A DNA stretch of 64,000 nt, taken from positions 98,084,001 through 98,148,000 of the forward strand of contig NC_043000.1 of NCBI RefSeq assembly GCF_006345805.1. Reading direction: 5' to 3'. This stretch comes from Octopus sinensis. Taxonomy: Eukaryota. The notes under the pieces are model-generated. The model was not told the DNA's origin and did no database searches. It saw only the letters and a list, made by a program, of their open reading frames with translations. A program made the translations under genes and the position numbers. This document shows positions 1-64,000 of this stretch, one piece after another; within the stretch, counting starts at the first letter, position 1, and each line of letters starts with the position of its first letter.

Positions 1-379
1 GTGGTAGGATGCAGGCTATGAGCTAGTTGAGAGAAGCAGAGACTTTTGTGGTAGGGGTAAAATAGGCAAAGGAGGAAAGGAGGGGATAGAGAGAGTAAGA
101 GCAACTGAAGGATAAGGTTTTAGTGGATTTTTTGCCCATCTTTAGGATGGCTAACATTTGGTTGTAAGCTAAGATGTTTGTGTATGATAGATGAAGGAGT
201 AGTATTTTATTGTATGAGTCTTGCATGACATTTGCATTGTATTCGAACTTGGATCTATCTACAAATCAGTTGTCTGACATTGAATCCACACAGCCATTAC
301 ATCTTCAAAGTGGAGAAGTTAAGGGCATTGGAGATGAAAAGAAAGGATGGTAGGGGATAAAGGCCAGGAAGAATGGATT

Positions 380-421
<42 letters not shown>

Positions 422-1380
422 TGCACTCATGACGCATGCACGCTCATACAAACAGACAGAGACAGAGGGTGTATATACAGAGAAAGGGAGAGAGAGTGGA
501 CAGATAAGCAATGAAAGATAGAAATTGGAAGGGATGGAAAAGAAGAGAAGGAAGAGGAAGGAGAGAGGGGTATCAGAGAAAGTGTATGAAGTGTAAAAGG
601 GTGAGATAAGTGTTAAGGCAAGATAATATGAGGGTGAAGGTAAAAATAACATCAAAAATGGGGATAGAATAAGAGGAGAGCAGCAGTGGTTTGTCAGCAG
701 ACATAGTTATTAAAAGCTTAACTTTCTTCCTCCTCCCAGGTCATTCTTCTCCTTGAAGGAAACCATCTGTTAATTTTCTTTCTTTTTTTTTTTTGTTTAG
801 CTAATTATCCAGTTGTTCAGACCATTATATTAGGACTTTTGCTGTTGTTGTTTAGCCCCGAGTCAGCCCTGACTGAGTTGACTTATTAATCAAAGTTATT
901 CCCATAGTGACCATCTTGTCTTATTTTTTCTTTTCTTTTAAACTCGTTTGATACAACCCTTCTGAGACTACCCCTGGTTGTTTGAAACAAACCTCCCTGT
1001 TTTAAAGTGATTTAAATTAAAACTTCCCATCAAAATTTCATGTTATAAATGCCAGCTTAATGACAAAGATACTTGGATCTTTGTGGTTATCGTCATTGCA
1101 TGCCGGAATCTTTTAAAAAATGTTTCTAATGTGTCATATAGATGTAATTTTTGATGCTGAATCTGAATTTGTTATTCATTTATTGACAGAAAAATTTTGC
1201 CAAAATATCGAAGGTGTTCAAAGCCAATCAAAAAACAGCACATTCATTGCCTCTTCATCATCTGTCACAGTAGTGAGAAAGAGGGGAGGGGGCACAGACA
1301 TGTCAAAACATTAAACTAGCTACAGTAAACAGTGAAAAACATTAAAAGATTTGCAAGCAAATTAAATATTTAAAAGCTAA

Positions 1381-1735
1381 GAGCGTGTGGTAAGTAGCTT
1401 GCTTACCAACCACGTGGTTCTGGGTTCAGTCCCACTGCTATAGCTTTGGGCCAACCAAAGCCTTGTGAGAAGATTTGGTAGACGGAAACTGAAAGAAGCC
1501 TGTTGTATATATATGTATATGTTTGTGTGTCTGTTTGTCCCCCTCCCGCTACCACCACCATCGCATGACAATTGATGCTGGTATGTTTACATCCCTGTAA
1601 CTTAGCAGTTTGGCAAAAGCAACCAATAGAATACGTACTAGGCTTACAAAAGAATAAGTCCTGTGGTCTATTTGTTCAACTAAAGGCGGTGCTCCAGCAT
1701 GGCCTCAGTCAAATGACTGAAACAAATAAAAGAGT
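1381..1735 (+). mobile_element. tRNA-derived SINE (octopus OR-type), family 1
   Basis: Head gtgtggtaagtagcttgcttaccaaccac...gggttcagtcccact, internal microsatellite, and tail ggcggtgctccagcatgg...actgaaacaaataaaagag. Colinear with the copy at 61189. Confidence 0.85.
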
Positions 1736-2380
1736 AAGCCAATAGAAGTTACTAGAAATAACAATCAAAACATTGCTTAAAACAAACATTAAAACAAACT
1801 CATGAACGAAAGTTTACAATACACTAGGATTTTATCAAATAAATTATCTTTCTCATATCTCCTTCTCCACATGAGTTCACAAAGATAAGAGTCAACCATG
1901 GAGCAGTGTGTCCCACACCATCATTTGTTTCTACACTTTAAAGACGCCCAGGTACTCTCAATTTATTGATTACACTCAATTTGGTGGTTACACTCCTTGT
2001 GCACATGTACAGCATCTTTGGTTACTATGGAAACAGAATTCTTCACAATCAGCTATGGAACACTTGGTGCTTCTTTGCTTAATATGTTAACAAAACTTCA
2101 TGGTGATGTGTAAAGTACTCACTTCTGATTGGTTAAATACCCAAGCTTTGCAAATTTTAAAGGCTAATTACTTTTTAATTATGAGTTTTTAAGAAAAATG
2201 AATTTCATTTTCATAATTAGTATACAAAACTTAATCCATATACCAAATTTTAAAACAATTGGGAGAAAATTGCAGACAGTGACAATAACCACAGAGATCC
2301 AGATACTTTACTAAATACTTCATTATTTTCAAAATTCATCAAAGACTGCATACTTTAGCATAAATATGATAATAAAATTG

Positions 2381-2690
2381 AAGGTGCATGGCTTAGTGGT
2401 TAGAGTGTCAAGTTCACAATCATAAAGTAGTGAGTTTGATTCCTGGATCAGGCTATTTCACATTGCTCCAGTTCACTCAGCTGAAGAAATGAGTAGTGAT
2501 GTCACTGGTGCTAAGCTGTATTGGTCTTTGTCTTTCCCTTGGATAACATCAGTGGCATGGAAAGGGGAGGCAGGTATGTATGGGCAACTGCTGGTCTTCC
2601 ATAAACAACCTTGCTTGGACTTGTGCTTTGGAGGGGGAACTTTCTAAGTGCAATCTCATGGTCATTCATGACCAAAGGGGATCTTTACCC
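2381..2690 (+). mobile_element. tRNA-derived CORE-like SINE, family 2
   Basis: Begins gaaggtgcatggcttagtggttagagtg (A box). Reverse-complement match to 5995-6337. Confidence 0.8.
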
Positions 2691-5600
2691 TAATATTTCT
2701 CCATGGCTGGACATATTTCCACATGACTGGAAATGAATGGCACCATTTTTATCACCACAATACTTTACAACTATCATGCAATATGAAGACAAGGACATAT
2801 GTCTTTGGCCTTTTTCTCACTGGTAAGGTCACAGCATTAGGGCTGAAACATGTAAAAGAATAAAAGAATATTTTTGTTGGGTATGTTTCAAGTGTATTTG
2901 GGCTGCTATCTCTAACATATTGAGATATCTCATTGGCTTATATCTTCTATTGTCCATAAATAGAGCATTTGTTGATGTTGTTATTGTTTTGCCCCAAGTC
3001 AGTTCTGATTTAGCACATCTACAATCAAAACTATTTTGGCCATAACTGTCCTGTTTGTTTTTTGTTTTGTTTATGTATAACTATATTAAAGTAGAGCATT
3101 GAGACACATTTTCAGGTATTTATTTTGTATTGTCCCCCCCACCCCCAGATATATATATTTGTTTAGATCCTGACATGAGAGATATATAATTAGTAAACTG
3201 TGATGTTTCTGTAACCTGTAAATTTGATTTAATTCAGCATGAAACAGCAGGGGAACCTCTCTATGGTCATTTGACCTGCTGGGAAAAGCAGCCAAATCTA
3301 CCTCCAAGAAGAAGACATTCGATGCTGTTGTCTTGCATTCCTTGTATGTAGGAAAAAGATGTAGAGGTCATAGCTAGAATGTATTTGATCATTTGTCTGC
3401 TCACTCAAGACTGATCTGAGGTTAAATGATTATAGATTATTTGAGGATCAAAAGATAGTCAAGCAGTATGTCTTCTTAGTTTGAGTGTATGGTTTAATGC
3501 TTAACTCCTGTTTCTTGATATGATGTGAGACAAATGGGAGATGAATTTCCTTGTGGATAGTACAGTAATCGAAATGATATCTGTAAACATTCTCATTTAC
3601 CTACTTAATCCTTTTGTTACCATATTTTTGTTAAAGTACACTGCCTTTGTTTTAGTAAATTTTGAAAATAATGAAGAATTTTGTAAAATAACTTTGTCAT
3701 TATTAATCTGTTTATTTTTATTATTATTTTTTTTTTTTTGAAAATACATTAACATAAAATTGTAATGGAAGGTTTTAATTTAGCTCACTTAAAAACATAG
3801 GATTTGTATCATAGAATGAATGGCTGTCTCAGTTGGGCTGATATGAAAAGGATTAAGACAGCTAGATGAACTGTAGAATTAAGTGCATTTCTCAAATCTA
3901 CAATGAAAAATGCTTGCAATGAATTTGAACTTAAGGTCTTTCACTTGGAAGCCTCAAATCATTACCACCTGGTCATTTCAAATCTGCTCTGTCAGCTGCA
4001 GAATATATTAGTAAATAATTAATTTTTCCAATGAAGTCGTCAAATTTCTCTTCAATAGTGAAAATAATTAGAAATAAATATGCAGTTAGGAAAAAATAAA
4101 TAAAACAATATTTTTCAACAACTGATTTTCATGTTACCTGGTAGTACAAAAGACAATTGTGAACATGTTTCGGTATAATATTGACTTTATCCAAGAAGCA
4201 TAGCTTTCATTATACTTGTAAAATATTGGTGAATTTATCACCTAATAAATATACAAGGTGTCCTGAGCGACAGGAGTTCAGGAATTTTGCAGAGTATAGA
4301 GTTACTCCTTAGTTACTATTACACTCAATTCTGCTCTGACATGGGGTGGTAGTACCTGTCAAGGGCTCCAGCTATGGTCACATAGAAGGTGATCCTGTGG
4401 TTAAGACACACTAGATTCAGTGGAGGGCTGGTGCTATAGACTTGTATCACATAAGCCTACAAGTGTGTGTACATGCTATGATATCATGTGAAGCAGTTCC
4501 CTTGCTCTGTGCCACAAAGGTGAGCTTGGGAGAGCAGGATTAAAGCAGAGTAAGCTGTAAATAAACCAATAGAAGGCAACAGGAAGCCATAGCAATATGC
4601 TTCCTAAGAAAAAGATCATGAACTTTTAGATTTGGGTATGGAGGTCCATGACCACTGACGCCTGTAGGTATGGCAAAGAGAGAGAGAGAGAGAGAGATAA
4701 TGAATGTAAAAAGCAAATGGATCTCTGCTGGGGTTGACAGTGAATGTTCAGTTGTTTGCTCAACTGAATTGCCTGCATGTTAAGTGGCTGAGTATTCCTC
4801 TGACTTGCAATTTTAATGTAATTCTTTGGCACAATAACTGCAATGCAGTTGGACACAGCTGGACCTTTAAATTACTGGTGCACTCTAACCGACACAGGGT
4901 TCCACTCGAAGAACGTGGGTCAACACAAAACTATAATAAAGGGACACATACCCACGATGTTACACATTGGCATTGAACTCAGAATCTTGTAACTGCAGAG
5001 CAAACAGCTTAACCATCTGGCCCTGCTACATCCTCACAATAAATGTACAATCTTGTATCGTCACCTAGTGATTCATTCAATACTACTTCACCAAGAATGG
5101 CAAAAGCTATGTCTCACTGTTGGAGTTAGAATAAGCAGAAACATTGGAGGTTGTCTGCTATACATAGAAATTAAACATATCAATCACTGACATTTTTGTT
5201 TATTATCATCATCATCATCATCATCATTATTATTATTATTAGATTTTTTTTTTCTCATCACATATTTCTAGTTAGCTTTTTAATTCTTCCTGCCTTAAAC
5301 ATGTTAACACTAACTATTAATTTTCTAGAGGATGGCATTTCTGTGCTGTTTAAATGAGAAATGTTTGCTGAGTATCTTTAACAACATAATTGCTAAGTTA
5401 CTGTCTCTAAATGGAACTGGTTGTTAATTTGCCTACTTAAAGTGAGGTTCATAGCAAATCCATCAAGCTGGTTGCTAGGCTACACTATTTGATGTGTTGA
5501 TTGTTAAAACTCCCAAACTAAAGATTTCATAGGAGATCCACCAAACTAAATCATTTAATTGTTAATTTAATTCAGTGTTTGCTAATCTGTGAATCTAAAT

Positions 5601-5914
5601 CTGAATTTTTTTGTTTTTTAATTAATCTAATTTTAAATATTACACATGTATGTGTGTGTATGTATTCATTAACATACATACACACATAGATGTATATGTA
5701 TGTTTGTGTGCATGTGTATATACAGTTGTAGTGTAAATGTGTATGTGTGCATATATGGTTATGGTTGTATATGTGCATGTATATATATACATATATATGT
5801 AAACCTAAAATTTAATTTTAACTTTCCATACCATCCCTTATAAGATATATATGTGTGTGTATGCATAAATATACATGCAATAAAGGATAGTGTATAAACT
5901 TAAAATTAAATTGT

Positions 5915-5923
5915 AAGTTGGTG

Positions 5924-6000
<77 letters not shown>

Positions 6001-6337
6001 AAGACCCCCTTCGGTCATGAATGACCATGGGATTGCACCTAGAAAGTTACCCTCCTAGACACAAGTCCGGGCAATGTTGTTTTATGGAAGACCAGCAGTC
6101 GCCCATGCATACCAGCCTCCCCTCTCCACGCCACTAGTGTTATCCAAGGGAAAGACAAAGGTCGATACAGCTTGGCACCAGTGACGTTGCAACTCATTTC
6201 TACAGCTGAGTGAACTGGAGCAACGTGAAATAAAGTGCCTTGCTCAAGAACACAACACGCAGCCTGGTCCGGGATTCGAGCTCACAACCTCACGATCGTA
6301 AGCTCGACGCTCTAACCACTGAGCCATGCGCCTTCAC

Positions 6338-6368
<31 letters not shown>

Positions 6369-6703
6369 AGCATAGACAAACGCAAATATAAAATTAGATT
6401 TCACCCATATTTGTGTGTACTTGAACATTCATCCTGATCCATGCTAGCATAGAGAAGTAGATATTAAAATGATATGCACACATGTATACATATGATATAT
6501 ATCTATGTATGGCTTATGTGTGTGTATGAATATATATACTTACACACACACACACATAATATTTCATCATAATCATCATTATCATTTACCTTTCATATTC
6601 ACTGCTAGCAAGGTTTGGACTGTCCAACAAGTTCCACCGAATGTAGGGGTTGGACTGGTTTCCAACACACACACCCATTCACTTCTGTCTATTCCTCTAT
6701 CTA

Positions 6704-6791
<88 letters not shown>

Positions 6792-6830
6792 CATACATAC
6801 ATACCTACATACATATATGTCTGTGTGTAT
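5915..6830. repeat. Representative compound microsatellite zone: (TATC)n, (TA)n, (CT)n, (CA)n
   Basis: Directly visible. Similar tracts throughout the window create the spurious YIYI, VCVC and SLSL ORFs in the track. Confidence 0.95.
5995..6337 (-). mobile_element. tRNA-derived CORE-like SINE, family 2 (young, CpGs retained)
   Basis: Minus strand reads gtgaaggcgcaTGGCTCAGTGGttagagcgtcgagcttacgatcgtgaggttgtgaGCTCGAATCCcgg, giving A and B boxes and a tRNA-like head. Inserted in a (TA)n tract. Confidence 0.85.
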
Positions 6831-7164
6831 GTATTATATCCATCCATTGTTGGACGATTCTCAATTAAGATGCGGTATTTTGTTAATTATTGCAGCCTTT
6901 TATCTATATATTTATTTTTATTTTTTGGTGTGTGTGTGCGTGTGTGTATTGCAATTAACTTATTGTGACTAATAGGGGAATTCTTTTATTTTCAGTTTTT
7001 TTGTTTCTTTTTTTTTTGCTTTGTTTCTGTTTTATTGTTATTTGTTTCTGGTGTTCAGTTTGCCATTTCCTCTGAATAAAAGTTTAGAAACCAACAGTTA
7101 GACAAAGTGAATAAAAAAGAAAAAAAAAAAAAGAAAAATGTATATTCCAACAAAACATTCAATG

Positions 7165-7198
<34 letters not shown>

Positions 7199-7689
7199 CA
7201 ACATAACAGAATCTTGCAGCTGCCAAATTATTATTTCTCCCACAGTCACCTCTCTTTTTCTCCATCCTTTTCTTTATCTCTTTATTATTTTGCTTCTCTT
7301 TTCCTTTCTCTGTTTTCCCCACTGTTTTCTCCTTTTTTTTTTTTCCATATAATTTTTCTAATCATTGTTATGAAAGCCAAGAATTAGTTGAGGAAGGAAA
7401 TGAGAGAGATTACCAATTACCAGAAAACAACATGGGTACATCTTTAAATAAGATATTGAATATATTTTAGGAGAGTTATCGTATTTTTCTGTCTTTTCTT
7501 TGAGCTTTATCTGTTGGGTTTTTTTTTTGTAATTGTTTAATTATTATTTTCATTTATTGTTTTTCTAGTTGTTTTGTGTTTTTTTTTTGTTTATTTGTTT
7601 AACCTTACATTAAACCAACTAATTCACTCCTGATATCAACTGACAAGGAATATAAGAATAACAATGTTATTTTAGATGCTAGCTTTTAA

Positions 7690-7830
7690 GAGATCAGCCT
7701 TCACTACTTCATCCAGTGTCTTCCTGGATCTCCCTTTTCTACAGGTTTCACTTACTTTATAGCATCTTCTGCTTGTCCCTGGCTTAAAACTACCTCTTCA
7801 CTCTTTCATACATTCCACCTACTTAGTCAA
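7690..7830 (-). mobile_element. RTE LINE RT C-terminal relic
   Basis: Minus strand translates RKGRSRKTLDEVVKADL, like the RTE RGRPKKTW..V..DL motif. Confidence 0.55.
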
Positions 7831-7949
7831 GTGGGCTTTTCCTCCCCCCCCCCTTTTCCTTATTCTTATCTCACAAGTTAATTAGCAACCTCACTAGTGC
7901 CAACAGCACAAAATAGAAGAAAAAAAAAAGAACAAAAAGCAGCATACAT

Positions 7950-8105
7950 TGTAAAGTGGTTGGCTTTAGGAAGGGCATCCAGGTGTAGAAACCGTGCCAA
8001 GGCTGACCTGGAGCATTATGTAATCTTATGGCTTATCAGATCTTTTCAGATCTGTCCAACCCATGCCAGCATGGAAAAAAGATAATGAATGAATGATGAT
8101 GATGA
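7950..8105 (+). mobile_element. RTE LINE 3' tail
   Basis: gtaaagtggttggc.ttaggaagggcatccag...ccaacccatgccagcatggaaa followed by (GAT)n. The same tail recurs at about 27670-27840, 44410-44595, 47510-47705 and, reversed, 20390-20570. Confidence 0.7.
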
Positions 8106-9264
8106 CTTTGCCATTGTTCTTATAGATGCTCTGTCTACTGCTGTAGAGCATTATGATTAAAAAAACATTTCATTCATGACCATTTTGTCTGTCTAGAATC
8201 ACATTACCTAATGTGTTCTTCCTGATTTTAGACAATAGGGCATGATTTGGGAGAAATTTAGCTTCTATTTCTGGCATATTGAGAGACCACATCAGGGTCT
8301 AATTTTATTCAGTTTGTATTCCTTTATTCTTTTACTTGTTTGAAGCATGGAATTGTGGCCATTATTGGATACTGCTTTGAAGGATGGTTTAGTCAATTAC
8401 ATTGACTCTAGTACTTGTTTTAAGAATGGTATTTATTGTGTTGTATTCTTTTTGCTGAACTTCTAAGATAAAGGGATAGAAACCAACCTGATCATCAAGT
8501 GGTGACAAATATATGCAACACAAAAATACATGCATGCACACAGACACACATACACACACATCAGGCTTCCTCACTGTTTCTATCTGCCAAATTCACTCGC
8601 TAAACATTAGGCATTCCAGTGCTATAGAATATGCTTGCCCAAGGTACCACATAGTATGATTGAACCTGAACCCGCATGGTTGAGGAGCAAACTTCTTAAC
8701 CACATAACCATACCTGCATCTATTAAAACAAAATTTATTTCCATAATTCATATCTCCTTCATGTTACTTAAAAGCTCTCCATCCTTTCTTTCATAAACGT
8801 CCTTATTAAACATAGGATAATCAACCTGTAATAAACAAAACGGTGTCACAGAATGTATTATTCAGCTTTAAATTGCTTGTTTTTTTTTGTTTTGTTTTGT
8901 TTTTATGTTATAAAACAGTTTTATTTCTGTTCAAACATCAATACAAAATGTAACATTAGCTTTATGGTAAACTTGACATATGTTTAAAAACAAATTGTTT
9001 GCTTAAAATACAACACTTTGCTAAGGCCTTCCAAGGTCACTTCCAGCTCTCATTTTTCTAAGTGATCCCTCCTTCCCACACAAATACTTCATATATTGTA
9101 CAATTGTAAAACATCCATCTATTTTGATTTGAACTTTACCCAGCCTTTAATATCTTGTAACAAATACCACAGCTGTTTGTGTGTGTGTGTGTGTTTGTAT
9201 CTATATGTGTGTGCATGTGAGAGAAAGAGCACATGAGTATATGTGTATGTTTGTATATACACAT

Positions 9265-9910
9265 ATCTTATCTTTTACTTGTTCCAGTCATTAGACTACG
9301 GCCATGCTCGGGCACTGCCTTGAAGAATTTTTAATCAAATGATTCGACCCCTGCACTTATTTTTTTAAAGCCTGGTACTTATTCTAGCGGTTGCAAAAAT
9401 GTAAACACACCAGTTGTCAAGTGGTGATGGGAGATAAATACACACACATACACATATGACAGGCTTCTTTCAGTTTCCCTTTACCTAGTCCACTCACAAG
9501 GCTTTGGTCAGCCCAAGGCTATAGTAGAAAACACTTGCCCAAGGTGTCATGCAGTGGAACTGAACCCAAAACCATGTGGTTGGGAAGCAAGCTTCTTACC
9601 ACATAGGAACATATCTTTTATTTTTTTTACTTGTTTCAGTAACTGGATCATGACCATGCTGGGGCACCACCTTAAACAGTTTTAGTCAAATAAATTGCTT
9701 ATTCTATCCTTCTCTTTTGCCAAACTATTAAAATTTGAGGACATAAACAAACAAACATCAGTTGTGAAGCAATGGTGGGGACAAGCACAAACACACATAC
9801 ATACATGACAGGCTTCTTTCAGTTTCTGCGTAAATCCACTCATAAGACTTTGATCGACCTGGGGTTATAGAAGGCACTTGCTAAAGTTGCTACACTGGGG
9901 GACTGAACCC
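9265..9910 (-). mobile_element. Two adjacent family-1 SINEs (minus strand)
   Basis: Reverse complements of the family-1 head and tail at about 9265-9605 and 9615-9910. Confidence 0.75.
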
Positions 9911-10207
9911 AGGACCCCTTAGTTGGCAAGTAACATGTGTTTGAACAACAGAGACAAGTAAGAGTATATTAACATGTTAATCACCACATGTATCGCTTGT
10001 GCTTCATCAGAAACATCACACAAGTTCCAGTAAAAGAGCATAACAGTTAACATGCTAAATAACATTCAAGATAAGTTCTTGGTTTATTAAAATGATCTCT
10101 GCTTCTAGAGAGAGTAGGCCAGTCACTTCATGGCTATTGGCACCAAACTCTAAATGAGAAGGGGAGATAACCTAAAGAATCAAGATTTCTATAAAATTGA
10201 CATGCCA

Positions 10208-10422
10208 TTAATCCTTTCATTACCATATTTCTGTTGAGATACTCTGTGTTTCTTTCAATTAATTTTAAATATAACAAAGAATTTAGTAAAATAACTTAGT
10301 TATCATTAAGCTATTGTTAGGAACATAAATTGTGACTAAGGTTTGGTGGAAGATTTTGAAAACAAGACATTTGTACTACAGAGCTAGAGGTGGTTTCAGC
10401 CGGGTTGGTATCAAAAGGTTTT
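10208..10422 (+). mobile_element. TTAA-flanked MITE family M1 (piggyBac-like ends)
   Basis: ttaaTCCTTTCATTACCA...TGGTATCAAAAGGTT. Homologous to 21185-21413 (reversed) and 53888-54075 (truncated), with fragments near 960-1060, 3605-3700, 11340-11440 and 22030-22190. Confidence 0.7.
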
Positions 10423-10526
10423 AGAGATATGAGGGCAGCTGTGAGCATGTGGTTCTGCCTCAACAGGCATCATCAGCAAAGTGACTGTACTGCCTTATCT
10501 CCAGCAGACAGGACACTTATACGTAT

Positions 10527-10564
<38 letters not shown>

Positions 10565-10692
10565 GAGTGTATTTTTACCTTGTTAACAATTAACACGGAA
10601 AAAATAAATAGTTACCAGGGTAGCAAAATTTTCAAAACATGTGTCGAAAGTAAAAATATTTGATTTACACTGCGTTAAACTCCATTTATTTA

Positions 10693-10735
<43 letters not shown>

Positions 10736-13574
10736 GTAGAACACATTGACTAGATAATTTGCATAAATGAAATGAATCTAAGAGAAATAACTCATGAGTG
10801 GCCAGTGGCATGTATTTGATACATAAATACATAGTCTTGGACAGATAGATACACGTGTGTGTGTGTGTGTGTATCCATACACACACACACACAAACTCAC
10901 ACACTTATTGTAAGTAATTCAAGCAGTTAATCCATTGTCCAAATACTTATAAGGCAATACTATCAGTCTGCTTCTTGCAAACTTGGACATTTTTTCACAG
11001 CTTCTGCTGAGGGAGTCTTCACATGGTTGCTCAATTTGCCAAATATCCTTCCAGCCAGACTTTGCTATTTTAAGGAGAAAAAAAAATTTTATAAAAAAAA
11101 AAAGAAAGAAAAAACTAGCAAGCAAAAACCTCACAAGTACATTTATTAATGTATTGCTAGTTACACTCCTTCTGAAAGAAGAATACTGGATGGTCATGGA
11201 TTTGATCATATATCTTCTTGATCAAAGCCTAGCTTGGGCTCTATCAAACAGACACTAGAGGCTGAGAACTTCCTGCTTCGGTGTCACTTTTAAATCTCTT
11301 TCTATAAATGCTTTATTGTCATAAAAATTAGGAACTACATATTTTAAACTTCTTTTATTACCATATTCCTGCTGAAATACATTGCTATTATTTCAGTTAA
11401 TAAAAAAAAGAGAATTTAGTAAAATAATCTTGCTATTATTAAGCTGGCAGAATTGTTAGCATGCCAGGCAAACTTCTTAGTGGCATTTTGTCTGTCCATA
11501 TGTTCTGAATTCAAATTATGCTGTGTCAACTTTGCCTTTCATCCTTTCAGGGTTGATAAAATAAGTATCAGTTGAGCACCAAGGTCGATGTAATTAACTT
11601 AACTAATCCTGGGAAAGAGTATAAAAAAACTGCACCCCTCTGCCAAGCCATGTCAAGTCAGTGTGGCAGAGAAGGCTCATAAAACCAGCATGATCTTAAG
11701 CTCAAATTCACAATCTCCACATCAGTCCATGATTGGTAGAGAAAACATGCTGATGCCTTCGTTCTGCAGTGGATTGAACATAGGCAATCCAATCCAACCT
11801 AAGCTGGTATTTGAAACATAAATTAACGTAAAATTTCAATGAAAAGTGTTAACTTAAATATCTTCAAAACAAAAAGTTTGCAACTAAGAACCAGGAGTAA
11901 TCCCAAGCATATTGGTATCAGAAAAGTTAAGCCCTAATTTTGAAATACCTAGTATCATTTTTCTTCTACAATGAAATGATAATAGGGATGATCATGATCA
12001 CCAGCATTTCATTTTACTGTTAAAACCCTTCTAAAAGTTTGCTAAGTAAACTTGACTGTGATGATGGTGGTGATAGCACTAGTAATCATTTAAATACCTC
12101 ACCACAAACATGATATGAGGTTGTGAGGACACCTTTATGTAGTAGCTTGACCTGATAGAAACAGACCTAAATCTCCCTTGAACCACATCCTACCATCATA
12201 AGAAAAAAAAACAACCAAGAAAGAAACTTTAGATAATGTAGTCTTAGATACACTATTTCCAAATATGAAAATGAATGGTCACAGCTGGAACATCTTTCAT
12301 CACAGGTTTGCACAATCAGGGCCAACCTGGAAGGCTTAACAACAATGGTAACAACAACAAAAATTATGTGAAATGTAAAGTTGGCCCAAGAAATTCCATT
12401 GTCTGAAGAAGCATTCATTATTATTCAATGGACAGAAAAATTGTATGAAAACAATAAAATTTATTCTGTGAAACCAATTACCAAACTAATGTGAAACACA
12501 GAAATTGTCCTCAAGCAACTCTGCTAATAAATTACACATGAGATTGAGGAAGAGACAGGGAGGGAGTAAGTGAGAGTTCCAGTGATTATTTGATAAAGAT
12601 TGTATTTTTTACCATTTTTTGTTTTCTTAGTTGTGTTCATAGTGGGATAACTTAATTCACTGTTTACAAACTTTCTTGTTTCTGTCTCTATTACTACTTT
12701 TTTTTATATTTTAACAAGTTCTTAATCTCGTGATTCATTGTTGTGGTGGCAGTGGATACGATAATGATGGTGGCAGCTGTTGTTGTTGTTGTTGTTATTT
12801 AACCCCAGGTCAGCTCTGATCAAGCAGACTTTTATCTGATCATAGGCTGTCCAACCAAGACCATTGCCTCTCTACAGAGCATGGTCTTGGCTAGACTACC
12901 TTCAGAGCATGTGTTTTGTTTCAGTTGTTAAGCAACACAAAGCCAACAACAACAATAGTGAAGTTGAATGCACCAGTTCTTGTCTGATAACAAAGTTAAG
13001 CAACATTGAGCTGAGTGAGTACTTAGATGGATGACCACTTTGAGAAACCTAGGTGCTAGAAGCATCTCACTCTAACAGTGGTGCCCAAACATGCCTGCAG
13101 CTCTGGGCTGAAACTAGTTAAAGAGTAACTGTCATTAGAATGTTAGATAGATTTGTTCTGACTCTCTGCCTGCTGAGTTCAAATCCTACTGAAGCCAGCT
13201 TTCTTCCTTTCAAGGCTGATAAAAAAAAAAAAAAGGAAGTACCAATCTACATTAATGAATTGGTAGAATTGTTAGAGGTCTGTCTCATTGATTTATTTGC
13301 TCTGTTACAGGCTGAAGGTTCCCAACTAGTCACATACCATTTCAGTGTTATTATCTGTACATATTCATTGATATAGACATGACTGTGTTGGTAAGAGGTT
13401 TACTTTGCAGATGCACTGTTTCAGGCAGGCTCTGTCCCACTGCACGATGCCTTGGGCAGGTGTCTTCTACTGTAGCCTGTGCTATGAGTGAATCTGGTAA
13501 ACAGAAGCTGTGCAGGATTATATATATATAAATATATACACACACACACACACACACACGTGACAGGCACAGCC

Positions 13575-13965
13575 CCATCTTTGTGGTAAGAAGTTTGCTT
13601 CCCAACCTCATGATTTTGGGTTCAGTCCAAATCCAAAGCACTTTGAGCGAGTGTTTTCTATGGCCTTGGGCCAACCAAAGCCTTGTGAGTGAATTTGGAA
13701 GCTAAAATATAAAAGAAACCATCCTCTATCTCTCTCTTTCTCTCTTTTTATGTGTTTGTGTGCATGTGTGTGCACACTCACATGCATATATGTCTGTTTG
13801 CATTTCCTTGTATTGACATTGCGTAATTATTGTAAATGAATGTCATCCATTTCCTGTACTCTGCAAAAACATTTTTGGCCATGGTGAAATATTACCTTTC
13901 TTGGAAACAAGTATCAGGCTGGCAATAGGATGGGAAGTATGGAAAAGTGGACATCAAAACAATAA
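13575..13965 (+). mobile_element. SINE with family-1 head, microsatellite body and RTE-like tail
   Basis: Head gtggtaagaagtttgcttcccaacc and tail gtatggaaaagtggacatcaaaacaataatgatg. Similar to 37870-38265. Confidence 0.65.
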
Positions 13966-14069
13966 TGATGTACTCTGTATGTGTGTAGTTTGTCTCTCAC
14001 TGCTTGATAATTATTGATGGTTTGTTTATTTCCCTCATATCTAAGCAGTTCAGTAAAAAGAAGAAAATA

Positions 14070-14285
14070 CAAGGGTCAGCTGAAAAGTTCATAGGCTGAC
14101 CAAGATGCTATCATAGAATGTCACAAAATGAAGTTTATTTCTCAGTATAGTCCCCTTTGCAGTCCACACACTTCTTCCATCAGTTGCAGTATTTGGATCC
14201 CATTGATGAAGAAGCTTTTAGCTTGTTTGTCAAAAAAGTTATCAACAGCAGATATGACATCATCATCACTGTGTTACTGGTTCCC
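14070..14285 (-). mobile_element. Mariner right-end fragment
   Basis: Minus strand gives SDDDVISAVDNFFDKQAKSFFINGIQILQ / WKKCVDCKGDYTEK* with one frameshift, followed by a TIR-like end adjacent to TA. Confidence 0.75.
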
Positions 14286-15819
14286 TCACAGAATAAGTAA
14301 CAGACCTAAAATAAGTACTGGGATCAGTTTGAAGTACCACTTAAGTTGGTGCTCCAGTATGGTTGCTATTCTTTGACTAAAACGAGACTTCTATTGTCTG
14401 TGATGGATGGTCAGGATATTTCTCTTCCACTTTATCAAGCTCTCTAATCTTCCAATTTTTGCTTTTGCTTTCTTTTTTCTTTTTTTTTTTTTTCTGTTAG
14501 AGGTACTTTCTTTTTTTCAATTATTATTTATTGCTGACTCTATCCACCAGTTTATCTCATCAATTTTGCTTGTTTCTCTGTATCTCATACAAATCATAAT
14601 TATAAAGTTTGAAATTTCAGAACCAGCTCCCACCTCCTTCCCACTGGTTTCTTCTATCTTTTATTTTTCTATTTAATGTCTCTTTTATTTGTCACTTCAT
14701 AAACTTTTTTTACTAAGTATTTTCTTTTACTGTACTTTGTATAATTTGTTTCAAGCAAGAGAAGTTTTTAATTTCATTTCAACTTCATTAAAATAAATGT
14801 TTGTTGTCATTATTATTATTGTTATTTAGCCCCAAGTCAGTACTGACCAAGTAGACCTGTGCTGTTCCAACTATAATTATATCATCATTTTTCTCCCATC
14901 GGCATGCATGCAGCCAAGGATCCATTTGTTCAATCTGTGTTTTTCTAAGACAGGGTGGGGAAGTCACTTGAAATCTAGCTACTGTTTCTAGAGCAGGTAG
15001 GCATGAGTATTATTTTTTAAGAAGTGGGCTACATGTGACATAGCTCATCTGGTAGGCCATACCAGTGAAAAACTAAAGATAATTTGTTTGCTTGGTGTGC
15101 TATTTAGAATTTCCCACCGGCCATGGGCCACCTCTATGTGCTCCCCCATTGGCTCATTATTATTGTAGACGTGTCGGTGCCGTTAGTGATGGTGGTGGTA
15201 GGAATAGTTTTGTTTCATGTTTCTTTGATAGTTTTATTGATTTTTTTTTTTTTTTACATAACTCTATTTCATTCATTTTTTTTCCACTGCCCCAAAACAT
15301 TCTCTTAATTTGTTATTATGGAGTTTTTCTTTTTTAATTATATACTAGCTGTTGTTGGTTTTGTTTGTTTTGTTCTTATTTAACAACCAAAACAGAATAC
15401 ACATGCCCGAACATGAAAAACAGAAAACAAAAGACACTGCTAAACATTTCATTCTTTATAGTTAAATAGAAGTAAAAGATAATAATGATGAGAATAAATT
15501 TCTGAAATAATTTAACTGTTCAGTTACTTTAATATATGACATTTTTATAAATTGCACTTGTTGCTGATTTTTGTGTGTCTTTTAAAGTTTTTTTGTTTGT
15601 TTATTTTTTAGGTATGCATCACAGTTACATTTCACAATTATTCAAACCAATTTTCTTATTTTCTCTTCCACTCTATCTTTTTCTTTCTGTCTCCTTCTCT
15701 CTATTCATCTTTCTCTCCACACATATATATATATATATATATCTTTTTTTCTCTTGTCTCTGTCCTTCTTTCTTGCTCAATCTCCTTTTCTTTCTCTTGC
15801 CCAATTACTGTATCTCTCT

Positions 15820-15864
<45 letters not shown>

Positions 15865-16744
15865 CTCTCTATGCATTTCTCTAGATATCTCTCTTTCTGA
15901 CTCTGTCTCCCACCCCCTTCACCACCTCAAATACAAATCTACAAAATGCAAAATTGAATACATTCCAATTACATGCACTATAAACTGCATTAAAATTATT
16001 TTAATCTAAAAATATCATTGATTATTCTTGTTGTTGCTACTATTGTTATTATTGTCTTCTTTAATATTTTCCTGCCCAGAGAACCATCCAAAGGCAGGTG
16101 ATTAAATTATTCTATGAAGCTAGCTGGACAGAGAATGTGTGTGTGTGTGTGTGTGTATGTGTGTATGTGCTTGAACTTCAGAACACTGAATATGAAAGCA
16201 CAGCGTAGGCAATGGTTAGTTGGAAAATAACTAACATAGTCAATGCTGTATGCTACAACTATGCCATGACTAACTGTAGTGCAGACCTATGGTATTTTTG
16301 TTAGTATTTGGGAGTTGTCTAATAACAGTATAGACCAAAAGAGGTTAATTAGTATTACAGAGTCAAACTAACAACAGTGCTGATCAATAGTTTTGAGAGA
16401 GATGAAGAGACATGGTACAGACAATATGGAAGAAGAAATTATGCAGCCAGTCAGCATTACAGATACAGAACAATCTGACATGTACAAACACAAGAGTGGT
16501 TATGGTTGGCTGGTAGTTACACAAATATTTCTAAAGTGCACCTTATGAATGTTCTTTTTAGTAACTTCAGTAAGTGGACTGCTGCCATTTAAGTCAAACA
16601 GTGTAATAAAGGGATGTAATCAGGACAGAACAGAGCACCACAAGGCATTTTTGTTTATTGCACTGATTCTACCATCCCATGGCATGTTTGTGTGTGTGTG
16701 TATGTGTATAGATATATGTATGTATATGTAGTTGACAGGGCCAT

Positions 16745-17925
16745 TAGGTAAAAGAAACAGGCATGAATTGTATCAGATTGCCTGAAGGGAAGCTAGGAGA
16801 CAGGTTTACTTAGCCAGAGAGGAAGCAGATAAAAAAGAATTTGCCAATGTTCTGCATCACGAGGACCAAAGACTTGAAGTGATTCGTGTTGCAAGACAGT
16901 GTATGAGAGAGAATCTTGATGCCATAGGAGAGAAATGTGTCCACATGGATGATGGCTCACTTGCATTTAATGACGCTGCAAGGAGAGAGACTTGGAGACA
17001 CCACTATGAAAGGTTGCTAAATGAAGAGAATGAATGGGAGAAAGATAGTCTGCCGAATGTCGACCCAACAGAGGGACCAGCTATCCGAATTGACAGTACC
17101 TTGGTGGATAAAGCAATTAAGGGTATGAAGACAGGGGGAGCTCCCAGCCCATCAGGAATCACCGCAGAAATGCTTAAAATATTTGATGGTGTCAGCTATA
17201 GCTTAGTCACCTGTATAGTCAATCAGATGATACACGAGGGAGCTGTACCCAATGACTGGTGTACAGCACCATAGTCAACTGCTACAAAGATAAAGGTGAT
17301 GCATTAGATACGAATAATTACAGAGGTATCAAATTGTTGTATCAGGTAATGAAAGTCAGGGAGAGTGTCATAGCCCAACTAATTAGGGAGAGGGTCACTC
17401 TAGACAAGATGAAGTTTGCAGTTTGGATTTGTGCCAGGGAAAAGTACCACTGATGCTAGAAATACCTAGCCAAAGATAAACCTCTGTACCTGGCTTTTGT
17501 TGACATGGAGAAAGCCTTTGAAAGCAATATTAAAGGAAAGCTAACTGGGAAAATAGTTTTTGTGTGTAGCAAATGCTTAGGGGCAGTAAACACTGAAAAT
17601 CTTCAGAAAACAGCTTCCGTCACATTCCAGGAGAAAAACTACAAGTAAAAGGGGGAAAAACTCAGAGTAAAAGGTAGAATGCATGATACATGTGTGTGAA
17701 CAGCCATGCTACATGGCAGTGAAAAATGGACTGTGACTGCTGATGACATGTGTAAGCTTGCAAGGAATGAAGCTAGTATGCTTTGCTGGATGTGTAATGT
17801 CAGTGTGCATACACAACAGAGTGTAAGCATCTTGAGAGAAAACTTGAACTTAAGAAGCATCAGATGTGGTGTGCATGAGAGACGACTGCACTGGTATGGT
17901 CATGTGTTGGTTGCGAATGGATGAG
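16745..17925 (+). mobile_element. Decayed RTE (BovB-like) LINE, RT region
   Basis: Track ORFs 16879-17274 (WRHHYERLLNEENEW...GMKTGGAPSPSGITAEMLK), 17259-17453 (NYRGIKLL) and 17706-17924 (MLHGSEKW...RRLHWYGHVL). Frameshifted and internally deleted. Confidence 0.9.
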
Positions 17926-18995
17926 CACAGCATGGAAAGCAGATGTTGAACAATGACGACAATATATATCTCTTGTATATAAATGACAATTTCTGTCTGT
18001 TACCATCTTACTGCTTAAACCATCAAACCAATCTTCACCAAACATTGCATACATGTTAAACTAACATCAAGTTCAATAATACGCTAATTGAATTTCAATA
18101 AAAATCTATAATGTGCCCCCTAGGGGTGTTGAGCAAATTATATGATAAAATGAGTAGGGTGCAAAGAATAGTAGTGTGATTGAAATATGGTGACAGAGTG
18201 ATGGTTACTGATATCAGGTAAGGGGAGAACAGCATTGTCTAAGTGATAGATGGTGTGGCAATGGAATGGTAGCATTAATACAGCTGTCATACATGCGACA
18301 CTGCATACATACTTTCATAAATACATAGATGCATGCATACACACACACACATAAGTAACTTTTAAAATGCCCAGGAAGGGGGGAAATGGTGGGTGTGAGG
18401 AATATGTTGCTTTAAGGAGAGTGGGGTAGGTGGCCTTTCTGCTGTCCATCGCAAAGGAACACTCATACACAGACACTCACACATACATACATACATACAT
18501 GCATGCATATGTACATATGTCTACTATACACCATTTTAAACTCATGATTGCCTGGATATATATTTCTAAATGTGTGTGTGTCTGTGTGTGTATCACATCC
18601 TATAACTGTCTGTCTCTCTGCTTTTGTAGGACCTTTCTTATTGCTGTCACATATTGTGAGATTAAAATTATGTCAAAATTTTCAAATTTGGTATTTTCCA
18701 CATAAAATCCAATTTTGCTATTTATTTGTTCCAGAAAAATTGCAGAAAAATGTTATTGAAGTTTAAAGTTTAATCATTTTTACCTAATCAGAAAACAGAA
18801 TTTGGAAGCTGGCATTTTCTGCATGATAGCTGTCTATCACAAAATGAAAGCAAAATCATTAGGAGGAATGTTTATTAAACAAACAAATGCAAAGCATTAA
18901 TAATATGACGAAAGTTGTAAGAACTTCTGAAGTTTTAATAAATTCTAATGAATAAAGTCATGTGAAATAGTCAAACCGGCAAGTTTCAATACATT

Positions 18996-19143
18996 ATTTA
19001 CATTTGACTGATATTTGTCCTCATCTTGTTTGTTGTTAACACGTTTTGGCTGATATACCCTCCAGCCTTCATCAAGATGAGGACAAATATCTGTCAAATG
19101 TAAATATGTACATAATTCCTCATCTCTTAAATATAGAACTATA
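18996..19143 (-). mobile_element. Penelope-like short element copy inside a 33-bp inverted repeat
   Basis: Minus strand ttgatgaaggctggagggtatatcagccaaaacgtgttaac matches 61107-61150. Arms 18996-19028 and 19073-19105 are reverse complements with one mismatch. Confidence 0.7.
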
Positions 19144-19586
19144 AGTTTTAATATGTTTTAATGAATAGAGTCATGTGAAATTGTTGAACAGACATGTAAA
19201 AATTGAAAAAGGGAAAAATCCTCAATGGAGTTTTTTGCCAAAAAATTGCATATATACACATATTTCTATACACACACACACAAATAGATGTATGTGTAAA
19301 TAGATATGTATATTCCTTTGTTTATTTTTGTGTCATTTTTTCCATACTAACATTGGTTTGACAAATATATTGTTGAGGCAGTGTTTTACAGCCAGATAAC
19401 CCTTCCTTGCCTTATTTTGTAAATAAATGATCTCTTATTGTTTCACACATCTTCAAAGGTGTGAAGTCAACGAATGATTTGTTGACAGAGGAAATGGCAA
19501 TAACTTGCAGATGAGCAATTTACAAGGAAGCCCAAAAGGGAGCAAACACAATCTCAAGCATGCAATCTAATGATGATGATGATGAT

Positions 19587-19628
<42 letters not shown>

Positions 19629-19974
19629 ATACATGTGGCGGGGTGGTGAGAAGTTTGCTTCTGAAATGCATGATTCTGAGTTCAGTCCCACTGTGTGGTA
19701 TTTTGGGCAAGTGTCTTCTACTACAGCCCTTTTCCTTTCATCCTTTCAGGGTCCATAAAATAAAGAACCAGTTGGCATAATCAACTAACTTCTCCCTCCT
19801 AAAATCAGTGGCTTTGTTTTATCATCATCATCATCATTATTATTTACCAGTTGAACACTGAGGTCAATGTAATTGACTCATCCCCTCCCCCAAAATTGTT
19901 GCCCTTGTGGCAATATCTGAAACCATTATTATTATTAATATTATTATTATATTATTATTATTATTTCTTTTCAG

Positions 19975-20167
19975 ATTTGGGCTTCTCCAGTTATTTTTAG
20001 TTCCTACAGCTTCATCTTTCCGAATGCACTTGGGACAAGAAGACAATATAATTGATCCCCCACTGACAGGGCTCATGACCTTATTATATATATTTTCACC
20101 AATATTCTTATTCTTCTCTGCTTCAATCTTGTCAAAGGATGTCTCAGTCTTGTCAACAAATTTCCTG
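19975..20167 (+). CDS. NEF1-like exon A (xFGLLQLFLVPTASSFRMHLG...VLSTNFL)
   Basis: Acceptor ttatttcttttcag|A and donor CTG|gtatgt. Starts in phase 2, ends in phase 0. Confidence 0.85.
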
Positions 20168-23100
20168 GTATGTTATTTTTTTTTTTCCTTTTCCATTTTT
20201 TCTAGATTCTTTTTTTGTGTGTAAGGAGCTGGGGATAAGTTAATCAGAAGAAGAGGAGGAGGGATTGGTTTCATAAAAACTTTGCAAGTCTTCTTACAAG
20301 TGTAAGCTCTCTTGCAGCTAATGAGATGTAAATCTTGGTAAAACAAATGTACAATCAAAAGTATTCCAGTTGTGACCAACTTCTTCATCATCATCATCAT
20401 CATCATCGTTTAATGTCCGCTTTCCATGCTAGCATGGGTTGGACGATTTTGACTGAGGGCTGGCAAACCAGATTTCTGCAACAGGCTCCGATCTTGATCT
20501 GGCAGAGTTTCTATAGCTGGATGCCCTTCCTAATGCCAACCACTCCGAGAGTGTAGTGGGTGCTTTTTACGTGCCACCAGCACGAGGGCCAGTCAGGTGG
20601 TACTGGCAATGACCTCGCTCGAATCTTTTTACACATGCCACCGGCACAGGTGCCAGTAAGGCGACGCTGATAACGATCACGGTGAAATGGTGCCCTTTTA
20701 CATGCCACCAGCACGGAAGCCAGTTAGCCGCTCTGGCAATGATCACGCTTGGATGGTGCTCTTGGCACCCTGCTAGCACGTGCACAAGTGCCAGTAAGGT
20801 GACGCTAGTAACGATCATACTCGATTGGTGCCTTTTATGTGCCACTGGCACAGAAGCCGGTTAGCCACTTTTAATTATCCAATGTAGCTTGCCTTTTTTT
20901 ATAAAATGGTAAGATATGACATGGGAGAGAGATTTGGCTTCTATTTCTGGCGAGTGAAGCAATCTAATAATTGAAAGAAGTAAAAGATAAAAGGAACTAA
21001 ATCTTAACAAGAACAGCTTGGCCTCATCCTTCAGCAATTAATAACACAAGTATTTGGAATGAATTCTATTGTTTATATATCTGCTCCTTTAAAAAAAAAA
21101 AAATAAATGATAAAAAAATAGAAAAAAAAAACTAACGATGGTTGTGTATTTGTGCTTATGAAAGAAATTTATATTTTTTTAAGTTTAACCCTTTCAATAC
21201 CAACCCGGCTGAAACTGGCTCTGGCTCTGTAGTACAAATGTCTCATTTTCATAAGTTTTGAATTAAAAACTTTCACCAGACCTTAGTCACAATTTATGTT
21301 GCTAACACTAGCTTAATGATAACCAAGTTATTTTACTAAATTCTTTGTTATATTCAAAATTAATTGAAAGAAACACAGAGCATCTCAACAGAAATATGGT
21401 AACAATGGGTAAACTGAAATTAATCAAAGCTGCCTATGTAAGTTGTTTTGAGAACAAAAACTTCTTGGAGATATCATCCACCATCTGAAGTATTCTCTAA
21501 ACAATTTGAGGGGAGGGGATGAGGCAATTACATTGACCCCAGTGTTCAACCGGTACTGAATAATAATAATAATAATAATAATAATGAGACAAATCACTGA
21601 TTTTAGAAGGGAGAGGTTAGTTGATGATGTCAACTGTTTTTTTTTATTTTATCGACCTTGAAGTATACAACTTTGTGTTTATTTGTTTCATGATTCTTCC
21701 ATTAATACTTCAGGTCATAAGACTAAAACTTGTCTGAAGTTGTCTTCCATACTTGTCTTAACTAATTCTCCATCCCACTTTTCAATATAATTATTTCTAG
21801 ATAGGTTTTTAATGATCCCTACATTTAATTAATGTTAACACTAAATTAGCTTTTGTCTATGTAAGTGTTTGGTATACATCAATCTGATTTTCACAACTCC
21901 CAGAGATGAACAAACCATGGTTAACATTCCCATGGTGAGCAGTCAGTAGTGAACATCCTGTAATGAATTCCCAATGGTTAACTGTTTTCATTCCATCATA
22001 CCTCCTGGTTCTGTGATGCAAACTCTTTGTTTTAAAGTGATCTAAATTTAAAATTTCCCATTAAAACTTCATGTTAATTTATATTCCATGCATTAGCTTA
22101 ATAAGGACAAAGTTATTTTAATATATTATTCATTATTTTCAAAATTATTTGAAATGTGGACATATTTCGACCAAAATTTGGTAACAAAAGAGTGAATACC
22201 CAGAGATAAACACTCTTAAATAAAACTTAATCTCTATTTGCATAGCTTTCAGAACCACACCTGAATTTGTTACTGCTAGAAGTAGCAATCCACCTTCCTT
22301 AGAGGACACTACCATTTTGTAAAATAGTTTAAGCCAGGCAGTGGATTTACAGACTTGCTAGAGCAACAAGCCAACCACATTGCAGTACTAAGTTGCACAC
22401 TTTCATGTTCTGAGTTCAAACTCTGCCTTTCATCCTTTTGTGGGTCAATAAAATATATCATATAGTGGGATTGGTTTAATCAGTTATATTACCTACTCTC
22501 CCCAAAACGTGTAGCTTTGTGCTTATATCAGAAATTATAATTATCATCATTGCTTCACTGAAGACTGGGTTTTTGAATTCACATGGCATTTACATCTGTT
22601 AAAAAGCATTCCTGGCAATATCTGCTAAATCTTTCTTTAGAACTTCTTTTAACTTCAGTTAAAAATGTTATTTTAATAACAGCAGAACATGGGATGGGGG
22701 GGGGGAGAAAGAAAAAAAAGAAAGAAAAAGAAGAAAAGAAAGAAAAAGAAAAAAAAGATATTGAAGTTGAGAGGTTTCGACCACTTTTGATCTACAGCCT
22801 TTATGTTGTCAATCTACTTGCTAAAAATTGCTGCCAAGCTTCTGTTGTATAACACAGCCCTGCTATGTTTAAAAAAGAGGAAGGGCAAGCACATATTGGA
22901 TAAAGCATCCTCAGTGAGATAGGACTAAAAAGCCCTCACAACCCCACACTTTCTCTGCTCATTTGCCAACCACTTTACTGGCTGCATTTTTCCTGACATC
23001 AGCACAAGTGAGGCTGTCTCATTCACCAAATCATTCTTAAGGGTTTAAATGCTTTTGGGAGTGTTGTTTCACAGCACCAGTATGGGGAAGGGTATCTTGT

Positions 23101-26100
23101 ATGCAGCAAATGTTGAGTACTCAGTAACCTAAGGTATGTGAACTGAAATAAGGAATAGAAGGTAGAGCAATAACAGTAGAAGAACCAAAAGTGAGTAGCT
23201 GAGAAGGGCTAGAGAGTAAATGTAAAGAGTACTCAATAACCTACAGCATGTACATTTGCTCAGATGGTTGAGGTAGAGAAGAGGGGAAGGAGGGATAATA
23301 TCACAAGGACCAGGGTGGCTGGGTGAAAGGAGCAGGAGTATGATGGAAAAGACAGAGGTGGTGGTTATTTGGTCAGTAGGGGTTTGATTGGCAATAACCT
23401 TAGCCTTTGACAACAGGAATGTTCTGGATGACAGATAAAGCTAAAGATATTTTTTTTTCATGTATGGTTTGACTAATATAGACTCCTCCTCAGTATTTGT
23501 GTACAACTGTTTGTCAACTGTTCTACTTTTCAGGTGTTTTTAATCCTCTTTTATTTATCAGTTGTATGTTTAACCTTTTAGCATTTAAACCAGCCAAAAT
23601 ATTCTATCCATTTTACGTTCAAACTGGCCAGATCCAGCCTCTCACACCTACCCTACACTATCATTCTAAAAATAAGCAATCACATCATTGAAATCTCAAA
23701 GCTACAAGATAATGCATGATTAACTAAAAGGAATATGAATAAATGATCAATACATTTAACAGAGTAATATGAATGCTGAAGGGTTAACATTATAATACAT
23801 ACCTTTTTTTATGTTTGTAAACACTAATTTTTTAATGTAACCTCTCTTCTCTTCAAAAGCACAAGTGTATTCTCCACATTAAAGTGTCACTCACATATCC
23901 GAGGTATATGGTGCAGTTGCTGTTACAAATGCAAATATTCCAAGTCACACTCCAAAATTACACTGCTCATTTGTTTGATTGTTGCACCCTCACTCAGAAA
24001 TAAGCTACAACTCATTGATACATTGTGTCCCCTGGTATCACTACTACTGCCGCTACTTCAATGGTAACTTCTGTATTAGAATTGTTGAAAATTATTTTCT
24101 GCTCCTGTCTAATCCTACCTCATTGAACTACCATGCCTCTTCTTGACCCTGTTATGGTTTGCTCCTCACACAAAGCATCTTCACTAACACTTGAAAACTT
24201 AATCTAAATAGTTATTCCCAGAACAGCAAAAGCAGCAAAACACTATTCCTTGGAACACTTTACTTGCTTATATCTTTTCTATAACCATTCAACAATAAGC
24301 AGTTCAAACTTAACCTGTCTTTGAGCGACTGCATATTTACTGATATTACTTTTCCTCATCAAGCTGTGACACTCTATTCCTTGTATGGCATTATTTTCTC
24401 TTTTGCTTTTACTCTGCACCCTCCTCCTCCTCTTCCTCCTCCTTCTTCTTCTTATTATTATTATTCCTGAGACTTGTTTATTTAACAGGTTGAAATGGTG
24501 TTTGTTGTCAGTGCCAGCATATTCCTAGCAACCCTTCTTCCAATCAGGCAGTTCACAGAGCATTTAGGTAAGTATGCCCTTTTCAGTCTATCATCAGCTC
24601 TTCAAACTGCTCTGTTTCATGCAGGGTGCGCTAGTGTTTCTACAGAACTTAGCTGTAGTTTTTTTTCCATAGAAATCTAGATTTCTTCCTCTGCCTTTAG
24701 GGAGATGTTTGCTCAGATCTTCTTCTTTTGAGATGCTACCCACTTGCTCTTCCTATTGAGTTGCCAGCCTTAGAACAGCCACAATCAATGTCAGCACAAT
24801 GAAATGTAGGTCTGGAGAGATTGTTGAAATGCTAGGAACCAAGCATGTAGATGTGTGCAAGAAGCAAGATGAAGAGAAGCCACTGCCAGATTTCTCAATG
24901 GCAAGGAACAAAGATTTATATTCATCTGGGTTGGTAATAGTGATGAAGGTGAAAGGCTTGGGCATTCTTTTGGCAAGGAAATGGGTAGATAAAGTGATTG
25001 GGGTAACGGGAATGTACAATAGGATAATGAAACTTAGACTAGTCTTGGAAAATTAACAGCAACATTTATCACTGTATATGCTCTTCAATCAGGACTCGTA
25101 GATAAGCAAATGGACCAATTTTACCAAACCTTTTTGTAGATTACCTTGGTAACAAATAACAGTGACTTTAACAGGCATGTTGGCAGCACCCCAATGGATT
25201 CTATGATGTACGGGGGGTGGCTAAGGCTTTGGTTCTAGAAATTAAGAGGGAACAAGTCTCTTGGAGTTCTGTGATTCATATAATCTGATGATCTGCAATT
25301 GCTGACTTTGAGAAGTCAGCCAGTCACTTGGTCACCTTTTAATCTGGTTTGTGTACAAGATGGATTGATTACATTTTCACTGGAAAATGGGATAGACAGA
25401 CTCTCATAAATGCAAAGTCCTTCCCAAGTGAAGAAAGTACAATCCAATATAGGTTAATGGCTAGAGACTTCAGACTTAGACCTAAAAGAACTCGGAGATA
25501 CGAACCAGTCAGGAAAAGGAAATCACAGCAGAAATTTAGAGAAGTACTAATTGAAGCATTTGACATTAGAGGAGGAGGAGATAGAGTTGTAAAATGAAGA
25601 GGAGAACTGGAAGAGTGATGGCCCAAATCTGTGGCTAGTACAAAGTACCAGCAGACCAAGAGTGATCTAGTGGTGGAACAGTGTAGTAGACAGAATCATG
25701 TCATAAAAGCAAAGAGAAGGTTTGGAAGGACTGAAAAGATGGGGGCAGCAAAGAATTATATCAGGTAGCTAAAAAAAAAAAAGTGGTGGTAGGTGTGCAT
25801 AGCAAGGCATAAAGTAGAAAGTAGGAGTTTTGCTAATGTTATACAGTGAGAGGATTAGAGGCTTGAGGTGTCCTAATTTGTAAAACTGTGTATCAGAAAG
25901 AACCTACACTAGCATTTAGAGATTCTGAAAAGAAAGGCATGGAAGTGCTATATTGAAACGCTATTAAATGTAGAGAATGTGTGGGAGAAAGAGGGTCTTC
26001 CCAACAGGATGATCAGCTAGCTTAGTCAAAGCAGTATATGTATAAAGCAATTAAGGATATGAAGGCAAGTAAAGCTCCTGGTCCATCAGGTATCACTGAG

Positions 26101-29100
26101 GAAATGCTTAAAATATATGGCAGATTTGAGTACAGTCTGGTCAGTTGTTTAGTTAATCAAATTGTACAGGATAGTGTTATAGTCAACAAGTGACATAGCA
26201 GCTTTATAGTCAACTGTTATAGGGGTAAAGGAGAATACCTTAAATAGAAGCATTACAGAGGTATCAAATTGCTGGATCAAGTCATGAGAGACTGCAGAAA
26301 GAGCTATAGCCTAATTAGGAAGCGTAATAGGTTGGTTTTTGTTCCAAGGGAAAGTACTACTGATTTTTTCTTTCTAGTTATACAATTGCAGATGTATTTA
26401 GCAAAATGTAAGCTGTAGGCCATTGTACTTGGTATTCATCAACCTGAAGAAGGTCTTCAACAGGGTCCCTCACTCTGTGATCTGTGGTCTCTTAGGAAGC
26501 TAAGAGTAGACAAATGAGTTATGAGAACATACAAGCAATGTACAGAGATGCTGTCAGTGAGGTGAAAGTTAACAATGAGTACAGCAATGAATTTTGAGTG
26601 CAGGTAGAAGTTCACTTGGGTTTGGTTCTCAGTTCCTTCCTATTCATCATTGTCCTCCAGACCTTGGGAACTAATGTATGCTGATGGTTTTGTTCTTATA
26701 GTAGAATTAGAAAAGAAGTTCTATCTTTGAAAACAAAACCAGGTATCAAAGGACCTTAAAGTTAACTTAGCAAAAACAATGTCCTAATTAGGAAAACAGA
26801 CAATATTCTACTCTCTTCCAAAAAATGGCTCTGCTCAATATGTAGGAAAGGCATTGGTAGAAATGATGTATTCAGTGCAATCTATGGACACACCAGAGGT
26901 GCATTGGAATCACAAGAAGGTTAGTGGAGAAAGTAGACTTCATGTTGGCAGATAAACTCTAAAATAAATACATGAAATAGATGTTCTGGAATGCCCAGGA
27001 GGTTCCTTAGAGGTAATAGATAGATTCTGTTATTAGGTGACCAAATTAGCAATGGAGGTGGATATCCTGAAAATATAGCTGCTGCTATACGAGCAGTATA
27101 GAGAAGGTTAAGAGAACTACTAACTCTATTTGTAACAAAATGTCTTTCTCTCAGAGGGAAGAGCAGACTGTATGACGCCTGTATATAATTAGCAATGTTA
27201 TAAGGTAGTGAGACACAGGCCCTGAATGCTAAAGACATGCAATGACTACAAAGAAATGAAGCTAATATGCTCCATTGAATACGCAACATCAGTGTGCATG
27301 TATGAGATACACTACATTCACCTCTATCCCTAACCCTAACCAACTGTCATTTTTCTTTCACACTCTAATGATTTCACCCTTGTTGATTCTTTGTATTCTC
27401 TCTTATACTCACTTTCTTGTCTCTTAAGAGCATGCTTTGATACCTCACCACTACTATCAATGTCTTCTTTTCAACTGTTCCTACACATCCTTATATAACT
27501 CAGAGTATCTTCTCTATAGCAAGAAACCAGTGCTTGCACCTCTGTCATACATTAGTCTCTCAATGCCTGGCATAAAGCTTCCTCCCTTTCTCCTTCAACT
27601 TTTCTCAGTTAAGGCAGGGTTTTTGTCTTGTGGGTTACTTGGTAACATTGTTAGTGCTAGTGTCTTGAAATAAAGCACCTAGTACACTCTGTTAAATGGT
27701 TGACATTAGGAAGAGCATCCAGCTGTAGAAACCATGCCAAAACAGATATTGGAGTTCAATACAGTTCTCTGGTTCATTGGATCCTGTCAAACTTGCCAAC
27801 CCATGCTAGCATGGAAGATGGACATTAAATGATAATAATGGTGATGGTGGAGGCAGTAACACCACCACTAGTGGTGGTGGTGGCATCATCATCATCTCCT
27901 CTTGTTATTCTGCAGATTCATCAATGTTTGTTTATGTAGAAATATTGTGTTTCCATAAAGCCATAATATGTATTTGCATATTCCATGATCCCAGAATATT
28001 TAATGGAATGTAAGTGTTTCATGTAGAATCCTAATGTTTTTACATGAGTCTGGTATTTCCGTCAGCTCTTTAAATCAATGAAGTTACTGTTGAAAAATGT
28101 CATAATGTGAATTAAATGACTGGAATGATATGCTTCTTATTACCTTCTCCAAGATCATATAGCAACATTATTAGCTTTAAGCTTTCAATCAGACAGATGT
28201 GTTTGCTGCTAACACTTGTAAAACATAATTTTCGTTGGAGCCTTTTTGTGTTCACTTGACCCGCTAGAAACAGCAACCAAATCTCTCTCTCTCTCATGCA
28301 CATGTTCACACATTACACTGTGGTGTTTTAAAATAGGAAGGACATATTGGATAATGTTATCTTATTATATGCACTGTGTCTGGAGGAAAGAAAGTATTGA
28401 TTGCAAATGGAATTTTTTTTATTGTAGGTCTGCTTGATCAGAGCTAACCTTAGAGCTAAGAAATAACAAAAACAAACTTTCCTGTGCAAACAAGGAAACG
28501 TTTATACTGTCATTTGATGGCCACCAAGAAATACCAGCTAAATCTCCCTCAAGTCACACTCCTGTTGTCTTCATGAAAGTAAAGTCACATTCGATCAGGT
28601 AGTCCTAGATACATTTAAGAAGATTGATCAGGGTTGACCTGGGGCTAAACAATATCCTCAACTTTTCTTTGCGTCATGTTTACAATATGTCGAAGTGGTG
28701 GAATTTGAATATCAAATGGCTTGGCAAATATACCTGTACAACACAGATTGATTGTGTCTATCAAGAATTAATTGCATGTGATTATTAGAAGCCATTTTTG
28801 TTTCAAAGCAGAATTAGTTTTGTTTACACTCACCTTTAGCATCTAGATGTAAATATTGAAAAACAATTTTTTTTTTATCACAAAAGATGAGGTTAATTAA
28901 TAGTCTGAAAAATTGCAATTTATTGCAACCTGATTAAATAAAATGCTATTTTTCTCTTGGTTTAGAGACGTGTGTGTGTGTGTGAGGGTGGGTGGTGGGC
29001 TTTCAGCAAAATTTGAACCAGTGAATTTTGGTATCATTTAAAAGTATTTTGGGTTTGAGTAACTTGTAAAAACATTGTTTTGTGATAATGTGTGTGTGTA

Positions 29101-31315
29101 TATACATGTATCTATGTATGTACCTTTCTGTGTAAATGTGTTACTTATATATCTGTACATTTATGTATGTATATTTACTCATTCATGTACATTCAACCAC
29201 GTATGTTCACTCACACATACCCATTCATGCATGCAAACATGCACACACACATTAACTCACATTCAGTCTCTCTCATTCTTTCTTCTCTTTCTCTCATACT
29301 CTGTCACTTACACAGACACAGTCATGTTTTCACATGCACTCATACATCCATTCACTCTCACTTAAAAACATATATTCACACATGTACAGACTTTCACATG
29401 AACACAGATTTAATACACTATTTTTCTCTTTGTTCCACAATATTTCATGATCTGTATATACATACATGCATGCACTCATGCACACTTACATACATATATA
29501 TGTGTGTGTATATATATATATAGTGTTATTTTGTGTCATATTCATACCTTATCATGGAGCAATAGACAACTATATTAAATAATAAATACATTTTATATTG
29601 TACTGAGCTATTGTATTTAACACATTTATCTCATAACATAAAAACAAGGATGTATTTCATAATATATTTATGTTGTATCACATGCTCAGACAGATATATT
29701 TACTAATACATTTATTTCATGTAATATACATCTTTCATGATGCATTTATTTGATATTTTACATATAAATAGATCTCTTTTATAATCTGGGATTTTGTTCT
29801 GGCTTTATATTATATTGTGTACAAAAGTGTATATTTCATTATATATTTATAGTATAGTGTCAATATGACAAAAAAATTGACGTAGAAGTGATGATGTTGA
29901 TAATTATGATGACAATGAAAAGAGAAATGATAGGAGATCATGATGATGATGGTGGTGGTGGTGGTGGTGGTGGTGGTGATGATGTTGATAGTCATGGTAA
30001 TCATTTCTCAACCACATTGTGTTGTAGTGATGGTGATGTGATAACAATTGTACATTGGATTACTTTATACCCTAAATAGAGTTATGTATAATTTTACATA
30101 ATCTTAGCTATTCTATAATTGTCTTATCTTGCTATGTTAATTACTCACAGAATTATGTGAAATTACAAAGTCCTGTGCTCCTATGTCCTAGCCACTTCAT
30201 TCATTTATTCATTCAAAGTCCACTTTTCCATGATAGTATGGGTTGGATTGGGATGTATTTGAGGCAGGATTTGATTACTGGATGCTTTTCCTGTCACAAA
30301 CCCTAATCTGTTTACCAAGTATAACAAAAATTAATGGAATAAATTTGTTAGTCGACAACTTCTGAAGTATGAAATGCCTATGCAGCAGACAGCCTTCCTT
30401 GAATTCAAATCTGGAATGTTTTGACATTAGTTTTTGATAAGTGGTGATAGGCAAAAAGAAATGTTTAATTTTCATGCTTAAAGGGCTCATGAAACATTCT
30501 AGAACCTTTCGGTGGGCTTATAAAAACCCTGGAGATCAGTTCTTGATTGGAATTTTACTTATTGTGGCTGGATGCTACATGTCTTTAGACCAACATTTAA
30601 GATAATTTTCGTCCTCCAAATTTCTTTTGGGATTATTCCTGTTGCACCAGAGACTGCATACTAAATGAAGTGTTTCAGCTTTCATGTTTTGACAATTTCA
30701 TTATTTCTTAGTTCGTACTCATAACATGAATATAACAAATTGTACATTATGTATGTTAAAAATGCTTATTAATGAAGATAATGCTCTCGCTTATTAATTA
30801 TTCAATGTTGAACATAAAATGATTACAAATCTATGACAGGATGTTAATTACTTGAAATTAAGGATTACAATAGATTTCAGACATCAGAAGTTACTGTAAT
30901 CAGTCATGTCATCAATAATTCTGGAGTAGCTTTAGACAAATTCATTATGCAGTTTTGAAAGATATTGTAGACACATAAAAATGATGAATTGTATTTATTT
31001 TGATGAAGTCTGGGTGATACAGCAGCTGGTTTCTATGACAAAAATAAAACGACCTGAAAATGGCATTTGATACTCTTCATGAGCAAAGCATTTCATAGCA
31101 CCTACAATTACTAGAAGCAAAAATATTCTGAGAGAACAAATAAAATCATATTTGTTGAAACAACACCTTTGGCAACTTGTTAGTAACTTCATCAGTATTC
31201 TTTGAAAAATATCAAAACACTGCATAAAATTTATATATTTAAATCCACAATGCAAAGTTCAAAAACATGATGCTTGATTCATGCAAATATGCACACTTGT
31301 GCACACAAATATAAA

Positions 31316-31352
<37 letters not shown>

Positions 31353-34300
31353 GAACACAAAAAAAAGAATAAAACCCTGATTCATCAGAATAAGTGTAGA
31401 TAAATTTGCCAAATTTTTATTTTATTTTTTTTTTTACCAAAAACATGTTTACAATTACATCTGTAAAATATAATGGAAAGCTCTCTTCAAGGCATTTTGT
31501 ATGTTAACTCCTTTCTCTATGTCTACTTTCACAGGAATTTCCTACCAGCAGGTGGTTCGGCTGAGATGGCTAAGTGGCATGATTACAACACTCCTTTGTT
31601 ATCAAATCCTGAATTACTATGGGCTTACATCGCATTACCTCCCTTGGCTGCCAGCTGGCATTGCAGCACATGTTGCTTTTGGAGTTTTTCTCAGTAGCAT
31701 TCGATTCAAGGTAAGCACCCTACCTACTTACCTACCTGTCTACTTATACCAGTGCATTATAGGAGAATGCAGTTAATTATCCTACATTCATGCATGTGTG
31801 TATGCATACATGTATACACACACACATACTCACTTATAATCATTTTACATATATGTATGTATGCATGATTATGTATATATATATATATATATGTTTTTTA
31901 TGGTGCACATGTGGATATATATTTTTATATATACTCATATTCATGTATGCATATTATTCTGAACACATTCTTATTTCCTCAATGAGGCTTCATTGTTAAT
32001 GCCAATACAATTGTTCATTAAGATAGATAGAAAGTGGGGGTACAATGAAAAGATTTGGTGCCTAACACAGCAGTCTTGTATAAGGATTTAATGCTAGTAA
32101 ATTCTTCATACTGAACATTACTTGGCGAAATTCTTATAAATATTCATAACCTTTTTATTTATTGATTCCAAGTAATCGAAAATAAAAACTACATTGGAAC
32201 AGGATGATAAGAAAGCTGAAACTCTCTTATCTTACCTAACAGGATTAGAACACCCTTGTTTCTGTCACTAGTGGTAACTTGTCTTACATTTTAGCATCAC
32301 AAGTGCTACACAGGACATATTTCGCTGGTGTCTATGCATCATATATGAAGTATATTCCCAATTTTTTAAACCACTAGAGTGAAAAGAAAGTTTTCTATTA
32401 CTCAAAACATATAAAACAAAGGTTAACTAAAAGTCTGAAAACAAGCATGGGCATTTAGGACAAACTTATAAAAATGCTTTGTATAGGCAAAGGGTTAATA
32501 AACAAGTGTGAGCCAAAAAGGTAACCACTATGTGTTTTGCAACCAAATCTTTCTCAAATCACGCCCTGCTTTCATAAGAGAATGTGTTCCTAATTGCACT
32601 AACCCTGAATGACAGATGGGATAGAAATGGCTGGAATACCTTTTGCTAAATCAAAGCTGATATGGGGTTAATGTTCTGGCCATTGAGGTCTGCTTTGACC
32701 ACTGATACTGTGACCATGACCAGAATCTATAGGGATACAGTTATAAACTTGACAGTGACATGCCATGTGATTATTGGGATAGTACTGTATGGTTCTCTCA
32801 TAGGAATAGGCATGATGTAATTGGGAAAATATATCTAGATGTATACTGTAACTCTGCTCCATTGGAGCTAACATTGGGCTTCAGGATAACCATAATAATA
32901 GTCTAAGTTTTAAGTGAGAGACAGAGACGATAGAACTGAAAGAGGGAAAGCAGATGAGTTGAGAGAAAAACCTTTCTTGGAGAAAAGATCAAGCAGATTA
33001 AGAACAGTAAAGAATAATTACATTGACATTTCATTAGTTTACAGTGCTACATTCAAACTCTTTGGTGATATATAGACTTCTCTTATAGACTACACAAAGT
33101 CTTCAGTGGTGACCCTCAACAACACAATGTGTCCTGAGACCATGGAATTTTACTTAATGCTAAATGTCTGTTCAATCATTTAGTTTTTCTGATTTTGCTA
33201 TTGTAATTATTGTTGCTGTCATTGTTCACACTTGCATTAACATTTCTGTTATATTTATTATTAATATTGTAAAAATATTATTGTTATATTTGGGGGTGGT
33301 CATATTTTTTTTCCCAATTAACCATGTGCACTATAGTGCATGTGGTTAATTGGCAAAAAATATGACCATTCCCAAATATAACAATATCTGTATCAACACA
33401 CAATTTCACATTCAGGAATCTTGCAAAACAAATACATAAACATTTTAAAAATATTATTTTATTTATTGATCACTGTTTTTCTTCTTATTATATTTTGTTT
33501 TGTTTTCTCTTATAGAATTTCTCCCTAGCTGGCTTTGCAGGTCTTTCACTGCTTCACAGTTTCTGGATATCCAGAGTCCCCTGGTCAATTAAGTATCCTT
33601 TAACCTAATCCAACTCTCTTTGTGTGTGTGTGTGTGGATTTTGTTAGTGGCGTGATAATATGGAATGGTTGAAACTATATGTAGCAGGTTTTTATATATA
33701 TATTGAATCACAGTTTTGCAAGATACACAGCCTATCAACTATAGTTTTTCTGCTGAAAGATAAATTCCTGGAACAGAGAAGTTTGCTGTTTGATTTCCTT
33801 CCTAATGGAAATCACAGGGAATATCAACTAAAATTTGTAATATAACCATGATACTGGCAAGATTTCAAGATTTCTGCTGTACCAGTCTCTAAGTTATTGG
33901 GATGCCTTACCGCTTGTGTTTATGATATTAGAAATTATAAGCAGCAATTTGACATAAAAGAGCAACAATTATTATTTTCTGTCCCAAACTGGTACTTACT
34001 CTGTTGAATAACATTTGCATTAATATTTTGAGAATTCAATCTCAAGCTTAGTTTTGAAATCAATTGACTCAGGTGGAAGAGTGCATACCATCAACAAAAT
34101 AGGGGGGGGGGTTGAGGGTGGGGTGGGGTGGGGTTCTTGAGAACCCCAAAAAAAATTTGGACTTATCACTATAAAGCTGTTGAAACAGTTTGGAAATAGT
34201 TACTTTTTCTGCATATTACAAAAGCAAATGTATTTTCTTGTAGTAACTAGGAAGACCAAGTTAATGTTAAACCTCTGCTCCTTTGCTGCAAGATATAAAC

Positions 34301-37300
34301 TACACACTCAGCTTAAATGTATACATATGTGATTAATCTTAAAAAAGAAAGCTTTTCTTCATATATAATGTGTGTGTGTGTGTGCATGTCCACACTCATT
34401 TGGATGTATAAATGAGAAAAAAGAGTGCTCAGTGTATGTTGTATGTTGTAGAATTTATTTCTGCGAAGTTCATGTTTCACTTTATTTCTCTCACTTTGTG
34501 TATTTGTTCAGGTGACAGGAAAATGAACTAAATAAATTGTGTGTGTAAATGTGTACATCAATCTCTCTCTCTCTCTCATTATGTTTCCATTGGTGTTGAC
34601 AGTCTCATTAAATGTTATCATCCTTTACCAGTGATATATTATTTATTGCTGACAACATCCCTATTAGTATGCTCTATGGTACAATCTGGATTAATGCCCT
34701 TCTCTGTCTCACCTGTGCCTACCTGGCTTCCCATGGAGAAAAGAATTCTTTCAGTTTTTTTATCGTCTTACAAACTGCAGGTAAGCAGGTGTTGTTGTTC
34801 CCGTTACTGCTCTTTCTTTTCTGTTCTTGATGTTGTTAATGATTAGCCTTGGGTCGCCTCTAAGTGAACAGACATATGATCAAAGTCTTTTGAACCATAA
34901 CCTTTTCATCTTTTTTCTTTTTGTTCAAGTAGCATACAACTTTACTATTTTATCCAGTGTGTCCTTCCCTCTTTACAACAGTAACTGCAATTTCTAGCAG
35001 GTCATGCAACTCTGTAGTGACTTTTTCTTGGATTTGTGTTCTTGTTGATGGTGCTGTTGGTAAGACAATGGAGGGCTAGAAATAGAAAGTAGTGTTGTCA
35101 TTTGAACTGTCATTTTCAAATGAAGAACAAAACCCAAAGCACCAGATTCCCCACTTCTTACCACAGAATTTATCAAAATCTATAAACTCATATTGACTAA
35201 TTGTTGCTGATGACACAGATTTCCATTAGTTTTCTTGGATTCTCAGTTTTACCTAGTAATATATAGTTCGATAACTGACAGTGTGGAAGCTTTTATTCAT
35301 GGAAGTTTAGTCAGGACTGACTAACTACATATCCCATGTCTTTAAATTGTGAGACAACATATAACAAGGGTTTTGACATTGATGCTTACAATCTGGTCAT
35401 TGCATCTGCTATCTCTCACTTGTTTCCGTCAATGGACTGTGGCCAAGACTTTGCCTTTCATCTTTTTGGGGTCAATAAAATAAGTACCAGTTGAATACTG
35501 GAATCGATGTAATCAACTCATTCCCTCTTCCAAAATTGCTGCCTTTGTGGTAAAATTTGAAACCATTATTGTTGTCATTATTATTATAAGCTAGTGTTTA
35601 CGGAAGTGGAATTTCAACTTTAAATTCAAAGAGTTGGCATACCTACCATAAGCCATCTCATCCCACACTTTTCCAGTTCTACCAGTCTACTACTTTGAGC
35701 TGGTACTTTATTGATTGATTCCAAAAGAGATGATAAGCATGTAGATATCAAAGGAATTTGAAATCATACCAAAGAGACCAAAAACAAATACTACAAGGCA
35801 TTCTATTTGATGCTCTAGCAACTCCATCAGTTCGTTGCCTAAAGGAAATAATATATTATTTTATATTACTCAGTCTGTTCAAATTCTCTCGTATTCTCAA
35901 AATTTATTGAAACACATAAACAGCAGTTATGATAAATAGTTATGAAAGAGTTAAAATCTTAAGATTTTTAATTTAAATACTATTAAGACATTATAAGCAC
36001 CAGTTTATGGCATAAAAGAGTATAGACCTACTGATGTGACTCAAATCACAACTCTATCTCTTGCCAAATGATCATGTTACTAAGTTACACTACAGAGGGC
36101 TTGGTAGCTTAATTATGGTAATGTTACTATTACCTGAAAAGCTACAGATACATGGTTCAAACCTGTTAATCTTTTCTGCTACAAATTGATGTTTATGTCT
36201 AATATATATATAAAGTTACAGTGTGATTTTGGAGCATTGGCAATTATTAAACATTGGTAAGTATCAATGCACAATAATCTCAGCCCGTAAGTTACTTCGT
36301 AATTTTTGAACTTCTGCCAATTAATAAATAACCCATGCTAGCATGGAAAGCAGGTGTTAAATGATGATATATATACATATGTATGTATGTATATATATAT
36401 TTAATGATTAGCCAACTCAGATCGACTTTATTCATTACTTAGTATTTTGTGGGCACAGAATATGTCTACATCATCAGATGTGGACATGTTCTGCACTCAT
36501 GACACTTTAAGTAATGTGAATCTGAGTCAATCTGTTATTAAATGCATACAACTCCGACTAAAATATTTTGAAGGCTACTTTCTATCATTTGTTCACAAAC
36601 TCTCTCTCACACACATGCACGGATTATCAGACTGACCATTTGATTAATTATTTCTTTTCAGTTTTTACATCATCTGAGATACTGTTGTTCCATGCCAAGT
36701 TTTATTCTTCGTCCATCGTACTGTTTTCAGGATTGATTGCACTATATTTATTATACAGGTAAACTTCACCAGTCATTTACACTAAAGTCTTTTTTTTGTT
36801 GTCCTTTAAATTTATCACCTCTTCTCTCATTCCCTGTAAATTTTTTTTCTTTTACTTCTTTCTGTAACCCTCTCCTTGTCCCACTTTGTGCTTGGAAGCA
36901 ACATATCTAATTTAAGCATGTGGCTGACTGTATTTGCCATGGATAGGGCCCAGTTAGGCTGAAATGAATCTAGCTTTCCAAACTACTGCTGAAATGCTGA
37001 AAGGATTTTTGTTTGTTTGTAATATATATGGTGCTTTTAAACACAGCAAGTCAATAAAAGATGTTATCTCATAGTATATTGCCTTTCGATGATGTATTTA
37101 CATTAAATGTGATACATAGATGGCTATTATAATTTGATTCTGCTTTGATTGCACATAACAAGTTTAAGAAAACAAAGCGCCAGTCTATTAGCAAAATTGT
37201 TGAAGTGATAGAAAAAAATGCATTGCATTTGTTTAAGGTCCTTTACATTCAGAGTACACCAGTGACAACACTTCTGACAAGCTGTATCAACTCTTGTTAT

Positions 37301-39653
37301 TCTTTATAACAATGTTGATGGTATGGAAAGAAGAGACTTAGTACATGGGTAATTGCTGGTTTTCTATAAAAAGCAAAACAAAATAAAACTTGTCCTCTAC
37401 TCCAGAGAGGAACTTCTCCTGTGCTATAAAAAACAAAACAAAAACAAAACCTGTCCTCTACTCCAGAGAGGAACTTCTGTGCAGTCAACCCTCTCTGACA
37501 GTGGTCTTAAATGTAAATGTAGAAATACACACATATTTATAATCACAGTTAATCTTCCAATTAAACCAAGGAAATTATATTTTCATTGGTTTTTCAAATT
37601 ACTGATTGTTTGTCAGTTGCATTTTGTGGCTGAAGTGTCATTAATACTTTAGTGATGAGGCAAGTTTTGAACTCAGAATACATAAATCTGCAACAGGTAC
37701 TGATGCTGAAAGAGTTCTGCCAGTCCACTATCCTTGGCAATTTAATTTTTTTTTTTTTACCCTAAAAGGTTGGAAAGAAAAGCTGCTCTCAGTGGGGTTT
37801 GAAGTCTGAGTGCAGAAACTCAGAGTAAATTCCATTAAGCATTCTATCTGACACTCTAATGACTGCACCAATTTGACATTGCTTCCCAACTGCATGCATG
37901 GTTTTGGGTTCAGCTCGACTGTGTGGGTCCTTGGACAAGTGTCTACTAGTATAGCCTAGAGCTGACCAAAGCTTTGGGAGTGGATTTGATTGATGGAAAC
38001 TGAAAGAAGCCCATCCTGTACATATATATATATATATATGTATGTATATGTGTGTGTGTGTTACATATGACATTGCATGATAGTTGTGAGTGTCACTCAT
38101 GCAAGCAGTATCTTTTGTTTTCAGTCTTCTTTGAAAACATGGTCATGGGGTAAATATTACCTTACTTGGAAACAGGTGAGGGTTGGTGACAGGAAGGACA
38201 TCCAGCTGTAAAATATCTGCTTTGACAAATTCCGTCCAACCCATGAAAGTATAAGAAAGTGGAAGTTAAGACACTGCCACTGCCGCCAATGATACACCCA
38301 TATTTGTATTTATTTCTGTCTTTTCCATTTAGATTGACAGTAGTAGAGAAATTACAACCCTATGTATCCCTGATTTGTACATCAGTCCATCTAACCAAAG
38401 TAACCAGCCTCTTACTTTCAATGCTTCCTTATACCAAAATCAACAGCATGGCAAAAGTGTTTTATTTGTTCCTCATGATATTACAAATGCTGAAAACATT
38501 TGTGATGGACTCCAAACTAAAGCTGTCTGCTAAACAGGTAACATTCTTTTCAGTTACATCTCTGATGCCCTGATACTGTTGTTTCTGTTTTTTCTTTACT
38601 TTGTTTTTTCTTACGTGTTACCTCTTTGGACTTTGCTTGGTAAAATTTGCTCAAGCATGGCTACAGTCAACTGGCTGTAAACCAGTATATGAATAACAAA
38701 GAAGGAGCTATTTTCTTAGTAAGAAAATAGTTCCCACATTGAAATTTAGACATCAACTCTTTGATTAATTTTAAAGCAGTAATGGTGAAATTTGAAGGAT
38801 ATTTGGCTGTTTTTTTATCACAATTCCAACAACCATGTAGATGTTTTCTCATTGGTTTACATAATTTCAGATTGGAGCCTAATTAATTAAAATCCGTTGT
38901 TTTCAAACTAAAGGTAATAATGTTCTTATCCTCTAGATAACTGCATTACATCTAAAAACTGACAAGCATATTAAACAGTTGTTTCTCATTTCCTTTTAAA
39001 ACATTCTGCACAAGTCGTCTTATCCAGTGTCTACAGAATTTATAAAACTTTCTGTCACCTATTCATTTATGATAGGGTAAACATATCCACAAATTTGCAG
39101 GTGGTACTGTCAAATATTTCAACCTCCTTTCACACTGCACTGATATTTAATTTATTGACTTCAGAAGGATGAAAGACAAAATTTAACTTTTTACACAAAG
39201 ATTTTTATCTACACATCTACTGATTCTGAGGCTACCTCAGTTGCCTAGTCTAATCAATGATATTTATGATTTCCATTGCCAGGTCACTTTGCATATTGTT
39301 GGTGTAAGTTTGACATGTGCCTTAAATGTAGAACCTCTACTATCAATGTTGTGTTATTACTTCATGGACAGTCAACCATCTTTGTCTGACATTACAGGTA
39401 AGTTAAACTCTTGTGGAAACTTTTTACTTCAAGTTTTGAATTTTTTCTGTAATTATACTTCTTGTTTCTAATTTTCACCCTTGAAAGATTTGTTTGCATT
39501 CTGTTGAAAAACTAATTTCCACTTCATTCATTGAAAATATTTTTGATGAATCCCACAATTCAAGTTATTAGAGCATCACTTAAGATGTCTTCCTATGGTG
39601 TATGATGTGTAAAACAATCTAATATAGTCTATCCCTCTCCAGATTATATAACT

Positions 39654-39706
<53 letters not shown>

Positions 39707-42700
39707 TACACACACACACAAACCTGTATTTATTTTTTCTTTAGTGGAACAGATTTAAGTCTGCCCATCCCCAATGGGACATCAGGCAATGGCTTTCTTC
39801 CATTTCTCTTTTCCAGAATGGATAATTCTGTTCTTTTAACATGTTTGTTATTTCTGCAGTGTTGGATCATTTTAATCTATGAATGGGGATTGCCACTGTT
39901 ATGGAGTCATTTCTCCTCTAGAGGTTTCTTTCAGAGTTACCTACCTCATCTTTAACCTTTAGTTAAAATGCGTTATCTGTTTGTTATGCCATGCAGGAGC
40001 AGTTGTAGGGTATTGAACACTTCTTTATTGGATCTCCCTCAACAAGGCAGCTCATAGCATCTGTTGTAAGAAAAGCACACCTAGAAGTTAAGTTGACTAA
40101 CTGTTTAGGAGAAGCTGTATGTTTCCATATGAGTTAAACTAGTATGATAATACTTAGAGGAAGATTTAAAGTGAATACACTTAACTTAAGAAACACCAAT
40201 GAAGGAACTTGTAACTGGTTGTTGTTGTGGTTGTCTCAACAGAAGATAAATGTTGCAATGAGTTGAAGTGGCAGAATGGCTTTGATTTGAATTACCTTGA
40301 GATCTGAAATTTATTGGAGGAACTTGACCTCAACCAAATTTAGTAGAACAAATTGCATTCTATGTGGAATATAGTTCCATGCCAAATATGCTGTTTTATT
40401 AGACTCTCCTATATATAGATGGTCGTTTGACCTGTTATGAATAGCAACCAAGTCTTTTTTTCAGTTGTACTCTGTTATTTTAAAGAAGGGAAAGCTATAG
40501 GATAATATGTGGCCTAGACCCACTGTCTGAACAAAAAATGGGAGGTCACAGTTGGATTGCATTTTATCATAAACCTGCTCAATCAGAATTACTGTGATAA
40601 TATAAATCTCATTTACATACCTGTGTAGTATTAAACTGACTGAGTCATCAAAAGGTAAATTAAATATCTAGACCATGGAAATGTTACAGAAATGGTGACT
40701 AAATATTAACCATTAATCTTTCAGCTTGTAGGTCAATATTTAACTGTGAAGCAATGTCTTTCATTTAAGAAAGGCTACCCAGCTGCAGTGTTTTTACTGT
40801 CAAGCCAGTCATTCAATCTACTAGAAAATTATAAAAGAAAAAAAAATAGCAGCCAAATCACACTTAGATTATACTCTACTGTTGTAAGAAAAGTACATTG
40901 TGGAAAATGTAGTCTTTGGCACGAGGTGTAGAAAAATAAATGAAAGAAAAGGATGATCATGACCAAAACATTTTGTATGAAAAACTTGCTGCTTGATCAA
41001 CACTGACCTACAGCTAAACATTTACTTTTTCTTGCTCTAGCTTTTATACTTTTTACATATACCTCCATTACCATTTAGACACACACCTAAGAGAAACTAG
41101 CTACTATACTGAAGAACCTCCTAGTGGTTCAAAATTTCATGGATTATCCTACTATTAATTATTGTAAAATTTGCACTTTGTTTTTTGTTTTGTTTTTTTG
41201 TTCAAGATTTTTAAGTTTAAAAATTGTTTGAGAACTATATATTACCCAATTTTCCATCCCCTTATTCAGGATGGAACATGTTACATCTGTTGTCTATGCT
41301 AAAATATTGAAATGAATGAAAAATATAATGTTAAACTGAAGCAGCAAAACAATGAAATGTACTTAGTATTTGTGTGTATATATAGAATGCTACAAGGATA
41401 TGCACTTCTTAAATTTTTGTGTTTCAATAAGCCTTTATGATTGTTATAATACATTAAAACATTCATTATATTTCATAAGTCTACCCTTAAGTGCACCTCA
41501 CTCAACTTTGTTCACTATCAATTGATTCTGAAGTAAAATATATGACTGAAACCAAACCACCAAAACAACAAAATATACTTAGTTGCTGATTATATACTGC
41601 TACTTATTTCAGTTTGTTTATTTTTTTATATATCCTGCTACAAAACATACTTTAAAAAAATTTATTGGTGTTTAAATAACCTGATACAATAGATAGTAAC
41701 ACAAAGACGTTCCAGTCATGACTATCCAATCAGTGTCTATTTAATACAGATGCTGAAGATGTTAAAAATCATTTAATATACAGACAATTTAAGGCGGTGT
41801 GCTGGCAGAATTGTTACCACACTGGGCAAACTGCTTAGCAGTATTCTGTCTGTCTTTACATTCTGGGTTCAAATTCAGCGGGGATCAACTCTGCCTTTTT
41901 GGGATTGATAAAAATAAGTACCTGTTGAACACCCCACACTCCCCACATCCCTGAAATTGCTGGCCTTGTGTCAAAATCTGAAATCAATATTTATTTTTAT
42001 TTTATTTTATTTTATCTAGTTTCAGCTCACGAGCTGTGGCCATGCTGGGGCACCGCCATATTAGAAACAGTCTATTAAAAAATATTTAATTTTTTTAGTG
42101 GTGACCACCACTCCTATAGATATGTGCTTATACTTGGTACTTTGGCTTGGTTTCTATGGCTTGATGTTCTTCCTATCACCAACCACTTCATAGAGTGTAC
42201 CGAGTACATTTTCTCATGGCACCAACTCTAAATTGGTTGAATAGTCCTCAGCAAGAAAAGACTAATTTGCCAACCACTTTACAATGTGTAGCGAGTGCAT
42301 TTTATCAGAGCACCAGCATTAGTGAGGTTGTCTCAAACAAATATATCTAAAGGCTAGTTTTCAAAAACAAGAAGAAAAAAAGGAAAGAAGAGTCAAGTAA
42401 ATTATTTGAAACTAGTTATTTCTATGGATAAGGTTATTTACTGTTTTAGTTTGCTCAACACTATTACTAAAAACAGACTATTTATTAAGCTAGCTAGCAC
42501 ATTGAAAGTAAGACATTTCATATTAAATATAAAGGAGGTGGGGTGGAGACTGATAGACATGTATGCGCTTGTTACTACATAAGTACCTGAATTTTGGGTT
42601 GTCTGGAAAGTTCGTACCGATTTTTAAAGAAAAGAAAATGGTCAATAAATACTTGTCATTACATTTTTAATCAACCATATATGAACTATTTTGTTGCACA

Positions 42701-45700
42701 ATGCGTCTCCATTTTTCCTTTAACTTGGAAATACACTCTTCCCAGAATTGAGGGGGTTTCATGGCAAAGAATTCATCAAGGTATCTTTTTACGTCATCCA
42801 AGGAATTGAAATTTTTACCATCAAGACTATTCTGCAGAGACCTGAATAAGTGGAAATTCGAAGGAGCAATATCTGGTGAATATGGAAGGTGAGGTAACAC
42901 ATTCCAGCCAAGCTGCAGCAATTTTTGTCTGGTTCCCAAAGTATCAAGTGCCGAAAATGAACTTTCTTATCTTCCATTTTAAAGGGTTGCAAAATTAACA
43001 CAGTTTATAGGAACATAAACCTTCTTCCATGAAAAGATAGCTTGAACTGTACTCCTCTAAATGGAGGTGTAGTCAAATCCTATTTTATGGGCTCAACCAT
43101 GTTCTAAAATAAGTCGAAAGGTAAGCTACTATAAATCGGCACGAACTTTCCGGACAACCCAATAATTAGTGAAAATACATTTACATGACTCCAAGCCATA
43201 CTTGCTCATGTGTGATGGCTTGTTATATTTATTTGTTTTGATAATCCAAGAAAAGCAAGTTATCCTTTTTAGATTGCTCATTGTGCTAGTTTAATTCTCA
43301 GTTCCCTTCATCCCACCCACCTTCTTTCAGAGTGAATGTGGTATTATGCTTGAGGCATGTTTTTGTCTGACATTTCACTGCTCAAAGATAGTTGTGCACA
43401 TTGTACGTGTATGCATATTATTCACAAACAAATATATTCCTGTGAATTTGTTTCTCCTGAAGTCCTGCTTCTCTGTCAGCATGACTGAGATCTCCCTACA
43501 CTTTTGTATGGTTGTGGAAATGCATGATAGTGGTTATAATATAACTCCTTGACTGTATTTAACTCTTTTGTTCCAATATTTTTTGTTAAAATACTCTGCT
43601 TTGGTTTTAGTTAATTTTGATGACTGGAACATCAGTTAGCATGAAATCTATATATATAAAACTGTAGTTGTGTGAGTGTCTGTCCCCTTTGATTTAGATT
43701 CCTAACTACTCCCACATTTTGCGGTGCAGTTTAACCAAATTCGGGTATCTTATAGTCGTGATTCATATCAAGCCCGTCTGAGTATTAGAGCGCGTCTACG
43801 ATGAGTCTACGATTTTAAAAATAATTTAACATCATTTTTTATTCCATTTTAATGCATAATTTTTCGTGTGTCGATGGCGGCGGAGTTGGCGTCCATGGTC
43901 ACACCTGCACCTGTTTGCTTCTCCCCCTTGTGAAGCTGTGGGGAAGGGAGTGTAAGGAAATTAATGTCGTAAAGCGTTGTCAAGGAGACCAGCGTTCTTT
44001 TAGAACAACGACTTCATGGCTTGAAGACACCAAAACAGAAATGGCTAAGAAAGCCCGAATTGGCATCTATAAGGGAAGTAACTCTCTAAAAATGCTTATA
44101 TAGTTATTTCCCTTACAAACCCGAGCAACGCCGGGCGATACTGCTAGTTTTATATAAAGTTCTGATTTGGATCACTTTAGAACAGATAATTTGTATCACA
44201 GAACCAGAGGCAATCTTAAGCAGATTGATATCAAAAGGGTTGTAACATATTAAATCTCAATGGTAAATACTATAGTTAATATAGTTTTTGTTTTATCTCT
44301 GGTTATTTATTTAGTGTCCATAGATTTAGTAGACAGGATGATCACATCAAAGTTGTCTTCACTACAACAGAATCAACAGAATTGAGATCCTAAAACCAAG
44401 GTGTCACATAAAAAGCACCCACTCTGTAATGTGATTGGTATTAGGAAGGGCATCCAGTCATAGAAACCAAGCCAAAACAGGCTATGAAACCTGGTGGGTG
44501 TGGCCCCTGACCTTACCAGTTCTTGTCAAGCTGTCCAACCCATGCCAGCATGGAAAACACATTAAATGTTAATGATGATGATGATGATGATGATCTTTAA
44601 AGGGGTTACCATTTATTTATCTTATGGTATAGAACTAAGGCGGCGAGCTGGCAGAATCATTAGCACGCCGGGCGAAATGCTTAGCGGTATTTCGTCTGCC
44701 GCTACGTTCTGAGTTCAAATTCTGCCGAGTTCAACTTCACCCATCATCCTTTCGGGGTCGATAAATTAAGTACCAGTTACGCACTGGGGTCGATATAATC
44801 AACTTAATCCGTTTGTCTGTCCTTGTTTGTCCTTTCTGTGTTTAGCCCCTTGTGGGTAGTAAAGAAATAGGTATAGAACTAAGCCGAATCCATATGTAGG
44901 AATCTTACAAACTAAATATGTATTATCATTTGAATGGCTGTTACTGAACAGTTACTTTACTGGTTTATATGGATCCAGATCTTGAGTTGAAATCTTATCA
45001 TAATCTGTGTTTTCCTTAGAATTCTCTTCATCCAGCATGCATTTTTAATTTACTGTTTAACAGTTGTTAACGCTGTAAGCTTGTAGTATTAATTGGCATT
45101 TTAATTCATTTAATTTCATAAAAGCATAATATATAAAAGCATTAATAATTATCCGTGGGGGATTGTTCTATATTAAAAAATATTTTATGTATAAACTTTC
45201 TCTGATGAAGGATTGTTTTCATCAGTGAATAAATGTATACACTTTTACTTGGAATAAGTAATTATTTTAGTTTCCTTCTTCATTTAAAAAAAAAATTATT
45301 TATTCATTTCTACTCTTATTACATAATTTTATTAAAAATCTAATTTAAAATTGGACCACCAACAGAGTATAAGTCAGTAATCAGCTGGATTAATAGGAAG
45401 GGGAAGTAATTTAGTATATACAAAGAAATCTAGGACTAAAGTACAGAATACCGGAGTAGTTTTGTCTGGGTATCATTAACTTAATTTCATGTTTTCAGAA
45501 CAAAATTCTTAAGGTTAAAAGAAAATCCAGGCCTAATATTTGCAAACTATTTCAGACTATTCTTAAAATTCAACAGTAGATACAAATATGCTAGGTTCTC
45601 ACATATGTAATATAGGGAGCAGAAAGTATCAATTAACATAAATTATCTAAGTAATTAATGGATAAAACCTTTCCCTCTAGGTCTTTAAAAACAGTCACAG

Positions 45701-46284
45701 GAGATAGCTCCAACAAATTGAGAAAGAAAAAAATTGAACAAACAATATGGTAAGGGGGTGGATCTGGTGAAAGTAAGACATATTTCAGTATCATTGAAAC
45801 CTCCTCAGTAAAGCATTTTTCTACTCCATTAGCAAATCTGAGAGTGATTTATTTTCATATGAAATGATGCAGATTATGAATATCAATGTGTGAGGGAAAT
45901 ACTTTATGAGAGCATGCTGCATACTAAATACAAATATGGTAGGGTCTTACGTATGTATTCTAGTGAGTGGGAAAACTTTGATTGGTTTAGATTACCCAAA
46001 CAATAAGCAAACAAAATTAATATACCATTCTACCTTTTACGTTTTACTTGTTTCTGTCATTAGACTAAAGCCATGGTGGGATACTGTCTTGAAGAATTTT
46101 AGATGAATGAATCGACCCCAGTTTTTTTTTTTTATCTTGATACCTATTCTATCAGTCCTTTTTGCCAAACCACTATGTTATGGCGATGTAAACACACCAA
46201 CACCAGTTGTTCAGTGGTGGTGGGGGACACAGACACACGCATGCATGTGTGCACACATGCACACGCATGCATGTGTGCACACAT

Positions 46285-46325
<41 letters not shown>

Positions 46326-49300
46326 ACAGGTTTCTTTCAGTTTCTGTCTATCAAATCTACTCACAAGGCTTTGGTTGACTCGAAGCTTTAGTAAAAGACA
46401 CTTGTTCAAGGTGACATGCAGTGGGAGTGAAACTGGAACCGTGTGGTTGTGAAGTAAACTTCTTACGACACAGTCACGCTTGCGTTTATATGATAAAGTT
46501 TATAACAAAAGTCTCATGATATGAGCTAAATGTTTGACCTGTGAACTATTCCAAACAGTTTGTGTGATTTATAACTGGGACAAAAGTATCATTAAAATGA
46601 ATGACTGATTCATATAAGGTATATACTACAAATGTCACCAGCAGTTTCCTACAAACAAAATGTAACTGTAATTCTCAGTAGATTATTGGGTATCCCAGAA
46701 GACTGTTCTTACAAGACAAGCTGAAATACATGCAAGAAGAAAGACAAGGAGAAGTAGGATGAAATTAAAGGTAGCATGGTGTCAAAAAAATGGTTATGGG
46801 GAAACAAAGAGAAGGTTCTTGAAGTTTATAATAGTAAAAGTCCAAAATAAATGTCCCTTACAAGAAAGAGATTTGGCCTTCTGATTAAGAAGTTCATTTC
46901 ACAATCACATGTTTCATCCGACTGCACTGCACCCTAAATAACTGTCTTCTATAGCTTTGGGTCACACTTTTGAGTAACATTGGGTTGACAGGCCTGTTGG
47001 ATGGACTCTACCTGTTCTTAAGTAGTAGATGTGATCCATTGTTTGGTTTAACACTATAACTTATCCCTTAGGTGCCTTTAGTGGGGTCAACTCACTCAAA
47101 ATATTAACCTGGAGATAATAGAATATTATGATGTGCTATTTCTTGCGAAAAAATTCCTCTGAGTGGCAGTTTCTTTTTCCTTTGGCTAATTTGTAAAAAT
47201 AAAATGTGGTTAAAATAATAAGAATGCTAGTTGAGCTGGTGTTTGAAGAATTTGAATACATTGCTTATATTTATTGTTTATAATAGGGCAAGGAATTTCA
47301 GATTTGTCATAAAGTCTCAGTGTTAGGGTTAGGGTTTCAAAAATCATGATTCTTGTTATCAAACATTACAAGCATCACTTCTTTGTATAATATTGTATTT
47401 TGCTCTCATGGTCATGGATTTCAGCTCCCACCCACATCAAAGGTATATGGTAGAGGATAGATTGGCAGAAGTGACAGATCAACACCAATGTTAGAAATTT
47501 GTAGCTGTGCCAGTGACATGTAAAAGCACCTGTGCTGGTGACACATAAAAGGCACCTACTACACTCTTAGGAAGGGCATCTAACCAGAGAAACCAAGCTG
47601 AATTTAGACTGGAATCTGGTGTAGTTCTCCTGCTTACCAGTTCCAGTCAAGCCATCTAACACATGCCAGCATGGAAAGCAGACATTAAATGGTGATGATG
47701 ATTTGTTTAACTGAAATAATCACTTCCTAAATCTGTTGAAGTTCGTATATTTGGAATGTTTATGAGAAGCAAGTGTACTAGAAGGAAAGTCAAAATGACC
47801 AATAGATAGGAGAGAGAATTAAGAGATTGTGTAGAATTTGAAAATTCTTTTACATTTTTTTCAATCAGCTGGTGTATTGTTTTTAAGAGCAATAAGCTGA
47901 AAATACTTCGTCAGTATTTGCTAAAATATTTCTTAAGCCTACCACCATTATTTGCCAGATCTCAATGATTGTTTTTCCAATAACAGAAGGCAGAATTTGA
48001 ACATTGGATGCACAGAACTAGAAAAGATAACATAAAGCATCCTGTTTGATGCTCTCAAATTCTGCAAGTTCGCCACCATGGGCTAGTACTATATTTATCA
48101 ACCAACCCTGAAAAGATGAAAAGCAAAATTGAGTTGGTAGGATCTGAACTCAGATAGCAAAGGAACAGAACAAATATTGCAAAGCAGTGTATCTGATGCC
48201 TTTGACCACTATGTAGAATAGAGAATTATGGTCTGGATAAAGTGTACATACCTAAAGGAAAACAATAGAAACCACCTCTCCATGTCATTGAAGTCACCAC
48301 ACCATTCACAACTTGATGGCACAGAAAGAAAGTGTAATTTGAGGGAGATTTGACTGCTATTTCTAAATAGTTATTCACTCAGAAGGATGAAAGGCAAAAT
48401 TTATACTCAGAACAGAAAGGAACATAACCAAACACCACTCAATATTTTGTCCCATTTTCTTGCCTTTCCATGTCCACATATCCTCCCATCATGCTTCAGA
48501 AGCAGATATTTTGTTATTGCTTTGTAAGGATGTTGGTAGCATGATAGTTCAAATGTGAAAAGAAGCTTGGAGAAGTTTATTAAGTTTTTGCTCTTATTAA
48601 CAGACTGAGAAGTCTCAAATAGAAGGTAAATTGCAGGGAACATAAGTCATTTTAACCTCTAACTATATATCATCTGTAAACTAATTAATTGTTCTTGTAT
48701 TTACAGGTGTAATACTGATGATAACTGGTCTATCAGTAATGATACTACTCTCTATGTGCTCTGATATTAAATCCCCTGTCACCCATTCAGGCCCTTTGTT
48801 GGTATTTGTTGGTGCCCTTATTGTCTATATTCAACCCAGTTGGTCAGTCAGTTGGTATGTATATCATTATTTCATTTTATTTTTCTTCCCTTTTTCCCTT
48901 TCTTATATTTTTTCATCTATCATTGTTGTTCCTAATTGACAAAATATTTTATCTAAAAACAGCTTTCCAAAGATGAGGTTTTTTTCTCTTAAACACATAG
49001 ACCTTATATCTACAAATTTACATCTCTACTTCTCCAAAGATAGTTACTCGCTTCAAATATTTAGGCATGTCATAAGGTATATTTATATTTCAACCATTTT
49101 TATTGACTCAGACTAGAGAAACAGATTGCATGGACGTTTTGATAAGTGATAGATTTGGAGAAGTGAATGAGATCAAGGGTATTTGGAGTGGTTATATGTC
49201 AGTCCGAACACATGAAGACTGCAAAACTAATTGATGCAAAGATCTGAAGGTTGCAAAAGATTTGATTTCTGCACTGGCAGCATCATTATAGGAAGAACAT

Positions 49301-52300
49301 GAGAGTCAAGAAGAGTTATGAGCATTGAAGTCACTAAGGTTGATGATTTCATAGAAGGGTGAGTTGAGATAGATGTCTTTGATACAGGAAGAGATATGGC
49401 CAAAAAATTGTTGATGGTTGGACCGCGGAGATAAGGAGTAAAAAATTTGTCTCAAAGAGGAAAAGAATGTGCAACTTGTTTGTCAGAAGTGATGTGTGAA
49501 GTATAAACTGGATCAGAGACTGGTTATCAACCCCAGTGAAGGGACAATTGTCCAATGAGTTTAATGTTATAGTTTTTCTGTTTGAATTGCACAACTGTTT
49601 GAGATATTAGTCTGACAAAGAGTAAGCCTTGGTACAATCTCTGTGGTGGCTCATCTGCTAGATTTGAATGCCAAATTTCTTTCTAAAATCACACCTATAA
49701 ACTTAAGGGAAGGTACATTGGAGATTTTGTATATCAGAGACAGCATAGTACCTGATACATACAAAGTTTGGATGGACATATCTCTTTGGTCACATGCATT
49801 GTGGGTCTTCTTAGTCAGAGAGGGCTTGGGATTAAACAGTTGCAACAACAACATATACCAATAGTAATATATTGGGTTTAATTCAATCAACTATATTCAT
49901 CACATTTTACAACTATAGCAATTGGAATTTGGGCCTTGCCAAAAATAATTGAATTTGTTAGCTATGTTAATTTCTTACAAAGGCACAAGGCCACAGAGTG
50001 TATACATAATTTAGAGAATGTTGACCTAAGTACTTGATCAACATTTTATCTTATCACCCTCTGGAAGGAAGAAGATCAAAGATTACTTCTGCAGGATTCA
50101 AATTCAGAATATAACGGAGTAAAACTAAATCCTGCAATGTATTTTGTCTTGTGATTTCTCAATCCTACTGAGCCACCTCCGTAAATTTATTGAATATATT
50201 GATTTCTAATGTAGACATAAGACCTCACATGTGGGGAGTGAGATATAACTGATTATACCATACCAACCTTGGTACTTAACTGATACTTTAATTTATCATT
50301 CCTTCTCTTTAAAAAAATGGCTCTCTTTGTGAGATTTTCAGTCTAAATTTGTTGATATATTATCAATGTACTTGATAACTTTTTTTGTTTTGCTTGTTTT
50401 TCAACAATAGTTTTTAAAAAAATTTTTGTCCAATATATATGCTTAGCCCTTTATCTTTTTCTTACTTTTCAACAACAGGCTGTCTGTCTTGCAGTGGGGA
50501 AATATTATCAGTGTGCTGTGTATGGTGCTTCTCTTTTTATACACCAAGCCACTACCACTTGCTGTCGTTATGTCAATATCAGCTGCCATCTCTGTATGTC
50601 CAACTTACAGTGTTATCATGCAAAAGGTAAGATCATAGCAGGAATGGGAATAAGACACATACACGCATATACTCGGATAAACACATACAAATAAAGTAAA
50701 CTAGAACTTGAGCTGCATTGATGAGTATTCAGTTATGCAATAAACTGAACTGCCTACTTATTTGTGCTATACAGTTAGTGGTTGAGTATTCCATAGATGC
50801 TTGTGACTTTAATATAATCCTAAGGTTGAATCAGTGTAACACAGTGTGTGATACAGTTGACCCTTTCAACTGCAGATAAAATCCATCAGATAGGCTTCCA
50901 AATAGTTTCCATCTGTCCAGCTTCACTTACAAATCTTGGATCTGGTCAGCTTGAGGCTATGGTAGAAAACATTTGCCCAAGATGCTTCATAATGGGATTG
51001 AACTTGGGACTCCATTGGTTGCAAAGTAAGCTTCTTAATCAGCTGCAGAGCTGAGGAAGACCCAAGGCAGTGTGTGAGCACAAGGCAGAATGAGAGAGAG
51101 ACATACATACAATACAAACATAAATGAACACATTTCATATTGTGCGAAAATGTTGTTTTGGGAAAATGAGAAATTAAGTCTGAAGAAAGTGCAAAATATA
51201 TTGTCTTCTAAAGCATGAAAGTGTTTGAAAACCTAAAAAGTTAATATATCTTGTTTCTCTGTATGTTTTATCAACAGTTTTACATCAGAACCAGCTTAAG
51301 TGAAGGCTTACACCTACTCTATATCCTGATATGTAGTTGTGTTCTCTCTTTTATCACAACTGTCGTCAAATGGCGAACTGCTGGAAAATCCTTTGAGAAG
51401 AATATTTCTTTTCTGTAAGTATTACACAGAAATTCCTTCTTTCTGCAACCTGTTCTTTGCTTGGGAATTGTATTTTTTTTCTCTTTAAATAACTAAATAC
51501 AGAAGTATAGCAAATACTAAATGTTCTTTAAGAAAATTGTGAATATCACTTGATTTCTGCTTTTTGTTATTTTAATATTATTTTATTCTGTATTTGTTGC
51601 TGCTGTTTTACCTAAGATCATCCCCTATTGAGTTAATCCATGATCAAATATGTTCGGGCTGTGATCATTTTGGTTTTGTTTAAGATATAATGTGTCTAGG
51701 TCTACATTATTCTGGTTTCACATGTCAACTTCATTTTCTAAGATGGAAGGTATAATTTGAGTGAGATTTGGCTGCTATTTGCTTTTTTACTGATTGAGGA
51801 ATCGCTTAGAGCACTCTGTGTATGGAAGCATGTATGTTGTGCAAGTACTGTAAAATTCTTGATCCAACTCTGCTACACAAGCTTGATTGCTATTTTACTT
51901 CAGTTGTTATCTAGTCCTGATTCAGTTGAATTATAATAAAATGTATTCCAGTCCTGACCGTCTCGTCTTTTTGTTTTCAGGTATAGTGTATATGATCTAT
52001 CATTTATTTAAATTAGTGCTAACACATTTAATGCAGGGAGCATCGAAAAGTTAGCTAAAAATATGTAGGCTATGGTTTAATATAGTTTTCAGGTTTAACT
52101 AAGTAAGGGAGATAACTCTAGACATCCTCTGCGTCTTTACAGTTTTTAATGATAGATTCTTTTGTTGGCTGCTATAGAAGAGATAGAGAGAAACAGGAGA
52201 AGGGAGGAGAGAGAGGGGAATAGCTCATCTGCAAGCTAATTAAAGTGGATTGCCAGAATCTTTAGTAATCAATTGAATGGCTTTCTTTTGAGGGTTATCC

Positions 52301-55300
52301 AGGAGCAACTGAATCTGTGGTGAATTATTTTCTGGGTTCAGAGACAAATCTCTCTCTTTTGCAGAATTTAAATATTTTACTGCATATAGCAAGGAATTGA
52401 TACTGTTGAATATTTTCCTGAATTTAAGAGATTGCTTTAAAGTACCTGTGACATGTGGAAATGAATGGTAAAACAAAAGCATTCCAGTAATGAATAGACA
52501 CGTGATAAGAATGGATTATGTATGTTAGGAAAAAGCACACTGTAATAATTTATTAGAGGCTAGCTAAGAAAAGGCAGGAGGACGTGAGTTTGTTTGAATC
52601 CAATTTTTAAATATTGGGTTTCTCTGATGATAAGAATATCATAGAAACCATGCCTATATGAAGAAATTTTGTAGCATGAACACTTAAATGATAGTGAAAA
52701 TAATTTATTAGTGTCAAATACTTTAGTGACAGAGGCTTAAAACCGTGTGATGTTCACACTTTTTTCTCCATGGATTAACAATGTTGCTGAGGAGAAATGG
52801 TTTTGCGGATTAACAGTGTAGCTGAAGAGGAATGGCTTTGTAAAGAAACTGAAAGCAGTTCATGTACTAGCTTTCAGGCATTTTGTTTCACTCCTGCAGT
52901 TTCCATCCATAATGATACTTACTTAAGCCTTTCACATCTATGTTCTCAAATCTGGGATGTCTTTTTTGCTTCTTTTATGTTCAATCTCTACTTTTTCAGC
53001 TCACTATTGGTCTCCAACCTTCAGCTATTTTTAGAGTGTCCTCTCTTCCACATCCTAATGGTCAGAAGGCATTGTCGGCTTTGTACCTTCTTTTCAGCTT
53101 TTGCTGCACTATGTTAACTGTTTCCTTGAAGGAAGGCCTTCCTCTCTCAGATCTTGTTGGCTTTGAATCATTATCAATATTTCTGTAACTTTGCATTTTT
53201 CTTAATGTTGGCCCTAGAGGTAATCATCCCAAGTAAACCTATTTTTACCTCCAGGAAGTGGTGGTCAATATTAATCTGTCCTCTATCCTTTGACTTGCAT
53301 TTTGTTGGCATAACTCTCAGGTTCATTGAGTCATACAAGTTACCACACTACAGCAAGGACTGGACCTTGTATGACATTATAATGCTGGTAATTATAATTA
53401 TTACTATGATGATTTGTTCCAGAAATTAATATATTTTCTTAATCACTCTTCTTACAGGTGTAGTTGTATGGCAGTCTTTGGTACTTTAATCATTGGATTT
53501 GATTACTTTACAATCACTTCAGAGAACTTGACTTACAGAGCATGTTGGCAGGTGCTAAGTTTTTCTGGTTGTGTTGTCAGCATCTCACTTCGTCTCATTG
53601 GAAACAAAGTTAAGGTAAATAAGCTAAATAAATTTTATTTTACAAAAAGAAAATAAATAAAATTAAATATTTGTTTACTGGATATATTTTGATGGGGTCA
53701 GGTGTGCCACTTTTCAGGGACCTGCAGTCTAATTTCATTTTGTCTAACCAGAACAGAGAAGGTGAATTCTAATTTGCTCGATCTCCATTAGTTTCAACAA
53801 AGAGTGTTTCAGTTGTTTAACCAACTGAATTACCTGCTCGTTTAATTAGCATGTATATGGCTGAGTATTCCACAAACGCTTGTTCCCTTAACCCTTTTGT
53901 TACCATATTTCTGTTGAGATGCTCTTGTTGTTTTCAATTAATTTTAAATACAACAAAGAATTTAGTAAAATAACTTAGTCATCATTAAGCTAGTGTTAGG
54001 AACATGAATTGTGACTACAATCTGGTGGAAGATTTTAATTCAGAACTTTTGAAAACAAGACATTTGTGCTATAGTGCCACACACACACACTACTTTGGAT
54101 GAATGTCAGTGCCTTTAGATGAGTGCTAGACCTGCTAGAAGTAGCAACAAAATCTCCCTTAAAACACATGCTACTCTCCAGTCATGGCTGGAGCATCATT
54201 GTTCATAAGTCTGCTGAATCAGGACAGAGCTGGAGTTAAACAACACCACCACCTTAGCAACAACCTGTCCATGATTTTCAGATGTTTTGAAGAATATTCT
54301 CTGTCATGCCAAATCGCAGCCTACTGGTAAATGCACACTACATATACTTTAATTATATGTGGTCAATAGTGTTTATTACATTAATGCTGCTTCTATATCA
54401 TATTTAAATTTATTCTTGTGTATGCATTGTTGGGGCATATCAGCACATAGTTTTTACACCATATGAACATAAGGCTTGGACTGGCAATATGATTCATCTC
54501 TGATTCAGTTTGGGTAAATGATGTTGATAAACCACAAAAATGGTAAAACATCAATGTCCATTTCTCCTGGATGGGATTTGAGGTGAGTTATCACACCTGT
54601 CCATGACTTCAGGTGTTTTAACATCCACTACTTTGAGATAGTATTCTCCACCACACCAAATAGAAGTCAACTGGCAAATACACAAATTATATACGTTAAG
54701 TATATGTGGTTAATAATGTTTATTGCGCTAGTGTAGCCTCTATTTCACATTTAAATAACACTTAGTATATTTTGACAAACTATTTTCATTTTTGTTCTAT
54801 TTTCTCTTTTTCAGCAAGAAATATTGGTCAATGAGACAAATGATAAATCTTATCCATTACTTCCCATTCTTGGAAATATAGCTGCCATTGTTTCTTACCT
54901 TGTTCTTTGCATGCTGTCACCTGCTACTGGCTTCTTAAGAGATGTTTGGGTAAGATTATTATTGTTGTTGTGTCCACAATATGAGCAACTGATCTATCAA
55001 CCACCAAGTGTCCCACAAACTTTATTTTCCACATTAAATTCTGATATTATCTACATTACCTGAAAGATATCTAGAAAATGTTCTCTATAAAATAGCCTTT
55101 TTTATGAAAGTTATGAGGAAGTAAAATTTGGTGTGTGAATTATCTGAAACTCTTCCCATCACTTCTGACGAAAATTTTCACAACAAATTCCAATTTAATC
55201 AGAATCTACACTGCCCGAAGCAATATTCTGGAAAATTTCACCAAAAAAATATCCATTTTTCAGAAAGTTATGAGGAAACAAAGTCAGTGACATGCACACT

Positions 55301-56766
55301 CGTCTAGTTATGCTTGACTTTTTTAGGTAGTACTAGCCACACTTTTCATACCCTGGGTTTGTCAGTCATGGTCTTAGCAAACTAGATAGTGACAACAGTC
55401 TCCTGGTTATAGGTTTTATTCTGAAATGTCTTTCTAGATGGATAACCTGACAGGGCTACAGGCCCCTGATATCCAAGTTTTGTGTCAGAATTATTCCTCT
55501 CTTAGGCTGTTTACCAACCATGGCTGACAAATTCAGCCTATCCATCCGGTTATATTCCTTGATACTATTACACCATGACATTGCTAAAATTGCCAAGAAG
55601 GCTGAGGGTGTCTTGGCATCACTTACCAAATCCTTTGTGAGCCGCTCTCCGGCTATCTATCTGAGGTGGAACCTCTATCTTGCCCAGGATATTAATTGTC
55701 TGGAAACCGTTCAGCGACATGCAACCAAGAGAATACCTTCCATCAGGCATTTGCTATATTCTGAACGCCTTACTTCCCCGGGCATGGATACATTGAAATT
55801 CCAACATCTGGCAGCTGACTTGGCAGACACCCATAAAATTATTAACCATCTTACTAACACCAGGTTTTAAAAAAATAAGTACTGGGGTTGATTCATTCAA
55901 CTAAAAATTCAAGGTGGTGCCCCAGCATGGCTGCAATCTAGTGACTGAAACAAAACAAAAAAAAACGATAGCTTCTGATATTACAACTCCTTGGGATATA
56001 GATATGTTCATGCTGTGTTTGTTAATGAAATATTTTAACTGCTTATTAATCAAATGGTTTTAGAGACAAATTTCGTATATTCTGACCATTTGTTAATCAA
56101 ATGTTCAGCTAGAACTTTTCTAACTGTTTATTAATTGAATGTTCTGCTAGACATATTCTGACTGCTTGTTAATCAGATATTCTTATAGATGTAATCTAAC
56201 TGTTTGTTAATGTTCTTATAAATGTATACTGTCTGTCTATTAATCAAACTTTTTGACTGGCATATTCTAAATGTTTAATCAAATGCTCTTATAGATATAT
56301 TCTCTTTATCAACGAAATGTTCTTGTTATATTTGCAGTATTGTGGTGTCTCCGTCATTCTAATTTGTCTGCAGAAAGACCGTCACATATTACAGCGGTTA
56401 AGCAACAAGAACCAGACAGTCCCCACAATTTTCACAGTAGCATTCATACTTTGGATTCAAACCTTCCTTCATTGTGACATCTGGTTTACTGCTGAGCTTA
56501 GCAGCTCTATCCGAAGTGCAATGGAACTCATCATCATCTTCATCACAACACCTGTTTATATTGTCTTGTGGAGCATCCTCTGGGTTGACGAAATTCGACT
56601 GAATGAGAAACTGGTCATCTTCCTTATGCCCCTTAACTCTCTGCTCTTTCTAGTTGGCAGCACTTACACTGCATGGGCTTTGGGTGCATTTGGCATATTT
56701 TCTGGTGTTTGGATGATGTCATACAAATTACCACTGGAAGTGGACACTGTGTATGAAGACTCCTGA
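19975..56766 (+). CDS. Multi-exon gene (14 coding exons found, 5' end missing) for a polytopic membrane protein, NEF1 (NO EXINE FORMATION 1)-like
   Basis: Exons 19975-20167, 24489-24567, 31535-31710, 33516-33592, 34632-34780, 36662-36758, 38333-38537, 39283-39397, 48707-48854, 50479-50626, 53000-53184, 53458-53614, 54815-54949 and 56338-56766 sum to 2293 nt. All junctions are GT-AG with matching phases and join into one stop-free frame of about 763 aa. The family call rests on recalled similarity to plant NEF1 and is less certain than the gene model. Confidence 0.88.
20390..20875 (-). mobile_element. RTE LINE 3' end with internal tandem repeat of about 65 bp
   Basis: (CAT)n then cgtttaatgtccgctttccatgctagcatgggttggac is the reverse of the RTE tail. 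About five gtgccaccggcac units follow. Confidence 0.75.
21185..21413 (-). mobile_element. TTAA MITE family M1, complete copy
   Basis: Begins TTAAccctttcaataccaacccggctg and ends aatatggtaacaatgggtAAA. Imperfect terminal inverted repeats CCCTT..WTACCA. Confidence 0.75.
23570..23787. mobile_element. TTAA MITE family M2
   Basis: TTAAccttttagcatt ... aatgctgaagggTTAA: 12-bp imperfect TIRs inside intact TTAA on both sides, 218 bp. Confidence 0.75.
24489..24567 (+). CDS. NEF1-like exon B (VEMVFVVSASIFLATLLPIRQFTEHLG)
   Basis: Acceptor ttgtttatttaacag|GTT and donor TTAG|gtaagt. Phase 0 to 1, bridging exons A and C. Confidence 0.85.
24720..27305 (+). mobile_element. Heavily decayed near-full-length RTE LINE (APE plus RT)
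   Basis: APE fragment GLGILLARKWVDKVIGV...IMKLRLVLEN (24799-25056) and IDYIFT motif (25349). RT relics at about 26250-26700 (RGIKLLDQ, ELMYADG). C-terminal relic ends near 27300. Confidence 0.85.
31535..31710 (+). CDS. NEF1-like exon C (ISYQQVVRLRWLSG...FLSSIRFK)
   Basis: Acceptor tctactttcacag|GA and donor AAG|gtaagc. Phase 1 to 0. Confidence 0.88.
33516..33592 (+). CDS. NEF1-like exon D (NFSLAGFAGLSLLHSFWISRVPWSIN)
   Basis: Strong acceptor ttttgttttctcttatag|AAT and weaker donor AA|gtatcc. Phase 0 to 2 fits both neighbours. Confidence 0.8.
34632..34780 (+). CDS. NEF1-like exon E (DILFIADNIPISMLYGTIWINALL...FIVLQTA)
   Basis: Acceptor atcctttaccag|T and donor GCAG|gtaagc. Phase 2 to 1. An in-frame TAA at 34609-34611 bounds the exon start. 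Confidence 0.82.
36662..36758 (+). CDS. NEF1-like exon F (VFTSSEILLFHAKFYSSSIVLFSGLIALYLLYR)
   Basis: Acceptor ttatttcttttcag|TT and donor ACAG|gtaaac. Phase 1 to 2. Confidence 0.87.
37870..38265 (+). mobile_element. SINE with family-1 head and RTE-like tail
   Basis: Head ...gggttcagctcgactg...ttggacaagtgtc, (TA)n body, and tail aggaaggacatccagctgtaaaa...ccaacccatgaaag. Confidence 0.65.
38333..38537 (+). CDS. NEF1-like exon G (LTVVEKLQPYVSLICTSVHLTK...KLSAKQ)
   Basis: Acceptor tgtcttttccatttag|A and donor CAG|gtaaca. Phase 2 to 0. Confidence 0.87.
39283..39397 (+). CDS. NEF1-like exon H (VTLHIVGVSLTCALNVEPLL...QPSLSDITG)
   Basis: Acceptor tttccattgccag|GTC and donor ACAG|gtaagt. Phase 0 to 1. 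Confidence 0.88.
42594..43162 (-). mobile_element. Internally deleted mariner (569 bp) with both 30-bp TIRs
   Basis: Left TIR ttgggttgtctggaaagttcgtaccgattt and right TIR (reverse complement) ttgggttgtccggaaagttcgtgccgattt differ at 2 positions. TA follows the right end. ORF 42667-42939 contains LPHLPYSPDIAPSNFHLFRSLQN (YSPDLAP motif). Confidence 0.93.
43647..44147 (+). mobile_element. Complete non-autonomous Helitron (501 bp)
   Basis: A|TCtatatatataaaa at the 5' end, subterminal hairpin CCCG-agcaacgc-CGGG at 44120-44135, and CTAG|T at the 3' end. Confidence 0.88.
44637..44875 (+). mobile_element. SINE family 3 (central cctttcatcctttcggggtcgataaa.taagtacc domain), young copy
   Basis: aaggcggcgagctggcagaatc...gagttcaaattc... 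Homologues at about 11440-11600, 35450-35570, 41790-41990, 57110-58560 (several) and 62137-62345. Confidence 0.85.
46040..46480 (-). mobile_element. Family-1 SINE (minus strand)
   Basis: Reverse complement of head, (CA)n body and tail. Confidence 0.8.
48707..48854 (+). CDS. NEF1-like exon I (VILMITGLSVMILL...GALIVYIQPSWSVSW)
   Basis: Acceptor ttcttgtatttacag|GT and donor TG|gtatgt. Phase 1 to 2. Follows a 9.3-kb intron. Confidence 0.87.
49050..49720 (-). mobile_element. Old LINE endonuclease (APE) relic
   Basis: Minus strand fragment TPNTLDLIHFS resembles the APE NTLDL motif. Otherwise highly decayed. Confidence 0.4.
50479..50626 (+). CDS. NEF1-like exon J (LSVLQWGNIISVLCM...SVIMQK)
   Basis: Acceptor cttttcaacaacag|G and donor AAG|gtaaga. 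Phase 2 to 0. Confidence 0.87.
53000..53184 (+). CDS. NEF1-like exon K (LTIGLQPSAIF...PHPNGQKALSALYLLF...SLSIFL)
   Basis: Acceptor ctactttttcag|CTC, with an alternative in-frame start at 52928, and donor CT|gtaact. Phase 0 to 2. Confidence 0.78.
53458..53614 (+). CDS. NEF1-like exon L (CSCMAVFGTLII...SLRLIGNKVK)
   Basis: Acceptor cactcttcttacag|G and donor AAG|gtaaat. Phase 2 to 0. Confidence 0.87.
54815..54949 (+). CDS. NEF1-like exon M (QEILVNE...LLPILGNIAAIVSYLVLCML...RDVW)
   Basis: Acceptor tttctctttttcag|CAA and donor TGG|gtaaga. Phase 0 to 0. Confidence 0.9.
55520..55865 (+). mobile_element. CR1-clade LINE RT C-terminal fragment
   Basis: ORF LAQDINCLETVQRHATKRIPSIRHLLYSERL...ADLADTHKII matches the CR1/L2 pattern VQRRATK.IP.LR.L.Y.ERL. 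Confidence 0.8.
56030..56320. repeat. Degenerate tandem repeat of about 38 bp (about 8 units)
   Basis: Recurrent ttaatcaaatgttc..tagacatattctgactgtttg units end just upstream of the terminal-exon acceptor. Confidence 0.75.
56338..56766 (+). CDS. NEF1-like terminal exon N (YCGVSVILICLQKDRH...VDTVYEDS*)
   Basis: Acceptor ttgttatatttgcag|TAT, then 142 codons and TGA. This is the longest clearly non-repetitive ORF in the track. Confidence 0.92.
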   Translation, partial: YCGVSVILICLQKDRHILQRLSNKNQTVPTIFTVAFILWIQTFLHCDIWFTAELSSSIRSAMELIIIFITTPVYIVLWSILWVDEIRLNEKLVIFLMPLNSLLFLVGSTYTAWALGAFGIFSGVWMMSYKLPLEVDTVYEDS

Positions 56767-56772
56767 AGCAGC

Positions 56773-56778
56773 AATAAA
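56773..56778 (+). terminator. Candidate polyadenylation signal AATAAA (another at 57062-57067)
   Basis: AATAAA lies 6 nt after the stop codon. The hexamer is common in AT-rich DNA, so use is unproven. Confidence 0.3.
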
Positions 56779-57109
56779 CTCTATCTGTGATATGAAGAGG
56801 TGAAAGATTACTTAACCTTATTTTATGGACCATAGCCATTGTAAATGGGAATGTGTGACAGAGATTAAATATAAATATCTATTTTTGTGAAAAAAGAACT
56901 CTATATCCCCATTAATCCAGTTGGTATATTGGAGTTGATTGATTCTTTGGATAACTTTTAATCTCAGTTACTACAGTAAGGTCCTCCAATGGTGAAAAAA
57001 AAATGAGAAGAGAGATGGAAAAGATATTTAAAAAGTACAGTTATTTATTATTGTTGTTAACAATAAAGCAATACATAATATTACTCATCATCACCATCAT
57101 CATCATCAT

Positions 57110-58560
57110 CATTATTAGGACAGTAGACTGGCTGAATTGTTGGAAGGTTGGAAAAATTACTTTGTGATATTTGTTCTGGCTCCTTACATTCTGTGTTCAA
57201 ATATCACCAAGGTCAACTTTTCCTTTCATCCTTCCAGGGGTTCATAAAATAAAATTCCATTCAATTATTGAGATCTATGTAACTGGCTACCCTCCTTCTC
57301 TCAACATTGCTTGCTTTGTGCCAAAGTTATTGTTATTATTATAAGGCGGAGAGCTGGCAGAATGCTTAATGGTATTTCACCCATCACCGAGGTCAATTTT
57401 GCCTTTCATCCTTTTGGGGTCGATAAATTAAGCACTAGTCAAGTACTGGGGTCGATAGGGTCAACTTACTCTCTCCCCACAAATTTCAGGCCTTGTGCCT
57501 ATAGTAGAAAGGATTATTATTATTATTACAAGGCAGAGAGCTGGTAGAATTTTTAGCACATCAGGGAAAATGCTCAGTGGCATTTCATCCATCTTACATT
57601 CTGATTTCAAATTCCACTGAGGTTAACTTTGCCTTTCATCCTTTCAGGGTCGATAAAATAAGTATCAGTTGAACACTAGGGTTGATGTAATCAACTTATT
57701 CCTGCCCCTGAATTGCTGGCCTTGTGCCAAAATTTGAAATCATCATCATTATCTGGCTCTTAATATTCTCTTTATCTTCCAACCTACTGGAAGTCAATAA
57801 AATGAAGTACTAGTCAAATACTGAGGTTGATAATGTCAACTTACTCCCCTATCTTCAGAATTGTTTGCCCTGTGCCAAAATTGAAATCCATCATCATCAT
57901 CACCATCATCATTATTTCTGTTGTTACAATTTTTAGTATTCACAAATTAGAAAATTATCTAAAAGACTTGTGCACTTGGACCACATGTAGTTAGAGTATC
58001 AAACTTAATTAAATCAACTAATTTGAGGCTGTTTGTATAAAGAATTGTATGGTACAAACTAGTCATGTTATTATGATTGATGAACATTTTTCAGTTAATG
58101 AAAAAATTTGTATAATGAAAACATGTCTCCTATTTCACTCCAATAAATTTTCATTCCATTAGTTTCCTCCAATAAAAAAAAATCCTATAATTTTTTTTAC
58201 TGTTCATTGTTATTATTATTATTGTTGTTGTTGCTGTTTTTGATTTGACTCAGGTTTGTTCTTATTCCAATTAGAATTTATGTGGATAGTGGGTTACTAA
58301 CTGTAACCTTAGATATTCATAAGCTTTCTATTATTATTAAAGCAATAAACTGGTAGAATTGTTACTGCACCAGACAAAATGCTTAGCATTAATTCTTCCA
58401 GCTTTACGTTTTGAGTTCAAATGCTACTGAGGTTGATTTTGCCTTTCATCATTTCAGGGTTGGTAAAATAAATATCAGTTGAGCATTGGGGTTAATGTAA
58501 TCGACTAGTCCCCAACCTTAAATAAATTGATGGCCTTGTGCCAAAGTAAGAAATTTCAAA
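57110..58560 (+). mobile_element. Cluster of about 5 same-orientation family-3 SINEs
   Basis: Copies at about 57120-57330, 57345-57510, 57530-57750, 57770-57900 and 58340-58560, separated by (ATT)n or (ATC)n. Confidence 0.8.
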
Positions 58561-60119
58561 TCAATCACCTATAACACCTTGAAAATTTTTATCCCCCAAA
58601 AGGAATTGAACTTGTAACCTTTGTTAGTTCTACCACTGAACTACTTCATAAAAAATTATGTAAACAATAAGTAGGAATAATTTAGAAAGACAGTAAAGTC
58701 ATATGTAATGTAATGCATGTAAGTCTGTGCGTGGGTATTTATGCATTCCTGAATGAATATATATATATGAATCAATGATTTCTTCAGTGTGTGACAATAA
58801 AAATACTAAACTTTTCCAGCATGAGATATTTCCATTTGCTTTTCATGTCTCAGTATTTGATATATGTGTGTGTGTGTGTGTCTGAATATGTACACAACCA
58901 GACTGCCATTGATCGTGATGGTTTATAATATATTTTTTAAATCCTTGTTCTGAACTATATTTTACTTTATTATTCGTAAAGGGAACACGTTGCGGGCCTT
59001 CACAGTTCTACTCTAAAACATAAGGTATGCTGGGAGAGTTTTACTGATTATATGAAAGGCGAAATCGGTGACATAAAGAATATTTGCAATATAAAAGACT
59101 AGATTACGTTTGCAGAGGAAAGCAAAAGTTTCATAAGGTTTTCATTCATTAAATCTTAGTTTACATTGTCGTGTAGTTTGTGTGTTGCTTAAGCTGATAT
59201 GGTCAATGATGATGTATTTCAAACGACTGAGTCTCTAAATTGTCGAAATGGATTGGCTTTATCTTGTTGCATGAACATTATCTCGGCATTATTGCAGTGT
59301 ATATTGCAGTGAATATAAATTGAAGCAAACTCACGAATATTTAACCGTAATATTTAGTGCTGGACATGATATATTTGGCGTTGGCTATTTATCAATGAAC
59401 ACTATTAATAATTACTGATTGGGAGGAGAGAAAAACTGCTCAGTGAATGTAGGAAGCTACTTGTGTGTCCGAGTGCCTGGAGTTGTCTGTGCAAAAGTCG
59501 TAGGCGGTTCGAATTACCGCTATGACATATTCCTTTCCTAAACTCGTTTTAAAGATTCGTAATAATATTGAGCAAAGATTTTCTTCTTAAATGACGTTTA
59601 TCAACAAAGTCCAAAGCCTTTTTGTTTTGTTACTATGTAGAAAAATATCGTTTATAATGTCATCACACCACAAATCAGGAAAAGTCCAGAATAACAGGCC
59701 TCTAAGAGATGATTTATTCATCCCTTTGCCTATCCAGTGTATCATATTTGATGCTCATGCATCATATATGATATGCATTCCCAAATTCTTTCAGTGACTC
59801 ACCTGGATGATTTGTGACTTTTGAAAAGGAGAAAGAATTATATTAGTCAGAATGTATGGAATAAGAGAAATCTGAAAACAAGCATAAGCGTTTAGGGCAA
59901 AATTATGAACATGCTTTGGACAGGTAAAGATTTAAATCGGCTGAAATATTTGGTTGTATTTCTGAGCAGAAATACCCTAAATGCAAAAAAGAGGCATTGA
60001 AACCACCGATCACCTTTGATCAATCAATTGGATGGGCGGGCGGACGTCCGTCCATCCGTCCGTAGGCTTAGTAGGTCATGCTTAGGAATCCAGACAGATT
60101 GACGGTTGCTGTATGCTTT

Positions 60120-60345
60120 TTGTCTTTATGGATACGCGATGGTTTTCATCTAGAAAATTGCAAATTTTTCTCAACTATATCAGGTGTTCTGATGTCCCTC
60201 TCCCTCCTACACTTCTCATCCTTGAACTTTTTGTGCCATCGAAAAGCAGATGTTCGCCTCATACAAGTTAATCCATAAGTTTCTGTACCGATTTTATGCA
60301 GTTTAGCATAAAATGCATAGCGAGCTTGTCTTCACATCACAACTG
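60120..60345 (-). mobile_element. Mariner transposase N-terminal (HTH) relic
   Basis: Minus strand gives QARYAFYAKLHKIGTETYGLTCMRRTSAFRWHKKFKDE...RTPDIVEK / LDENHRVSIKT. Confidence 0.75.
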
Positions 60346-60664
60346 CATTCTGCAAACTAGTCAGGTATGACAAGCATTGTTTTGTAGGGAGGGAGCCGTC
60401 TCCTTCCATCTGGAATAACAAACGTTGGCAGGTCAGCTTATTAAATGTTTAGTAATGATATACTAAAATTACAATAATCTAGAGAATTTATAACTACCTC
60501 TCCTAAGAAAGTCTAAAAAGCATCTGGAATACACCTCGTATTTCTGCCAAAATATTTGGCAGAATATCACCCGAAGAAATGGAATAGTTATATAACAATA
60601 TGAATTTACGCAACGTTATCTTAATAAGCTATGTAAAAAATAAATAAATGCGCCCTTTTTTAAA

Positions 60665-60898
60665 TCCTGTCCAAATTCATGGGCCTGGTTTCCCGGTTTC
60701 TATGGCGTATGTGTTCCCCAGCTGGATGGGACGGAAGTCCATCGCAGCGTTACTCATTTCTGCCAACTGAGTGGAATGGAGCAAAATGAAATGAAGTGTT
60801 TTGTTCAAGAACACAACGCGTCGCCCGGTCCAGGAATCGAAACCACAATCTTACGATCATAATGCTGACACCGTAACCACCAAGCCACGCGCCTCCAC
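60665..60898 (-). mobile_element. tRNA-derived CORE-like SINE related to family 2
   Basis: Minus strand gtggaggcgcgtggcttggtggttacgg...gtttcgattcctggaccgggcgacgcgttgtgttcttgaac. Confidence 0.8.
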
Positions 60899-61101
60899 AA
60901 ATAACCTATGTAATGGATTTTATTTGAAATAAACTCCGTTATTGAAAGAAATGTAGTGATGTTTTGAACTACCCATTTGTTGTTGTTTACTAAATATTAC
61001 GCTATATGATATGTACCAGTTATATCTTTTATTGCAACAACAACAACAACAACATCGAAAAATACCTTAGGAATGAGAACCCAGGTTCGAAATTTCCCCA
61101 A

Positions 61102-61147
61102 GACACCTGAAGAAGGCTGGAGGGTATATCAGCCGAAACGTTGTGTT
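61102..61147 (+). ncRNA. Minimal type I hammerhead ribozyme motif in a Penelope-like short element
   Basis: Stem I GACAC, core CTGAAGA, extra A, stem II GGCTG...CAGCC, GAA, palindromic ACGT (stem III), T, then GTGTT (stem I partner). Confidence 0.65.
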
Positions 61148-61188
61148 AACAAACAAGATGCGGACAATTATCCATCGAATGTAAATAT

Positions 61189-61352
61189 AGGCGCAGGAGT
61201 GGCTGTGAGGTAAGTAGCTTGTTTACCAACCACATGGTTCCGGGTTCAGTCCCACCGTGCGGCACCTTGGGCAAGTGTCTTCTACTATAGCCTCGGGCCG
61301 ACCAAAGCCTTGTTAGTGGATTTGGTAGACGGAAACTGAAAGAAGCCCGTCG

Positions 61353-61385
<33 letters not shown>

Positions 61386-61586
61386 GTGTGTTTGTCCCCC
61401 TAGCATTGCTTGACAACCGATGCTGGTGTGTTTATGTCCCCGTTACTTAGCGGTTCGGCAAAAGAGACCGATAGAATAAGTACTGGGCTTACAAAAGAAT
61501 AAGTCCCGGGTCGAGTTGCTCGATTAAAGGCGGTGCGCCAGCATGGCCGCAGTCAAATGACTGAAACATGTAAAAGAGTAAAGAGT
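61189..61586 (+). mobile_element. Family-1 SINE, young full-length copy
   Basis: ggcgcaggagTGGCTGTGAGG...GGTTCAGTCCC head, CORE-like ttgggcaagtgtc, (TA)n body and (AAGAGT)-like tail. CpGs intact. Confidence 0.9.
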
Positions 61587-62136
61587 AATGTATATAATTC
61601 CTCATCTCTAAAATATAGAACTGTGGAGGGACATGTTCCAAACTTCGGCACTAGAGAGATTTTTAATGCACAAACATTTATATTACTCAAAGCTTGCAAA
61701 TATACTACGTTCAAAATCATGGGCTAAAATACTCTAGTGTAACAATCTGACATTTAGAGTTCCCTCAGCTGTTCAACTACCTATCAAAATTAAAAGAAAT
61801 ATAAAAAAGACTTCTACTGAAACATTTAAAAAAAACCTTCCAAAATCTTATTGGATGAACTCTTAACGATACCTTAGAAGTCAACCATTCAAGGATGATG
61901 CATTCAGAGGAGAACAGCTGCTGGAAAACTCAATCATAGACCACCTTCCAGTCAAGAAGCAACAACAAAGCCTAATAGAAAAATACATTAAGGCGGTACT
62001 CCAGAATGGCTGCAGTACTATCATTAAAAGGATATGAGTACACGCATACACGTGCACGTGTATATATGTGTGTGCGTGTGTGTCTGTGTGAGCTGATGTG
62101 TGATTCATTTTGCTTCAATATTGTACCAGACAGAAG

Positions 62137-62345
62137 GTGATGAGCTGGCAGAGACTTTAGCAAACCGGTCGAAATGCTTAGTGGTATTTCGTCTGCCATT
62201 ACGTTCTGAGTTCAAATTCCGCCGAGGTCGACTTTGCCTTTCATCCTCGGGGTCGATAAATTAAGTACCAGTTGCGTACTGGGGTCGATCTAATCGTCTG
62301 GTCCCCTCCCAAAATCTTTCGGGCCTTGTGCTTCGAGTAGAAGAG
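62137..62345 (+). mobile_element. Family-3 SINE, young copy
   Basis: Near-identical to 44637-44800 over the head and central domain. Confidence 0.85.
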
Positions 62346-63468
62346 AACATTCTACGAGACGGCAGTTTTCAGTAATTATTCCCAAAGGGACCACTGACCA
62401 CAATCTTTTATATCTCAATGCCGAATACGTGTATATACATTATATATGTGTGTGTATATATAAATCAGGCTGAAACCGAGTACAGCTCTCCGGCTTGCCA
62501 CTTTCAGTCAAATACTGCGTATGTGTGTGTGTGTGTGTTTTGATATCAAGATTGGAAAAATCCACCTTGTTCATAAAAAGATTTTGACCTGGGTTTGCAC
62601 CCTCCTAAGCAAATCCTGTTCCCGAGCCACTGGTGACAACGTATTGTTGTTAATTTATAACGTAAATTTTGTCACCACATTTTAATCATTCAAGTAGAAC
62701 ACTAACTATATTTTACTTCATCTACACGAAGTAAATATAGTTAGCGAAAGCTGGAAGTTTCTTTCAGTCTTAATTCAGTGCACCATTTCTCAAAACTCAC
62801 TGGACATTAACGCCACGAACTAACCACTGATTACTATCAACAATTTTTTCCGTTCTTATAAGCATTCAGATGATGATCTACAGTGTTTATAAGAACTCAT
62901 AGTATATCTATAATACCACTTAACGCTCCATACTAATTGTCACTGTCCAAGCTCAAATTTAGGAATAACAATCTTCCACCAATTTGCAAGTCAATGAATG
63001 GTAGCAGCAAAGAGGTTCGACAGGAAATAGGAGAAATACAGATGAAAGGATGGAAAATGACGCTGAACTATAATAAAAAGGTTGAATCATTATTCCCGTA
63101 AATACAATAACTTAGAGGACAATCGACAAGCAACTGTTAATTTACTGCCCATTTCGATGAAAAAAAAACAAACAAAACTTTCGATATTTTGTGTTGAAGT
63201 TATTTCCCTTGACATAGTGTCGAGTGTTAATAGTTATCTCCCTTCTATCAACTTCGTGGAACCTGATGGAACGAACAAACCAATGATTTATATTATTTTT
63301 ACATTCAAGTCCATGTTTGCAATAAGTGTCGTGTGGTAGAAATAAACGCAATTACCAAACTTTCATTCATAAATCCATTTATTATTTCGTTCTTTTGCAT
63401 TTCAATTTGTTCATTTGTACCCAGAAATTTTCAACAACAGCACGCCAGAAGAAACGGGGAAAAAAAAT

Positions 63469-63627
63469 CCCAGAATTAAACTTACCCCAAGTGATGCAAA
63501 TTTTCCATTCACACTAAACAGACTTTAGTTTCCACTTAGACTTCCATATCCAATGACAATTAATAAGGCTCAAGGGCAAGCATTTGAAAAAGTTGGAATA
63601 CATTTGCCTCAACCAGTATTTTCTCAT
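63469..63627 (+). pseudogene. Helitron RepHel PIF1-helicase relic
   Basis: [52 protein letters not shown] matches the Helitron/PIF1 motif RQFP.RL.FAMTINKSQGQ...VG.YL..PVFSH, with an in-frame TAG replacing Q. Confidence 0.88.
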
Positions 63628-63720
63628 TTTCAAGAGCACAAGCTATGAACAGTATCAAAGTAAGAGATATGATACTTATTGGGATAACAGACAAGGCCAA
63701 AAACGTGGTGTGACATACTT

Positions 63721-64000
63721 GGAATTTTCCAAAAAGTCCTTCCTCCCCTTCTCCTCGGAATTTTCCAGGAAGTACTTACCCCTCCACGGACTTTCCCAGG
63801 AAGTCCCACTCACCCTCACCTTCATACTTTTCCAGGAAATCCTTTATCCCCTCCTTGAAAATCTTCCAGGAAGTCACACTCACCCTCCTTGGAATTTTCC
63901 AGGAAATACTCCCCAACATCAGACTTTTCCAGGAAGTCCTTCTCCCCCTCCTTGAAATTTCCCAGGAATTCCCACTCACCCTTCTTCTGAATTTTCCAGG
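63721..64000. repeat. Minisatellite of 30-36-bp units with TTCCAGGAA core (runs off the window)
   Basis: At least 9 units of roughly ggaattttccaggaagtc...ccctcctt. Confidence 0.9.

What the first reader, a model, noticed from the sequence alone, without database searches (positions are those of the whole stretch)
19975..56766. Hidden 14-exon animal gene resembling plant NO EXINE FORMATION 1 (NEF1)
Seen: 14 short hydrophobic exons spread over 37 kb splice into one stop-free frame of about 763 aa, with all 13 phases matching. The ORF track shows them only as fragments. From my memory of Arabidopsis NEF1 (a polytopic membrane protein linked to tapetal lipid accumulation and pollen exine), segments occur in the same order: FLVPTASSF vs FAIPRVSSF; W...PWSIN vs W...YWDLN; ALIVYIQP vs FILMQP; LPILGNIAAIVSY vs MPxVGNVATxMxF; VILICLQKDRHIL vs ILLLLNQDSDLL; ELIIIFITTP vs NLALLILTAP; LMPL...ALGAFGI vs TVPL...VLGVLGI. 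Inference: this may be an unnamed animal member of an ancient membrane lipid-handling family with patchy distribution. I do not recognise a named vertebrate or insect orthologue.
Basis: partly seen in the sequence, partly recalled or inferred. Interest (0 to 1): 0.82.

Follow-up and report, generated by a model that had tools for sequence, protein, structure and literature searches.

The report
Octopus relative of plant NEF1
The window holds the last 14 exons of an annotated but unnamed octopus gene for a large many-pass membrane protein, and profile comparisons show it is a distant, full-length relative of the plant pollen-wall protein NEF1, which the literature treats as plant-specific.

Summary
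Fourteen + strand exons between 19975 and 56766, all with canonical AG/GT sites, splice into one stop-free frame of 747 aa ending at TGA 56764-56766. It is not a whole gene. The first exon enters in phase 1, and the product equals residues 188-932 of Octopus sinensis XP_036358150.1 (LOC115211136, "uncharacterized protein"). That gene spans about 156 kb, so the N-terminal exons lie upstream of the window.

The NEF1 interpretation is supported, but only at profile level:
- A profile of the animal family scores plant "No exine formation 1" proteins at 118-151 bits, against 6.7 bits or less for 1001 shuffled or reversed controls.
- Profile-profile comparison gives probability 99.9%, E = 6.8e-37, over 865 colinear columns.
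- Pairwise search finds nothing (about 17% identity).

Named relatives are all "uncharacterized" proteins of molluscs, a brachiopod, annelids and echinoderms. There is no Pfam domain. An AlphaFold model (pLDDT 81, about 34 helices) has no PDB fold match. Biochemical function is unknown; a lipid-handling transporter role is inferred only from the plant mutant. I rate it a new animal member of a known family, of moderate interest.

The parts
19975..20167 (+). Coding exon (first in the window, not first in the gene). It enters in phase 1 and encodes ..FGLLQLFLVPTASSFRMHLGQEDNIIDPPL.., which carries the family-invariant P-x-x-S-S-F motif.
   Evidence: Acceptor tttcag|, donor |gtatgt. tblastn to P0001 residues 196-252. 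Motif aligned to plant FSIPRSSSFK.
24489..24567 (+). Coding exon (VEMVFVVSASIFLATLLPIRQFTEHL).
31535..31710 (+). Coding exon (ISYQQVVRLRW...HYLPWLPAGIAAHVAF...).
   Evidence: Strong splice sites. 78% identity to P0001 residues 278-340.
33516..33592 (+). Coding exon (NFSLAGFAGLSLLHSFWISRVPWSI + 2 nt). Uses the donor AA|gtatcc.
   Evidence: The conserved W of LPW requires this donor rather than the one 9 nt upstream.
34632..34780 (+). Coding exon ((N)DILFIADNIPISMLYGTIWINALLCL...). The canonical acceptor ccag| gives WSINDILF, as in the O. vulgaris annotation. O. sinensis RefSeq reads WSIKLF, which is 6 nt shorter.
36662..36758 (+). Coding exon (FTSSEILLFHAKFYSSSIVLFSGLIALYLLY).
38333..38537 (+). 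Coding exon (LTVVEKLQPYVSLICTSVHLTK...), containing the conserved H-x-T-K.
39283..39397 (+). Coding exon (VTLHIVGVSLTCALNVEPLL...QPSLSDIT).
48707..48854 (+). Coding exon (VILMITGLSV...ALIVYIQPSWSVS), containing the Q-P-x-x-x-L-S-W motif shared with plant LFILMQPPIPLSW.
50479..50626 (+). Coding exon (LSVLQWGNIISVLCMVLLF...).
51278..51414 (+). Coding exon (FYIRTSLSEGLHLLYILICS...KNISF).
53458..53614 (+). Coding exon (CSCMAVFGTLIIGFDYF...RLIGNKVK).
54815..54949 (+). Coding exon (QEILVNETNDKSYPLLPILGNIAAIVSYLVLCM...DVW), containing the nearly invariant G-N motif. Phase 0 in and out.
   Evidence: Best acceptor in the region (score 10.1) and donor gtaaga. Aligned to plant MPAVGNVATIMCF.
56338..56766 (+). 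Terminal coding exon (YCGVSVILICLQKDRHIL...LMPLNSLL...YEDS*), with stop TGA at 56764-56766. It holds the invariant D (CLQKD), P (ITTPVY) and P (MPLN).
1..19974 (+). Part of the intron upstream of the first exon in the window. No match to the N-terminal 190 residues of orthologues. Filled with microsatellites and interspersed repeats.

Best explanation
Window 19975-56766 (+) is the 3' portion of the octopus gene annotated as LOC115211136. It holds 14 coding exons encoding residues 188-932 of 932. The window sequence matches Octopus sinensis best.

The product is an all-helical polytopic membrane protein with about 25-30 membrane-spanning helices. It has a disordered acidic N-terminus and no known domain. 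It belongs to a conserved family of 'uncharacterized' proteins of about 900-1000 aa. Named members come from molluscs, a brachiopod, annelids and echinoderms.

That family is a remote homologue (about 17-20% identity) of plant NO EXINE FORMATION 1. The match is colinear and near full-length. All of this is shown here.

The following is inferred, not shown. The protein sits in an internal (non-plastid) membrane and acts as a transporter-like or lipid-handling factor. It would use the few polar residues that are invariant from plants to animals in or next to its helices: E151, R288, K464, N766 and D804 (octopus numbering). Loss of plant NEF1 reduces lipid and sterol-ester accumulation in tapetal plastids. 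The family is most simply explained as an ancient eukaryotic gene kept in some marine invertebrate phyla. No vertebrate, arthropod or nematode protein appeared among the 20 hits whose names I looked up.
For: - Gene model: canonical splice sites and a stop-free 747-aa frame. Colinear tblastn to P0001. 744/747 identity to XP_036358150.1 and 745/747 to O. vulgaris CAI9721200.1.
- Expression of the orthologue: a 3173-nt run-assembly contig from a public sequencing run (Logan, SRR21372853) carries an uninterrupted 932-aa ORF.
- Family: 82 HMMER hits, 12 with E < 1e-30.
- NEF1 homology: E = 2.5e-36 in a 5.8-billion-protein search. hhalign probability 99.7-99.94%, E down to 6.8e-37, 840-865 columns. 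Scores of 118-151 bits against 6.7 or less for shuffled and reversed controls. A profile limited to the window part scores 49-74 bits against 8.2 or less. The reciprocal plant HMM scores 59.7 bits against 3.2 or less.
- Conserved columns across 38 plant and animal sequences.
- Architecture: AlphaFold2 mean pLDDT 81.2, pTM 0.66, about 34 helices.
- Plant phenotype and 'plastid integral membrane protein' label: PMC3220415 and PMC12346373.
Against: - Function is unsupported by any direct test here. There is no Pfam family, no PDB sequence match and no PDB fold match (best E = 0.058, TM 0.19 or less). 'Transporter' rests on topology and conserved polar residues only.
- Single-sequence search does not connect the window protein to NEF1. 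The narrow plant HMM scores the window-encoded part at about 0 bits.
- The plant protein's own localisation and activity are predictions in the literature.
'Lost in vertebrates and ecdysozoans' is an absence among the 20 hits whose names I looked up, not a proof.
- No octopus RNA evidence was seen directly.
Confidence: 0.88

Rival explanations
1. The resemblance to NEF1 is chance or compositional similarity between two long hydrophobic proteins, not homology.
For: Pairwise phmmer of the window protein against eight plant NEF1s cannot be told apart from shuffles. The plant-only HMM gives about 0 bits on the window-encoded part. Identity is only about 17-20%.
Against: The animal profile scores real NEF1s at 118-151 bits. 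Reversed, block-shuffled and globally shuffled NEF1 controls keep the composition (the block shuffles also the local hydrophobicity), and all score 6.7 bits or less. Four colinear segments cover the protein end to end. hhalign gives E = 6.8e-37 over 865 columns. The reciprocal plant HMM scores 59.7 bits against 3.2 or less. Short polar and proline motifs align in register.
Confidence: 0.02
2. The animal genes come from horizontal transfer from a plant or alga into a marine invertebrate lineage, rather than from the common eukaryotic ancestor.
For: Distribution among the named hits is patchy: molluscs, a brachiopod, annelids and echinoderms. No vertebrate, arthropod or nematode was seen among the 20 looked up.
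Against: Members occur in both protostomes and deuterostomes. They are only 24-34% identical to the cephalopod reference sequence across phyla, which implies an origin at or before the bilaterian ancestor. Plant-animal identity is only about 17%. The octopus gene has at least 14 spliceosomal introns, spans about 156 kb and has the host's AT-rich composition.
Confidence: 0.06
3. The locus is a decaying or unexpressed gene copy (pseudogene) whose open frame is fortuitous.
For: No octopus transcript contig was retrieved here. The 90% cluster of the octopus protein holds only genome-derived annotations. The exon 4/5 junction differs between the O. sinensis and O. vulgaris annotations.
Against: The frame of 747 codons across 14 exons has no stop and all splice sites are intact. 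Identity is 98-99.7% among three Octopus species and 87% to Argonauta, and the changes listed for Argonauta are mostly between similar residues. A full-length run-assembly contig for the orthologue exists in a public sequencing run.
Confidence: 0.03
4. The protein is not a transporter. It is a membrane-embedded enzyme, or a structural or membrane-integrity scaffold.
For: No similarity to any transporter superfamily in Pfam or the PDB. No internal repeat or inverted-repeat symmetry was detectable by sequence. By my own recollection of Ariizumi et al. 2004, which I did not read here, the original plant paper suggested a role in keeping the plastid envelope intact.
Against: Nothing tested here separates these options. 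The conserved polar residues in or beside helices fit either an active site or a translocation path.
Confidence: 0.4

Closest known systems
Plant NO EXINE FORMATION 1 (NEF1, Arabidopsis At5g13390 and orthologues)
   Same: Homologous over almost the full length: 865 aligned profile columns, E = 6.8e-37. Same all-helical polytopic build with no accessory domain. Shared motifs in the same order: DPG-F-x-N-x-R before the first helix, P-x-x-SSF, (P/F)W-x-L, QP-x-x-x-LSW, P-x-x-GN, (Q/N)-x-D and MPLN.
   Different: Only about 17-20% identity, not detectable pairwise. The plant proteins are about 1100-1150 aa and carry extra segments, roughly plant residues 337-410, 700-730 and 830-930, that the animal proteins lack. 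NEF1 is described as a plastid protein of the tapetum (PMC3220415), and animals have neither plastids nor tapetum. The function of the animal protein is untested.
Octopus sinensis LOC115211136 (XP_036358150.1) and its orthologues: O. vulgaris CAI9721200.1, O. bimaculoides LOC106878824, Argonauta hians
   Same: The window product is 744/747 identical to residues 188-932 of XP_036358150.1. This is the same gene.
   Different: RefSeq reads WSIK-LF at the exon 4/5 junction. The window's only canonical acceptor gives WSINDILF, as in the O. vulgaris annotation. The window lacks the exons for residues 1-187.
Uncharacterized 900-1000-aa proteins of other invertebrates (Haliotis LOC124140327, Patella LOC126809748, Biomphalaria LOC106058692, Lingula LOC106174833, Owenia, Capitella CAPTEDRAFT_227730, Acanthaster LOC110985436, Anneissia LOC117118745)
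   Same: Clear orthologue-level family, with E from 1e-62 down to 1e-16 from a single-sequence search. Same length and colinear.
   Different: 24-36% identity. None has a name, a domain or a described function.

Membership tests
NEF1 (NO EXINE FORMATION 1) family | Statistically significant sequence similarity to bona fide NEF1 proteins, above compositional controls | tested here: met
   Animal profile against 8 plant NEF1s: 118-151 bits, with 1001 shuffled or reversed controls at 6.7 bits or less. E = 2.5e-36 in the 5.8-billion-protein search. A profile limited to the window part scores 49-74 bits against 8.2 or less.
NEF1 (NO EXINE FORMATION 1) family | Colinear alignment over most of the protein with the same polytopic all-helical architecture | tested here: met
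   hhalign gives 840-865 aligned columns, plant 80-1131 against animal 49-941. The AlphaFold model has about 34 helices. Both proteins show about 27-30 hydropathy peaks.
NEF1 (NO EXINE FORMATION 1) family | Reciprocal detection: a model built only from plant NEF1s recognises the octopus protein | tested here: met
   The full-length O. sinensis protein scores 59.7 bits (aa 18-258), with controls at 3.2 bits or less. Other animal members score 12-69 bits. The window-encoded part alone (aa 188-932) scores about 0 bits with this narrow model, so for the window fragment by itself this criterion is not met.
NEF1 (NO EXINE FORMATION 1) family | Conservation of residues that are invariant among plant NEF1s | tested here: met
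   In the 38-sequence plant and animal alignment, F37, E151, P159, P358, D804, P862 and P888 are invariant (R8 also appears invariant, but it lies in the poorly aligned, low-confidence N-terminus). S200, S201, F202, R288, K464, P592 and N766 are at least 90% conserved. All lie in motifs that are also invariant in the plant alignment.
NEF1 (NO EXINE FORMATION 1) family | Detectable by ordinary pairwise search (BLAST or phmmer level) | tested here: not met
   phmmer of the window protein against plant NEF1s gives nothing above the shuffles. This limits it to a remote (superfamily-level) member. It is not an orthologue in the annotation sense.
NEF1 (NO EXINE FORMATION 1) family | Function: needed for lipid or sterol-ester accumulation in an organelle, with plastid envelope location | not testable with these tools
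   Known only from the Arabidopsis nef1 mutant, as cited in PMC3220415 and PMC12346373. No animal data exist in the searched literature.
Any Pfam family or solved-structure family | Match to a curated domain model or a PDB fold | tested here: not met
   Pfam gives no family for 10 full-length members. PDB sequence search gives 0 hits. Foldseek against the PDB gives best E = 0.058 and TM 0.19 or less, all to soluble solenoids or GPCRs.

The most novel reading that the evidence does not exclude
NEF1 is not a plant- or plastid-specific invention. It is the plant branch of an ancient eukaryotic family of about 30-helix membrane proteins whose fold has no match in the PDB. Several marine invertebrate phyla retain it, and it was not seen in vertebrates, arthropods or nematodes among the hits I could name. 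If so, its core activity (perhaps neutral-lipid or sterol handling in an endomembrane) predates plastids. The plastid assignment of NEF1 would then need re-examination, and invertebrates would offer a second system in which to find the activity.
Probability: 0.35. Interest if true: 0.62.

Novelty: new member of a known kind. Interest (0 to 1): 0.5.

Why it matters
Since 2004, NEF1 has been described as a 'novel plant protein' and an 'unknown plastid integral membrane protein'. All 19 papers in the searched library that contain the phrase 'no exine formation' are plant studies. Full-length homologues in octopus, snails, bivalves, a brachiopod, annelids and echinoderms would have three consequences.

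1. They give a family assignment to proteins so far labelled only 'uncharacterized' in those invertebrates.
2. They argue that the family's core activity does not depend on plastids or on pollen walls.
3. They point to a large membrane-protein fold with no solved relative.

None of this yet says what the protein does, and orthology databases I could not consult may already group these proteins.

Tried and rejected
- The word-indexed search with the last-exon ORF found nothing, although identical annotated proteins exist. I put this down to the index, not to absence.
- Pfam on exon peptides and on full-length members found no family.
- PDB sequence search and Foldseek against the PDB gave no usable match. 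The top hits are soluble alpha-solenoids and GPCRs at E > 0.05, and I reject them as noise.
- My first automatic chain picked a donor 9 nt upstream in exon 4, giving ..SRVP|C... I rejected it because it removes the conserved W of the LPW motif. It also picked several spurious fill-in exons (20581-20655, 24701-24789, 27520-27641, 34982-35059, 37253-37320, 38125-38175, 51904-51980, 52878/52900-53060, 53259-53320). I rejected these because they have no counterpart in orthologues.
- I searched window 1-19974 for the N-terminal exons and found none.
- Rfam and tRNA scans of the window found nothing.
- A self-comparison of the family profile for internal repeats found none.
- Pfam on transposon-like ORFs in the introns gave no hit at E of 0.01 or less.
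- I considered the idea that this is a complete gene and rejected it, because of the phase-1 first exon and the 156-kb annotated span.
Full report
**1. What is in the window**

The window is AT-rich (32-40% G+C). It is full of microsatellites and interspersed repeats and has no tRNA or Rfam match. It looks like an animal genome. A bacterial-style ORF list shows the region only as fragments.

I scored every AG and GT on the + strand with generic metazoan splice-site weights. I listed open exon candidates and chained them under phase consistency. A robust core came out whatever penalty was used: 19975-20167, 31535-31710, 39283-39397, 48707-48854, 50479-50626, 54815-54949 and the terminal 56338-56766. 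The fill-in exons were uncertain.

**2. Relatives and the final gene model**

I joined the core exons and searched them with HMMER against 1.84 billion representative proteins. This gave 82 hits, 12 with E < 1e-30. The best was P0001, 932 aa, E = 9e-187.

tblastn of P0001 against the window placed its residues 196-932 on 14 colinear + strand segments with no gaps. This fixed the uncertain exons. The final model has 14 exons, and each has a pyrimidine tract plus AG acceptor and a GT donor. The 2245-nt product, read from phase 1, is a stop-free 747-aa frame ending at TGA 56764-56766.

Its length estimate of about 763 aa is slightly high. Its motif 'PWSIN' is real but spans the exon 4/5 junction.

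**3. The gene is already annotated and is only partly in the window**

A profile of 17 family members (A1) retrieved four cephalopod annotations, all 'uncharacterized' or 'hypothetical':
- Octopus sinensis XP_036358150.1 (LOC115211136, 932 aa)
- O. bimaculoides XP_052823597.1
- Argonauta hians GAB1597902.1
- O. vulgaris CAI9721200.1

The window product is 744/747 identical to residues 188-932 of the O. sinensis protein and 745/747 identical to the O. vulgaris protein.

The first exon in the window enters in phase 1. No trace of the N-terminal 190 residues exists in window 1-19974. The annotated O. sinensis gene spans about 156 kb. So the window carries the last 14 coding exons, not a whole gene.

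A 3173-nt contig assembled from a public sequencing run (Logan, SRR21372853) encodes P0001 as one uninterrupted ORF. I read that contig as a spliced mRNA of the orthologue in a cuttlefish-type cephalopod. The same 90% cluster holds a partial Acanthosepion pharaonis protein.

**4. The family**

The named members I looked up are all 'uncharacterized' or 'hypothetical' proteins of 865-1129 aa, with one exception: the Mactra antiquata entry is labelled as a pleckstrin-domain-containing protein, which looks like a mislabel. They come from:
- cephalopods, gastropods (Haliotis, Patella, Batillaria, Babylonia, Biomphalaria), bivalves (Mactra, Pinctada, Ostrea, Mytilus, Pecten, Mya and others) and a chiton
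- the brachiopod Lingula
- annelids (Owenia, Capitella, Paralvinella)
- echinoderms (Acanthaster, Anneissia)

No vertebrate, arthropod or nematode protein appeared among the 20 hits I could name. No member has a Pfam domain.

**5. Test of the NEF1 idea**

- The A1 profile search also returned one non-animal protein, Protea cynaroides KAJ4973074.1. UniRef names it 'No exine formation 1'. The score was E = 2.5e-36 and 143 bits.
- Used as a query, that protein retrieves many angiosperm proteins named NEF1 at 70-90% identity. It is therefore a bona fide NEF1.
- Profile-profile comparison of 12 plant NEF1s (A2) with the animal family gave probability 99.94%, E = 6.8e-37 and 865 aligned columns. The alignment covers plant positions 80-1131 and animal positions 49-941.
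- Long hydrophobic proteins can match spuriously, so I ran controls. The animal HMM scores eight real NEF1s at 118-151 bits. The reversed sequence, 500 block-shuffled copies and 500 globally shuffled copies of NEF1 all score 6.7 bits or less. Removing the cephalopods from the profile changes nothing.
- A profile cut down to the part encoded in the window still scores NEF1s at 49-74 bits, with controls at 8.2 bits or less.
- In the reverse direction, a plant-only HMM scores the full-length octopus protein at 59.7 bits, with controls at 3.2 bits or less. That signal lies in residues 18-258. The same narrow model gives about 0 bits on the window-encoded part alone.
- Single-sequence phmmer sees nothing.

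The relationship is therefore real, colinear and near full-length. It is remote (about 17-20% identity). Its strongest part is encoded mostly upstream of the window.

| Animal (P0001) | Plant NEF1 (P0128) |
|---|---|
| LFMVSTVSSFK | LFSIPRSSSFK |
| RVPWSIKLF | HNFWNLNIW |
| LLLIIQPSWTLTW | LFILLQPPVPLSW |
| MLPALGNVAAV | WMPAVGNVATI |
| VLICLQRDQRLF | ILLLLNQDSDFV |
| ELIIIFITTPVY | NAALLILTFPSH |
| FLMPLNSLL | LTMPLNLPS |

**6. Structure and mechanism**

AlphaFold2 on a 38-sequence plant and animal alignment gave a confident all-helical model: mean pLDDT 81.2, pTM 0.66, about 34 helices. Only residues 1-30 and a few short stretches are disordered. Hydropathy suggests about 25-30 membrane spans in both the octopus and the plant protein.

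Foldseek against the PDB found nothing. The best hit had E = 0.058 and TM 0.19 or less, and the hits were soluble solenoids. PDB sequence search was empty. No internal sequence repeat was detectable.

Across plants and animals the invariant or nearly invariant residues are mostly prolines and glycines, plus a few polar residues in or next to helices: E151, R288, K464, N766 and D804. That pattern fits a translocation path or an active site better than an inert scaffold, but it does not say which.

The only functional data are from plants. The nef1 mutant lacks normal primexine and has reduced lipid and sterol-ester accumulation in tapetal plastids. The protein is described there as a plastid integral membrane protein or transporter (PMC3220415 and PMC12346373).

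My working hypothesis is that the octopus protein is an endomembrane transporter-like or lipid-handling protein. This is inference by remote homology only, and I put it at roughly 0.3-0.4. The identity of the locus and its family relationship I put at about 0.9.

**7. Origin**

Members occur in both protostomes and deuterostomes and are only 24-34% identical to the cephalopod reference sequence across phyla. The octopus gene has many spliceosomal introns and host-like composition. Plant-animal identity is about 17%. Together these favour an old eukaryotic gene with lineage losses over recent horizontal transfer.

**8. Novelty**

The locus itself is already annotated. None of the 19 papers in the searched library that contain the phrase 'no exine formation' concerns a non-plant organism. 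The literature calls NEF1 a novel plant protein. I could not consult PANTHER, InterPro, eggNOG or OrthoDB, which may already group these proteins.

I therefore rate it as a new (animal) member of a known family, of moderate interest. It is a sound and somewhat surprising remote-homology link, and it opens a second experimental route to an uncharacterised membrane-protein family with no solved relative. It gives no mechanism yet.

Noticed in passing
window 33585-33594 and 34626-34641: At the exon 4/5 junction the only canonical splice (AA|gtatcc ... tttaccag|T) gives ..PWSINDILFIAD.., exactly as in the O. vulgaris annotation. O. sinensis and O. bimaculoides RefSeq proteins read ..PWSIKLFIAD.. 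(6 nt shorter). In this window that reading would need a non-AG acceptor (AT at 34636-34637). The cuttlefish-type contig (L001) also encodes K-L. The cause could be an alternative acceptor, a polymorphism or a model artefact.
   Followed up: partly
window 23836-24000 (+), compared with P0127: The O. bimaculoides RefSeq model XP_052823597.1 lacks the conserved exon that corresponds to 19975-20167 and carries the invariant P-x-x-SSF motif. In its place it has ..QKYKCILHIKVSLTYPRYMVQLLLQMQIFQ... That sequence matches an intronic open frame at about 23860-23990 in this window. It is probably a mis-predicted exon in that annotation.
   Followed up: partly
window 16879-17274 (+), 26038-26190 (+), 55520-55870 (+): Intronic ORF fragments that look like relics of non-LTR retrotransposon reverse transcriptase. 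Two are related copies (17105-17185 and 26039-26119, 81% identical, encoding ..APSPSGITAEMLK.. and ..APGPSGITEEMLK..). The third is a C-terminal-like piece (..LETVQRHATKRIPS..YSERL..). Pfam gave no hit at E of 0.01 or less for the two I scanned (16879-17274 and 55520-55870), so the resemblance rests on my own recognition only.
   Followed up: partly
window 42667-42939 (-): A 90-aa ORF (..LPHLPYSPDIAPSNFHLFRSLQNSL..) resembles the C-terminal part of a mariner/Tc1-type transposase. It lies in the 9.3-kb intron. Pfam gave no hit at E of 0.01 or less.
   Followed up: partly
window 11433-11611, 35426-35570, 41791-41904, 44637-44816, 57374-57708, 58339-58518, 62134-62351; also 1435-1533, 9434-9606, 13575-13668, 19635-19728, 37897-38059, 46307-46473, 61199-61395: Two families of short interspersed repeats (about 100-170 nt, 61-84% identical, in both orientations) are scattered through the introns and flanks. 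One contains a GGTTCAGTCCCAC box reminiscent of tRNA-derived SINEs. One copy ends about 250 nt upstream of the first exon in the window.
   Followed up: no
window 56773-56778: An AATAAA hexamer lies only 7 nt after the stop codon. Whether it is the poly(A) signal in use is unknown.
   Followed up: no
window 5890-6012, 6666-6822, 15652-15910, 19589-19640, 29075-29580, 31280-31360, 39640-39700, 46228-46335: Many long di- and tetranucleotide microsatellites, (CA)n, (CT)n, (TA)n and (TCTA)n. They produce the long 'ORFs' rich in His/Thr/Cys/Val in the ORF list. These are not genes.
   Followed up: no
P0009 (1541 aa), not in the window: One database homologue of unknown species carries an inserted reverse-transcriptase-like segment and several tandem copies of the ..GPHPLPLLKREDRR.PLVPIMGN.. 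stretch. It is probably a gene-prediction artefact that runs through a retroelement and a repeated exon.
   Followed up: no
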